Of a DNA stretch of 64,000 nt, positions 1 to 64,000 are shown in pieces (within the stretch, counting starts at the first letter, position 1; every line of letters starts with the position of its first letter). The notes beneath the pieces are model-generated. The model was not told the DNA's origin, ran no database searches, and saw only the letters and a program-made list of their open reading frames with translations. The position numbers were made by a program, and so were the translations under genes. The stretch is from Chiloscyllium plagiosum (taxonomy: Eukaryota). The stretch covers positions 83,250,345 to 83,314,344 of the forward strand of contig NC_057718.1 in assembly GCF_004010195.1 (NCBI RefSeq). Reading direction: 5' to 3'.

Positions 1-1445
1 GTGATTGTACATCTCCAACATCGGCCCTGACAGAACCCCTATAAACTCCTTATAAAACACACCCGGAAGACCATCAGGACCAGGAGCTTTCCCACTCTGA
101 AGTTGCCTAGCTGCCTCCTGTATTTCCTGAACTGTCAAGGGGGCATTAAGGAGAGGGGCCTGTTCCAGGGTTACCCCTGGGAGGTCCAGGTTCTTAAAAA
201 AGGTCTCCATTTTAGCCCTCCTGTCTTCGCAACCTTCAGACCGATACAATTCAGAGTAAAAGCTCTGAAAAGCCTCAATAATCTTTTTAGCATCATATGT
301 AAGGACCACGGCGCTGTCACTGATTGGAGTAATGGATTGGGGAGCACGCTTTTTCCTAGTCACGTATGCTAACTACTTCCCTGGCCTATCCCCACTTGCA
401 AAAGCAAGTTCTTTCTTTGCGTTTTGTGTCAAGGCAGCCCGGAGGGTCGTGATCTGCTGTAGCTTAGTCACTGAAGGCCGCGCAAAATGTGCCGCCTTGG
501 CGGCATTCAACCGCGTCTTAAGTAGATGCTGCTGTTCCTCCTTCTGTCGTTTCCGGCTCGCCAAATAGGAAATAGCAAATCCCCTAGCATAGGCCCACAG
601 AATAGATGAACTACTAGCTGTGCCTGAGTTGATAGTCAAGAATTCCTGAAACTCCTTCAAAATGTATTCCACAAATTTGGAATCCTTATGGAGAAAAGGG
701 TCCAAACGCCAGTGCCACAAACCTAGCCCTTCACTCTTGGCCTTAACCTCCAAATATACTGCCTTGTGATCAGAGATAGCTATATTCCCAATTTTACAAC
801 CCATAATCGAATTCAGAAGGGCTGAAGGAGCCAGAAAGAGGTCAATCCTCATGTAACATTTATGTGGTTTGAAAAAAAGGTGAAGTCCCTGCTGGTAGGG
901 TGAAAACATCTCCAAATATCCACCAGCCCCAACTCCTCACATAAGTCAACCACCTGCTTGGCCTGCGAAGAAATAGTTGGGGGCTCACTAGGTATCCTGT
1001 CCACTATTGGATCCAAAAGACAATTAAAATCCCCCCTATAATAATGTACCATGTTCCAAAAGCACCCAACGTAGAGAAACCACTAACAAAAATTTGCCAA
1101 AGGACAGTAGACATTTAAAGTGCCATATTCTGCCCCATGTATCAGGGCTTTAATAATCACAAACTGTTCCTGCTCATCTTTCACCTGCTCTAATAATGTA
1201 AACGGCAGATTTTTCTGGGTAAGTACCGCCACTCCCCTACTTTTAGTAGTAAAGGATGAAAAGAATACCCGGTCATCACCCCTCTGTTGTAATTTCAGGT
1301 GTTCTCCATCATCAAGATGGGTTTCCTGCAACAAAGCGATATCAACCCTTTCCCTTTTAAGGCTAGAAAGCACTTTTTTCCTTTAAACAGGCAAATGACT
1401 TCCCTTAATGTTCCAGGTGCACCATTTAATAAGACACTTAGCCAT
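1..1445 (-). pseudogene. LINE-1 ORF2 N-terminal part (APE endonuclease and following region), frameshifted; continues beyond window start
   Basis: ATG at 1445 gives MAKCLIKWCTWNIKG. ORF fragments show DIALLQETHL, NVYCP, GDFN, RIDLF and SDH (L1 EN motifs); PGPDG at ~130-145. Confidence 0.9.
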
Positions 1446-2089
1446 ATCCCCCTTGAGAGACCCTTAACCCCTCGAAGGGAGAACCCTGCTTACAAAGCGC
1501 CAAGCATAAGTAAATAAAGACTCATAGAATCGATAAACTATATATACAAAAACTACTCTATCATAACTATAAACAACTATTACTACCAAAAAACTACAAA
1601 AAAAACCAACTATAAAACCTTGAATGGAAGACTCTTCCCCCTGCCCATCGGGGGCACTCACCCTACCTATCCCCTCCTTCACAGCTCCTTCAAACCCGGA
1701 CTGTGCCCCAGCCTTTTCACAGCTCCTTCAAACCCGGACTGTGCCCCAGCCTTAGGCCAGAAAAAAAACAAGGAGATGCTCCTTAAATCAACAGAAAAAA
1801 GACCAAGTCAGGATGAGCACTCCACCCATCTCTGGCTTCATGTCACCCTGACTTGTGACTAAAAGAGAAACAGAACAAACAAAAAAAAATGGGGGAGAGA
1901 CAACAAAGAACATTCACAAAATTGCCCATCAGAAAATCCAATTATTAAAATAAAAACGACCAATTTATTCCAAGGTCTTTCCCCACCCCCCCTTTCCAAA
2001 AAGTAAATTATTAGGGAGAAAGAAAGGATAAGAAAACATGGGGAAAGATAGAAAAGAGAACAAACATGAACAGTATTCTTCAGGCCAAT

Positions 2090-3186
2090 CCGTCCATTTT
2101 AAAGTGTCCACAAAGTTTTTAGCTTTATCCGTTGAGTCAAATATATAAACTGAGTCCTTGTGGCTGAAACGAAGTACTGCAGGGTATCTCATGGAGTACT
2201 GGATACCCATGTCCACAAAGTTTTTAGCTTTATCCGCTGAGTCAAATGTATAAACTGAGTCCTTGTGGTTGAAACGAAGTACTGCAGGGTATCTCATGGA
2301 GTACTGGATACCCAGGTTCCCCAGCCTCTTTTTAACTTATCGAAGGACTTCCTCTTTCGAATTACAGCTGCAGAGAAATCCTGGAAAAACATGATTTTTG
2401 ATCCCTTTAACAGCAGTGCCTGCGGATCCTACCCAGGGATCTGGAAGCTTCTATGACTTTTTGCTTGTCCTTATATGAGTGGAACTGCACTAAGACTGGG
2501 CGGGGGCACTGCACTGGCCCTGACCTGTGCACTGTAACCCAATAAGCCCTTTCAATCTGTAGCCTGCTGGACTCAATGTGAAGGCCCAAGAACTTCGTCA
2601 GCCAGCTTTCAAAGAAGCTGACTGGCTCCTCACCTTCAGGGAGCCTGACAATTCGGAGATTTATCCTCTGACCTCGATTTTCGAGGTGGTTGATATGGTT
2701 CTGCAAGGCCTGCACATCTCGCTCCAGCACCTGGATCCGACTGGATGAGGATTCCATCGCAGCTTCCGAGGCCTTAGTTCGTCCCTCCAGCTCCTCCAGC
2801 CGCTCCCCGAGGCCCTGGTCTCCTGCTCATGCTTCTGCAGCATGGATGCAATAGGTTGGACCTGGGCATGAATCGCAGCTTCCGAGGCCTTAGTTCGTCC
2901 CTCCAGCTCCTCCAGCCGCTCTGCCGAAGCCCTGGATCTCCTGCTCATGCTTCTGCAGCATAGATGCAATAGGTTGGACCTGGGCATGAATCTCTCCAAG
3001 GATCTCCTCAATCGCAGCCACAACTTTCAAGGTAAGTCTCTCCATCGCCGCAGCCAATTCCTGTGAGTCTGTCAGGTCCCTATGGGGTTCAGGAGAGGCT
3101 GCTCCTCTGGCAGTTTCTGGTATGGTAGGTACTGCAGGGGAGTGTCCTCCCTGCTGCTGTTTGCCTGTTCCCTTTCCCTTTGGCAT
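2090..3186 (-). pseudogene. LINE-1 ORF1 (coiled coil + RRM + CTD), disrupted
   Basis: Fragments read MPKGKG..., LENRGQRINLRIVRLPEGEE, IERAY, PRPVLVQF and YSMRYPAVLRF, typical of vertebrate L1 ORF1. Confidence 0.85.
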
Positions 3187-3203
3187 CTTTCCCACTCCCA
3201 AAT

Positions 3204-3800
3204 TGTAAAGTATAGGGTTAAAATTGTGCAGAATAAGGGAACAGGTGTTGCTTCTGCAAAAGCTTACTTTATAAAATTGGGCTGCGCATGCAAATACTGA
3301 ACAGTGAGAAGCGAAAACAGGTAGAATTATCTATGACTAATAGGGCAGAGTGACCGTGTAGCGGGATGTACCAGTAACAGGAGAATAGTGTGTCAGTCGC
3401 AGGAGGGATGTGGCCAACGGATGGAAATTAGTTTGGCAGGATGATCGCACGAAGACAGCAAACTATGCCAGGATAGTCACATATAAGGAATGAGATAAAT
3501 AAGAGTAAGGGGCGACAGGCTTAGAGTAATGGGAGAAGTAAACAGAGGCGGAGAGAAACTAGACAAAGGTGGAGTGAAGCTAGAGCTTGTGATTGATTAC
3601 TCTTGCTGTAGCGCGTAGCCTATGTGGTGAAAGGGGAGCACCGAGAGACTCAGCTGAAAAGCATAAATCAGAATGTAACCCTCAGATCGGGGTGCTTACT
3701 TGTTAGGCACCTGTTCTTGCAAGTACGTATCAATAAAATTTGCTGCTTCAGAATTTGACTTGGACTGAAATTTATTAATATGTGAGTTTTGTTTGTCACA
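3204..3800 (+). repeat. 5' LTR
   Basis: TGTAAAG...TCACA, direct repeat of 9553-10147; AATAAA at 3732; TATA-like CATAAA at ~3662. Confidence 0.95.
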
Positions 3801-3803
3801 ATT

Positions 3804-3823
3804 TGGGGGCTCGTGTCCGGGAT
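3804..3823 (+). promoter_or_regulatory. Primer-binding site, tRNA-Pro type, with a 2-nt insertion
   Basis: TGGGGGCTCGT-GT-CCGGGAT versus the canonical Pro PBS TGGGGGCTCGTCCGGGAT, 3 nt after the LTR. Confidence 0.9.
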
Positions 3824-4104
3824 GTCCATCATCATCAGCAGGGTGGGCACTTTCGACGGCTGGGAAGACACATCCCATTCCTTTTAGAACGGTCCTGTGT
3901 TCCTCAGCAGTGGGTTCCCCCTTCTGGTTGACTGATCAAGATCCGATGAGAGTCTATCTGAACCAGGCGAAAGGTTGTAAGTAGGCACAGGGAGCCAGGC
4001 AACTCCGTGCATGGACCAAGGTAGGAAAAGAGATTTTTAAGTACTGCCTTGGTGGCTGGGATTAAGTTCTAGTAGTTAATAAGTGTCTAACGAAGGAAAT
4101 CAAT

Positions 4105-4870
4105 ATGAGCTGTGCTGTGGGTAAAGTAAAAGCCTCCGGAAAAAAAAATGGAAATGGAGGCAGGGTCCCTGACAACATACCTCCAGAAAGTCCTTGGGCA
4201 GGATATTGTGGAATTGGAAAAATAGTACTTGTACGAGGCAAAAAGATAGCAAAATGATGATTAAATATTGTTGCTTTGTATGGACTAAGGAATCCATTCT
4301 TCGTCCTGCCGTCTTCTGGCCAAAGTACGGGTCGGACGAAGACTGTGTTTGTAAATATTTGAATTTATATGTCAACAGAAAACAGCCTTTCAGTCAGGAG
4401 GGATCAGATTATGCTTCGTGTTGGAAGGGCTAGTAGCTGAAGAGCCACTGAGGATACACTTCGTAACTAAACCATGACCAGACATCCAGAAAAAAAATTC
4501 AGAAAATAGATGGGTGGAGTAAGAAATCACTTGAGGAATTATTAAGAGAGGCACAGAAAGTGTTTGTAAAGAGAGAGGACGAGAAGCAAAAACAGAAGGC
4601 GAAAATGATGGTAGCCACGATTGACGAAGTAGTCAAGAAAAGAATTGAACCGGTGACTAGCAACCGGAGTGGAGGGTGGCAGCACGTAGAACATAGAGGA
4701 AGGGGTAGAGGACAAAGAGGACCTTTCGTAAGGTCCAGTTGACAGGGACAAGGACAGAGGTGGAGACTCCAACAAGCAGGGTATTATATCCAGAAAAAGT
4801 TTCAAAAGAGAGAGGGGTGGAGCAAGAAGCCTCTAGAATTGTTGTTGCAGGAAGCTCAGAAAGTGTCTGT
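4105..4870 (+). pseudogene. gag: gag remnant (MA plus the C-terminal part of CA; internal deletion)
   Basis: MMIKYCCFVWTKE..FWPKYGSDED..SQEGSDYASCW (HERV-I-like MA, recognised from memory), then PDIQKK..LEELLREAQKVFVKR. Confidence 0.85.
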
Positions 4871-5834
4871 GAGATATGGTGTGTGTGTGTATGTATGTGT
4901 ATGTGTGTGAGTGAGAGAGAAAAGAACTGTAGCTAATACAAAGTTTAACCCTTTGTGATTCGGTTTGAATGCACATTTGTCTGTTGGTGATTGAATGTTT
5001 GTGCTTTGTTCCCTGGAGCTTGAGATCCAGGACTGTTTTGAATCTGATTTCTATTATGGAAATTTAACATGATTTCTTTTAAGATTAAGGATTTTACAGT
5101 GATTATGAAATAAAATGTTAACTTCTGTTCTTTTTACAGGTCATGACTGCCTTACTATCAGTTTCTAACTAATCTCTTTTATCCTTACATAAAAGCGATT
5201 CCAAATCAGCTTAATACGGAGGAAAACAACATAACCTTTTTTTGTGTTTCAGACTCATTTGTTTTCACTTAATTTTAAGCCGCAGCTTTATTCAGAAAGT
5301 TCCCTCCCTCAATGACAGTTGAAGTTTGAGTTCAACATTAGATTGTAATAAATCAATCCTATGGTTAATATCTGTGACCTTGGATTCGACCATTATTCAT
5401 GCATTAGAAGTTTTTTTTAAACTTGAATAGACAAATCCTTTTAAGACAGCTCTGGTTATTTCATTGTAATTGAGCAATGACTGGTCAGGACTACTTAAGA
5501 AAACTAATTTTGGATTTAAATTAAGGGACTAAAACCAGGTAATAATAGTGGATTTCAAAGTTGGGAACTGTATGCATTTTACATTTTAAATATTAAATAC
5601 TGAATAAATGAATTTATAATATATAAATATATATTTATAAGAAAGATTCAGCTCAGTAATTGATCTGGCAACATAACATGGGAGTGGGAACGAAAGAGTT
5701 AATTGGATTATGGCGACAGTTTTGTGATGAGAGGCATGAAGAATCAGTTTTGCGCTCATGACAAGATACTGCCACCAAATTGGGGATTGAATTAACTGCA
5801 AATGGTGCTATGAAATTGGTTGAGGTATTTACAT

Positions 5835-7546
5835 TATAGAATATCAGACTAAAGTAAGAATGGACCTTAGAGATATTCCTCTACATGTAGGGGCCAGGTG
5901 TTCATTGATGGGTCCTCCAGAGTGATTGATGGTAAAAGACACAATGGATATGCGATAGCGGATGGAATAGAGGGGAGTGTTACTGAGGCTAGTTGACTAC
6001 CCAATGATTGGTCGGCTCAGACTTGCGAACTTTATGCACTAGGAAGGGCTCTTAAGACCTTGGAAGGCAAAGAAGGAACTGTATACACAGATTCTAAGTC
6101 TGCCTTCGGGGTGGCACGCACATTTGGGAAGATACGGCAGGAGAGGGGACTGATAAACAGTAGGGGTAAAGAACTGGCTCATGAGGAATTGGTAAAGCAA
6201 GTATTAGAATCCCTTTTGTTGCCGAAGGAAATAGCAATAGTCCACATAAATGGACATCAGCAGGGAAATGATCCAGAAGCAAAGGGAAATAGATTAGCGG
6301 ATGAAATCGCTAAGGAGGCAGCTCTGAACCCTCTACCTGCTACAATATACATATTTTGGTACCAATGGTGCAGGAACCTGGGGGGAGACCGATATTTAGC
6401 GCTAAGGAAGAGAGAGAGTTAGAAGAACTGGGAGCTACGCAGACAGTAGAGGGGCGCTGGATGCTACCCGATGGCCGGGAGATGCTAAATAAGATGATGA
6501 TGCAAGAAATTATTGCTGTCTTACACCAGGGGAGTCACTGGGGAGTGCAAGCAATGTGTGATTTGGTCTTAAGGAAATATGGATGCAAAGGGATCTATAC
6601 GATAGCCAAACAGATATGTGAGGGATGTATAACATCCAAGAAAATCAACAAGGTATTGAGGACACAAGTCCCAGGAGGGAGAGAACCTGGGCTCCGACCA
6701 TTTCAGAGCATTCAGGCAGATTATACCGAATTACCCCGAGTGGGAAGATTGAGGTAAATACTGGTAATGGTTGATCACCTATCTGGATGTGTGGAGGCAT
6801 ATCCTTTAGCCACTGCCACCGCAAGTGGGGTGTCCAAGATAATACTTGAACACATAATCCCCAGATATGGGATAGTCGAGTGCATAGATTTGGATCAGGG
6901 AACTCATTTTACTTCCAGGATACTCCAGGGAGTAATGAAGGGGTTAGGAGTCTCCTGGGAGTTCCACACCCTTTGGCACCCACCTTCATCAGGAAAGGTT
7001 GAGAGAATGAACCAGACACTCAAGAAGCAGTTATCGAAATTAGTAATAGAAACCAGACTCCCTTGGACTAAGTGTTTACCAAAAGCCCTTCTGCGAGTGC
7101 AGACGGCCCCAAGGAAAGATATGGGGCTGTCCCTTTATAGGATATTGTTTGGCCTGCCCTATCTGGGAACGAAAGGGGAACTGCCAACCATGGAGACTAA
7201 AGATCTGTTCTTAAAGAAGTATATACTGGGCTTGTCCTCCTCTTTGCCTTTTCTTAGGAAACAAGGATTACTGGCACAGACTCCGCCCCTTGAATTCGCC
7301 ATTCATCCCATGTGGGGGATTGTAGGGAGATTGGGCCATAATTAAGTCATGGACAGAAACTAAATTGCAACTGGATTGGGAGGGACCGTACCAGGCTCTT
7401 TTGACGACTGAAACGGCGATACGCACGGCGGAGAAAGGCTGGACTCACTACACCAGGATTAAAGGACTGGTGGAATCCCCGGTTAAGAAAGAAGTCTGGA
7501 CAGCCAAATTGACGGAAGAACCACTGAAACTCAGACTTTAAGTAAC
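5835..7546 (+). pseudogene. pol: pol remnant: RNase H and integrase
   Basis: FIDGSS, SAQTCELYAL, VYTDSKSAFG and KGNRLAD (RNase H); HQGSH..CEGC zinc finger, D..D..E and WEGPY. In-frame stops (e.g. 6755-6757) and frameshifts are present. Confidence 0.92.
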
Positions 7547-7637
7547 TGATTTTTATGCGGACGCAGGATAGTTTCTTTTTGATATCTATATATTGTATTA
7601 CATGTTAAATCTCTCGGTCCTTCAATACTATTATAGG

Positions 7638-9528
7638 ATGCTGGGGATGCTTAAGGTTACCATATTAGCTTTCTTAGTATTGGGATCTTGTCAAAAGATG
7701 CTGTCATCTCCATATTTGTTATTAATGGTCCCGGAGTCTGAATATCCGCAAGTAATAGAGGTCGATGCTTGCAGCCTAGTAACATGCACAGATGTGAAGT
7801 ATCAGAGGGAAGATATTTCCTCCAAAATCTTTATTAAGATCCGACTGGACACAGGATATGGTTCGCAAACACTGCCACCTGGCATCACTATCCATAGAAC
7901 CCCCTTTCACCCAGCCCTAGACTGTCCTGACAAAAAGTGCCACCCGATATATCTCACCATTAGAAATACCTCCTCTGAAGACTCCTTTCCCTGTAAAAAC
8001 GGGTCTCGACTCCTTAGTAATGATTTAAAGATAGTAATGGCTGCCACTGGGAAGTGTTTCTCGGGCTGCTATTTCCGAATAGCCGTAGGAAACAGAAAAC
8101 GAGCCAAACAACTTGATAATAAGATACATCCTTTTGCCCCTCCCAATAACCCAAAGGTGGTAAAAATTATAGAAGTCAAGGACTTGAAGCAGACCATTGA
8201 AATAGAAACTGGATACGGGGACGCAAATGCCTGGGTTGAATGGGTAAAGTACACTGTTAAAACTCTGAATAAAAGCATGTGCCTCCGGTAGACCTGTTGC
8301 CCACATAGTCCCCTTTCCGCTCAGGTGGAACCAAAACAGGAAGGGCAAGGAATGTATGATAGCCCTGTATCAGGATAAGACTGCATGGAATGATAGGAAT
8401 TGTACATCCCTATCTCTAATGTTCCCTCCCTTGCAGAAGACAGATTTGAAAGCTCCCCTCCTCCCATTTTTGACCATGGTCGGGAATCACACATCGTGTA
8501 TAAGCCAACAGGGTACAAATCTGTCTAGAAACTTGGGGGAGCTGAGGTTATGTATAGAAACTCAGAATGACACCGAAACGGACAAAGGAGGGAACTACTC
8601 AGCACTCCGCGTTCCCCGGGTGGATCTCTGGTGTTACTGTGGAGGCAGAATATTGCGACCTACCCTACCTCCTGACTGGAGAGGGATATGTGCAATTGGA
8701 AATCCCATCCACCTTGGCATTTGAGAAGGAGAAGGTGGTAGTAACAAAGAACGAGAGGAGTAAAAGGTCGTTATTAGATACTTCCTTTGATGATAGGATT
8801 TATCTTGACTCTATCGGAGTTCCTAGAGGGGTCCCCAATGAGTTCAAGGCCTGCAACCAGATTGTAGCAGGTTTTGAATCGGCCCTATTTTGGTGGGTAA
8901 CGGTCAACAAAAATGTGGATTGGATAAACTATACTTTTTACAACCAGCAAAGATTCATCAATTACACTAGAGATGCAGTCAAGGGTATTTCCGAGCAACT
9001 TTATGCAGCAGAATGGCCTGGGAAAACAGACTGGCCTTAGATATGATCCTAGCTGAAAAAGAGTGTTTATGGGTGATGTTAGGAGGTAAATGTTGTACCT
9101 TTATTCCAAATAATACAGCACATGATGGTTCAATCTCTCGTGCCTTGCTGGGGTGGACCACTTTGGCGGAAGAATTGGCTGAGAATTCAGAAGTGGACAC
9201 ATCACTCACGGGATGGCTGGAATCAATGTTTGGGAAGTGGAAAGGCGTGGTAGTGTCCATCCTCACCTCCCCGATAGTGGTAGCAGGGGTACTGACAGCA
9301 ATTGGCTGTTGTATCATACCTTGTGTACGAGGGTTAACCAAGCGGCTAACTGAGATGGCCTTAGCAAAACAAATGCCTCTAAAAGGTAAACAGGCAGAGG
9401 GACTCAACCTCTTGAACAATGAGGGGATGGGTAACTTTAAGGAATTAGCCACTATAAATGAAGTCTCAGCGATGATGCTAGCCAACTGGAAGGCAACGTA
9501 TGAAACAAATGCAGAAGACAACACTTAG
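7638..9528 (+). pseudogene. env: env remnant, gamma-type, frameshifted
   Basis: Signal peptide; furin site RSKR (~8755-8766); DSIGVPRGVPNEFKA..NKNVDWINY; immunosuppressive domain WENRLALDMILAEK with GGKCC; hydrophobic anchor. Confidence 0.92.
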
Positions 9529-9533
9529 TAGCC

Positions 9534-9551
9534 AAGAAAAAAAGTGGGGGA
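9534..9551 (+). promoter_or_regulatory. Polypurine tract
   Basis: AAGAAAAAAAGTGGGGGA just before the 3' LTR. Confidence 0.9.
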
Positions 9552-9552
9552 T

Positions 9553-10147
9553 TGTAAAGTATAGGGTTAAAATTGTGCAGAATAAGGGAAAAGGTGTTGC
9601 TTCTGCAAAAGCTTACTTTATAAAATTAGGCTACGTATGCAAATACTGAACAGTGAGAAGCGAAAACAGGTAGAATTATCTATGACTAATAGGGCAGAGT
9701 GACCGTTGCGGGATGTACCAGTAACAGGAGAATAATGTGTCAGTCGCAGGAGGGATGTGGCCAATGGATGGAAATTAGTTTGGCAGGATGATCGCACGAA
9801 GACAGCAAACTATGCTGGGATAGTCACATATAAGGAATGAGATAAATAAGAGTAAGGGGCGACAGGCTTAGAGTAATGGGAGAAGTAAACAGAGGCGGAG
9901 AGAAACTAGACAAAGGTGGAGTGAAGCTAGAGCTTGTGATAGGCTACGCGCTACAGCAAAAATAACCAATGGGGTGAAACGGGAGGAACGAGAGACGCAG
10001 CTGAAAAGCATAAATCAGAATGTAACCCTCAGATCGGGGTGCTTACTTGTTAGGCACCCATTCTTGCAAGTACGTATCAATAAAATTTGCTGCTTCAGAA
10101 TTTGATTCGGACTGAAATTTATTAATATTTGAGTTTTGTTTCTCACA
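9553..10147 (+). repeat. 3' LTR
   Basis: Copy of 3204-3800, ~97% identical by hand count outside the 9939-10000 block. Confidence 0.95.
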
Positions 10148-10300
10148 CGAATATTAACAAATATGTGATCTGTAAGGTTTTAAATTAATAATTCCACCAC
10201 ATAAGTTGGCCAGGGATGGCAAAAGACACCGGTATGCCTTGGCTGTTAGGCAGAGCTGACAACAGCAGTTCTGCAGAATTGCCACCATCTTGCTTGGATT
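10148..10300 (-). mobile_element. Displaced 5' end / 5'UTR of the LINE-1
   Basis: The minus strand reads CAAGATGGTGGC (YY1-type L1 start motif, 10281-10292). Removing the provirus joins this segment directly to the ~17 nt upstream of the ORF1 ATG. Confidence 0.6.
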
Positions 10301-10710
10301 CTTATCTGGTGTTTGATGGGGGGGTTCCTGCATGCAAACATGTAGTCATGTACAACTCCGAAGGCATATTGGCTATCTGCATAAATGTTCACAATTCTCC
10401 CCTTTGACAGCTCAAATGCTTTGGTTAGCACTACCATCGCTGCTACTTGTGCGGACTGAATTCCGTCAATCCTTCCTGACGTAGCGGTCTCTCGTTTATA
10501 ATTTACCATGGCCCATCCTGTGCGGGGTGACCCAGCTACATATTTCCATGACCCATCCACAAAGAGGGTCTCCTTGACTGTGTCTAGGGGTGTATGCTTT
10601 ACCCTACACTGATCTTCATCCCCATTTATGTCTCCGCAATTGTGTGATTCCCGTGTCCAGAATTCCCTTGGCTGGGTTTTTAGTTCTATTTTGTTTTTGT
10701 CAATCCAATT
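10300..10710 (-). pseudogene. pol: RNase H / tether remnant of a second ERV
   Basis: TPLDTVKETLFVDGS..RTGWA..SAQVA..VNIYADSQYAFGVVHDY..PIKH. Confidence 0.85.
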
Positions 10711-11806
10711 CTGCTGCTATACTAAATGTCTGGGATGGGTCCCAACCACCTTTCATGTTCTGTCAGCGCTAGTCTGTCTGCCTTGTATTTCTCAATAAAG
10801 GAACCTGCACTATCGCCTTTAAAATCCTACCTGCCATCTCAGAGATTGTGTACCCCCTAATACCACCAACAGTAAAGTGCCCTTAACCAGTGGGGATTTC
10901 TCTACCCCTGGCCACTAATACTTGTCCCAGCACCATCTGTATGGCCGTAGCAGCCACCTAGCAAGGTGTGCTCTCTACCGGTGGGACTTCTTTACCTTCC
11001 CAGCCACTACTACTAGTTGGCATCTACCAGTCGGCTATTAATTTCGGGTCAATAGGGTGTGCTCTCTACCAGGACTCCTTTACCCTCCCAGGCACCTTTA
11101 CTGTTCCAACACCACCCGTTAGGCCCAGAAACGTCCCTCTAGCCCGGTGTGGTCTCTATTGGGGGGACTTTTTATCCTACCAGCCACCGCCACTATTCAA
11201 ACTCTATCGTTCTACTACAGACAGATAGGGTGAAACGGTTACTCAGTGTCCACACTTAGCACTCCGTAACATGCTACTCCATTGGAGTTTGGCTCTTGGT
11301 CAGAGTGATCAGATTCTTTTCCTCACCACTTCAATTTAAAACAGGATAACAGACAGTACCCAACCTTTAACCAGGCTCTAACTGGACTCTGCGTTGATTG
11401 CCCCTACAGAGTCCAACATTACCCGACTTTGCCACTTGTACTTCACAACTGCTAGTGCCCTTGGTGCCTCAATTCTCATTTCAATTCCCAACCATCACGC
11501 AGTGGGGTGCTACCCCTCTTAACAACTGGTTTAGGGCAGGGTTTTCGAGGCAGGCACTACCTTGTCCTCTGGTTGTTTCAGCACAAGCAGCTGGTTATCA
11601 CACCAGTTAGTACACTTTCCCACTTACGCTCCACAGGCATGCACTTATACTCAAACCAGTACGATCACACAAGTTACTCGTTACAATGGTATATCCTTTT
11701 AAATTGTGTCTTTGGCCGGGTCTGACTCTCCTCGTTTACAGATTCAAAGTGTGTCTTACCCCAGCTTCCTGATTGTGAACTTTGACCAGAACACTAGAAA
11801 TAGGAG

Positions 11807-11824
11807 ACCCTGCTCGCAGCACCA
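11807..11824 (-). promoter_or_regulatory. Primer-binding site, tRNA-Ser type
   Basis: Minus strand TGGTGCTGCGAGCAGGGT, 2 nt after an ...AACA LTR end; resembles the complement of tRNA-Ser(UGA/CGA) 3' ends with one CpG decay. Confidence 0.75.
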
Positions 11825-11826
11825 AT

Positions 11827-12170
11827 TGTTGTGGGGAAAATTACCAGCCTCGGAGTCAGAATCGGGATTCAACGACATAGTTTACTGTACAAAGAAACCG
11901 GAGCTCCGGGGAGAGACGGACGTCCGCCAACACGGCTGTCAGCTGCAAGCCTTCTCTCACCCTCTGAGCCACGTCATGATATTCTATACATTTCATGGTG
12001 TAATGGTCCAAATATCGATTCTTTGTACAGCATGGTTTGTTTACAGAAAACATTACGGTCATTGTCAGTTTCAGCAGCTATGCAGAAGTCCATTGCTGCA
12101 GTAATTGGTTGTGATTGTTCTTCCTCAGAAGGAAGATAGATTTGCAGAAATGAAAAACAAAGTATTAACA
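11827..12170 (-). repeat. 5' LTR of the second ERV (outer boundary uncertain, may extend further right)
   Basis: Ends ...CCCCACAACA next to the PBS; TATA-like TATAGAA (~11982-11988) and AGTAAA polyA-like motif (~11881-11886) on the minus strand. Confidence 0.6.
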
Positions 12171-12734
12171 CTTGTATACAAGCAGTCTCAGATCGTTAAC
12201 ATTTCTATTGAAAGTGGTGGCTGGACTGACACTTCGACAGGCAGTAGACGTTAGTGATGTGTATTCTCTCCCCCAGCCACCTTATACTTATTATAATGTC
12301 CTGTGTCCATTGTGCTGGTATTCTGTTGGCCTCAGGCAGTATCTGTGTATGCTTCGCTGTACTTTTCCATGTAATGGCTCAGCGGCTATCTTGTCTGTGT
12401 GCTCTGTGTCAGCATACCCCGTATCATCTTCCACTTCAATTAGCATGGGATAATTAGGATTAGAGAGAGTTAAATGTTTCAAAGATTTGTATGGGAGAAA
12501 TTCATGGGACAACGGCACCAGCACTGGGAAAGAGGGAGCTCTACGGTGGGCATGCTGTGTTATGTCTTGTAATCATTAAGGTAATATACCAGAAAGAAAC
12601 AAGCTCATGATATCCTCATTGCATCATAGCACAAGTAAAAAGTAACATCGCAAGGATCCCTGCTAGGTGAGTAACTGTTTACCATCATTATGAACAATTC
12701 TGATACTAACCAATTGTAATATTTGTAAATTTGT

Positions 12735-13530
12735 TGATCACACTAAAGTGAGAGAAATTATTCACTTTGGTAGAAAAAATGGCTTAATTTTCATTAAGTG
12801 GTGAGAGGTTGGGAAATGTGGGTGTCCAAACAGACCTGGTTGCCCTTGTTCGAGTCACTTCATTGTCAGCAGATGCAGCAAGCAATTAGGAAAATGAATG
12901 GTAAATTAGTCTTCATCACAAGGGGATTTGAGTATAAGATTCTTTCTGCAGTTGTATACAACATTATTGGATAGGTTTGGGCTCCTTATCTAAGGAAGGA
13001 TATATTTGCCATGCACACACAGTGTAACAGAAGTTCACCAGATGAATCACTGAGATGGCAGGATTGTCTTATGAGGAAAAACTTCAGAAATTAGATCTGT
13101 TTTCCTTGAAGTTTCAAAGAATGAGGATTGAACTCTTTGAAACTTACAGAATTCTTACAGGACATGACAGGATGAATGTCTCCCCAGCTGCAAAGTCTAA
13201 AACTGGGACATCATCTATAATAAGGGGTAGGTCATTTCAGACTGAAATGAGGGGGATTCTTTGGAAATTGCAACTTCAGAGGGCTGTGGCAGCAAAATCA
13301 TTGGGCAGGGTCAAGAAAAAAATTGATGGATTTCTGGAAATATTGATGTCAAGGGATATGGAGATAGTATGGGAAAGTGACACTGAGATAAATGATCACC
13401 GTGATCTAGTTGAATGACAGGAAGGAAAGTGAAATTAAGGCCAAGATCAGATCGGACATGATTGTATTTCCTGGCAGACATGGCTCCATTGTCCAAATGG
13501 CCTACTCCTGCTCCTATTTTTCTATGACAT
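12735..13530 (+). mobile_element. CR1 LINE 3' fragment, old
   Basis: GLSYEEKLQKLDLFSL..ETYRIL (CR1 ORF2 C-terminus) and a typical tail. Confidence 0.8.
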
Positions 13531-14109
13531 CACATGGAATTAGGTTGAATTGACATCAGTCTTGCCAAATAATGATACTCTGATCATAAGTAAAATTAAA
13601 ATTATTCATCATTAAGTCCAGTGGTCTCATCAGCCAGAGAACTTAAATAGGGAAATGGAGTTATTATTTTTAAAAATGAGAAGTGATTCCCTTAGCAGGA
13701 CCTGATATCTCATTACAATTAGAGGAATAAAGCTCCACTGTCATTGTCATGAAGATGGCACCTTCAGCAACTTTCTTGATCACGCAGGCTTTATGCCAAA
13801 TTTCATGCAGACTTCACACTCAGTCAGTAATTATGAGGAATCTATGACATTGACAGATTACGAAACTTAATGCTAGCAATGCAAAAACATTGAAAAAGTA
13901 AGGGCGCCACAAGGGAGGGCAACAAACATTAATGTATAGTCCTTATCAATACAAATGACAGGCACATTGTCTTTATAAATTCCAAGTTTTTTTTCTTAAA
14001 GCATTGACTGATGATGGAATGTGATTACACTCGAGTAGGCAGGTTGCAGGGAAATCAGTGATGTTATAAAGTCAATAAATAACAAATTGTCACTGAAGAC
14101 ATTGACATT

Positions 14110-14480
14110 TTTGTTATTCATTCATTGGATGTGGGTATCGTTGCCTGCTCTAGCATTCAGCGTCCATCCCTTATTACCCTGGAACTGAGTTGCTTACTCT
14201 ATTTGAGAGGGCAGTTAAGAGTCAAGCACATTGCTGAGAGTCTGGAGTAATGTGTCAGCCAGACCAAGTAAGCATGGCAGATTTATTTACCTGAAGGACA
14301 TTAAACTAGATAATCATTCTCAACAATCAATAGTGAGGGCCATTAGACCAATATTTAGTTCCAGATTTGCACTGAATTCAAGTTTCACCATTTGCCATAG
14401 TGGGAATCAAAATAATGTCTCCAGAACATTCTTCTGGGATTGTGGATGACTAATCTAGTGATATTATCATTCCACCACTG
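14110..14480 (-). mobile_element. Degenerate SINE/LINE-tail relic
   Basis: Shares the ATTCAT..GGATGTGGGT..GCATT..CCATCCCT tail with 44530 and 46660. Confidence 0.45.
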
Positions 14481-14747
14481 ACTTTTCCCAGGATTCCTCC
14501 TGTTCCAATGGCCATATTTGTTCATTCCTCTTGCAGTAACTGTTAGTATCGACTAGGCTTTTTTTTTAATACTACAAGAACCCAACGTCATCCTTATGTG
14601 ATATCTGCATTTCATTTCCTATGGGAGTTTAATCAAATAATTGGTCTTCCCACTTTATAGCTCAGTGTTACCTGTGGCTCAGTGGATAGCACTCTTTCCC
14701 AAGCCAGAAGTTTCTGGGTTCAAGTTTCATTTCAGGAAATTTCTACC

Positions 14748-14955
14748 AACAGCAAAATACTACAGATGCTGGAGATTTAAAACTAACACAAATGCTGGAG
14801 AAACTCAGCAGGTCTGGCAGCATCTGTGGAGGGAAAAACAGAGGTAAATGTTTTGAGTTGGATATAACTGCTTCTGAATTCAAAAGGTTGACTGTTTCTG
14901 CACAACTGCTGCCTTGCTTGCTGACATTTTCCAGTGTGTTTGTTTCTTTCAGGTG
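14748..14955. repeat. Old palindromic Penelope-terminus-derived element
   Basis: CAGATGCTGGAG..ACTCAGCAGGTCTGGCAGCATCTGTGG with a partial inverted copy. Confidence 0.55.
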
Positions 14956-15160
14956 ATTTCTAGGCTGACACTCTAATACCAAGGGAGCGCTGCAATGTCA
15001 GTGATGTGATATTTAAAATGACATGTTAAATTCAAAATTGTGCTTGCTTCCTTGCACATAAGCAGTAAAGCATTTGTGCATGACATCACACTTAAAAGTG
15101 CATGTGATGATGTCAGTGCTTGAATCAGTGCATTCCTGAATGAGCACACATGCATTCTTT

Positions 15161-15255
15161 TATGTGTGGGTGAAAGTGAGGACTGCAGATGCTGGAGATC
15201 AGAGCTGAAAAATGTGTTGCTGGAAAAGTGCAGCAGATGTGGGTATGCGTGGGTG
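15161..15255. repeat. Truncated Penelope-terminus fragment with target duplication
   Basis: GAAAGTGAGGACTGCAGATGCTGGAG.. flanked by tatgtgtgggtg / tatgcgtgggtg. Confidence 0.7.
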
Positions 15256-15974
15256 TCAGCTACATTAAAATGCCATCTGCTCTCAAGTGACAGTAAAAGA
15301 TCTTATATATTCTACCAAAATCACCACAGATTATCTAATCATCAGTGTGTGTGTGTAAATTGTTTCCTTTCATCCTACAGCCTAAACTTTATAAAAAAGT
15401 CTTATAGAAAACGTGTTAAGAAATGCACTCTCTTATCAGTGTCTAGCAGCAAAGAAGAAGAAATGAGGTCTTGAATCTTCTTAACTTGTATGGCTCAACC
15501 ATTCCTTGCCATAAGTAGCCATCAAAGGAATACTCAATTTGATCTTTCCAATGTAGCAGAGAGTCATGAAATGTCAATGGTGACAGAAAGTACCCAGCAT
15601 ATGTGCACCATATTGATATAATATAGATCACACACAGCAGAAAATTACTTTTAAAAATCTGCATTTCTTAATGATTACCCATCTCCGACCAGGATACCAA
15701 TTTTCTGTTTATATAATGAGTTTCAAGTGAATTAGGAAAAATATATCCATTGTCTGGTAAATTTACAAAGCATTCCTATTTATATAGATACTTTTAATGC
15801 TTATAAGTTTTTAAAAGTGTCACAGCCATTGTGCTCAACTTTATTAACATCAAAATCAGTAAGGCTGATGATAATTAATCAAGTATGAATGGCTTAATAG
15901 ACTTTGAAAGGAATGTTAAAGAGAATGCAAGAATGCCAAAATGTTCTGGTCGTTGGAAATAATGTTTTGCATCT

Positions 15975-16225
15975 GAAAAAAGACCTGAGGGGTAACTTTT
16001 TCATGCAGACGGTGGTGGGTGTATGGAACAAGCTATTAGAGGAAGTGAGAGAGGTAGGTACAATTACAACATTTAAAGGCATCTACATGGGTATATGAAT
16101 TGGAAAGGTTTCGAGGGATATGGGCTAAATGCTAGCAAATAGGACTAGGTCAGATTGGGATGTCTGGTTGGCACAGATGAGTTGGACCTAAGGGTATGTT
16201 TCGGTGCTGACAACCCTATAACTTA
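15975..16225 (+). mobile_element. CR1 LINE 3' end
   Basis: DLRGNFF..VVGVWNKL motif and CR1/HER1-type tail. Confidence 0.8.
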
Positions 16226-17339
16226 TCTGTGTGGATTTTCATCAGAACTTCTTCAGACATATAAACGTTGTCTGAAATGTTACGAAAACCTGAATGTTTA
16301 ATATGAAATATCATTTTAAACCTCAGGAACACGATAACTAACATTCTGAAATGCATCTGACTGCAATGAATTCACGAGGCTTAAAAACTGAAGAAAAATA
16401 CCAAAGCAATCATTACTTAAATGTTGGTGTCGCATTTTTAAAATTTAAGATCAAACAATAATTATGAAAGTAGTGTTTAACGGAGTATACAACACTGCAG
16501 GACAACAAAAAGTTCTAATATGTCTCAGGGTTGACAGCAAATCTCGATCACAAATAAGCAGTTGCCCATATCCAACTTTTGTAATTTATATACAACAATC
16601 ATCAAATGATAAAAAAAGACTCAGTTTCAGACAGAGTCTCTCAATGAATTGTCTTTCCCAGTTAATTTTTGTTTCTACTGAAGTTGTCAGATATCAATAT
16701 AGACCATTCAGGTTTCTTCCTAGTTAACTCAAAAATGATAAGGACCATTTTCATTAAGTAAAGCTATACAAGTAAAGCATTTCGCATGAATGTCAGTTTT
16801 TGTTCTAATCATTTGTTTCTAAAAATACCACTACAGATTTGTTAAAAGCATCAATAAATTAAACATTCTTAAAAGGTTATGCGAATCAGTATTTGTTTGC
16901 TGTACTCTAAGCAACAAACCTTAAAATATTTAATCTCATTACTAGAGTTAAACCAATTGAAATGAATACCACTCACCCCCAAGAAAACGCTGTTAACCTC
17001 TATTTTTAACCCGTATTAATATGTAAACTTCGGAATTAAAATTAATTTTTCCCCTCATTAATCACATTGTTTTCCACTTGTTTAAATCATTGAACTTCAT
17101 GGGAGGATGGGATATTGCACAAAGGCTATATTGACTTAAGGCAAAAAATATAGTAAATAGCTCACTTGATATCTTTGTGGGTGAATACTCTACATAGTAC
17201 AGTCAGTGAACAGGACAGGACAGACAAGGTGTGTGCTCCGGACAGCAACTGTAGCACCACAGTTTCCAAGTATTGTTGGAAGTAACAACATTGGCATGAA
17301 ATATTTCAGACCCACATAATTGAAAAGAAAACTTTAAAT

Positions 17340-18855
17340 GCAAACCCTTTGAATTTATTTTACAGTATATACACAACAGGAAACATCTGAATGGATCATG
17401 TCAGACACAAATCAAAACATTTTGATCCCGATGACCACAACCAAATGAAAACATGGAAAAATATATAAAAAAGTAACAAGCCCATATATGCAATTATGTT
17501 GATACTTTGTACAAATATTAGGTACTGCAACTTGACTGAATCAGAATACCTAGAATACCAATAATGCTCTTGTGCCGAGTGTTTCCAACAAAACTTGTAT
17601 CTACATGAGGTAGAAACACTAAACTAACATCTGCAGTGTATAAAGGAACATACAACAGTTTGGGAGACATTCTGAAGTATGTTTATAGATTTGGCAGAAT
17701 AAGGCTTACACAAAGAAAATTCAAATTGAAAAACTAAAATGAGATATTTCAAACCCTTTCATTTAGAAAAATCATGTTTCAGTTACAAAAGTTATTGGCA
17801 GCTGAGAATGTATTACTGAGTGATAATAATGCAATGATATAGTGTTACATCAAAAGTTGTGTATACTTTTGTGATCCAAGACTTTCTGAACATTGTGTAT
17901 TGGTTTCATAGTTAGTTTAAACTTTTTACAGTGTTTTCATTTATCCAAGTACAAAAAGTACAATCTTATTTGCTTTTGGAATCTTGCCAGTATGGGTTAA
18001 CATGACGAGAGCAGAGAAAGGCGACTATCATATCTACTTTTTACCAAGTAAAATTCAGATGTCATCAGGATAGTAAATATTGGCCAACCCAATTTTTTTG
18101 TTTTTAAAACATGATATATAACAGACATCAACAGCTATTAAACTGCAGCATCCTTCTACTACTCTTAAAATAGGACAATTAAATCCAAATGGATGCCCCA
18201 GAGTTCACCACGAGTAAAATACATCACATTTTATCAGCATTATTGTGCAAACTTAATACCAGTGTACTTGCAAGGAAACTATTAAAACCAACAAGCATAC
18301 AAATAGATGAAGGTTTGGATTATAATCCTTCAAGGTTACTCCAATTGATATCCAAATTACTAAATTACACTTAAAAATACAAGTGTTAGATGATTAGATG
18401 GGTATACTGCTCATTTCATGTTGCAAAATATATACTAATCTCAATTGAATAAAGTAAATTTCAAATAATTCCTTAAAAGCAGTACCCAAATTAACTTTTG
18501 CATCATGCAAACCTATACAAATCTGTACAGTAAAGATACTTACCTGTACACAATATGCACTATTATCTACATTAAGAGTTATAGGGTGTGACTTCAACAA
18601 TATGAAGTACATACTGAAAAAAACTACACTTTTATGTACATAGATTACAAGCACTTGTGTAGCATTTTGAAGTTAAGGTGTTGTGGAACTTAACGTCCTC
18701 CACATAGGTTTCATGCCACAATAAATAAAATATTGATTTTTGTCTATGATAAATAGACGTCACTGTGGCTTCTGACAATCTCAAATATCCTTCAATGCTG
18801 AAGAAAGCAATTGAATTTTCTTTATGCACACTCCCATGCAAAACTCTGATGGCAG
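17340..18855 (-). other. MAP4K3: MAP4K3 3'UTR (putative)
   Basis: AT-rich stretch with no recognisable repeats, running from the stop codon to an AATAAA at 17354-17359. Confidence 0.65.
17354..17359 (-). terminator. Polyadenylation signal AATAAA
   Basis: TTTATT on +, followed on the minus strand by a T-rich downstream tract. Confidence 0.6.
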
Positions 18856-18943
18856 TTAGTAGCTGTTTTCATGGCCAGCCAAGATGTACAAGTTGCTATT
18901 AGCAGTTGGGTTATCTGTTGGTCTGCTTTCCAGCACCACAACC
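18856..18943 (-). CDS. MAP4K3: MAP4K3 last coding exon
   Basis: (R)[30 protein letters not shown] acceptor. Confidence 0.97.
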
Positions 18944-19361
18944 CTACAAAGAAATAAAAAGCATATTTAATAATTTATTTATTATCTACATTTATTCAAA
19001 CACAAACCAAATCAAAATCACCATTCAAAAAAACTTGGGTGACTAAAGACTTTATCCTTTGTTCCATTCTACAGATCGCTAAGATTTTAAATGCAATTAC
19101 AGATTTGTGCTGAGTTACATATCTCAGGTAGAGCAACTAATGACAGCTTGGCAATTGATCACAATATCCCCAAGCCTAACGGCTGAAAAGGACAAAAGGG
19201 ATTTAAAAATGATTACTTACTCTTGTAGCAAATGGTTTAAGTGTAGATTGTAGGATGAACACAAGATGATCTCAAAATGCTTTGTGGATTGATCCAGCTG
19301 TTACTTTTGTAGGCTCATACATAAAGAACTGCACTTACCAGAGGCTACACTGCACTCATGC

Positions 19362-19606
19362 AGCTACCCCACCAAGAGTCAATGAGCGTGGTGCTGGAAA
19401 AGCTCAGCTGGTCAGGCAGCATCTGATGAGCAGGAGAGTTGACTTTTCAAGCATAAGTTCTTCCTGATGAAGAGTTTATGCTCGAAACGTTGATTCTCCT
19501 GCTTCTCGGATGCTGCGTGACCGGCTATGCTTTTCCAGCAGAACACCTTTTGACTCCGATCTCTAGCATCTGCAGTCCTCACTTGCTCCCAGCTTTACCA
19601 ACAAGA
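19362..19606. repeat. Palindromic Penelope-derived element with hammerhead core
   Basis: Inverted arms; CTGATGA-AGAGT ttat GCTC-GAAACGTT at 19464-19491; degenerate flanking direct repeats. Confidence 0.7.
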
Positions 19607-20270
19607 CCTATCGTGCAGTAAGTTGGGAAAAAAAGTCCTGGGCAACTTGAACATTGTTAGAATTGTGCACACTAATTAAGGAACTGTCAAAATCACAATC
19701 CCAATTGAATTTAACAACCATACTTCAATTAATGAATGATTCTACTGATCAGGACCAGATCATTTGATTGCGGTACCACCTTCCCAAATCAAAAAATACA
19801 CCTTTAATGGATGACTAAGAAACATCACTATTTATGGAGAACCTGACTGCACAAACTAGTAATAATGATTATTAATATTCTAATTTACTTTTAAATGAAC
19901 TCCGATAATTGTAACTACTTTAAACACGGTCTTCAAAGATTACCCACTACTCATTTTCTAGGCACTAATACTTTAATTTTACTTATCCACACACCCAAAT
20001 GCAAAATATCTGTTGCAGCAAATTTAATTTATTCAGTATCAAAATCTACAATGTATTAAATATAACTCAGTCCAACCTGTTTCCTTATGCATTTTCACTA
20101 CCTGACAGTAGATTGAAAACCTAGCTTTCTTTTATAAATATAAAATGAAGTGTAATCTTTTCCTCGAACTTCCGTCCAATGCAAAAGTGAAATGAAAATC
20201 TGTTTTGAAGATATTTAGCAATACAAAATGAGTAGATTGTTACTGCAGCAGCAGCATCATGTTTACTAAC

Positions 20271-20326
20271 CTGTCAGAGCCTAAAAGTTTGAAGATTCTT
20301 GAATTATCGCATATTTCTTGTGTAAT
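20271..20326 (-). CDS. MAP4K3: MAP4K3 exon (CNH domain)
   Basis: ITQEICDNSRIFKLLGSD(R); AG/GT, 56 bp. Confidence 0.95.
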
Positions 20327-20962
20327 CTAGACAAAAAAATACATTTCCAGGATTAATTAGCAATACATTTACAACATATTAACAGACTTGGTCCTCAATT
20401 ATGTTAGGACATATCAAATTTGACAGTTTAATATTGAGAGTAAATAACACTTAGAATTCTCATAATGGAAAACCTAGTCTTGTTCTAGAATGAAACAAGA
20501 CACATTGTGTCTTGTTCAACAATCCAATAGGGATAATCAAACAGAAAGTAAATTGGAATAATCCAAACATGCACCATCATACTGATCCTTGTGGCAAATG
20601 TTAATATGGAAATAAATATATCTAATGAAAGTCTATTCCATTGATAAATACTATTCTCACTGGGAAGAGGCTGGAAACTATAGAACACTCTCTAAATATT
20701 GTTAACTCAACACTATTTAGAGTGGCTTGAGCTTCCATTTGTATTTAGTTTGTAATGTCAAATTATTATCAATCAAAAGGCTAGTTACAATACTTAAAGT
20801 TGCAGATGAAAACTATGTTCCTTGTAAAAATTTTGGCCACTGCATGGACCTCCAAGGTCCATGTACTACAGCAGCTTCTTGAAGAATGTCAATCTGCTTA
20901 CGTAAATCCTTCAGCCACACAGTTTAGAGAGAACATTGGATGAGAATATTTATGACTTTTAC

Positions 20963-21033
20963 CTCATTTGACTTAAAACTTCTCCCCTGCATTCCATGTT
21001 TCCAGAAAGCAAGAACACTATCCTGTAAACAAA
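20963..21033 (-). CDS. MAP4K3: MAP4K3 exon (CNH domain)
   Basis: (V)[23 protein letters not shown]; 71 bp. Confidence 0.96.
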
Positions 21034-21411
21034 CTAAAAAAAGGAGAAATACAAGTTGTCTGCTGAATGCCAACTGGCAAGATCAATCCATAAACAGTCA
21101 AAACCAAAATGGCATTAACTATTAGGTTTCAACAATGTTTGAGATATAGATTAGCATTACAAAACTATACAGAAATACATTTTAAAACATAGCGAAGCCA
21201 CTCACAGTGAGATGACATACAACCTTTTTGAACACCACACACTCTCAGCATTGTGTTTATGTCATATTAGGGGGCAACTCAAAGAAGCCAATTCCAGTTC
21301 ATTGTTTTTCACCAATCAGCTGCCAAATGGAATGCTTTGATTTCAGGAGTAATATCTGATCACCACATGGCAAAAAACTCTCCTGTGAAAATGTAGAGTC
21401 CTTATAACTGC

Positions 21412-21700
21412 CAGTGGTTAGCACGCTGCCTCACAGCGCCAGAGACCCGGGTTCAATTCCCGCCTCAGGCGACTGTCTGTGTGGAGTTTGCACATTCTCC
21501 CAGTGTCTGTGTGGGTTTCCTCCGGGTGCTCCGGTTTCCTCCCACAGTCCAAAAATGTGCAGGTTAGGTGAATTGGCCATGCTAAATTGCCTGTAGTGTT
21601 AGGTGAAGGGGTAAATGTAGGTGACTGGGTCTGGGTGTGTTACGCTTCGGTGGGTTGGTGTGGACTTGTTGGGCCGAAGGGCCTGTTTCCACACTGTATG
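21412..21700 (+). mobile_element. tRNA-derived SINE (V-SINE/HE1-like)
   Basis: A box remnant GTGGTTAG, B box GGTTCAATTCC, V-domain TGTGGAGTTTGCACATTCTCCC and CR1-like tail. Confidence 0.88.
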
Positions 21701-21702
21701 TA

Positions 21703-21915
21703 ATTGTGGAATTCATTGCCACAGAGTGCAGTGGAGGCTGGGACACTAAATGTCTACAAGGCAGAGATTGATAAATTCTTGATGTCACAAGGAATTAAGG
21801 GCTACGGGGAGAACGCGGGTAATTGGAGTTGAAATGCCCATCAGCCATGATTGAATGGCGGAGTGGACTCGATGGGCCGAATGGCCTTACTTCCCTCCTA
21901 TGTCTTATGGTCTTA
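21703..21915 (+). mobile_element. CR1 LINE 3' end
   Basis: GATGGGCCGAATGGCC..TCTTATGGTCTTA tail. Confidence 0.75.
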
Positions 21916-21999
21916 ATACATCTGAAAGCCAGTGATAACCAATAAAAATCTGAGGATAAGCAATATAATTATAATTTGTGCATCATTCATACATTTTAT

Positions 22000-22850
22000 A
22001 TATTGGAGTGAACAAAATGCAAAAAAAAAAATTGTATAGTACCCTGTTGCTGCACTTGACAACTTGTATACATAAAACATATTTGGGGCAATGACGTGCC
22101 CAAGGCACTTTGCAAAAGCATTGCAACAGCATTGTAAAACAAAATATGACACTGAGCCATATAATGAGATATTTGACCAATATTTTGGTGATTTGAGCTA
22201 AGCAGTTTTAAGAAAGGTCTAAAAGGAACAAAGTGAAGTACAAAGGTAGTCAAATGTAGGAGAAGTAATCCAGAACTTGGGATTTAGGTAACTGAAGGCA
22301 ATGGTTATTGATGGTGGGATGATTAAAATCAGGATCTTTTGGACACTAGAATTAGCGGGGCACAGACACCATGCTGGAGATATAAGGAATTAAGAAACCA
22401 TGGGCAGATCTGAAACTGAACATTGCTTAAGGTGGAATGAATGTAGGTCAGTGAGCACAGGTTAAGTTGTAACAAATGACTGAAGAAGTTGACAGCAGAG
22501 CTTTGGATAATCTTACATTTAAGGATGGAATGCGAGATAATAGCCAAAGGTGCATTGAAACGATCAAGTCCAAAGGCAACAAAAGCATAAGAGAGTTTCA
22601 GTAGCAGGTCAAGTGAGATGGGGGCAGCGTTATAGAGGTAGAAATATGGAAGTCTCAGAATTGACGGATATACAATCTTGGTGCTCTTCTAGGGCATCTG
22701 ATGTGATACCGAAGCTGTGAACAAACTATTTAATCTTCGATCATTATCGGGAAGAGATGGAGTGAATAGAAAGGGAATGGAGTCTGTAGTGGGAACTATA
22801 AATTATCACAAAGTCTCTGTTCACCCAGTGCCGGATGCTAGTTCAGGATT
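22000..22850 (-). mobile_element. L2-like LINE relic, old
   Basis: Decayed L2-type 3' end (CCCAAGGCACTTTGCA) and degenerate ORF2-like sequence. Confidence 0.45.
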
Positions 22851-25800
22851 CAACAGTCAAGAGGTGAGAGTGAGGACCAGAGGGCTGCTGGGAAGGTGAG
22901 TTGAAACCATTTAAAAAAAAAAAAACTTACCTTGGGTGTCAGGGCCTCCATTTGTCAAGAGGTGAGAACGAGGACCAGAGGGCTACTGGGAAGGTGAATG
23001 AAACCGTTTTATTTGGATAGTGGCTGAATCAGTGACACTACACGTTTAGTGTCTCCCACCTGCCCTCCTCCTCTAACAAAAACAACAGTCTTACTTAAGC
23101 TAAGACTAAAGCTAAAGTTAAGGTTGAAAATGGCAGGAGATCTCAGACCCATGTTCAGCTCCTCTTGCTCAATGTGGGTGCTCAGGCATACAGCTGATGT
23201 CCCTGGCCCTTTCACGTGCAGGAAGTATGTCCGGTTGCAGCTGTTGTTAGATCGCATGACGGCTCTGGAGCTGTGGATGGACTAACGTTGGACTATACAT
23301 GATGCTGAGGGGGTTGTGGATAGTACGTTTAGTGTTTTGGTTGCACTGCAGATTAAGATTGTTGAGGGACTGGGTGACCAAAAGGCAGAGAAAAAGAGCA
23401 GAAAGGCAGTGCAGGTACCCCTGCGGTTGTCCCCTCCTAAACAGGTATACCGTTTTGGATGCTGTTGGGGGAGATGGCTCACCCGGAGAAGATAGCAGTA
23501 GCTAGGTTCACGGCACGGTGGCTGGCTCTGCTCTACAGAAGGGCAGGAAAAGAAAAGTGTGGAAGGGCTATAGTCATAGGGGATTCAATTGTAAGGCGGG
23601 GGAGGGGGGTGAGATAGGCAGTTCTGTGGTTGAAAACAAGACTCCCAAATGGTATGTTGCCTCCCAGGTGGATGGGTCAGGGATGTCTCAGATCAGCTGC
23701 AGAACATTCTCAAGGGGGAGGGTGAACAGCCAGTTGCCGTGGTGCATATTGGCACGAACAATATCAGTCAAAAACAGGATGAGATCCTACAAGCAGAATT
23801 TAAGGAGCCAAGTTAAAAAGTAGGAGCTCAGAGGTAGTAATCTCAGGATTGCTACCAGTGCCACGTGCTAGTCAGAGTAGGAATGTTGAATAAGCAGGAT
23901 GAATGCATGGCTTGACAGATGGTGCAGGAGGGAGGGGTTCAGAGTTTTGGGACCGGTTCTGGGGGGAGGTGGGACTATTACAAATTGGATGGTCTCCACC
24001 TGAGCCGAACTGGAACCAATGTCCTTGGGGGCGCTTTTGCTAATGCTGTTGGGGAGGGTTTAAACTAATGTGGCAGGGGGATGGGAACCAAATGAGGAGG
24101 TTAGTGAACAGGAAGGAGGTAGCAACTAAAGTCTGCAAGGAACTAGATAATGAAGTCAGCGTGACTAAGGGGAAGTGGAGGTAGGGAGCAGATGATGAAT
24201 GCAAAGGGACTGGTGATCTGAGGTGCATTTGTTTTAATGCAAGAAGTGCAGTAGGTAAAGCAGATGACCTCAGGGCTTGGATTAGTACCTGGGAGCATGA
24301 TGTTATTGCTAGGACTTAGACTTGTTTAAGGGAAGGGCATGATTGGCAATTAAATATCCCAGGATATCAATGCTTCAGGCAGAATAGAATAGGAGGTAAA
24401 CGGGTGGAGGAGTTGGATTACTAGTCAGAGAAATTATCACAGTTGTGCTGAAGGAAGACACTATGGAGACTCAAGCAGTAAGGCAATATGGGCAGAGCTC
24501 AGAAATAGGAAGGGTGCAATAACAATGTTGGGACTGTACTACAGGCCTCCCAACAGCAAAAGTGAGTTAGAGGTGCAAATATGTAAACAGATTATGGAAA
24601 GATATAAGAGCAACAGGGTGGTGGTGATAGGAGATTTTAATTTTCCCAACATTGACTGGGATTCACTTAGTGTTAGAGGTCTACATGGAGCAGAATTTGT
24701 AAAGAGCATTAAGGAGGGTTTTCTAGAGCAGAATGTAAATAATCCAACTCGGGAAGGGGCCATACTGGACCTGGTGTTGGGAAATGTGCCCGGCCATGTG
24801 GTTCAGTAAGGGATTACTTTAGGAATAGTGATCACAATTCCATAAGTTTTAGAATACTCATGGACAAAGACAAAAGGAAGAGTGCCAACTATACCAAAAT
24901 TCGGCAGGAGCTAGGAAATGTAGATTCAGAGCAGCTATTTGAAGGTAAATCCACATTCGATATGTGGGAGGCTTTTAAAGAGAGGTTGATTAGAGTTCAG
25001 GAAAGTTATGTACCTGTGAAAATGAAGGATCGAAATGGCAAGGTTAGGGAACCCTGGATGACAGGTGAAATTGTGAGACAAGCTAAGAGGAAAAAGGATG
25101 CGTACATAAGGTCAAGACTACTGAAGACAGACAAAACTTTGGAAGAATATCGGGAATGTAGGACCAATCGGAAATGAGGAATTAAGAGGCTAAAAGGGTT
25201 ATTAGATATCTTTAGCAAACAGGGTTAAGGAAAATCCCAAAGCCTTTTATTCATATATAAGGAGCAAGAGGGTAACTAGAGAAAAGGTTGGCCCACTCAA
25301 GGACAAAGAAGGAAAGTTATGTGTGGAGTCAAAGAAAATGGGTGAGATTCTTAATGAGTACTTAATGAGTACTTAATGAGTATTCACCGAGGTGAGGGAC
25401 ATGATGGATGTTGAGGTTAGGGATAGATGCTGGAGTACTCTAGATCAAGTCAGTAGAAGGAGGGAGGATGTTTTGGGTATTCTAAAAGGCATTAAGATGG
25501 ACAAGTCCCCAGGTCCGGATGGGATCTACCCCAGGTTACTGAGGGAAGCAAGAGAGGAAATAACTGGGGCTTTAACAGATATCTTTGCAGCATCCTTGAA
25601 CATGGGTAAGGTCTTAGAGGACTGGAGAATTGCTAATGCTGTCCCCGTGTTTAAGAAGGGTAGCAGGGATATGCCGGGTAACTATAGATCGGTGAGCCTG
25701 ACGTCAGTGGTAGGGAAGCTGCTGGAGAAGATACTGAGGAATAGGATCTATTCCCATTTGGAAGAAAATGGGCTTATCAATAATGGTCAGGGAAGGTCAT

Positions 25801-27462
25801 GTCTTACAAACCTAATAGAATTTTGAGGTGGTGACAAAGTTGATTGATTGAGGGGGAGTGCTGTAGATGTAATATACGTGGACTTTAGTAAGGCATTTGA
25901 TAAGGTTCCCCATGGTCGGCTGATGGAGAAGGTGTCGCACGGTGTCCAGGGTGTTCGAGCTAGATGGATAGAGAACTGGCTGGGTAACAGGAGACAGAGT
26001 AATAGTCGAAAGGAGTTTCTCAAAATGGAGACCTGTGATCAGTGGATCTAGGGATCCATGCTGGGACCACTGTTGTTTGCGATATATATAAATGATTTGT
26101 AGGATGGTTTCAGTTGCCTGATTAGCAAGTTTGCAGATGACATCAGGATTAGTGTAGGGGGTAGCAGATTGTGAAGGGGACTGTCAGAGAATACAGCAGA
26201 ATATAGACAGATTGGAGAGATGGGCAGAGAAATAGCAGTTGGAGTTCAATCCGGGTAAATGCGAGATGATGCATTTTGGAAAATTCAATTCAAGAGCAAA
26301 CCGTACAGTAAATGGAAAAGTCCTGGGGAAAATTGATATACAGAGACATCTGGGTGTTTAGGTCCATTGTTCCCTGAAGGTGGAACGCAGGTCAGTAAAG
26401 TGGTCAAGAAGGCATACGGCTTGCTTTCCTTCATTGGATGGGGTATTGAGTACAAGAGTTGGCAGGTCATGTTACAGTTGTATAGGACTTTGGTTCGGCT
26501 GCATTTGGAATACAGTAAACTCCTGAAGAAGGGTTATACCCGAAATGTCAACTTCACCGCTTCCTGCATACAGTTCTGGACACCACATTGCGAAAAGGAT
26601 GTGGATGCTTTGGACAGGGTGCAGAGAAGGTTCACCAGGAATGTTGCCTAATATGGAGGGTGCTAGCTATAAGGAGAGTCATAGAGTTGTACAGCATGGA
26701 AACAGACCCTTCGGTCCAACCTGTCCATGCCGACCAGATATCCCAACCCAATCTAGTCCCACCCACCAGCACCCGGCCCATATCCTTCCAAACCCTTCCT
26801 ATTCATATACCCATCCAAATGCCTCTTAAATGTTGCAATTGTACCAGCCGCCATCACATCCTCTGGCAGCTCATTCTATACACGTACCACTCTCTGCGTG
26901 AAAAAGTTGCCCCTTAGGTCTCTTTTATATCTTTCCCCTCTCACCCTAAACCTATGCCCTCTAGTTCTGGACTCCCCGACCCCAGGGAAAAGACTTTGCC
27001 TATTTACCTTATCCATGCCCCTCATAATTTTGTAGGTTGAATAGATTAGGATTATTTTCATTCGAAAGACAGAGGTTGAGGGGGGAACCTGATTGAGGTC
27101 TACAAAATAATGAGACGTATAGACAGGGTGGATATCAAGAATCTTTTTTCCCCAGAGCGCGGAACTCAATTACTGGGGGTCACGTGCTCAAAGAGAGGGG
27201 AAAGGTTTAGGGGAGATATGCGTGGAAAGTTCTTCACGTAGAGGATAGTGGGGGCCTGGAACACGTTGCCAGCAGAGGTGGTAGAGGCAGGAACAATTGC
27301 ATCACTTAAGATGTATCTAGACAGATACATGAATGGGCAGGGAGCAAAGGGATACAGATCCTGAGAAAATAGGTGGCAGGGTTAGATAGAGGATCTGGAT
27401 CGGCGCAGGCTTGGAGGGCCAAAGGGCCTGTTCCTATGCTGTAATTTTCTTTGTTCTTAGTT
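22850..27462 (+). mobile_element. Near full-length CR1 LINE (5'UTR, ORF1, ORF2), decayed
   Basis: ORF1 has a Cys-finger (~23130) and SGNH esterase motifs VIGDSIVR (~23573) and DGLHL (~23988). ORF2 has YRPPN, GDFNFP, KSPGPDG, DFSKAFDKV and FADD. Ends in a TTCTTTGTTCTT tail. Confidence 0.93.
26678..27033 (-). mobile_element. Younger CR1 3' fragment inserted antisense into the CR1
   Basis: YKIMRGMDKVN..RGHRFRVRG..RGNFFTQRVV on the minus strand; the host CR1 resumes at AGGTTGAATAG. Confidence 0.85.
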
Positions 27463-27654
27463 TAGCTACAACAGATAAATTGAGGAAAGTGGTGACAAGA
27501 TACAGCTGCTTTTTTGAACATGTCACTGAGGGACAGCATACTGTGATACTGTAAACTTCAAAATTTTAATCAGTGTTCAGGGATCCTAAGAATCAGAAAT
27601 AACACTTTCTGGAATAAACTGTTTCCTGAGTTGAAAGGGACAAGAAGAAACAGT

Positions 27655-27865
27655 TATAAAGGAATTAAAGACAAAAAAAAATGGAATCCAAAGTAAACAA
27701 GCAGGAGGCTCAAAAAGCATAGCAAACCAGGCAGCATCAGGAGGTGGAGAAGTTGACAAGTAAACTCCTGAAGGGTTATACCCGAAATGTCGACTTCACC
27801 ACTTCCTCATGCTGCCTGGCTTGCTATGCTCTTCCAGCCTCCTGCTTGTCTATAAAGGAATTAAA
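27655..27865. repeat. Palindromic Penelope-derived element with 15-bp target duplication
   Basis: TATAAAGGAATTAAA at 27655-27669 and 27851-27865; inverted arms; eroded hammerhead core. Confidence 0.8.
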
Positions 27866-28479
27866 AGGAAATGCCAATTCACCATCATGGGGAAGGAGTC
27901 AAAGTATCATAAAAACAAGCTGTTTCCTGGAAGACAGGAGGTAACAACTGACGATAATCTGCTGCCTTGTGACAAATGGGCAAGCAATACTTCCTACAGA
28001 AGGAATGTCCTGAGGCGGAGGGGTTAATTGCATGAAAGTGCGCTTCAAACAAACCGCTAATAATGAATGTAAGGAACAGGGAAGTTAATCCTAAGAAGGA
28101 GGCAAGCTACAGACTTGATGACTCCAGAAGTGTAATCCAAGATGTGGATGAATGTATCATCAATAACATCACACTGGAAACTTCAAGACAGAAAATTCTA
28201 CAAGAATTCAACTTAAGGATTCTTCAGTGGCTGAACTGCAGAGAACAGCATGCCACAAGGATCGAACCCTGGACATTCAGAGACAGATGCTGTTAATTGG
28301 AACTGTAGCTAAATTCCAACATTAGTTGGATAATAGCTAAGTTAAAACGTGAGGGTTAACTTACTTACTTGAATGGTCTTATTTTGGTTGCTACATGCAA
28401 TAAAATTTAAGTAATCGTTTCAGTATTTGATTGAGATTTCTTAACAAATACTCAATTTAAAGGTAGCTTGTCGTAATTT

Positions 28480-28900
28480 ACATACAGCAATATAGTTAAG
28501 AAATAATAGGGGATAAAGGATTGAATTTTGGGAACACCAGAGACAACAGGAACGGGATGAGAAGCTATTGAAAATTATTCCCTGGCTTCAATTACATAAG
28601 AATGGAACTAGGTGAGTGCAATTAGAGGACAGAGATGCATTGCAGGAGGATTTTGTAGTTAACTGTGTCAAAGAATGCTAACAGGTTGAAAAGTACAAGG
28701 ATTGCAGGTTTACCTTTGTCACAGTGGATGTTATTTGTGACTTTGATCGGAGTAGTTTCAATATTGTTACAAGGGCAGAAAGCCCAGTGAAGGCGTTCAA
28801 ACAGAGTTGTGTCAAAGGTGGGAATAGATTTGGAAGGCAGTAAACTTTTCAAGTATCTAGGGGAGGAGGAAGAAGCTGGGAATTTGTAACATCTGGGGTT
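28480..28900 (-). mobile_element. L2-type LINE RT relic
   Basis: ETTPIKVTNNIHCDKGKPAILVLFNLLAFFDTVN (L2 RT motif). Confidence 0.6.
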
Positions 28901-30037
28901 TGCTTCAAATTTACTTAGAAAGAATATGATCAATTACTATTACAGTCTAAGTTGAGATGCTATGGAATGGTAGTTTAAAATAGAATATCCTTTATTGTCA
29001 CATGTACTCCAGTACAGAAATACAGGAGTACAATGAAAGGCTTTTACAATGGCCGCCTCTAATGGCGCCACCTTAGGTACAGGGACCTAGGTACAAATCT
29101 TGGATACAAAGAGGAATAATGGATAAGTAGTAGCTTTACTCAGTGTCCAAAAAATAAGTTAGAAATAAGGATTGAAAAAGGAAATTGGAGGAGTGAAGGG
29201 CTGGTTTTAAGACAGAGACTTGAAGAGGGAAAGGCATTAACAAAATTGACTAACATGGAGACCAGGAGGGAATGTTGGCTGGTCAGCAGGTTTGAAGTGC
29301 TTTGTATAGTTTTCTTGTAATATTCAAAGGTTACTTTTTTTGAGATGACACAGGACTCAGAACTACTCTAATAGAAAGACAGATTTTTTTTCTCATCACT
29401 GCTGCCATTTTATCTCTGGATCACTCACTGCCCAGAGGCAGACTGCCAGATAAATCAGCTTTCCTCAAAGGCATGGGATAACCCTCTTAATCAGCCACTA
29501 CCCTCCCATCAAGCAGCCACCTTTCACTGACCCTGGCAAGCCCCAGCCCCATGTGGGCAGTATCCTAAATGGCCAATGCAAGATTGAACTGGACTTCCAG
29601 CCCCTTGTTGGGGTCCCCACAACTCTGACTAATTTCAGCCCAAAAGCTCAACCAGTGACAGAACTGACTCAGCTGTTCTTGAATGCAGACCTGATCTGCA
29701 TGCTTTCAATTGGTACATTCGGATGGCAGCAGGTGTAAAAGAGAAGATGCAGTGAGCAGAACTGAATGAATTTAACACCTGAATCTTAGTTGTGTATTTA
29801 TGCTAGAAATGAAAACTGGATTTAAAGTTTAGAGAGTTTAAGTAAGAGCCATGTCAAAAATTTGCTGTACAGAATTAGAGAATCAAATTGTCTTTGAAAG
29901 TCAACATAAATTTGTAGTTTGGAAAATGTATAAGTAGAAAAGACAAATTTAAATGATTATTCATATGACTTTTTAAAAATATGATAATTCCCACATTTCA
30001 ATGCAACAGATCCTCGAGGTTGAAAAGAAACCCTTAC

Positions 30038-30130
30038 CTATTGATTCAATTTGAAAAGTGAATGTTAGTTCTGATGATAGCTTTCTGCTCGATTTCAATC
30101 TACCTCGGAGATTTACAATCTTTAAACATC
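30038..30130 (-). CDS. MAP4K3: MAP4K3 exon (CNH domain)
   Basis: (R)CLKIVNLRGRLKSSRKLSSELTFTFQIESI; 93 bp. Confidence 0.96.
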
Positions 30131-32046
30131 CTGGCATGTTAAAGCACAAAAGAGAAACAAATATGTAATTGAATAGTATACTTTGGTATATTTCCAAAGA
30201 TGGAGTATCAATATAGTTCCTTGAAGTGTTCCAAACACATGTGAAAAATAATATTCTTGCTAATTAACTAACGGTGAACATTTATTGAAAGAGGCATATT
30301 ACCTATCAATACTTTAAACAATTACGCATTTACTTTCAAAATATTCAACAAATACGTTTAATAGAATTCATTAGGCAAGTGTGAATATTTTTTACCTTTT
30401 CTTCAATTTTGTCACAAAGATGACTTAAGTGTAAAATTAGTTTTTAATCCATGTTTCAATAAGTATGGTGTATAGGTGAAGCTATATTCTAATATTGTAA
30501 CTGAACAAGTTGTATCAAGATGATTATCTATTAAAAACCCATCTCAGGTAAATCAGATGAGCTTACCTACCTTATATAATTCTTGCTCTTTTTTACAAGG
30601 TCTTCTATAAATCCATGTGGTTTTAAATTAAACAGGGTCCAAATCAGCACTATAAATATTCTATCTACTTTACAATGAGGTTGTCTCCAGTGAAGACGAG
30701 GTGTTTTTTTTAAAAAGTATGAGGAAAGTTTGATTAACTACTTTTGTCAACAGTTAGTTATGGCCTTAGACTTCACAAACAAGCATTTTCAGTTGATAAT
30801 AGCTTCAGCAGAAAAACCCCAGACTGACAGTGTGTCAAAGTTTGGGGCAGTATCCATTTAACAGAGTCACATGGCACTGCTAAGTCATCAGCCAAGTTCG
30901 CAAGCTTGTTAGACTAGTTTGAGCCTGTGCAGAGTACACAGCCTCAGAACAAAATCTCCCTGTTGGGTTGCAGACAATGACAGGTGTTATTTAGCTCTGA
31001 TTGGAGCCTAGTAACTGCCCAGTGTAGAATAACTTCCGGTAAACAGCATCTTTAAGAAATTCATAATAACCAAAGGACTTATTTATTGGTATTTTTGTAA
31101 CACAGATGCAGTTAAATGAATGTTACTTGACCACATAAATAACCATTTCCCAAGACCTAACAGAACAAGGGAACAAGTAGTGCATATATTAAGGATAATT
31201 AAGTAAAATTACATAAAATAAAATATAAATAAGTTAATTTACTGTGAATTGATTGTATAGATGTAAGTAATCAGTGGGGTTAGAGTTTTATGAAGTATGG
31301 TTACTGAATTAAAGTTCTCTCTAAAAGTGAGGACTTGGACTATTTAAATATAATTATCTTATACAGTATAATACTATTAACTGAAAAAAACCTTCATTAA
31401 GATACTCCTCAGCAAGCAGCTCAAAAATATAATATTGAATATATTTTTCTGAAAAACAAAACCTACAATGCCAAAAAGGGGGAAAAAAATACTGTACAGT
31501 GGTTTTGAGCTCTGCCCTTTCAGTTCTGAGATATAGGTTAGATACTAACTTGGGCTAAAACTGGATGAAAACTGAGCCTTAGCAGGAAAGTTATCCCAGG
31601 TGAAATGAACTGAGGTAATCTCAAATCATTTTCCATTAGATTGGATCAACAGTGCAACCACAATGCTTGCTATAACTCAGAACAAACTAGCATGAAATTA
31701 TCAATTTTGCTTAGAAGGGCCATTAAAATCAAAAAGCAACAGTTTAAAACAAGGGAATAAACAGACTGATATGAAGGTTGAAGACACACCATTTAAAGTT
31801 TAAAAAAAACTTCAGTTTTTCCTTGATGCACTCACTGGGTGCTAATAGTTTATTATTTAACCACAGAATTAATAAAATTATAAAAAGGAGGCTATTCTGT
31901 TATTTGTAACAGTGTCATCTCACTGAAAGAACTACTGTACCAATTCACTCAAATATCTACATAATAATAAGCTAATTATAGAATTTAGTTTTCAATATAA
32001 TTTAGCCACTTTTTTTTAAAAAACAAAGTTTTTTTTGGAAACTTAC

Positions 32047-32115
32047 GATCCATGCAGACTATTATTGTATCTCTTTCTAGCTGGGTTACGTGGATGACAT
32101 TTGCCTGTGGCATAT
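32047..32115 (-). CDS. MAP4K3: MAP4K3 exon (CNH domain)
   Basis: (D)MPQANVIHVTQLERDTIIVCMD; 69 bp. Confidence 0.95.
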
Positions 32116-33533
32116 CTGTAACAAGTGATAAAACAGCATTACTCATCTGCAGCATATTTACAGCTTTCTTCTAAACATTTATTTTTCCTGTGAAATAGAC
32201 GAGAGACTGTGAACCAGTGGAAATTGCTCAGGCTTTGTAGTGAGTGTTTAACCTTATTTTTTTTCGTGAGTGAGCAGTGGTGATTAAAGGCAACTCTACT
32301 CTGACAAGTTCTGACAAATATCTCCAAATGTATGTTTCCTTTCACCTTGAATGCAAAGAAATTGCAATGTTAATTTTCTAAATGCCAGACTAAATTATTG
32401 ATGTGAACTAATAACATGCAGTACAAATAAACTTAAAAATTAAAAACCTGAACCTTTTAAACAGGTTTCAGTAAATACTCACATTTGCCTCTCAACTGAT
32501 CTGGAGGAAGACAAGAAATGAGGCAAAGTTGCAGTATATTCATCTAATCCGACAAATTACATAACTAATCTATGCTCATTTCCATTCCATACTTGAGATC
32601 TGTGGTTGCATACAACACAGGAAGCATTATATTCATGACCTTTCTAATTGTTTATGGATGGCAAGAGCACCATGGTGTTACATGATTCATTTTGCTTTTG
32701 CGCAGGAAGTTGGATGAAAATGCAAAATAAATTTGCATCCTCAAAAAGTGATAATATCCACTTAAATGTCATTTTACAGCACCCTCAAGCTAAATGTTGA
32801 CAAAAACAACATCCACATATGGCAGTTGCAAAGCATACTGCCTCTTTTCATTGCACTGTTATGAGGAAGTAATGACAACAAACTTTGTGCACCAATCCAA
32901 TCTCTATATTCACAGAATCCAGCAGAGAGGCCCTCAACAAACTACTGAACCAAATGGACATTTGTAAAATTGTGGAATAAGACATGATTTTGATGTAGTG
33001 AAACATGTAGTTATACAATGTGACTGTACAGAAAGAAACTGCTGTCGTGTTCAAATCCAATCTTATCCAGTTTCTCCAGACCATGCCAACAGTACTATGG
33101 GAAAGGTAGCTCCTGAGTCACTTTTACTTAACTAAAAACAAGGCTACTTCAACTGTGTTGTAAATATATAACTAGAAAATAGGAAAGATATTGCAAACAG
33201 AACAAAATGTCAAGAGAGGCTTTTACTCTAATCTTCTCATTGCTGCCTCCTTCTCTCTCTTCCCCAGACATCCAGAAAAACATAAGCCTTGCATCTCTCT
33301 TCTAACAAGAGCAATAGTGGGAAAACTGGAACCAGATCTCTGCTGTTCTAATGTCACTTTGTTAAAAAAGAACTTAAAGCAAATCTGTTTCATCTTGGTT
33401 AACTTAGTAGTACAAAATGTATACAGAAGGTTATGGTAAATGACAACATATTTCCAGATCATTCAAATTAAACTTGAGTAAATAAAAATCATTTGTCATT
33501 ATGTTCATTTGTATTAAATCACAGTGGACATAC

Positions 33534-33705
33534 CTGTTTCAGTAAACCAACAAGAAGTAGAATTTGGATTAACAGTTTCAAATCGTACTACTTGGTTAAG
33601 TTCTGTTCCTTTACTGACAGCAACACATAGCAAGGGGTATTCTTGCTCTGGAACAACGAGTAGTTCAAAGACTTTCAATGGATTTGGCAGAGGGAAGTCG
33701 ACATG
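33534..33705 (-). CDS. MAP4K3: MAP4K3 exon (CNH domain)
   Basis: HVDFPLPNPLKVFELLVVPEQEYPLLCVAVSKGTELNQVVRFETVNPNSTSCWFTET; 172 bp. Confidence 0.96.
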
Positions 33706-34059
33706 CTAGGCCAAAAACAAAGGATATATGTTTTACATTACATTACTTGGGTGTACCAAATATAAATTCCTCATTTTAGATAATTCATTTAAGCTTTTTA
33801 AAATAACGTCCTATTTATGTTTATGAACTAAACAAACTAGGTCAAATGAAACTATTTTGCAAGAAAAAAATGAAATCACTCGTTTTGAGTAATTACACCA
33901 GAAGCTACAGCTACAATAAATTTAAATTTTCTAAACTAAATAAAAAGATACCAAGCCATGCATAAAATAGTAGTTTGGGAAGAACTGTACAAGGTACATA
34001 CTTATCGCAAGAACTATAAAGAAACAGGTTTTCAAGCCCCCAATTTAAATTACAAATGT

Positions 34060-34265
34060 TTGGTTGTGCTGATACGAATTACAAATAACGAAATCTGCAT
34101 ATCCCACAACAGTAAAAACATCCATCCCAACCCTTACCCACTACCCCCCTCAGCCCTGTGTCTTGTTTTCCCACTTCATCTAACAAAGGAGCACTGCTCC
34201 GAAAGCATGTGATTTCAAATACACCTGTTGGACTATAACCTGATGTGTGACTTTTGACTTTTTCC
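34060..34265 (+). repeat. Penelope-like 3' terminus fragment of a second family, decayed hammerhead
   Basis: CTAACAAAGGAGCACTGCTCCGAAAGC..ACACCTGTTGGACTATAACCTG. Confidence 0.55.
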
Positions 34266-34302
34266 CAGGACAAATTATTATCAATCCAGATTTTTAAGAA
34301 AT

Positions 34303-34646
34303 CAGCATGGTGGTTCAGTGGTTAGCACTGCTACCTCACAGTGCCAAGGACGTGGGCTTGATTCCTACCTTGGGCAACTGTTTGCGTGGAATTTGTACAT
34401 TCTGCCCGTATCTGCGTGGGTTTCCTTCAGGTGCTCTGGTTTCCTCCCACAATTCAAAGATGCGCAGGTTAGGTGAATTGGCCGTGCTAAATTGCCCATA
34501 GTGGTCAGGGATGTGTAGGTTATGTGCACTAGTCAGTGGTAAATGTAGAGTAATAGGGGAATTGGTCTGGGAGAGATACTCTTTGGAGGGTTGGTGTGGA
34601 CTTGCTGGGCCAAAGGGCCTGTTTCCAATCTGTAGGAATTCTATGA
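34303..34646 (+). mobile_element. V-SINE/HE1-like SINE
   Basis: Same head, V-domain and tail as 21412. Confidence 0.85.
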
Positions 34647-34901
34647 TCAAATATTTCCCAATTATTCTTAGGTTGACTAGGCCACGATGCATAAGACAAG
34701 AGGGTAGATGCAAACAAATAACAGCACAATTTTACATACAATCATATAAAATAGCAGAGTAGTTTAATGCCAAAGGCTAATGCCAGAGGAATGCAGGTTT
34801 GTAAATGTTGCAGCTCTGCTCAAACTCTGTTATTAGCCTTGCATTTTACAGGAAAAAGTAAAGATTTTGGACTGAACATCACTTGTAAACATTTCACTTA
34901 C

Positions 34902-35005
34902 TTTGATTAACATAAACTTTTGCATTTGCTCAACCCATTCCAACAAGACGATGCTGGATTGCAATGCACCACAAAGGTATTTGTGTCCTGTGTAAGGATT
35001 TCTCA
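34902..35005 (-). CDS. MAP4K3: MAP4K3 exon (CNH domain)
   Basis: (V)[34 protein letters not shown]; 104 bp. Confidence 0.97.
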
Positions 35006-35249
35006 CTGTAACAAACAATAAGCAACTTAGTATGTTTTCCAGTCAAGACTGATCAGGAATGCAATTAATTACATGATAACTAGCAGAACAGGAAAATAAA
35101 AAGTTAAACCCAGACAAATGTGAAGTAGTACATTTTGGAAGGAAACCACAGTTCCATCTTCAGCTTTCATTTCCTCTCCAAAGTACTGGAACATGTTGTC
35201 ACCTCCAGAATTGATCCTTTTTTTTCCTGAAACTCCCTAGTTGAATCCC

Positions 35250-36230
35250 TCCAATCAGGTCTCCATCCACGCCAAAGTGCCAAAATCAAAAGTAATACCC
35301 CACATGATTATGACAAAGGTAACTTTCCTTTCTCTCCATCTTAATTTATCAGCAATTCTGAAACAGTCAATAACTCCAGCTTCTTCTGCACTGCTGTTTC
35401 GCTTACCAAGACTGCTTAGAATATTTTATCTACCTAACCATAGCTGAAGAACCACTTGCATTCATGCCTTACGGTCTGGCACTGCTACGTCTGGTGTCTT
35501 TCAAGAATTGATCTTGGGTCCCTCCTATTTATGTACATGCTTATCATCCAAAAAGACCATTTACACATGCACACTGACAACACCCTACTTGTCTACTATT
35601 GCTTTACACTCTACTGCTGTTAAATAACCAGGCTGCTTTTCTTACATTCAATACTGAAATAGCATATATTTTCTCCAATCAAATATCCGAAAGACTGAAG
35701 TGATTGATTTTATTGTCTGTTTTAAAATTTGTTCCCTTGCAACTGACTCCTGGTGTTTCCCATGGTAGAACATGAGGTAAACTTAAGGTCATCCAAACCT
35801 CTGCTCCCTATGACTTCAATTACACCAAATCCCATTCATCAATCACCCTATGCTCACCAAGATCCTCTCAAACCAATATCATGATTTTTAAATTCATAAA
35901 GTTTTCAAACCCTCCTATGGTCTGACCTGCCCCATCTTCAGCTCTACAATTCTCTAAGATATTTACCTTCCTTTGAAACTGGCTTCTTGCGCAACCCCAA
36001 TTTTAATCTCTGTACCACTACTGGTTTCACCTTCAGTTACCTAAGCCCATTTTAACAGAAATACACTCCATTCACCTTTCCACCTCTTTCCTCCTTAAAA
36101 GCTACCTCTGATCAAGTCTCTGGTCATCTGACATTATGTGACATAGCATCATTTTGTGTGTTTATAAATGTTCCCTCTGAAACACCCTCAGATGTTACAT
36201 TATTACATTGAAAGTGCTAAAAAAGTGAGT
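35250..36230 (+). mobile_element. L2-like LINE relic, old
   Basis: Decayed GVxQGSxLGPLLF and YADD-like regions (~35490-35580). Confidence 0.5.
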
Positions 36231-36507
36231 TTTTTTTGTTGAATGGTTGTGAATTTTTGGAATTCTCTACCTCGAAGGGCGATAGATGCGACTGAGATCA
36301 GAAGATTTTTAGGTATTAAAAGGTATGTATAGGAGATAATGAGGATTGGACTGTAAAGTGGCGCCTTATTGATGATCATTAAGTGGTGGTGCAGCCTTGA
36401 AAGACTGTATGGTCTACTTCAGCTCTTACCTTTTACATTCTTGTTCTCGACTTGACTAAGACCCATACATACGGAGATAATCAAGAAAACAGAAAATATT
36501 TCCTTAC

Positions 36508-36566
36508 CTACACAACATTTTTGGCAGCCTTTTGTATCTGGAATTTTTGTAGATACAGCAAATTTC
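36508..36566 (-). CDS. MAP4K3: MAP4K3 exon (CNH domain)
   Basis: (R)KFAVSTKIPDTKGCQKCCV; 59 bp. Confidence 0.95.
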
Positions 36567-37516
36567 CTATAAAATAAATTTAACAATCAGATGCCTAATT
36601 CATTTATCCTTTATGGTGTGTATTCATAATTAATAATAGTTCCAAGTCATTAGCAGATCAAGTCAGAGATCAACTTAGAATGATAACAGAAACAAGGTGC
36701 AATAATTGTTCATTCAGTACTTATGTAGGTTAAACTATATGATAATCTGGAAACAGTGAAGCTGTTGAGGGAGGTGGTGGTGAGGTAAACTTGAATATCA
36801 ATGAAAACAAACGCAGTGCTTTCAGATGATGCCTCTAGGACACATGTAGATGTGAATAGGAAGGTGCAATGACAGATACTCAGTGGGAACATTGGGATTA
36901 GTGGTGCAGAAGTTGGAACAGACCTATTATAAATGATACTCTGGCCAGAATTAGACAGATAAGAATGACATGAAAATGGATCATGATTCTGAATTACATA
37001 TGGATATTATAAACTTTTAAGTACAACAATTATTTTTAGAAGACAGACATAAAAGCTGAGAGATGGCTGAGGTGTAAACTCAATGGCTGTTTAAAAGCCC
37101 TTAGTGTCAAAGGAGCTTCAGACAGCAACACTTCAGAAAGAGAGAGAGAGAGAGAGAGAGATGAACTGAATGTGATCTCCTGTGGGTTGCAACAGCAGAC
37201 ACAATGAGTTGGAATAAAGTTAATTCTGAGCAAAAGACATGTTATGTTTCATCCTCCCAGGAATACACAAGGAAGGAGGTTAAAAATTTATCTGCAACCC
37301 CTTGTCTGTGTGCAAATGAGCTGGCGTGCTAGTGTGTCAATGTGCTAGGCTGTGGGTCAAATTCCACAGCTCTAATATGTGTTCTAAAGGGGCACTGCTG
37401 CATATGCAGGTAACAGGAAATAAAGTTTCTGCTATAAAAAGTCATCGGCATGACCACTGTCGAAGGAAGCTGGTCAAATCCATTTCAGCTAATTTGCATA
37501 AACATGTCATATTTTA

Positions 37517-37836
37517 TTAGATTAGATTAGATTCCCTACAGTGTGAAAACAGGCCCTTCTGCCCATCAAGTCCACACCGACCCTCTGAAGAGTAACCCAC
37601 CCAGACCCATTTGCCTCTGACTAATGCACCTAACACTATGGGCAATTTAGCATGGCCAATTCACCTGACCTGCACATCTTTGGACTGCGAGAGGAAACGA
37701 AGCACCCGGAGGAAACCCACGCAGACATGGGGAGAATGTGCGAACTCCACACAGACAGGTGCCCGAGGCTGGAATTGAACCTGGGTCCCTGGTGCTGTGA
37801 GGCAGCAGTGCTAAACACTGAGCCACTGTGCCGCCC
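37517..37836 (-). mobile_element. V-SINE/HE1-like SINE
   Basis: Reverse complement of the 21412 family; (TAATC)n tail. Confidence 0.88.
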
Positions 37837-39277
37837 ACCTCTTATATTTTCTTGCATTTAGTAACTAACAAACTCACTGTTTTTTAAACTCAGGAAAGCC
37901 TGGTTAAATTGGCTTGTTGTTTTAAAAACGAATATATTTGGGCTGGGAAAAGTTAGGCACATGGGAAGGAATTTTTTCTTTCAATTAACCTTGTTGTGGC
38001 CAATCAAGGGAGGGATGAGTAAAGAAGAGGAGCCAGTACATCCCCCCTCACTAAAGAGCATAACCTTCTGGGAATATCCTATTTGGAATCAGAACTAACG
38101 CAGATCCTCATCCAGAGACCAGTCATGACAAGAATGGAGCCAGTTAAGTGCAATCTCATTCAACTGGACAACAGTGAAGATTTTGGAGGAGTTTGATGTG
38201 ATCAACAGTGTCAAAGACTGCAGACAGGTTCAGAACAACAAGGGAGACGGTTCACTTTTGTCAAAGTTACATAGGATGTAATTTGTGATACTGATTAGCT
38301 ATTTTGGTACTAGGGCAAAGGTGGAAACGTCAGGGATTTAAACACTAAATGTCTGAGAAATACAGCTTTTTTCAAAATTGGAAAAGGTATACAATGGTGT
38401 TCCCCAGGGAAACCTACAAGGACTGCTGTTAGAAGCCAATTAGGAAGGGTGAACCGAATCCATTCCTTGTCCCACTTCTCCACTGGTTACAACAAAGTTC
38501 AAGTTTAGAGACAGAGAGGTGATACTACCAATTACAGTATACATATGTCAGACTGTATACAGACATAAGTCAGCCAAGTTTTAAGTAAAAAATGAAGAAC
38601 CGGTTAATTGCAAACAAAAACTTATTCAAGCAAAGAGATAAAGATTAGTAACAAAGATTTAACATATAATTACCCTTCTTGCAAAATAATAAACACAGTC
38701 TCCAAGGTTAGAGAAAAAATAAAAACTCCGAAGAACATTATTTTAAAAGTATTTTAACATCAAGAAAAAAAACAATTACAGATGTTTGTATATTATTCAA
38801 ACTTTGGTCAATGGCCAAAGTCATTTTGCACATGAACTACAGATAGTGGGGGCCTTATAGCTGACTTTCCTGCAGACAGTGCTGTAGATTTTGAATTTGA
38901 CTTTAGGAGAACTTTATTGCTTTAGGAAGACTTGACTTGCAGTGATGAGACCTTCTAGTAAGTTCCTATCTCTCATATTTTGAAGACAGGCTGGATTTCA
39001 GAGAAAAGAGGGGGCAGAGCCTGATGTTCCAGGCAAGTTCTCCCTCTGAGTCACCGGACAGAAAACTCTGCTTTTTCTACACAGATGCTGCCAGAATCTG
39101 CTCAGTTTTCCCATCAATTTCTGATTTTGTTTTTGATTTCCAGCACCTGCAATTCTTTGGTTTTTACATTCTCCCCCTGGATGTGTTAAAATTCACTAGC
39201 TTTATTATATGTTCAAACTGGGTCATGTGACCTCTGAAAGTTTTGTTAACACAGTGACTGCATGTGAGAGCCATGTA

Positions 39278-39669
39278 CAAGGGAACCTCGATTATCTGAA
39301 AATCGGATTATCCGAAGGAGATCGCGAGGTCCCGATAGAAACGTTACATCAAAGACGTGTTTCCAACAGTGATCACATCTTTTGTTTACAGTGATTAAAC
39401 AGGCACTGTCTTCAAATGACTGACTGCCTGCCCTCTCTCTCCCCACACTTTCCCTGGAATTCTACAGAGGGGTGGGGGCGGGCGGATGGGTTGGACCAGA
39501 TTGGGGGTGGGGCCTTGCACGCTGTGTGCTGCTTGCAGTCTCCTGAACAGGGAGCAGACTTCAAAACCTCCGAGCCCCAGAGGAAAGGCATTTATTTGAT
39601 TTTCCAAATAATCAATTATCCGAACGAAAAACTGCTGCCCATCACGTTCAGATAATCGAGTTTCCACTG
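39278..39669. mobile_element. Tc1/mariner (Tigger/pogo-like) MITE, short form
   Basis: TIRs CA.GGGAACCTCGATTATC / GATAATCGAGTTTCCACTG, flanked by TA. Confidence 0.85.
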
Positions 39670-39794
39670 TACTCTTTGCAAATGCAACATTTTATCCTTT
39701 TGCAGTTAGTCTCTTTTGCTTCACAAAGTATGCTTTCCATGATATGGATATATTCCTAGTCAATTATATTCTAAAATAATATTTCCGATAAGGG

Positions 39795-41335
39795 AAACAG
39801 ACAATAAAAGTAGACCATTTAGCTTTCTGAGCCAATACCGCTATTCAATATGATCATGGCTCACCATCTGATGCAGTAACTATTTCCCACTTTTTCTCCA
39901 GATCCTTTGTTCCCCTTAGCCCTAAGAACTACATCTAACTGTTTCTTGAAAATATTCATGTTTAGGCCCCGACTGCTTTCTGTGGCAAAGAATCCAACAT
40001 GATCCCACTCTCTGGGTGAAGACATTTCTCATCTCAGTCCTCAATGGCTTACCCCATACCTTTAAACTGTGATCCTGGTTCTGGACTCCCCAGTCATCAG
40101 GAAAATCCTTCTTTTGTTTACCCTGTTTAGAGTTGTTATAATTTTATATAAGAACCCCACTCATTCTTCTAAACTCTATTGAACATAGCACTAACTGATC
40201 TGGTCTCTCTTCATACATGATTCCTGGGATAGCAGGACTGGGTCTGGTCAACCTTCACTGCACTCCCTCCATTGCCAGAACATCCCTTCTCAGAAAAGGA
40301 GACCAAAACTCCACACAATACTCCAGTCTGGTTTCACTAAGGACCTGTACAATTGCAGCAAGACATCCCTGCTCCTGCAGTTGAATCCTCTTTCTATGGT
40401 GGCTGACATACTGTTTGTTTTCTTTATCACCTGCATGTTTACTTTCAGTACAAACACATCCAGATCTCACAGCACCTTCTCCCTTTGACAATCTATTTCC
40501 ATTCAGACAATAATCTGCCCTCCTGTTTTTGCTACCTAAGTGGATAACCACAGGTTTATCCACATTATACTTCAGCTGCTATGCATTTGCCCATGCACTC
40601 AACTTGTCCAAATCATATTGAAGTATCTCTACATCTTCCTTCCAACTCACCCTTCCATGCAACTTTGTATCGCCTGCAAAGTTGGCGATATTACATTTTC
40701 CCTCAGCTAAGTCAATATTGTATGTAACTGGGATTTAAGTACTGAATCCTACGGTACCTCACTAGTCACTGGCTGCCACTTGAAAAATGTCCCATTTATT
40801 CCTACTCATTTGTTTCTTGCCTACCAACCAATTATCAATCCATATCCATACACTACCTCCAATCCCATGTATTGGAAATTTAAATGCTAATCTTTTACGT
40901 GGAAGCTTATCAACAGCGTTCTGAAAGACTGAGTAAACCACATCCATTGGCTTCCCCTTATCTAGATGTAGATTATTAGGCCCTGGGGATTTATCAGCCT
41001 TTAATCTCATTAAGTTCCCCAACAACATTGCCCTTCTAATACTCATTTGCTTCAGATCCTCTTCTCACGAGAGTACACATTTCCCAACATTTTTGGGATG
41101 TTATTTAATTTTGTTAAGATAGAACCAAAGTATGTATTTAATTGGGTTTGCCATCTCTTTGTTTCACATTGTGATTTTCTGTTTCTGACTGACAGGGATT
41201 TACATTTTACTAAGTGTTCACTAACTGAGTGTTCACTAAGTGTTAACTGAGTGTTCACCAAACCTTTTCTCTTCACATACCTTTAGAAGCTTTTATAATC
41301 AGTTTGTATGTTCCCCCCAAGTTTACTCTCATACC
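39795..41335 (-). mobile_element. CR1 LINE ORF2 fragment with internal deletions
   Basis: KADKSPGP, DVVY..FQ.A.DKLP and LEYCVEFWSPFLRRD motifs. Confidence 0.85.
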
Positions 41336-41589
41336 ATTGTAACATTGTTATATGAGAGAACATAAATATTTTTGAACAGATTCAAAGTCTACACTTGCAT
41401 TGAGATCCATATTCCAGTTAACACACTCAATAAAACTGACACCACACTGATTATTAGCTCTCCATGCTCATACAACCATTCAGACCCATTTACTTTCAAT
41501 TAATACATCCACCGTCTGTTTCCTTGTTCCACTACGTCTCAGGCATCCCTTTAGACCATATCAGATGGTAATACATATCTGCATTAAAC

Positions 41590-42800
41590 CACTGCTTTTC
41601 CTGACGTATAGTAACAACTTTGATATGGGGAAGAGGATACAATTTCAAAGTTTGCAGAGGATACAATTTCAAAGTTTGCAGATGACACAACTTTGAAGTA
41701 TAATGAGGACGACTGTGACAGACATAAAAAAAGACAAGTTAGTAGAATAGATGACATATGAATAAATCTAATACAGAGAAGGGATGCACAGGCTAGGAGG
41801 GTTAGCAATGGTAAATGCAGGTGTATGGGGATAGGGTAAGGGGTTGGGTCTGGGTGGGAGGGTCTTTGGAGGGACAATGCAGACTTGATTGGCCAAATGG
41901 CCTTTTCTGCAGTATAGGAGTTCTGTGACTATGTGCCAAATGATATACTCTGGTAGGAAGAATGAAGAGAGGCATACTGGATCCTGGACTTTGTAATTAA
42001 AAGCAAGTAATACAAAAGCAAGGAAGGATTATTTTTCATAAAGGTTTCAACTACAACATTGTATCTAATTCTGGGCACCACATTTTAAGAATGATGAGAA
42101 GACTTTAGAGAAGGTGCAGGATAGAGGAAAGTAGTTTCAGGGATGTGGATAATATCCTATTTATATCAGTAAACTGATATAATGAAGTTGTTCTTCTTGA
42201 GAAGGTTGAGAGGAAATTTGACACAATGATCAAAATCATGAGGGGTCCAGAGAAATTAGATAGAGAAAAAAAACGCTTTTACAAACTGATTGTAAAAGCT
42301 TCTAAAGGTACGATCAGAATACAGAAGACTCAGAATCAAACAGCACGTAAACAGATCCTTTGGTCCAAGTCATCCATCCTGACCAGGATCCCAAACCCTA
42401 CTAGTCCCATTTGCCAGCTCTAAATTCCTCCTATTCATATACCCATGCAGGTACCTTTTAAATGTTCAAATTGTACCCACCTCCACTAATAGCTAGTTCC
42501 AAATGCGCCCCACCCTCTGCATGAAAACGTTGCCCCATATCTGCAAATGTACAAAATCCCCTGTATTCACATCCAAACCATTTATATAAATGACAAAAAG
42601 CAGCGGACCCAACACTGATCCTCATGACATACTGCCGGTCACAGGCCTTCAGTTAAAAAAAACCCTCTACCACCAACCTCTGTCTCCTACCTTCAAGTTA
42701 ATTTTGTCTCCAATTGGCTAGCACCCCTGGATTCCATGTGATCTAACCTTGCTGTCCAGTCTACAATGCGGAACCTTGTTGAAAGTCAACACAGACGTCA
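41590..42800. mobile_element. Mixed CR1 fragments (+ then -) with a partial SINE at ~41784-41930
   Basis: ISKFADDT on +, a SINE tail and an antisense CR1 tail from 42315. Confidence 0.65.
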
Positions 42801-42837
42801 GTCAAAAGGTTCCAGACCAAAGGTATTTGGTTAAAAC

Positions 42838-43252
42838 TGTGAAAGGGTTAGTTGAAGCTGAGAAAGTATAAGCTCAGTGGCATGAAGACTCCAGGTTCAG
42901 ACTGTCAGATTGTTAAGACTGGATATTTAAATCACAGTGAAACGAAGCCTTAAACATGTGAACAGGCAGGAACTTCTCTCTGATATGAGAACTTTAAAAG
43001 TGTGTTTTAGGATTATCGGTATTGTATTTTGTTTAAAACCTTTAATCTGTGTAAATAGTTTGGTTTATTCTATCTTACCTTCATTCCTTTAGTGCTATGA
43101 ATTGCTAAACCTAGAGCTGCAGCTTTGCATCTTTATGTTTCAGTGAAAGGCCACCTGTTTCAAACTAAGAAACAACAGAATATGATCTATCAAGCCAGCT
43201 TTCAGTCTGGGGTCTGACTTGTCCAGTAATAACATTAGCTGGAATCACAACA
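42838..43252 (+). repeat. Possible solo LTR relic
   Basis: TG...ACAACA ends and LTR-like composition; no partner LTR in the window. Confidence 0.35.
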
Positions 43253-43254
43253 CA

Positions 43255-43615
43255 GTGGCAATGGTCTACACTGAATACAATATGCTCTGAAAAGACCTGT
43301 CAGAGTTCCTTAGACAGCACCTTCCAAACCCACAATCGCTTCCATCGAGAAGGACAAGAGCATCAGACACACGGGAACATCACCCTCTGCAAGTTCATCT
43401 CCAAGTCACTCACTGTCCTGACTTGGAAATATATCATTATTCCTTCAGTGTCACTGAGACAACATCCTGAAATTCCCTTTCTAATAACATTGTGTATTAC
43501 CTACTGCAATGGTTCAAGGCAGCAGCTCACCATCATCTTCTCAAGAGGCAACTACGCATGGGTAATAAATGCTGAGTTTTCCTGCCATTTACATATCCAG
43601 TAAGTGAATGAAAAC
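43255..43615 (+). mobile_element. 3' end of a CR1-superfamily LINE (second family)
   Basis: Reverse complement of the 44530-44820 segment. Confidence 0.7.
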
Positions 43616-44529
43616 AACTCCTTGGGGTTTAAGTAGCATCTGGTGAATCCGTCCACTTTCCTTGTGGCCTTGGTTTTTCCTCCTCAGTTTTAACTGAGCG
43701 GAGAGACCAACGAGGTGGACCATAAGAAGGTTTAATGCTGTGTCAATCCCAAACTCATTCCACTGGCGTACTCTCCCCACAGTTCAGTAGCTGAAGTATT
43801 TGTCTGAATGCTTTCACAAATAAAAGATTCAAGAGTCTCTGAGCCAACCACTCCCCAAGTCATTCTATTGATTTCATTTGCATCGTCTCCTGAGCATAAG
43901 ACTAGCCCGTCACCATCTGAGAACTACTCCACTGGAACAAATCCTCAAATCAAATGAGATGAGCTCGCCCCAGTAACTATAACACCAACCTACTCACTGA
44001 GCCCCCTCAATAAGGAGAAGCTATGGTGGCAATGTCACTGGACTGGTCATCCAGAAGTAAGGCTTTGGCTTTGAATCTGGAATAAAGAGTAACTGTGTAA
44101 CTACTGGGTAAACTGTCATAAAAAAAGACACCTGTTTCACCAATGCCCCCAGGGTCAGAAATCTGCCATCCTGACCGAGTCTGACTCCTGATACACAGTA
44201 ATGCAGCTGACCCACATCTGTCCTCCAAGCAATAGATGCTTGCCCAACCAGTGATACCTATACCCAATGCATGAATAATAACCTATTCCAAAAGTGGGAA
44301 ACGTGTCTTCCTGTAGTACGTGTGGTGTCCAACATCAAACCTTGCAAGGAAATGAAACTAAGCCTTGGTTACCAAGTCAACAAGTTATCCTCACAACAAT
44401 GACATCACATCCACAATAATTAGTTTAAATGGTTACTTTACAGACATGCTCCCAGTTGGGCTGTTTCTGGTTGGATGGTTGCCCAGTTTTGAGTTACCAG
44501 ATCTGTTCTGAATATAGCCAGTTTTTTCA

Positions 44530-45960
44530 AAAACTTTTGTGGGATGTGGATGTCGCTGGCTGGCCAGCATTTATTGCCTGTTCCTAGTTGCCTTTAAGGT
44601 GGTGGTGGTGAGCTGCCTTCTTGGACTGCTGCAGGTTGACGCACAATGACATTATGGAGAGAATTCCAGGAATTTGACACAGCGACAGTCAAGGAATGAT
44701 GATATATTTCAAAGTCAGGACGGTGAGTGGTTTGGAGGGGAACAAGGAGGTAGGGGTAGTCCCATGTATCTGCTGCCCTTGTTCTGCTAAATGGAAATGG
44801 TCATGGGTTTGGAAGGTGCTATCTGACCTCACCTCTGGAATTCAGCTCTTTTGTCCATGTTTGAAATAAGACTGTAATGAGATCAGGAGCTGAGTGGCCC
44901 TGGAGGAACCCAAACTGGGCATCAATGAGCAGGTTATTGCTGAGCAGGTGTTGCTTGATAGCACTACTGATGATAACTTCCATCACTTTATTGATGATCG
45001 ACAGTGGGGCGGTAATTGGTTGGGTTCGATTTGTTCTGCTTTTTACATACATTCAAGAAGCACCTGGATGAATACATGAATAGGGAGGAAATAGAGGGAT
45101 ATGGATCTGACAAGTGAAGACAGTTTTACAGTGGAAGGGCGAATTATGGCAGCATAGGCTTGGCGGGCAAAAGGACCTGTGCCTGTGCTGTACTGTTTGT
45201 TAGCGTGTTTTGAGAAAATACTGCATACTTGGGCAATTTTCCACATTGTCAGATAGATGTCAGTATTATAACTACACTGAAACAGTTAGGCTGGAGGTGC
45301 AGCAAGTTCTGGAGCACGTCTTCAATACTATTGCTGGAATGTTGCCAGAACCCACAGCTTTTGCAGTATCCAGTGCCTCCAACTGTTTCTCGGTATCATG
45401 TGGAGTGAATCAAATTGGCTGAAGACTGGTACCTGTAATACTGGGGACCACTGGAGGAGGTTGAGATAGATCATTCTTTTTGCACTTGTGGCTGAAGATT
45501 GCTGCAAAAGCTTCAGCCTCATCTTTTACACTGATGTGCTCTTCGCTTCCATCACTGAGGAGGGGATATTTGTGCAGCTTCCTCCTCTGGTGTGTGTTTA
45601 GTTGTCCACCACCATTCACAACTGGATGTGGAAGGACTGTAGAGCTAAGACCTTATTGATTGATTGTGGGATCATTTAGCTCTGTCTATCACTTGCTGCT
45701 TATGCTGTTTGTCATGCAAGTAGCTTGGCACAGTGATAGCACAAGATCGCACAAGGGAGGTTATACCTCAATGTGAATACAAGCTTTCCTCTCCACAATA
45801 GTCATTCTTACTGATACTATCATCAACAGATGCATATGCAACTAGTGGGTTGGTAAGGTCCTTCTTGTCAGGTCCTTCATCACCTAGCACAGGCTCCCCA
45901 AAGTGGCACGTGGGTCCTTTACAACTTGGCCAGTTTGGTCACTGATGATGATACCGAGCT
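44530..45960 (-). mobile_element. CR1-superfamily LINE (second family) fragments
   Basis: LSIINKVME..QHLLSNNLLIDAQFGF..HSAPDLIT RT motifs; small CR1 tail inserted at ~45045-45200. Confidence 0.8.
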
Positions 45961-46793
45961 TTGTTAAATCTTAAATGTTTTGAGGGCTCCCATCTCTGCC
46001 ACCCTTTCATACAGTGAGTTCTAAACACCCACTACCCTCAGAGGGAAAAAAAACGATTTTCTTCAAATCCCCTCGATTCCCGCTCTTTAAAACTACACCC
46101 TTGGTAACTGACCCCTCTGTCAATGGATAGACCCTGCCGTCTACCCTGTCTATGCCCCTCAACTTTGTGGACTTCAATGAGATCTCTGTTCAAAAAGGAA
46201 AACCCCCATTCTCTTGTGTCTCTGCCTGTGCGTGGGCGGGTGCACTTCTGTGCTTGGGCGGACACGCAGGTGGGCTGTGCTTTTTTTTATTCAAACAGGT
46301 TTTAAAAGTTTTAAATTAATTAGCAAAACAATCAAAGGATCTGGATGTAGGTTTGCTTGCACACCCAGAACCTCAACCTGAGCTACGTATTTTCTCAAAA
46401 CACGCTAACAATCAAAGGTAACATAAGGAAATAATTATTTTTATGCAAAAACAATTTGGAATTTACTGTCTGGAAGAAGGTTAAAAGCACATTCATTTGT
46501 GCTTTACAAAAGAGAACTAAGTAGATCCAGGAAGGTGAACATTACCAAGGCTACTGGCAAACAGCTCTTTCAGACAGCTAGCAATAATAACTTACATGGG
46601 ACCCAAGAAGAAGGGAAGATGGGTAATCTAATGTTTTAGTGGGATTTCTCTCTTAAATCTTTCATTGGATATGGATATTGCCAGCATCTGTTGCCTATCA
46701 TTAATAATCATTGAATTCTAAGCCATTTCAGAACGCAGTTAAGAGCCAACTACAAGTTGAAAGTCTGGATTCACTTATATACCAAACTGGGTA

Positions 46794-48417
46794 GAACATA
46801 GAATATCGAACTATACAGCGCAGGACAGGTCCTTTGGCCCTTGATGTTGCGCCGACATGTGAACTATTCTCAGCTTGTCCCCTACACTATCCCATCATCA
46901 TCCAAGGATTGTTTAAATCTCCCTAATGTGGCTGAGTTAACTACATTGGCAGGTAGGGCATTCCACACCCTTACCACTCTGAGTAAAAACCTGCCTCTGA
47001 TATTTGTCTTAAATCTATCACCCCTCAATTTATAGTTATGCCCCCTCATACAAGCTGACGTCATCATCCGAGGAAAAAGACTTTCACTGTCTACCCTATC
47101 TAATCCTCTGATCATCTTGTATGTCTCTATCAAATCTCCTCTTAGCCGCCTTCTTTCCAATGAGAACAGATCCAAGTCTCTCAGCCTTTCCTCATAAGAC
47201 CTTCCCTCCAGACCAGGAAACATCCTGGTAAATCTCCTCTGCACCTTTTCCAATGCTTCCACATCCTTCCCAAAATATGGCGATCAGAACCGTACACAAT
47301 ATACCAAGTGTGGCCACAGTAGCGTTTTGTATAGTTGCAGCATGATATTGCGGCTCCGGNNNNNNNNNNNNNNNNNNNNNNNNNNNNNNNNNNNNNNNNN
47401 NNNNNNNNNNNNNNNNNNNNNNNNNNNNNNNNNNNNNNNNNNNNNNNNNNNNNNNNNNNNNNNNNNNNNNNNNNNNNNNNNNNNNNNNNNNNNNNNNNNN
47501 NNNNNNNNNNNNNNNNNNNNNNNNNNNNNNNNNNNNNNNNNNNNNNNNNNNNNNNNNNNNNNNNNNNNNNNNNNNNNNNNNNNNNNNNNNNNNNNNNNNN
47601 NNNNNNNNNNNNNNNNNNNNNNNNNNNNNNNNNNNNNNNNNNNNNNNNNNNNNNNNNNNNNNNNNNNNNNNNNNNNNNNNNNNNNNNNNNNNNNNNNNNN
47701 NNNNNNNNNNNNNNNNNNNNNNNNNNNNNNNNNNNNNNNNNNNNNNNNNNNNNNNNNNNNNNNNNNNNNNNNNNNNNNNNNNNNNNNNNNNNNNNNNNNN
47801 NNNNNNNNNNNNNNNNNNNNNNNNNNNNNNNNNNNNNNNNNNNNNNNNNNNNNNNNNNNNNNNNNNNNNNNNNNNNNNNNNNNNNNNNNNNNNNNNNNNN
47901 NNNNNNNNNNNNNNNNNNNNNNNNNNNNNNNNNNNNNNNNNNNNNNNTAAGTCATTTATAAAAATGACAAATAGCAATGGTCCCAAAACAGATCCTTGTG
48001 GTAACTGGACTCCAGGCTGAATATTTTCCATCAACCACCACTCGCTGCCTTCTTTCAGAAAGCCAGTTTCTAATCCAAACTGCTAAATCACCCTCAATTC
48101 CATGCCTCTGAATTTTCTCCAACAGCCTACCATGTGGAACCTTATCAAAGGCTTTACTGAAGTCCACGTATACCATGTCAACTGCCCTACCCTCATCTAC
48201 ATGCTTGGTCACCTTATCAAAAAACTCAATCAAGTTTGTGAGACACGACCTGCCCTTGACGAAACCATTTTGACTATCTGAAATCAACATGTTGCTTGCT
48301 AGAGGATTATAAATCTTATCTCTTATAATCCTTTTCAAAACCTTTCCTACAATAGAAGCAAGCCTCACTGGTCTATAATTACCTGGGTCATCCCTACTGC
48401 CCTTCTTGAACAAGGGT
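46794..48417 (-). mobile_element. Young CR1 LINE 3' portion spanning the assembly gap
   Basis: NYRPVRL, DFSKAFDKVPH and PQGSVLGPLLF before the gap; LEKVQRRFTRM..RGDLIETYK after it. Confidence 0.92.
47360..47947. other. Assembly gap (588 N)
   Basis: Run of n. Confidence 1.
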
Positions 48418-48894
48418 AATGATGAGCATTTATAATCGTGATAATTCTCATGGACATCAATACTGATATGAGTAGTCAATTCCATATTGTATTAATTAAA
48501 TTTAAATCCAGTTACAGCAATGGTGGGATTGAACCCAGAACATTAGCCTTGGCCTCTTGACTGACATTGACAATACCATAATATATCATCTCCCTTTGAC
48601 ATGGGTTGAATGAACAGGAGATGGGCTTAACGGAAGAAAGTGAATGCCTTATTTTTATTATTATTATTGAGTGTGTTTACTTGACTGTTTAGGAAAGATC
48701 CAATTTTAGCAATTCTAATCACCAAAACATCCTGGAGCAATATTCCCACAACCTTGATTTCAAAATTAAAACAAAATTAACATTGAAGCTATTGAATAAC
48801 TCAACCATGTACGTACATTTGCATTTGACTTCAATAGCAGCCAATTTCTGACTGTACCCATAACTCTTCTGAGTATGAAAGAATCTTCTCTTAC

Positions 48895-49012
48895 CTTGGA
48901 AGTATTCTGTCAGGAAGTCTATATGCAGGAATAGATACAGGCAATTTTTGCATTTGTCTGGCGTACTCAAAAAGACCCAACAAATTATGAGAGTACAGTT
49001 GGGAAGCTTTTC
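48895..49012 (-). CDS. MAP4K3: MAP4K3 exon (CNH domain)
   Basis: (G)KASQLYSHNLLGLFEYARQMQKLPVSIPAYRLPDRILP, which fits MAP4K3 rather than MAP4K5; 118 bp. Confidence 0.96.
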
Positions 49013-49959
49013 CTAAAATAAAAGTAAAAGAAAAATACTGTTCAAGCATAGTATAGACTTAAAAAAATCAAATATCATCCACTCATTTCCTCAGATAACT
49101 AGACATAACATGATAAGGAATTCTTAGTTTATGTATTTATTTTTGAATTAATTTCATTTACTCACTGACCCTGGTGATTTTCAACGATTATGTGGAGGAG
49201 TAGGTTGATTTTTCATCTTGGTCATTTGGAAGTACAGTTAGATGCAACTGTTCAAAATGCAAGAGTGTTTCCAAAATAGTATAAAGGTAGGGATGTCAGG
49301 TCTTTGATGCAGTACAATGAAAATGCAAAGGTACAAGCTCAAATCAGAACGATGTGAGACTTTGAGGGGGGTTTGGAAAGGAACTTAGAGGTGATAGATT
49401 CCCATGTAGATTCTTGCTAGCAGAGATGCAGAGGATATGATGCCAAGAAAGCCAGGTGTGATCTTAAATTGATCGCGCATAAATATAAAAGTTATCATAA
49501 GATACATCACTGTGTAGATGCACGCAAAGTGACCCGGCAGGGGCATGCAAGTCAGTAATGTCCCTGAGCTCCAAACAAAGTCCTTAAGGAGCTGAAGTGA
49601 TCTGAGAGTTGGTCACATCCCACTCAAAAGAATTGGAATAGTAAACCTAATGTGATTATTTTACATGACTTCTATAATTGGTACACAAAGAAAACTGCCA
49701 TTGAAATATTCAGGCTGGATTAAACTAAAATGTTCCTGAAATGAAAAGCCAGAAACAAATTCCCCACCCCTTACAGTCTCCTAATTATGAACATTTTAAA
49801 AACCTATTCCAGCCTGTCAAGATATTTGCACTTCAATTCTGGCCACTCGCTGATTCAGATTTTAGTTGCTCTATCTTTTGTGGCAGTGCAATCAGTGATG
49901 GTCTGGAAGGTAGTCATCTACTCTCTTTGCCATTCCACTTATTTACAATATTTAGTGTA

Positions 49960-52190
49960 GGAAAATTTCCATCCTGATCTGGTTTGGCCAACATATGACT
50001 CCAGACCAACAACAATGTTGGCCTTACCTGCCCTTTGAAAAAGCTAGCAAGCAACCCAGCTGTATCAACCATTAGAAAGTCTCAAAACAACAATGAAACC
50101 CAATAGACTGGCATCAATTAAGGCACTGGAAATGACAACAGCAAACACAGCCCGATTGAACCTGCAAAGTCCCTACTAATTGGGGATTACATTGGGAGAA
50201 CTGTCTAACAAACTAGTCAAGTAACAGCCTGGCTTATGGAATCATGATTATGATGTAGTTGTGTATAATGTATGTCCTGTTCTACCAACATGACAGATCC
50301 AGCACGGTGGTGTACAGTTGGTAGGGATACATCCTGGAAGCCCTCAACGTTGATTCCAAACACCATTAAGTGTCATGGCCTCAGGTCAAACTTGGGGAAG
50401 AAAACCTCTTGCTGATTATCACTCACTGTCCAACTTCAGTTTACAAATCTGTACACCTCCACATTGAATGTCACTTGGACGCAGGATGGAGGACGCACTC
50501 TGGGCAGGGACTTCAATGTCCACCACCAGCAAGAGTGGTTCAGCAGCAGCACCACTACTGATCAAGAGTCCATTAGCTCAGTTAGCTGGATGTCTGACTT
50601 GCAATGCAGAATGACGCCAACAAAATGGGTTCAATTCCTACACTGAGGTCCCAACTGAGGTTATCACTTCTTGACATTTCCCCTTGCCTGAGGTGTGATG
50701 ACTCTCATATTAGGAGAAAGTGAGGACTGCAGATCCTGAAGAAGGGCTTATGCCCGAAACGTTGATTCTCCTGCTCCTTGGATGCTGCCTGACCTGCTGC
50801 GCTTTTCCAGCAACACATTTTTCAGCTCTGACTCTCATGTTAAACCATCATCAGTAGTTTCTCTCTAGTGACAGAGCAGACCAGATAATGGTGGCTTTAC
50901 CTTACAGACTGAACTAGTAAAGTACTAAATGAGATAGCTGCTTGACTGAAACTGTGGCAAGTGATGAGAGAGAGCAAGCTACGGGAAAAATAAAAATTTG
51001 ACCTCATCCTCACCAATCTGTCTGCTACGGAAACATCTGTCCATGACAGTATTGATCAGTGTGGCCACTGCAAAGCTCTTGTAGATGCAATGTCCCACAT
51101 TCATATTGAGAATACCTTCCATTGTGCTGTGGCACAATCACAATGCTAAATGGAACAGACTTTGAATTGGTCTCGCAAATAAGGACTGGGCATTAGCCCA
51201 ATCTATAACCTCATGACCTGGAATATCCCCACTCTAAATCATCATCAAGCCTAGGGATCAACACTGGATCATAGAAGAGTGCAGGAGGGCATGCCAGCTA
51301 GTTTTAGGCAAACCCAAAAATGAGGTATCAACCTGAAGCCATAAAACAGGACCACTTGCATGCTGAACAGCAAGTGACAGACAGAGCGAAGAAGAAATCC
51401 TACAACCATCAGATCAGATCTACGCTTTGCAGTTTTGTTACATCCAGTCATGAATGGTGGTGGACAATTAAACAACTCACTGGAGGAGGCTGCTCCACAT
51501 ATATCCCCACCCCCAATGATGGGGGAGCTCAGCATATTAGTGCAAAAGATTTGGAACAATCTTCAGCCTGAAGTGTCAAGTGGATGATCTATCTTGGCCT
51601 CTTCCAAAGGTCCCCAACATCACAGACGCCATCCTTCAGCCAATTCGATTCACACCATGACATCAAGAAATTATTAGGAGACACTGCACACTGCAAAAGA
51701 TGTGGGCCCTGACAACATTCTGGCAATATTACTAAAGACTTGTACTCCAGAACTTGCCACACCCTTAACCAAGATGTTCTAGTACAGCTCAAGCACTGGC
51801 AAATACCAGACAATGTAGAAAATTGTCCAGATACGTCCTATACACAGAGAACAGGACAAATTTAACTTAGCCAATTACTGTCTCATTAGTCTACTCTCAA
51901 TCATTAGTGTGGAAAGTGTCAACAGTGGTAAAAGGTAGTACCTGCTCAGCAATAATCTGCTCACTTTGGGTTCCAGTTTACATTCTATAAGGGTCACCTG
52001 GTTCCTGACCTCATTACAGGCTTAATTCAAATGTGGACAAAAAAGACGAATCCCAGAGGTGGTCAGAGTTAGAGCTCTTAAAATCAAGTCTGCATTTGTG
52101 GCATCAAGAAGCACTAACAAATCTTAAATCAAGGGGAGTCATGAGAATAGGGTTCAGTAACTGTCAGAGGTCAGTTAGCTCAGTCCCAGA
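49960..52190 (+). mobile_element. CR1-superfamily LINE (second family), decayed, with nested inserts
   Basis: GxDFNVHHxQEW endonuclease motif, EWWWTIKQLTGG and GPDNI. Confidence 0.75.
50699..50842. repeat. Penelope-derived hammerhead element with 14-bp target duplication
   Basis: TGACTCTCATATTA / TGACTCTCATGTTA; core at 50736-50763. Confidence 0.8.
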
Positions 52191-53111
52191 GCATCGCTGC
52201 ACCTATCTTGTCACCTTTATTGGTCTATGCAAAAATACACCAAGGTCCCTTTACTCCTGAATCCCCTTTAGAATTGCACTCATTATTTTGTCTTGTCTTT
52301 CAATGCTCTTCCTACCCATGTGCATCACCTTACACTTCTCTGCATTGAAACTAACTTGCCACCGACGTGCCCACGCTATTAACTGGTTTATGTCCTTTTG
52401 GAAGTCCACACTGTCCTCACAATTTTTTCCAAGTTTCACATCATCTGAAAATTTTGAAACTGCCACTGCACATCCAGGTCATTAATATATATCAGGAAAA
52501 GCAAAGATACCAATACTAATTCCTGGGTAGTAAACTATAAACCTTCCTCCAGCCCAAAAGATATCCATTGACCATGACTCTGTTTCCTAACACTCAGCCA
52601 ATTTTATGTCCGTGTTGCTACTGTCCCTTTTATACCATGATCTACAAATTTCGTCACACGTCTGTTGTGCTTCATCATATCAAATGCCTACTGGAAATCC
52701 ACGCGTACCAGATCAACATAGCCCTCATCAAGCCCTTCTGTTACCTCTTCAAAACACTCAGCAAATTAAATAAACATGATTTTCTCTTTAGAAATCTAAG
52801 CTAGCTCTGCCTCAGCAATCCACCTTTTCCCATGAGATTAATGATTCTCTCTTGAATAATTGCTTCCAGAAGCTTCCCCATCAAAGCTAAATTGATTAGT
52901 CTGCTATTGTCGGGCGATTCTTTACAACATTTTTAAAGTAAGGCCATAATATTCACAATCTCCAAGCTTCGGGCACCTCCCCCAAGTCCAAGGATGCATG
53001 AAAATTTATAGTCAGTTTCCCTGCAACTTTCACTCTCATTTCCTTCAAAATCCTTGTATGCATCTCATCCAGTCCTGGTGCCTTGTTAACTTTAAGTGCC
53101 AGCCTATCCAA

Positions 53112-53471
53112 TCATAGAATATCATATAATCATAGAATCCCTACAGCGTGGAAACTGAGCCTATGGCACAACAAGTCCACAAGTCCAAAGAGTAACCTAC
53201 CAAGTACCAATCCCCTACTACTCTACATTTACCCCAGACGAATGCACCTAACCTACATGTCCCTGAACACAATGGGCAATTTAGCATGGCCAATTCACCT
53301 AATCTGCATATCTTTAGGATGTGGGAGGACACCAGAGCACCTAGAGGAAACCCATGCAGACAGAGGGAGAATGTGCAAACTCACACAGACGGTTGTCTGA
53401 AGCGGAAATCAAACCTTGGTTCCGGGCACTGTGAGGCAACAGTACTAAACACTGAGCCACCATGCTGCCCC
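53112..53471 (-). mobile_element. V-SINE/HE1-like SINE
   Basis: Same family as 37517. Confidence 0.85.
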
Positions 53472-53882
53472 TAAAGCTTCTTCCTTATGAATACTGAACC
53501 ACTCTAGTGACAGAGTTTCCTGCTCATGGCCTTAGCAGCATCTCTCTCTTTGGTGAAGATAAACGCAATGTATTAAATTAATACCTCAGTCATGCTCCTG
53601 CTGAATGTGTAAATCAATTTATCGTCCTTGAATCGGCCCAACATATCGGCCCCATCCCCTTTAACCACTTTCTCACTATTTATATGTCTACAGAAAACTT
53701 TGGGACACTGAAAAATGTTAGGTGCTAAACTTTTCTCATAATTCCTTTTTGTTTCTCATTTCCTTTTTCATCTCCACACTAAACCTTCAATATTTCTCTT
53801 GGTTCTCAAGTGTATTTTCTATCTTGCATTTCTGTCATAAGCATAACTTTTCTTTCTAATATTAATTTCCACCTCCTTTTTT

Positions 53883-54159
53883 TGTTAAGGGGGTGTTTAT
53901 GGGGATGTTGCAAGTATTTGGAACAGCATCATTAAGTTGCGATAGATTCAACTGGGTTTTCAGATAAATTATGTTACCCTATATTCTGTTCTCTTCTGTT
54001 AGTGTATAAATAAATTCTTGTTTGTTTAAAATCGAGTGGTTGGGCAAGCTGCATCACTCCTGGAATATCCACTATCCACCTACTTAAAACAATTAGAAAA
54101 GTTAGGGTCTGGGTTACCTTCTTGAAATGTTTTGAAGTGGTCTTTCCTTGTCCGTAACA
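53883..54159 (+). repeat. Possible LTR relic
   Basis: TGTTA...TAACA terminal inverted motifs and AATAAA at ~54009. Confidence 0.45.
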
Positions 54160-55652
54160 GCACATTCCAGGCACTTACAATCCACCGTGCAAAAAAGCTG
54201 CCTCTTACATTTCCTTTGCCCTGACCTTCCTTCACCTTAAATCTATGTCCCCAAGTAACTGACATTTCTACACTGGGAAGACGACTCTGACCATCCCTTC
54301 TACCCATGCCTCTATGGTTTTGTAAACTTCTATTAGGTTTCCCATCATCCTCTGACATTCAAGTGAAACAAACCAATTTGTCCAATCTTTCCTTACAGCT
54401 AATACACTCCAAACTAGGCAACATCCTGATAAACCGTTTCAGTACCCGCTCCGAAGCCTCCACATTCTTCTGGTAGTATGGTGACCAGACCAAATATGGT
54501 TAGCTGAAGTTGCATAACCGTTGCAACATACTTTGCCAACTTTTATACTCTACAGCCCAACCAATGAAGGCAAGCATGCCATATGCCTTTGTACCACCTT
54601 GTCCACTTGTGTTGCTACTTTCAGTAAACTTCTACGTTTAGATTCCTCTGCATGTTGATGCTACTAAGGATTCAGCCATTTACTGTATCTATATCTTGAC
54701 TTTACCTGTATCATCAGCTCTTGGAAGACAGTCCATTGTTCAGCTACTGTTGTTTCCGCCAACTTCTTGTTCCAGTCATTCCCACACAGCAATGTACTTG
54801 CCCAACTGAAGTCAGTTCTCTACCAACTGATTTTTCTTACCCTGGACTGTTACATGTCATTCTCTACCACCATTCTGAACCTTATGATACAATGATTGCT
54901 CTCTCCTGAATGTTCGATAACTGGCACTTGAGCCACTAGACTCATCTCATTTCCAAGGGCCTAGTCCAACAATGTATTCTTTCTTCTTGTTGGAAATATA
55001 TTGCTGTCAGAAACTTTCCTGCAGACAATCCAAGAACACTTGCCCCTCACTATTCCATAAACTAAAAATACAGGGTGTATGTTTGGGCAATTGAAGTCCC
55101 CTATTATAACTACTCTATAATGTTTGTATTTCTCTGTAATTCCTCTACAGATTTGACCCTCTACATTCCTTCCATTAATTGGCAGTCTATAGACTATACC
55201 TAACAATGTCATTGTTAGTTCGAGCCAAATTGATTCTGTGCTTGAGCACTCTAAGACATTCTCTTTCTCCAGCATTGCAATGTCCTCCTTAACAAATACT
55301 GCTATCCCTCCTTCACTGCCTGCTTTTCTATGAATTCTGAATATCTTGCACCCAGAAATATTTAAGACTCAGTCGTGTCCTTCATTGAGCCAGGACTCTG
55401 ATCTCCAAAATATCAAAATTCCATATGGAAATCTATACCTGTAACACCTCAATCTTATTTATTATCCTGCATGTATGTGAATACATGGTAAATAGTACAG
55501 TAAATAAGATTTAAAACTCAATTTGATTTTCCTTACTTTGATTTCACCTGACTAGCTAATGACCATGCAACTGCTAGTTGTGTCTCTAAGTATTTTATGA
55601 ACCCTGGTCTTCTCCTCTACAATTCTCCCTTGGTTCCAACACCCCTGCCAAA

Positions 55653-55911
55653 CTATTTTAAAGTTTTTAAAAATGTGTTGCTGGAAAAGCGCAGCAGGTC
55701 AGGCAGCATCAAAGGAACAGGAGAATCGACGTTTCGGGCATAAGCCCTTCTTCAGGAATGAGGAAGAAGGGCTTAAGAAGGGCTTATTCCCGAAACGTCG
55801 ATCCTCCTGTTCCTTTGATGCTGCCTGACCTGCTGCGCTTTTCCAGCAACACATTTTTAAGCTCTGATCTCCAGCATCTGCAGTCCTCACTTTCTCCTAT
55901 TTTAAAGTTTT
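55653..55911. repeat. Palindromic Penelope-derived hammerhead element with 15-bp target duplication
   Basis: CTATTTTAAAGTTTT at 55653-55667 and 55897-55911; ~85-bp inverted arms; core on - at 55728-55755. Confidence 0.88.
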
Positions 55912-56129
55912 CCCAACAGCATGAGCTACATGCCCTACAAGGAACAAAGTCCCATCTCTGTTCAGGTGCAACACATTTGGTTTGTACAGATGCCATCTTT
56001 TCTAGAGCCAATCTTAGCATCCCAGGAATCTAGAACCCTCCCTCGTGCATCATCTTTCCATCTTCGCATTCATCTGCCTTATGCTCCTATTTCTGTACTC
56101 ACTTGCTTATTGCAGAGAGTAATCTGGAG

Positions 56130-57365
56130 ATTAATAAAATGATTTTTTTTGATGAAGTAACAGAGATGGTTGTTGAAGGCAATGCAACGGATTTGTTGAA
56201 ATGCATTTTCAGATGTGTTGGACAAAACTCCAAATGAAGCATTAGTTAACAAAAAGATGTTGCTCATGGAATAGGAAGGAGAATATCAGCTTGGACAAAA
56301 AAATTACACAAGAACAGAAAACAGCACATCATGGTAAATGGTCTTTTTCTAGATCAGTATCAGTAGATTGATAGATAATGCTTCTCAAAAGTCAGTGCCA
56401 GGACCATTACTACTTTCAATAATATGTACATGTAAAATAACTAGATCTATATATATTTAAAATATCAATTGCTGATAATATCAAACGTAGAAATGCTGCC
56501 AGTGAGGATGAGATTAATTGCAACGGTACATAAATGGGTTGGCAGAATGGGAAGATTAAGTGCAGACAGAATTTAATACAGAGGAACCTCTATTATCCAA
56601 ACGTCAATTACACAGAACAGTAAAGCTGAAGGAGACGTCATACATAATTCATCATGTAATTATGAATTGTGTGCAGGGACAGAGAGACTTGGGGACTCAT
56701 GTATATAGATCTCTTAAGGTGGTGGGATATATAGAATAATTAGCAAAGCTTATGGGGACCTTAGATTTCATGTATGAAAGTACCAAACAAATATGTTGAA
56801 CCTTCATAAATCTCTGTTTAGGACACAAACAGTGTATTACATCATGTTCTGATCATTACACTTGAGAAAGAATATGAATGTGCTTGAGATACTGCAGGAA
56901 AAAATTAAAAAACAGTTCCAGGAATTTTACCTACAAGATTAGGTTGGAGTAGCTGGGTAATGCTACTTTGAAGAAGGCAGTTGATAGGCAATTTGATAGA
57001 GGTGTACAAGATTATAACAGATAAGATAGGCTAGATAATGGAAAGTTGTTCCCACTTACTGTTGGTATAAGGACCACGGGCACAGATTTAATATTCTGAA
57101 TAAGAGATACAGTGAAGAGGAGGAAGACTTTCTTTCTAGGCACTGAGTTGTGATGACTTTGAATTCATGGCTACAAAGGTGGTTTAAGCCAAAATGATCA
57201 AATTATTTGAAAAGGAAATTGAAAAGGCACTTTGGAAAATTAACTTGCAAGGCTATAGGGATAGAAGGGAGGAATGGGACTAAAAGGGTTACTCTACATC
57301 GAGACAGCCAGCATGGGCTCAATGGGCCAAATGACCTCCTCCTGGTCCCATAACAACTATAACAT
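56130..57365 (+). mobile_element. Old CR1 LINE fragment, with a MITE TIR relic at ~56579
   Basis: Decayed RT and 3' tail (ATGGGCCAAATGACCTCC). Confidence 0.65.
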
Positions 57366-57516
57366 ACTCTTGCTTTAAGAGCTAATCTTGTAAAATACTA
57401 CACAAGTTGTAAAAAGCTCTATACATGTTGCAAAGAAACATTTCTGTCTCTCATATGAAAGAACTGTTGAAGTGGTTTACATGATTTCAGATATCAAGAA
57501 GTTGTACAAAACTTAC

Positions 57517-57577
57517 CAGATATTGAAAGCAATGCATTGTTCATTACATACAGCCATGTACACCTCCTTTGGACTAG
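57517..57577 (-). CDS. MAP4K3: MAP4K3 exon (CNH domain)
   Basis: LVQRRCTWLYVMNNALLSIS; 61 bp. Confidence 0.95.
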
Positions 57578-57800
57578 CTAAAATAAAAACAAACACAGTG
57601 AGCAGTTTAAAGCTTAAACTGAAAAGATATACTCCTCCCCTCAGAAAGTCAAGCTAATTTGTTTGATCTATTTGAATACACAACTAACTTTCAAGTAGGA
57701 TTCTAGGAAGTACATCAGCAAGATACTTTTCACTGATCTAAGGAGGAATTAAATGTTAAGCATTGCTTAGAATAAAAGAAACTAAAAAAATGAAGTTTAC

Positions 57801-57880
57801 CTGCTCCATTGATGTTTCATGTAATTCATTAAGGTTTAAAGTGTAAATGCCTTCTTCAGCACCAAATATAAGGTACTGAT
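57801..57880 (-). CDS. MAP4K3: MAP4K3 exon (CNH domain)
   Basis: (D)[26 protein letters not shown]; 80 bp. Confidence 0.97.
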
Positions 57881-57958
57881 CTAAAGAAAGTAAATAACTA
57901 AATTAGAATGCAAAAGGACAAAAATGTCTAATTTTTTAGTTCCAGAAATAACAATTAC

Positions 57959-58043
57959 CTCTAGTGTCTGGATTAATCCATGATGTTGCACAGTGAATTT
58001 TCAGAGGGCAACCATTGAAAACCTTAGAGAAACAAGCACCCAT
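57959..58043 (-). CDS. MAP4K3: MAP4K3 exon (start of CNH domain); no further upstream exon found in the window
   Basis: [28 protein letters not shown]; 85 bp. All 12 exons join in phase. Confidence 0.97.
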
Positions 58044-59649
58044 CTGGGAAAAAAAAATGATTTGAAATTATTTAAAATAGCACTGCATTGGTTACTTTAC
58101 ATGATAGGATTGCAAAATAAAAAAACACACCAGCAGACATTCTCTTTTCAATGACAGCAGGGCTGTTTAATCTATATAGAAGGGCTATTTTACTGAATCT
58201 GTTCCTCTTTTTACTTACAAAGATCAAACATTTCACAACGATATACCACCATAAATAACGCACAACTTTCTTAAATAGCAATCACACTACTGTAATAATT
58301 GTAAGATCAAACAATGATAGGAAATGTGAAATAGGAAATTTTAAAACTACAGCCACGGCAAAAGTCTTTTGCAGTTAGTGTAGTTTAATTCTCATCCACC
58401 ATGCTCGGACCATGCGTTACAGCATGTTACTGGTTAAATGGTCACTTCTGTATTTGGACTCCTACAACACCTACTTCCAGCTTTTACCTTTTTTGGCTGC
58501 AAATTTATTTGATAGTGTGGTATTACCACCTAAAAAAATCAGAACAGAATAATATGAACTACATTCCCATTTAAAACTTGCTGCTTACTTCACATCAAAT
58601 TTTATATTTTCGTTAGAAATGATACATTTTGATGATTTTTCATTACTATCAAAATCTGCAGATTCTGGACCAGTACCGTGTGTTTCGCAATTTGCTATTA
58701 TATGAACTTTCAGCAAAGCAGTGTTGAAGGGTTTCTCATTTACAGTCGTCCTTCAGGTCTTTTTACATTTACTCAGGTTCTCCAAGAATAATCCTGTTCC
58801 TTCTTCAGCCATAATCCAACCTTTTTGCATTCAATTAAATTCCATGGATCACAACTAGTCCAAACAACTTCCAGTCCCCTCAAAACAAAATAACAAATCA
58901 CATCTAAAATCTCCCTCAGGAAGGAAATCCAACTCATAATTAATCAAATTTTTGACGGACAAATTTTTTCACGCCTCTCAAAGCTAATAAACAATTATCA
59001 GCTCCTCAATGGACACAATCACTGTTTATTTCTATCTTATCAATGTCCTTTATTTTCTCAAACGTCCAACTGAAATCCGCATCCTTTCATTTCCATTGTT
59101 TATATTCAAAACCTTGAGCTGTTCTCTCATGTCAAAAACAGTCTTAATCTTCAACTGCTTTCACGTCCCTTTGAAGACCACTCTGCATTTTAACATTTTG
59201 CTTGGAGTCCTAGCCCTAGGATATAAGATAAAGACTAATATCTAATTGAAACTTCACAACTCTAGCTGTTGTTGACCTTACATTTTGTTCTCTGTTTAAT
59301 TGTATTATTATGGTGATCAATTCTCTGAACAGCTTGAGTTCTTCTAAAATGGAATTAGATGAGCAAAGTCACACACTTCCTCTGTTGAATCTTCACTTTC
59401 ATAATCATTCTTTCCCAGGTCCTCAAACTGCTTCTAATGCAATTATGTCATTTTTAAAATGAGACCAAATCTATAAACTGTACTCCAGATATTGTCTGAC
59501 CAAACCCTCGTACAGTTACAGTAAGACTTTCCCGTGACAATCTATTCCCTCTGCAATATTTAATTTCCATTCATTATCATTGCTATACCATGTGATGCAA
59601 TCAAACTTTTTTATATTCATTTGTACTGTTAAGGCACCCATCAAAAATA

Positions 59650-60014
59650 CAGAGGAACCTCGATTATTTAAATATCGGATTATTCAAAGGAGATCTCAAG
59701 ACCCCCATAGAAACATTACATCAAAGATGCAATTCCAACATTGATAGTGTCTTGTTTATAGTGATTAAAAGTGAACTCGGTTTACTGAAATGCTGCCGAG
59801 AACAGTCCTGGACATCGATGGGAGCCCAGGCACCATCTCCAAATGACTGACCTCCTTCCCCCTCTCTCTCCCCCGCAACACTTTCCCTGGAGTTCTACAC
59901 AGGCGTGTACCCTAAACCCCCTTCCTCAAATAATCTCTCCAACATTGTCCTGTATAGGGCAGAGGTGGAACTTGTCAAAAAAGTTGCAGTAAAAAGGTGT
60001 GTGTGTGCGTGTGC

Positions 60015-60070
<56 letters not shown>

Positions 60071-60344
60071 CCCTCCCCTAAAAGGCAGCAGCAGTCTTGT
60101 CGTTGGTATCCAGTCCCGCTGCCTTGGAGAGGGGGTGGAGGCAGGCAGGGCAGATAGAGCTGGGGGACAGTGTCAGATGGAGTCTCGCGCACGGTGTGCT
60201 GCTGCCTTGTCTCCTGAGCGGGGAGCGGACTTAACAGGAAACTCAGAGCCCCAGAGGAAAGGCTCTGAATCAATTAACCGAATAATCAATTATCCGAACG
60301 AAATGGTGGCCGCCCATCTTGATTGGATAATCGAGGTTCTTCTG
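59650..60344. mobile_element. Tc1/mariner (Tigger/pogo-like) MITE, long form
   Basis: TIRs CAGAGGAACCTCGATTAT / ATAATCGAGGTTCTTCTG flanked by TA; internal (GA)n at 60017-60070. Confidence 0.88.
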
Positions 60345-60480
60345 TAGTCCATAAAATTTCTGGTGACGAGCTGATCCATCGGTTGCAAAATTCGACTGTT
60401 CAAAAGGCTGCCTTTAATCCTACCAAGGATGTAATGACAGTAGAACTTATCACAAGGTTTCCTATAATGTTGCCTCTAAA

Positions 60481-60722
60481 CTGCACTATCACAGGAGAAA
60501 GTGAGGACTGCAGATGCTGGAGATTAGAGCTGAAAATGTGTTTCTGGAAAAGCGCAGCAGGTCAGGCAGCATCCAAGGAGCAGGAGAATCGACGCTTCGG
60601 GCATGAGCCCTTCTTCAAGACCTGAAGAAGGGCTCATGCCCGAAACGTCGATTCTCCTGCTCCTTGGATGCTGCCTGACCTGCTGCGCTTTTCCAGCAAC
60701 TCATTTTCTGCACTATCACAGG
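60481..60722. repeat. Palindromic Penelope-derived hammerhead element with 15-bp target duplication
   Basis: CTGCACTATCACAGG at 60481-60495 and 60708-60722; core at 60622-60649. Confidence 0.9.
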
Positions 60723-61337
60723 GTCTACATAAGCCACTGACATGTGAACGCATTGCCTTCTCGTTCCAGAAATTACCATGTCTCAAGGTCTGTTCAGCGG
60801 CACACAAAAAAAAGGGAACGTAGGTTTCTCATAGGTCACTCAATAGTTCAAGAGTTATTGAACAGTAAGTTCAACAGAGGTAGTTGCAGGAGTGGATTTC
60901 TATCTTGGGCAACTGGTTAATGAAGTGCTTAGGAGCAGCAAAAAGATATTCCCTCCCTAAACAATGCTGCTGTAGAAGGATCCAAGTAGTCAGGACTCAG
61001 AGGAAGCCTTGAGAATAAGCAGATGCATCTCAGTGTTTGGTTTAGGGCTCAGGAAAATTTCTGGGAGCTATCAGAGAATGGACGAGGCCCTTTTCAAATG
61101 AATAATTCAGTAACACAGAACTGGGGAAAGAAGCCCCAAGCAATATTTGCTTGATGGAACTGAGTAAGATAAGAGCTTAAGAAATGCAAGGTAGCACTGG
61201 CTTTTTACAAAATAAAACTGATGTTGAACTGCAAGTAGGTGCTGGAATGCAGTTTCAATAGTCTACAGAATTGTAGTTCCTAGAAGAGGGTGAAGTACTA
61301 GAATATGAGCAGTCATTCAGGTAATCTGTGATGGAGT

Positions 61338-62745
61338 AGTATTTTGGATTAGTGGTGCTGGAAGAGCACAGCAGTTCAGGCAGCATCCGAGGAGCAGTAA
61401 AATCGACGTTTCGGGCAAAAGCCCTTCATCAGGAATAAAGGCAGAGAGCCTGAAGCGTGGAGAGATAAGCTAAAGGAGGGTGGTGGTGGGGAGAAAGTAG
61501 CATAGAGTACAATAGGTCAGGGAGGAGGGTGGAGTGGATAGGTGGAAGAGAAGATAGGCAGGTAGGACAAGTCATGGGAACAGTGCTGAGCTGGAAGTTT
61601 GGAACTAGGATGAGGTGGGGGAAGGGGAAATGAGGAAACTTTTGAAGTCCACATTGATGCCCTGGGGTTGAAGTGTTCTGAGGCGGAAGATGAGGCGTTC
61701 TTCCTCCAGGTGTCTGGTGATGAGGGAGCGGCGGTGAAGGAGGCCCAGGACCTCCATGTCCTCGGCAGAGTGGTAGGGGGAGTTGAAATGTTGGGGCCAC
61801 AGGGCGGTGTGGTTGATTGGTACGGGTGTCCCAGAGATGTTCCCTAAAGCGCTCTGCTAGTCCAGTCTCCCCAACGTAGAGCAGACCACATCGGGAGCAA
61901 CGGATACAACAAATGATATTAGTCGATGTGCAGGTAAAACTTTGATGGATGTGGAAGGCTCCTTTAGGGCCTTGGATGGAGGTGAGGGAGGAGGTGTAGG
62001 GCGCAGGTTTTGCAGTTCCTGCGGTGGCAGGGGAAGGTGCCAGGATGGGAGGGTGGGTTGTAGGGGGGGCGTGGACCTGACCAGGTAGTCACGGAGGGAA
62101 TGGTCTTTGCGGAAGGCGGAAAGGGGTGGGGAGGGAAATATATCCCTGGTGGTGGGGTCTGTTTGGAGGTGGCGGAAATGTCGGCGGATGATTTGGTTTA
62201 TGCGAAGGTTGGTAGGGTGGAAGGTGAGCACCAGGGGAGTTCTGTCCTTGTTGCGGTTGGAGGGGGTGGGTCTGAGGGCGGAGGTGCGGGATATGGACGA
62301 GATGCATTGGAGGGCATCTTTAACCCCGTGGGAAGGGAAATTGCGGTCTCTAAAGAAGGAGGCCATCTGGTGTGTTCTATGCTGGAACTGCTCCTCCTGG
62401 GAGCAGATACGGCGGAGGCGGAGGAATTGGGAATACGGGATGGCATGTTTGCAAGAGGTAGGGTGGGAAGAGGTGTAAGCCAGGTAGCTGTGGGAGTCGG
62501 TGGGGTTGTACAAAATGTCAGTCTCAAGTCGGTCGCCACTGATGGAGATGGAGAGGTCCAGGAAGGGGAGGGAGGTGTCAGAGATGGTCCAGGCAAATTT
62601 AAGGTCAGGGTGGAATGTGTTAGTGAAGTTGATGAATTGCTCAACCTCCCCGCGGGAGCACGAGGTGGCGCCAATGCAGTCAACAATGTAGCGGAGGAAG
62701 AGGTGGGGAATGGTCCTGGTGTAATTAAGGAAGATCGACTGTTTT
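61338..62745 (-). mobile_element. Penelope-like element, 5'-truncated (end of RT, thumb, GIY-YIG endonuclease), frameshifted
   Basis: YIVDCIG (catalytic YIDD region mutated), PTDSHSYL..HP..AIPYSQFLRLRRICS and CTSTNIICCIRCSRCGLLYVGET. Confidence 0.92.
61405..61432 (-). ncRNA. Minimal hammerhead ribozyme motif in the Penelope terminus
   Basis: CTGATGA-A-GGGC tttt GCCC-GAAAC-GTC: intact CUGAUGA and GAAA boxes, helix II and GUC cleavage triplet. Confidence 0.7.
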
Positions 62746-64000
62746 TACCAAGACCATCTTCAGGGTCAACTCTGGTGCTAATTGTCAACTTATGGTCTCC
62801 AACCTTTTAAGCCTGCTGTAACATTGTCTTAGGAAAAACAAATTCAATCTGACCCTTTCAATTCTACATTGCAATCTGTTGGATGTTGTTAGAAATTATG
62901 TTTGTAAATTGGAACAGGGTAAGGGATAGTTATGATGCATGTTGTGTTTGAACAAACAATGAGCCTTTCTTCAGCTGTTTTGAAAAGACTCACAGTGACA
63001 AATCCATACACAGCAAGACTGGGACTGACAGACCTACAGCTTAGGGTCAGTGGTAGGAATTGTAGAGTATCTACTCAAAAGCTAGAATTGAACAATATAT
63101 GGAAACAAAATAAAAATGAAAAGCAGTCAACACAGATTCTAAAAAAAAAGGTTGTGCTTGGTCAGCCTTAATGACTTCTTTGAGGAAGTAACGAAGAAGA
63201 TAAAAGGTAATTCAGTCACTACCAAAACTGAGAAGCAATACCTATCAGAAAAGGGTGAATGGACTGGACTCTTGTCTCTGAAAAGACCAAGGGGTGACAT
63301 GATAGATGTCTTCAAGCTTTTGGTAAGATTTGAAACTTCCTATCTATGGTATTCAGATGAATAGCACAGACACATTGACGAGAACATGAGTTAAATAGAT
63401 GGAAAATAATGAGCAGAGGGGCCATCCAGCGAGATATTTGTGCAGAGCATAAACACCAATTAGTTGATTGGCCTGTATATTCTGTGATAGTCTGAATAAA
63501 ATATAGTTTAGGAATGGTGCTGCCAATTGATATGAACATACTTAAAACATTATTAAAAAGATTTCGGTAACACTATTAATCATTTTGTGTTCATTACCTG
63601 CAAAATGTTTTCTCAGAATAGTGAAATGCTCTTGATGAACATGAATTTCATCGACCCCTGGCTAACTCCAACAGAAAAATGTGTGTATTCGCAGTTGAAA
63701 GTAAAGAATAGTTCTCAGAATAAGGTTGAAGATAAATGGAATGTGTAATTACAATCTATTAAGCAATCAGTGAAAAATAATTGCAAATGCATTTCTGATT
63801 CAAGATCACGTGCTGGTACATTAACAAATTGTACTGAACATTCTAATGCAATGGCAAAATGAGATATAGATTGATTGATATCTGTAAACACCAAAAATAT
63901 AATAGAATATAATCGAGTCTTTGCTAGCACTTAGATTGTTGATTAAGCAGAGGTGAAATCAATTTAATTTCAATTGAGTCTACTCATGGTGGAATATTAC

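Follow-up and report, generated by a model that had tools for sequence, protein, structure and literature searches.

Gene conversion between LTRs is a familiar process in endogenous retroviruses and LTR retrotransposons, in which a converted tract of limited length leaves the two LTRs of an insertion in disagreement and so biases dating. Short-range template-switch events, reportedly brought forward by Loytynoja and Goldman in 2017, are said to be a source of mutation clusters. Microinversions form a further described class: the part of the human-chimpanzee study available to us deals with 59 events of 17–33 nt, which are usually pure (45 of the 59 are exact) and have flanking repeats of at least 3 nt, and it favours microhomology-mediated break repair where the repeats are short or imperfect (Potapova, Kondrashov and Mirkin, 2022; PMC8755829). 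With regard to CCAAT boxes, the accessible portion of another paper places NF-Y binding at −40 to −100 and describes the orientation of the box as largely irrelevant (Fleming et al., 2013; PMC3730095).

The window, namely the whole 64-kb stretch of DNA analysed here, contains a provirus at 3204–10147 whose 5′ LTR carries a genuine inversion in the core promoter (Table 1). Letters 3592–3623 are the reverse complement of letters 9939–9970 of the 3′ LTR at 29 of 32 positions, and the two segments occupy the same position in both LTRs; the coordinates and the count of three mismatches given by an earlier, sequence-only reading were right. The inverted match stops sharply, one extra letter per side adding two more mismatches, and the best reverse-complement score between the two LTRs is 23, whereas none of 60 Markov-resampled LTRs scored above 11. 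All three internal mismatches (3596, 3600 and 3602) are transitions and represent only a mild excess (p = 0.06). In an exhaustive four-point search, a single switch in place was the best model and none improved on it; 8 differences are left over. No other copy of the LTR or of the inverted segment was found in the 64-kb window. The first and last two letters of the segment (AT/AT) are self-complementary and constitute the only repeat, of 2 bp, at the breakpoints, the minimal inversion being the stretch between them (3594–3621). The sequence-only reading had described the segment ends as imperfect inverted repeats. Such 8-bp arms do exist and pair at 6 of 8 letters, which is equalled by 25 of 9588 LTR segments of 24–40 bp (0.26%, at a threshold set post hoc), but they are not the breakpoints, since they sit inside the flipped piece. 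Because the imperfect arms were themselves exchanged along with that piece, the breakpoints are placed in the outer 2-bp AT/AT, and the event was therefore not a loop turning within a fixed stem.

Table 1. Features of the provirus and its insertion site (positions in the window; X21, raw single-cell RNA reads of organism A)
Feature	Position	Strand	Remarks
Left target-site copy (5 bp), within a minus-strand L1-like element	3199..3203	+	4/5 match to 10148–10152
5′ LTR (TG...CA), derived copy	3204..3800	+	93.8% to 9553–10147; 2.8% different outside 3592–3651
Two 21-bp tandem units, shared unchanged by both LTRs	3542..3583	+	Just upstream of the flip
Inverted segment, minimal inversion 3594–3621	3592..3623	+	29/32 to the reverse complement of 9939–9970
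Broken CCAAT core of the flipped copy	3592..3596	-	Roughly −97 to −93 relative to the tentative start
Five-transversion cluster (3625, 3633, 3639, 3641, 3650)	3625..3650	+	Related copies mostly have the 3′ LTR letter at 3625, 3639 and 3650
TATA-like hexamer	3662..3667	+	Tentative start site 27 nt further on, at about 3689
Polyadenylation signal	3732..3737	+	Poly(A) after about 3750: 4 X21 reads with an A-tail
Primer-binding-site-like stretch, 2-letter insertion	3804..3823	+	Other copies omit 2 letters at 3813
Decayed internal region	3824..9533	+	gag remnants, ~1 kb of AT-rich DNA, RNase H, integrase and env-like frames; all broken
3′ LTR, family-type orientation	9553..10147	+	Comparison with related contigs
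Unflipped segment, imperfect 8-bp end arms (6/8)	9939..9970	+	Intact CCAAT at 9966–9970 (about −70)
Right target-site copy	10148..10152	+	4/5 to 3199–3203

The flip is linked to a compact block of substitutions. The 28 letters that follow it (3624–3651) contain 5 transversions and 0 transitions, and the remaining 537 aligned LTR letters contain 11 transitions, 4 transversions and one 2-bp gap (2.8%; K2P 0.029); the excess of transversions next to the flip is pronounced both by Fisher's test (p = 2e-5) and by a Poisson estimate that allows for 21 windows (6e-5). The earlier observation that the next ~28 bp hold 5 transversions against a divergence of ~3% elsewhere is thereby confirmed. A search for a nearby donor of this block or a second hidden inversion gave neither: the runner-up match in the window has 11 mismatches in 31 letters, and local reverse matches extend to at most 8 bp. 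Twelve letters common to both LTRs of the provirus differ from many related copies, and thus the two LTRs are sisters outside the patch. Their overall identity is 93.8%, and LTR dating calls for caution here: if every letter of the patch is scored separately, 39 differences are obtained in ~595 letters (6.5%) instead of 2.8%.

The direction of the change was read from related copies. Four of 24 sequencing runs, all from relatives of the host and with a largest share of sampled window words of 0.29, were compared over 3022–3921: X1 (organism A, contigs), X8 (organism B, contigs), X16 (organism C, contigs) and X21 (organism A, raw single-cell RNA). Variants were displayed only where they differ from the 5′ reference, leaving aside 224 rows (3600, 3602, 3633 and 3641 among them) and 3182 pieces; summed depth is not equal to copy number, and contigs drop rare variants. 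At 9 of the 9 displayed sites at which the two LTRs are discordant, related copies carry the letter of the 3′ LTR, which is also the majority letter at the displayed sites, except at 3621 in X8, which is ambiguous (reverse-laid contigs match the window). At 3596 and 3625, the entire depth is of the 3′ type in X8 (920 and 781) and X16 (74 and 79), with zero for the 5′-type letter, and the raw RNA reads are likewise of the 3′ type (3/3 and 1/1, only 1–4 raw reads lying over the segment). The loose ends at 3592, 3593 and 3623 in related copies are 3′-type junctions. Neither the displayed contigs of organisms B and C nor the few raw RNA reads over the segment contain the flipped form, and exact-pattern scans of metagenome and viral contigs, collections not expected to contain such a host, gave no match. 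Because the reads and contigs of three related organisms show the 3′ orientation as the norm, the 3′ LTR has the family orientation, and it is the 5′ LTR that is derived. As a separate observation, related LTRs of organisms A, B and C have joints going back 68–83 letters (window 3300–3388), a U3 duplication that is absent from the window provirus.

The flipped form does occur in one contig of organism A. The fourth record of X1 (140 letters, depth 32.2) spans 3520–3680 with 1 other letter and 21 gap letters and fits the flipped form, and a 3′-type copy has 24 differences over the same span, at least 8 of which remain after any single 21-letter gap. At 3558, 3596, 3621 and 3625, the X1 depth that remains for the letter of the window equals 32.2 exactly, and the record ends exactly 30 letters past 3650, as expected if 3650 is the last private letter at a word length of 31. 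Since the flipped form and its linked letters are present in an independent data set, mis-assembly is ruled against, including the case raised by the sequence-only reading in which both LTRs would in fact share one orientation. The record accounts for 0.5–2.1% of the summed depth at 3558, 3639, 3650 and 3659. The two orientations are thus not both common among the copies: the flipped form makes up 0.5–2% of the summed depth in X1 and none in X8 or X16, contigs being prone to under-report rare forms. A family with two promoter orientations, as had been proposed, finds no support in a single listed contig from one of three organisms that has no CCAAT core. The 21-letter gap of the record is absent from both window LTRs and likely lies at the 21-bp tandem pair (3542–3583); the contig may represent the orthologous LTR with a later 21-bp deletion. 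No displayed piece joins the record to a flank. A complete orthologous provirus in organism A fits poorly, because no X1 contig has the window's letter at 3427 (common to both LTRs) and the word share of organism A is no larger than that of organism B (0.29 versus 0.28).

The provirus itself is a single, old and defective insertion. Its nearest named protein relatives, which have the same MLV-type integrase C-terminal domain, are from Chiloscyllium, Leucoraja and Narcine (shark, skate and ray; 57–62%), so that the element is a class I-like (gamma/epsilon-like) endogenous retrovirus and its host probably a cartilaginous fish. Its internal frames are broken by stops or frame changes, the gag and env labels were assigned by position and appearance (no Pfam match), and the integrase C-terminal domain (MLVIN_C, E = 3.8e-06) scores below the curated cut-off (26.9 versus 29.2 bits). 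The primer-binding-site-like stretch is presumably akin to a tRNA-Pro site. The protease and reverse transcriptase of related Pol proteins have no match in the provirus; a TG microsatellite and ~1 kb of AT-rich DNA (32% G+C), possibly host DNA, replace them at 4870–5880. A gag-like stretch of 77 bp is found twice, at 4491–4567 and 4794–4870 (70% identity), which suggests either an ancient duplication or a fragment from a second, diverged lineage of retroviruses.

Copies of the empty site, in which the left repeat continues from 3203 into the right flank, are present in 18, 21 and 2 contigs of X1, X8 and X16, respectively. Because the flanks are collinear in these copies and the target-site copies agree at 4/5 letters, the provirus is one insertion, and a chimeric provirus formed by crossover between two loci is rejected. 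The left-flanking element was labelled L1-like from the look of its reading frame (no Pfam match) and contains near-perfect tandem duplications at 1678–1753 (38 bp), 2105–2314 (105 bp) and 2756–2992 (~118 bp). Just to the right of the insertion, upstream of the L1-like element, lies a separate RNase H remnant on the minus strand (10246–10716; 30–36% to the relatives of the provirus), and copies of a short repeat family occur at 19376–19556, 55670–55898 and 60493–60707, some of them head to head, forming long imperfect palindromes. Among the 22 long frames to the right of the provirus, no host gene was identified; they yielded retroelement domains and two sub-threshold matches only, and short exons would escape such a survey.

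With respect to the promoter, the CCAAT box is intact in the 3′ LTR at 9966–9970, and CCAAT is absent from either strand of the flipped 5′ segment, in which the mismatch at 3596 hits the core. In 15 raw RNA reads of X21, a loose end that resembles a template-switch adapter precedes 3689 (with an agreement of only 0.6); no shared start is tabulated for the X21 reads, and the start site is tentative. These RNA reads carry letters unlike those of the window provirus and therefore come from another family copy. A start at 3689 would put the TATA-like hexamer at −27 and CCAAT at −70, and the flip by itself would shift the box to about −95, within the range of −40 to −100. Since the orientation of CCAAT is reportedly largely irrelevant, the flip alone would not be a switch, and because the CCAAT core is lost, the flipped box is a damaged box rather than a second orientation. 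Any effect on the promoter could stem from the loss of the core, not from orientation, in a provirus that is dead anyway. Another member of the LTR family also seems to initiate a transcript that is spliced in organism A: 15 X21 reads leave the LTR at 3781, where a GT donor (3782) connects them to a foreign exon that is absent from the 64-kb window. The donor is intact in the 5′ LTR and absent from the 3′ LTR.

Any account of this locus has to start from what is shown: an inversion of known direction that is linked to the transversions and rare among the visible copies, at a single insertion site. We lean towards a one-off microinversion in the host germ line, accompanied by a burst of error-prone synthesis next to it and inherited by the related organism A. 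After integration, a single germ-line accident would have inverted 28–32 bp within the 5′ LTR without moving them. In the repair pathway that we infer, DNA synthesis during fork restart or break repair may have jumped at the 2-bp AT to the other strand, read the segment from there and found its way back through the imperfect 6/8 arm, used as microhomology. The transversion cluster could have arisen in the same step, either by error-prone copying or from damage to single-stranded DNA next to the junction, and the flip would predate the split from organism A. In retroviruses, the U3 of the 5′ LTR is not transcribed, and the window's copy could therefore not have spread the flip. The size of the segment lies within the class of 17–33 nt in the available part of PMC8755829; the 8 extra differences and the presence of only 2 perfect flanking letters count against a one-off microinversion. 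Alternatively, a small sister subfamily with a flipped U3 might have donated a tract of at least 57 bp (3594–3650) to the 5′ LTR by gene conversion, the contig of organism A being another member. Conversion from a sister LTR subfamily had been offered by the sequence-only reading, and we regard it as a serious though unlikely candidate, with a flipped contig in organism A and none among the displayed contigs of B and C. It would explain why the inversion and the transversions form one compact block and why the flipped form occurs in another organism with a 21-letter gap that the window locus lacks; moreover, contigs may lose short bubbles, so that more flipped copies could be hidden. However, only 1 flipped contig is among those displayed, and a gradually diverged donor is expected to show mostly transitions, yet there are 5 transversions versus 0 transitions (p = 0.008), and thus a complex one-step event is needed in a sister subfamily too. 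Two rare events would be required, as against one for the germ-line microinversion, and an exchange of flanks between the loci is excluded.

The restriction of the change to the 5′ LTR bears on a further possibility, namely that reverse transcriptase made the flip in plus-strand strong-stop DNA and that the LTRs were unequal from integration on. Plus-strand strong-stop DNA becomes the 5′ LTR only, which is the LTR that such an error would affect, and neither the impurity of the event nor its clustered transversions are typical of microinversions that arise in a host genome. Nevertheless, the 5′ location is a one-in-two chance under any model, and the scheme requires a switch to a plus-sense template ahead of the growing end followed by an in-register return, which is speculative; a targeted literature search found no reports of such events, and we consider this origin improbable. 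An artefact of assembly or polishing can hardly be credited, given that an independent run contains the flipped contig with its linked letters at a depth of 32.2; the window has one gap (588 N), far off at 47360. The same small credence applies to a reversible promoter switch driven by a hairpin or a recombinase, for which the 6/8 pairing of the end arms, matched by only 0.26% of LTR segments, might speak. The segment folds with an energy of −0.5 kcal/mol, a value equalled or bettered by 166 and 168 of 200 shuffles; with no stable fold and with arms that changed places along with the loop, hairpin-loop inversion is rejected, and the hairpin-mediated flip of the CCAAT box proposed earlier is unsupported. 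A switch is also at odds with the broken state of the flipped box and, according to the argument in the accessible part of PMC8755829, a segment of <33 bp lacks the length needed to form a loop in site-specific recombination.

If the flip is a one-off, it provides a clean cross-species example of an impure microinversion, in which the paired LTR and the family serve as built-in references, and it is useful as a lineage marker because such events rarely recur; it shows no regulatory switch. An origin by reverse transcription or from a flipped subfamily, if true, would bear on how far the LTRs of a provirus can be trusted to be identical at integration, and in the former case the provirus would preserve, as a fossil, an inversion that reverse transcriptase had introduced in place. 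A narrow literature search, which is a weak basis for novelty, found no report of a microinversion between paired LTRs.

Compared with CCAAT promoters and LTRs that bind NF-Y, as described in the available parts of the sources (PMC3730095; PMC12065363), the unflipped arrangement is alike in that its CCAAT box, at about −70 and followed by the TATA-like box at −27, lies in the NF-Y band of −40 to −100. In those systems, the orientation of the box is reported to be largely irrelevant; here, the core of the putative NF-Y site is lost as well. LTR gene conversion differs in that the present patch contains an inversion, the donor subfamily being only a candidate. Short-range template switches, as far as the accessible part of Walker et al. 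(2021; PMC7954356) describes them, share with this locus a mutation cluster produced by copying of the opposite strand between two switch points, but here the best single switch leaves 8 differences, and no hairpin is present before or after it. The closest likeness is to the microinversions of Potapova et al. (PMC8755829), which, in the part of that study available, are in-place inversions of the same size class (17–33 nt) with short imperfect inverted repeats at their edges and have been attributed to template switching or microhomology-mediated break repair, as is proposed here. With a near reverse complement in place of 28–32 nt (29/32), the segment exceeds the 15 nt that is the least required of a microinversion. 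Its flanking repeat is a borderline case: 2 letters at the edges are perfect, compared with a perfect or nearly perfect repeat of at least 3 nt in that study, and the 6/8 repeat overlaps the inverted piece, the arms having been exchanged with the loop. The microinversions of that study are mostly pure, whereas 3 internal and 5 adjacent substitutions are found here, against a tendency of 0–2 differences that is not a strict definition. The flip accordingly belongs to a described kind of mutation, from which it departs only by its impurity.

Follow-up and report, generated by a model that had tools for sequence, protein, structure and literature searches.

Short palindromic insertions in a shark genome: probable dead-end integration products of an endonuclease-bearing Penelope-like element

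Introduction

In a 64,000-nt stretch of Chiloscyllium plagiosum DNA (the window), one end of a Penelope-like element (PLE) recurs as short head-to-head palindromes built around a hammerhead core. Are these stubs a mobile family of their own, defined by the ribozyme, as a preliminary description of this DNA had proposed, or are they left behind by the integration of the coding element? We consider them to be probably the latter, that is, dead-end products of an endonuclease-bearing (RT plus GIY-YIG) PLE rather than a separate mobile family, formed by two-ended priming at a staggered cut of about 14 nt. PLE integration is itself still open, as the sole active in vitro system leaves the later steps unvalidated in the available text of its report (PMC11167929).

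Results

Copies in the window and their coding relative

Element positions are counted from the C of CTGAnGA (+1), which places the predicted cut after +28 and the tail end at about +126. The features are the following.

15161..15255, minus strand: single-arm stub; arm of about +60 to +126 at 15169-15236, 11/12 repeat, 7-nt filler
19361..19606, no strand assigned: old two-armed copy, degenerate repeats; inverted arm without tail (about +7 to +94) at 19375-19460, arm with tail (about -3 to +126) at 19461-19589 on the plus strand
26518..26566, plus strand: 49-nt piece matching the right arm of the 27655 copy, with its variants but without its 3-nt deletion
27655..27865, no strand assigned: second-subfamily copy with two arms between exact 15-bp repeats; the left arm starts at about +24 and has a partial tail and a T-run, the right one spans about -10 to about +87 and its core is disrupted by a 3-nt deletion
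34170..34260, plus strand: terminus of another PLE-like family, now decayed, with a GGAGC/GCTCC stem and a core that is not intact
50699..50842, no strand assigned: copy with non-overlapping arms, 13/14 repeat; 22-nt tail end (+126 to +105, 50713-50734) opposite an arm of -1 to +94 (50735-50829)
55653..55911, no strand assigned: two arms within an exact 15-bp repeat; the inverted arm, without tail, covers -10 to +88, the arm with the tail starts at about +5, and the junction has a 10-nt duplication
60481..60722, no strand assigned: two-armed copy, 15-bp exact repeat whose last 2 nt are shared with the element end; tail-bearing arm of -2 to +126 on the minus strand (60494-60620), tail-less arm of -1 to +86 on the plus strand (60621-60707)
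61345..62744, minus strand: 5'-truncated, frameshifted coding PLE; C-terminal part of RT, linker, GIY-YIG region, then hammerhead and a tail-less end
61405..61432, minus strand: minimal hammerhead in the coding copy, with CTGATGA, an additional A, a GGGC/GCCC stem and GAA-ACGT-C (compared with PMC4209133)

The five dispersed two-armed copies of the preliminary description (19362, 27655, 50699, 55653 and 60481) are thus borne out, as is its fragment at 15161. Their arms are 88-93 nt long and 77-97% complementary at 19362, 55653 and 60481, and 77% complementary over 164 nt at 27655. The piece at 26518 sits inside a CR1/L2-like repeat with no convincing TSD at the locus, and is probably a local templated insert; the 34180 end has no sequence match to the other window copies.

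The proposed PLE origin is also supported. The 3' end of the coding copy, which contains RT and GIY-YIG sequence, is 83-88% like the main stubs. This copy reaches 84-86% against Chiloscyllium punctatum RT proteins and matches P0004 over 433-800 (tblastn, E 1.5e-68), a protein with RVT_1 and GIY-YIG Pfam matches, each slightly below the curated cut-off; Pfam gave no match on the two window reading frames alone. Comparison with the N-termini of longer homologues did not reveal the start of the shark ORF.

Flanking repeats

The direct repeats, described earlier as 14-15 bp long and specific to each locus, are exact over 15/15 positions at three loci (27655-27669/27851-27865, 55653-55667/55897-55911 and 60481-60495/60708-60722) and match at 13/14 at 50699 (50699-50712/50829-50842); at 19362 the repeat is degenerate, as had been noted (13/17, 19361-19377/19590-19606). 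In a null of 294 random window pairs the best score was at most 10. The three exact loci score 15, against 10 for 50699 within the zone searched and 6 for 19362, so that 19362 alone is not above chance. Because 1-3 bases of each repeat are found in the element end too, we put the true stagger at about 12-15 nt, and the stereotyped ~15-nt stagger with inversion suggested earlier is supported at about 14 nt. As to the remark that long uniform TSDs are not well established for PLEs, TSDs of 8-10 bp are published (PMC3846280), and no statement of a 13-15-bp mode was found in the literature searched; older PLE-structure papers outside it may give TSD lengths.

Does this anatomy extend beyond the shark? 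We collected at least 117 short metagenome loci, chosen for centres within 24 nt of cores, and none contains a PLE ORF; both points count against two-ended priming. Repeats of 10-18 bp flank 29 of 47 two-armed loci in these unrelated contigs (median 14, null 1/600, among the matches listed). Both here and at the three exact window loci, the repeats are far above the null. In one unselected family of another animal (G001), 3/3 loci have a 13-bp repeat and a one-sided tail, and one of them bears GIY-YIG coding sequence. The shark-specific core pattern gave 0 matches in metagenome contigs, and an invertebrate-family core pattern 0 in viral contigs; the two-arm pattern gave 11 in prokaryote genomes, of which one, L123 (animal-like DNA in a MAG), has both arms long.

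An empty site for 60481 was sought in a second species (organism B), where the insert is present with both junctions; no empty flank was found among paralogues within the window, and no TSD at the coding copy at 61405. The presence in organism B and the missing empty flank count against two-ended priming. They would also suit long inverted PLE insertions that lost their centres later, or repeats that existed beforehand. Long perfect palindromes are unstable, and long inverted-arm copies do exist (L129, L137). This explanation is nevertheless very improbable, as the repeats are specific to each locus and lie far above the null, young copies with arms 95-97% complementary are already short, and the sharp step at -1 to -10 with flat depth upstream (see below) would be left unexplained.

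Tail asymmetry and junctions

A difference between the arms had been overlooked. A 30-40-nt tail is clearly present on one arm and absent from the other in four of the five window copies, and in the fifth one arm is 28 nt longer. Among the matches listed, 28/29 repeat-bearing metagenome loci, from 22 families, have a one-sided tail (median offset 35 nt, chance 0.18 per locus), and 0/29 are flush on both sides, where independent start choice would give about half. Stub anatomy, a TSD plus a one-sided tail, is general across families.

The 5' ends of the two arms lie at -1/-2 in 60481, about +5/-10 in 55653, -1/+105 in 50699, about -3/+7 in 19362 and about -10/+24 in 27655; that an arm starts within a few nt of the core is true of at least one arm per copy, not always of both. 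Palindrome centres and junctions differ in all five copies, which indicates that the palindrome is rebuilt at each insertion. The stubs share with EN+ PLE insertions the one-ended 30-40-nt tail, the inverted 5'-truncated head-to-head copy and the link to an ORF with RT and C-terminal GIY-YIG, and they do not show the single internal structure, inherited from a master, of a SINE- or MITE-like self-propagating family. The centre comparison covers the five two-armed copies.

Could one arm be a copy of the other? Self-priming on an antisense template has been proposed for inverted PLE junctions (PMC3846280): one cDNA, begun at the tail end, would reach the RNA 5' end, snap back and copy itself to the tail boundary, with resolution by the endonuclease. 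Private variants common to both arms at 55653 (two diagnostic variants) and 60481 also fit such a fold-back and count against two-ended priming, and the 55653 junction (3-nt microhomology plus templated duplication) and the small hairpin-compatible spacers at many metagenome centres agree with it. Second arms of only 12-22 nt that start at the core in several metagenome loci (e.g. L023, L034, L070) look like fold-back and speak against two-ended priming. Nevertheless, at 50699 and at recurrent joints, seen in three DNA runs between an arm of variable length and an arm starting at about -1 to -6, the arm with the core includes sequence that the tail arm lacks, and such non-overlapping arms cannot arise by one arm copying the other. 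Moreover, L129 has a long arm without the tail and a short arm with it, and the loop-less centres of 8/117 metagenome loci (among the matches listed) fit two annealing cDNA ends, not a hairpin. Fold-back would also need an extra rule to halt exactly at the second start site, and we regard it as unlikely.

The hammerhead

The earlier claim of a shared core with a paired helix II stands in part: the minimal core is intact at 55755, 60622 and 61432, and decayed at 19464 and 50736, where the cut triplet reads GTT, and at 27765, where the 27655 copy is broken by its 3-nt deletion (AAATGTC). The 34180 stem, taken earlier for helix II variation, belongs to a different family whose core (CTAACAA...GAAAGC) is not intact, and is therefore not covariation within the main family. 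The 61405..61432 hammerhead has all the features of a minimal PLE hammerhead (core, bulged base, G10.1-C11.1, palindromic 15.2-16.2 and paired helix II), with only two adjacent Watson-Crick pairs in helix I. The identification as a minimal hammerhead is strengthened by 85 distinct cores from other contigs: among the matches listed, helix II reaches at least 4 bp in 61/85, vs 6.8% in shuffles, and begins with G in 76/85. An Rfam search gave no hammerhead match, only chance miRNA and snoRNA matches. Predicted folds of monomer arms contain helix II without a stable hammerhead (z +0.4 to -2.1), and the palindrome as RNA is predicted to form one hairpin of about 85 bp (-169 kcal/mol, z -23) that sequesters both cores. 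The arms retain the core portion 5' of the predicted cut, so the template RNA was uncut.

Ends in sequencing runs

A scatter of breakpoints random relative to the core was to count against the preliminary description. In this genome, loose-end analysis of sequencing runs shows 5' ends piled up about 1-10 nt upstream of the core; their consensus agrees only to about -10, and overall agreement is 0.32-0.37 in contig runs. Depth steps at about 61436, from 35-102 raw RNA reads over the ORF to 753-893 per arm bin, and in contigs from 0.3-3.4 M to 3.7-8.1 M, and is flat further upstream. Part of this step may be due to subfamilies whose upstream sequence has diverged by more than 15%, and unique flanks are over-counted in contigs. 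From the clustering we lean slightly towards a template RNA that begins about 1-10 nt upstream of the core. An Inr-like TCATTC at -6 to -1 was rejected as proof of an RNA start, being low-information and absent in the 27655 subfamily. RNA reads showed no begin or end piles, a weak test in a single-cell polyA library. No RNA editing is claimed, as A>G and T>C counts rose together with most other change types.

In G001, by contrast with the shark, 5' ends range from beyond -720 to +45 with no clustering at the core, so a ribozyme-defined self-propagating mini-element is not supported. A gap-length test for clustering across the metagenome loci gave p about 0.05, too weak to use; it drew on 46 loci that are not independent, after removal of the near-duplicates L072 and L085. 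Neither "ribozyme-defined" nor "separate mini-retroelement" is supported, given cores copied uncut, G001 ends not clustered at the core, five different centres and a predicted hairpin that would sequester the cores.

One form of self-propagation deserves separate mention. A non-coding unit of about 136 nt (-10 to +126) could multiply as a retrozyme-like RNA, with head-to-tail dimers that self-cleave and circularise and the PLE RT copying one turn, giving a fixed 5' end. Head-to-tail joints (+126 to about -1/-4) do exist (54 contigs in X13, 15 in X9, 10 in X2, 2 reads in X21), element ends are more numerous than ORF sequence, different families conserve helix II, RNA reads of the tail bin and of the ORF bins have opposite strand bias, and tandem retrozymes have been argued to derive from PLE pLTRs (10.64898/2026.07.22.740005). 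However, each run has 431-797 loose ends at these same positions, against which the joints are few, and PLEs normally produce partial tandems; tandems with a hammerhead per unit are absent from the window, and genome-wide the joints are a minority. No end pile at +29 appears among the six top loose ends listed per run in four runs. Helix I is limited to two adjacent pairs, cleavage by minimal hammerheads is poor even in dimers (PMC4209133), palindromic copies are predicted unable to fold the ribozyme, and 5' ends are not fixed in G001. Furthermore, in Anolis the first 172 nt of the ORF are required (PMC11167929) and by analogy the stubs would end near ORF nt 120, without downstream sequence needed for activity. 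We hold this unit to be decidedly unlikely.

Discussion

How would two-ended priming build a stub? Judging from the repeats, the enzyme would nick both strands about 12-15 nt apart, the 3' overhangs becoming the TSD. Reverse transcription would begin from both 3'-OH ends, with the tail end (+126) as start site for one and an inner site (+86 to +96) for the other, and these different start sites would leave the 30-40-nt tail on one arm only. Each cDNA would run toward the RNA 5' end, and the cDNA ends would be joined bluntly, by microhomology or by short templated filler into a head-to-head palindrome whose centre is new in every event; the variety of junctions behind this step is observed in the copies. 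A tail-primed cDNA stalling near the second primer would give an insert of the 50699 type. In the shark family most cDNAs would stop about 1-10 nt upstream of the core by run-off at the template RNA start, reverse transcription having begun near the RNA 5' end, and the hammerhead would be copied uncut, as a passenger. The stagger and the paired use of start sites are deduced from sequence footprints, and in the Anolis system the start site did not, in bulk, differ between strands (PMC11167929), which counts against paired use.

A stronger version would make PLE integration an obligatory two-ended reaction across animals, with a protein dimer cutting about 14 nt apart and two cDNAs copied from fixed sites of one RNA; the shark RNA would be a hammerhead-cut circle of about 136 nt (-10 to +126), one turn of which would fix the 5' end, and the stubs would descend from a minimal replicon of retrozyme type. 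Its two-ended part is well supported; the whole is quite unlikely.

The stubs themselves are an ordinary, very abundant by-product. As compact footprints, they yield two sharp predictions: nicks about 12-15 nt apart, and different RT start sites for the two DNA ends in each event. If both are true, inverted pLTRs, the one-sided tail and the TSD follow from one reaction without antisense self-priming.

Among known systems, 50699 has the exact geometry of L1 twin priming. There, the second DNA end primes a second cDNA, giving an inversion inside a TSD of about 15 bp; this is the outcome in a minority of cases, internal priming is variable, and the segments do not overlap. In the stubs, unlike L1, the second cDNA starts at a fixed place and overlap between the arms is usual.

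The closest published relatives are the EN+ PLE insertion units with inverted pLTRs (PMC3846280, PMC8557442), which share the head-to-head inverted 5'-truncated copy, the tail of 30-40 bp at one end, the TSD and the palindromic junctions. The stubs differ in consisting of two end pieces only (117-230 bp), in 5' ends clustered at the hammerhead, and in repeats of 13-15 bp vs 8-10 bp in Adineta PLEs (PMC3846280); in their available text, both papers invoke self-priming or EN resolution, not two-ended priming. Animal non-LTR retrozymes (10.64898/2026.07.22.740005) are likewise non-coding, with a type I hammerhead and a PLE pLTR origin, but form head-to-tail tandems with a hammerhead per unit, whereas the stubs are dispersed head-to-head pairs.

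The core resembles the minimal hammerheads of metazoan PLEs (PMC4209133) in its CUGAnGA core, extra base before G10.1, G10.1-C11.1 pair and palindromic ACGU for a dimer helix III, and differs in a helix II of 4 bp and a helix I of 2 bp. Those hammerheads are mostly solo, and opposite-strand pairs 100-700 bp apart were noted already; TSDs and arm asymmetry, described here, are not met in the consulted parts of that paper.

Finally, in Anolis carolinensis Poseidon (PMC11167929) the hammerhead also lies about 110-120 nt upstream of the RT start, a resemblance of layout only. In vitro, both strands are cut and extended, two start sites bound the tail, uncut RNA serves as template, 5' truncation of the template shortens the product, and hammerhead mutants leave insertion unaffected; the accessible text gives no stagger length or paired start-site use, and its Supplementary Fig. 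S2 (genome coverage of the template RNA) may already show the 5'-end clustering. In conclusion, the literature already describes inverted pLTRs, tails on one side only and hammerhead pairs on opposite strands, and the rule that joins TSD and tail across families is a useful addition to them.

Anatomy of the stubs in the window

The five palindromic Penelope-like element (PLE) end stubs of the preliminary description, named by their start (19362, 27655, 50699, 55653 and 60481), are real, each consisting of two arms joined via their 5′ ends. The ~15-bp flanking repeats described as target site duplications (TSDs) are borne out at 27655, 55653 and 60481 (15/15) and at 50699 (13/14), whereas 19362 offers only 13/17 and, taken alone, does not exceed chance. 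The best score in 294 random window pairs was at most 10, against 15 for the three exact repeats. As 1-3 bases of each repeat double as matches to the element end, the stagger would be ~12-15 nt.

Positions are numbered from the C of CTGAnGA (+1), with the predicted cut after +28 and the tail end at ~+126. The forward arm had been said to start within a few nt of the hammerhead core; at least one arm per copy does begin within ~10 nt of it, but the partners begin at ~+5, +7, +24 or +105. The core of 27655 is broken, and 34180, cited as a further example of helix II, belongs to another, decayed family. An asymmetry between the arms had been overlooked: one reaches the tail end (+126) and its partner stops at +86 to +96, which is clear in four copies, and at 27655 one arm exceeds the other by 28 nt. 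This difference is the 30-40-nt PLE ‘tail’ described in PMC3846280 and PMC8557442.

A GATGCTGCC motif near +45 is retained across all PLE-end subfamilies. Older, related PLE ends at 14759-14831 and 39066-39155 have no recognisable core or TSD. The right arm of 27655 has a 49-nt copy 1.2 kb away, within a CR1/L2-like repeat (26518-26566); this copy predates the loss of 3 nt from the core of that arm and looks like a local templated insert.

Coding copy and other features

Judged from its sequence, the coding copy (61345-62744, minus strand; hammerhead at 61405-61432) is a truncated, frameshifted, endonuclease-bearing PLE. Its reverse transcriptase (RT) fragment (61860-62744, minus strand) shares 84-86% identity with Chiloscyllium punctatum proteins and 67% with a Stegostoma protein, which marks the window as shark-like. 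The alignment to P0004, a full-length homologue whose Pfam matches to RVT_1 and GIY-YIG both fall slightly below the cut-off, covers 61644-62744. No TSD was found at the flanks of the coding copy in the window. The remaining features are:

3202-10147, plus-strand frames: retrovirus-like element with ~600-bp terminal repeats, 93-97% alike and 6.35 kb apart
10246-10716, minus strand: second RNase H-like frame, just beyond the retrovirus-like element and opposite to it
~47360-47950: assembly gap of 588 N
~57800-57880, minus strand: short exon bearing splice signals

The retrovirus-like element has broken frames for RNase H, integrase and an env-like product (the env label given by eye), and its left repeat overlaps an element at 1-3330 (minus strand) which, from its translation, we take to be an L1/Tx1-like LINE remnant. 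Tandem duplications of 38, 105 and 118 bp lie inside the latter, and a Pfam search of two of its frames gave no matches. The peptide of the short exon may correspond to a MAP4K3/5 CNH-domain exon, so the nearby stubs probably lie in introns of a host gene.

Depth and joints in reads

Reads over 60150-62850 were surveyed in one contig set and one raw RNA run of organism A and two contig sets of organism B, a second species. Depth is high across the ~130-nt PLE end, drops at ~61436 and is flat over 1.3 kb of ORF (753-893 RNA reads per bin in the arm vs 35-102 in the ORF; contig depth 3.7-8.1 M vs 0.3-3.4 M), a step that divergent subfamilies and contig fragmentation may inflate. Loose ends at 60621 and 61436 resemble each other only as far as ~-10. 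Among the joints listed (15 of 1928), arms of variable length are joined to an arm starting at ~-1 to -6, and head-to-tail joints are carried by 10, 15 and 54 contigs of the three sets and by 2 reads. The six leading loose-end places of each run include no pile of ends at +29, and the reads showed no pile of RNA begins or ends. An empty site for 60481 was sought in organism B without success; both insert junctions are present there. Strand bias in the raw RNA run is ~2.5:1 for the tail bin (60423-60513) and ~2-6:1, towards the opposite strand, for the ORF bins (61515-62697).

TSD and tail across families

We searched metagenomes for pairs of head-to-head cores separated by 0-24 nt, fixing the centre and leaving TSD and tail free. 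At least 117 loci were recovered, probably in animal DNA. Of the 117 listed, 48 had two arms and sufficient flank; the remaining 69 were one-armed, too short in flank or duplicates. A direct repeat scoring at least 10 was found in 30/48, against 1/600 cross-locus pairs. After removal of one near-duplicate, 29/47 keep a repeat of 10-18 bp (median 14), lengths that include microhomology and at most one mismatch. In 28 of these 29 listed loci the palindrome abuts one repeat directly, with 24-56 nt (median 35) separating it from the other, a one-sided layout whose chance is 0.18 per locus; in none does it abut both. Among the matches listed, the 29 span 22 sequence families, and none clusters with the shark arm. 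No PLE ORF was found within the 117 short loci listed. One 23-locus family (L004 and 22 alike) fitted the pattern mostly via its own upstream sequence, not a second arm, and has a 21-nt spacer that hardly varies and contains a palindrome, plus a second CTGATGAA.

The same pattern gave 11 matches in 596 Gb of prokaryote genomes. One of them, L123, had two arms; it lies in animal-like DNA of G001, which is catalogued as a bacterial MAG. Contigs of this genome (C18, C41, C51 and C64) carry microsatellites together with PLE coding fragments and hammerhead stubs, and most likely represent contaminating DNA of an animal host. A single-arm search of G001 yielded six matches at five loci. In this small, unselected sample all three members of one family (L129, L132 and L134) are two-armed with a one-sided tail and 13-bp repeats; L129 bears GIY-YIG coding sequence. 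L133 has a 13-bp repeat with one mismatch, and none was seen at L131, inside a microsatellite. The 5′ ends of the arms lie beyond -720/+45 (L129) and at -31/+17 (L132) and -57/+28 (L134). Thus, in these few loci, TSD and tail asymmetry hold and pinning of the 5′ ends to the core does not.

Hammerhead and mechanism

Helix II pairing is widely kept in the metagenome loci: among the matches listed, 61/85 distinct cores form at least 4 bp vs 6.8% of shuffles, and each position shows five or six kinds of pair, by a simple count that ignores phylogeny. The proposed ribozyme-defined mini-element is unsupported: the core sits 5′ of the cut site, so that the hammerhead is copied uncut, the palindromic stub transcript folds as a single long hairpin, and the G001 5′ ends are not pinned to the core. 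In Anolis, ribozyme mutants insert normally in vitro and the product shortens with the template 5′ end (PMC11167929). Given uncut copying, the single hairpin and these Anolis results, the shark 5′ pile-up would most simply reflect RT running off at an RNA start that lies immediately ahead of the core; it may also stem from an exonuclease stop or from a short circular template.

That work also reports, in vitro, a tail bounded by two RT start sites and a protein that cuts and extends both strands (PMC11167929). If the two 3′ overhangs left by a staggered cut both prime, head-to-head arms would result, the RNA-3′ end of each attached to one repeat copy. The strict one-tail rule then implies that the two DNA ends use different start sites within each event. 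Private variants common to both arms (55653, 60481) are compatible with a single RNA having been copied twice, with strand displacement. At 50699 the tail arm ends 11 nt before the start of the other arm, which would fit a stall, and loop-less centres (8/117 loci listed) would fit the annealing of two cDNA ends. Fold-back of one cDNA, which would also invert the arms, still explains some cases, namely some very short second arms.

Comparison with known systems

The window stubs are genuine and abundant, and they belong to a known kind of PLE stub. Much of their anatomy is already in print: PMC3846280 covers inverted PLE terminal repeats (pLTRs), tails on one side and TSDs of 8-10 bp; PMC4209133, minimal hammerheads both solo and on opposite strands; PMC2377424, an internal promoter in D. 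virilis together with copies flanked by TSDs; and PMC8969392, inverted pLTRs as a feature used in curation. The window repeats (15/15, 13/14 and 13/17) differ from the 8-10 bp of PMC3846280. In the portions of the literature consulted, neither a 13-15-bp mode nor the paired use of start sites was stated; older papers or supplements may contain either. L1 twin priming is a comparison system. The rule seen across families, a ~14-bp TSD combined with a tail on one side, adds modestly to the picture of PLE mechanism and can be tested directly.
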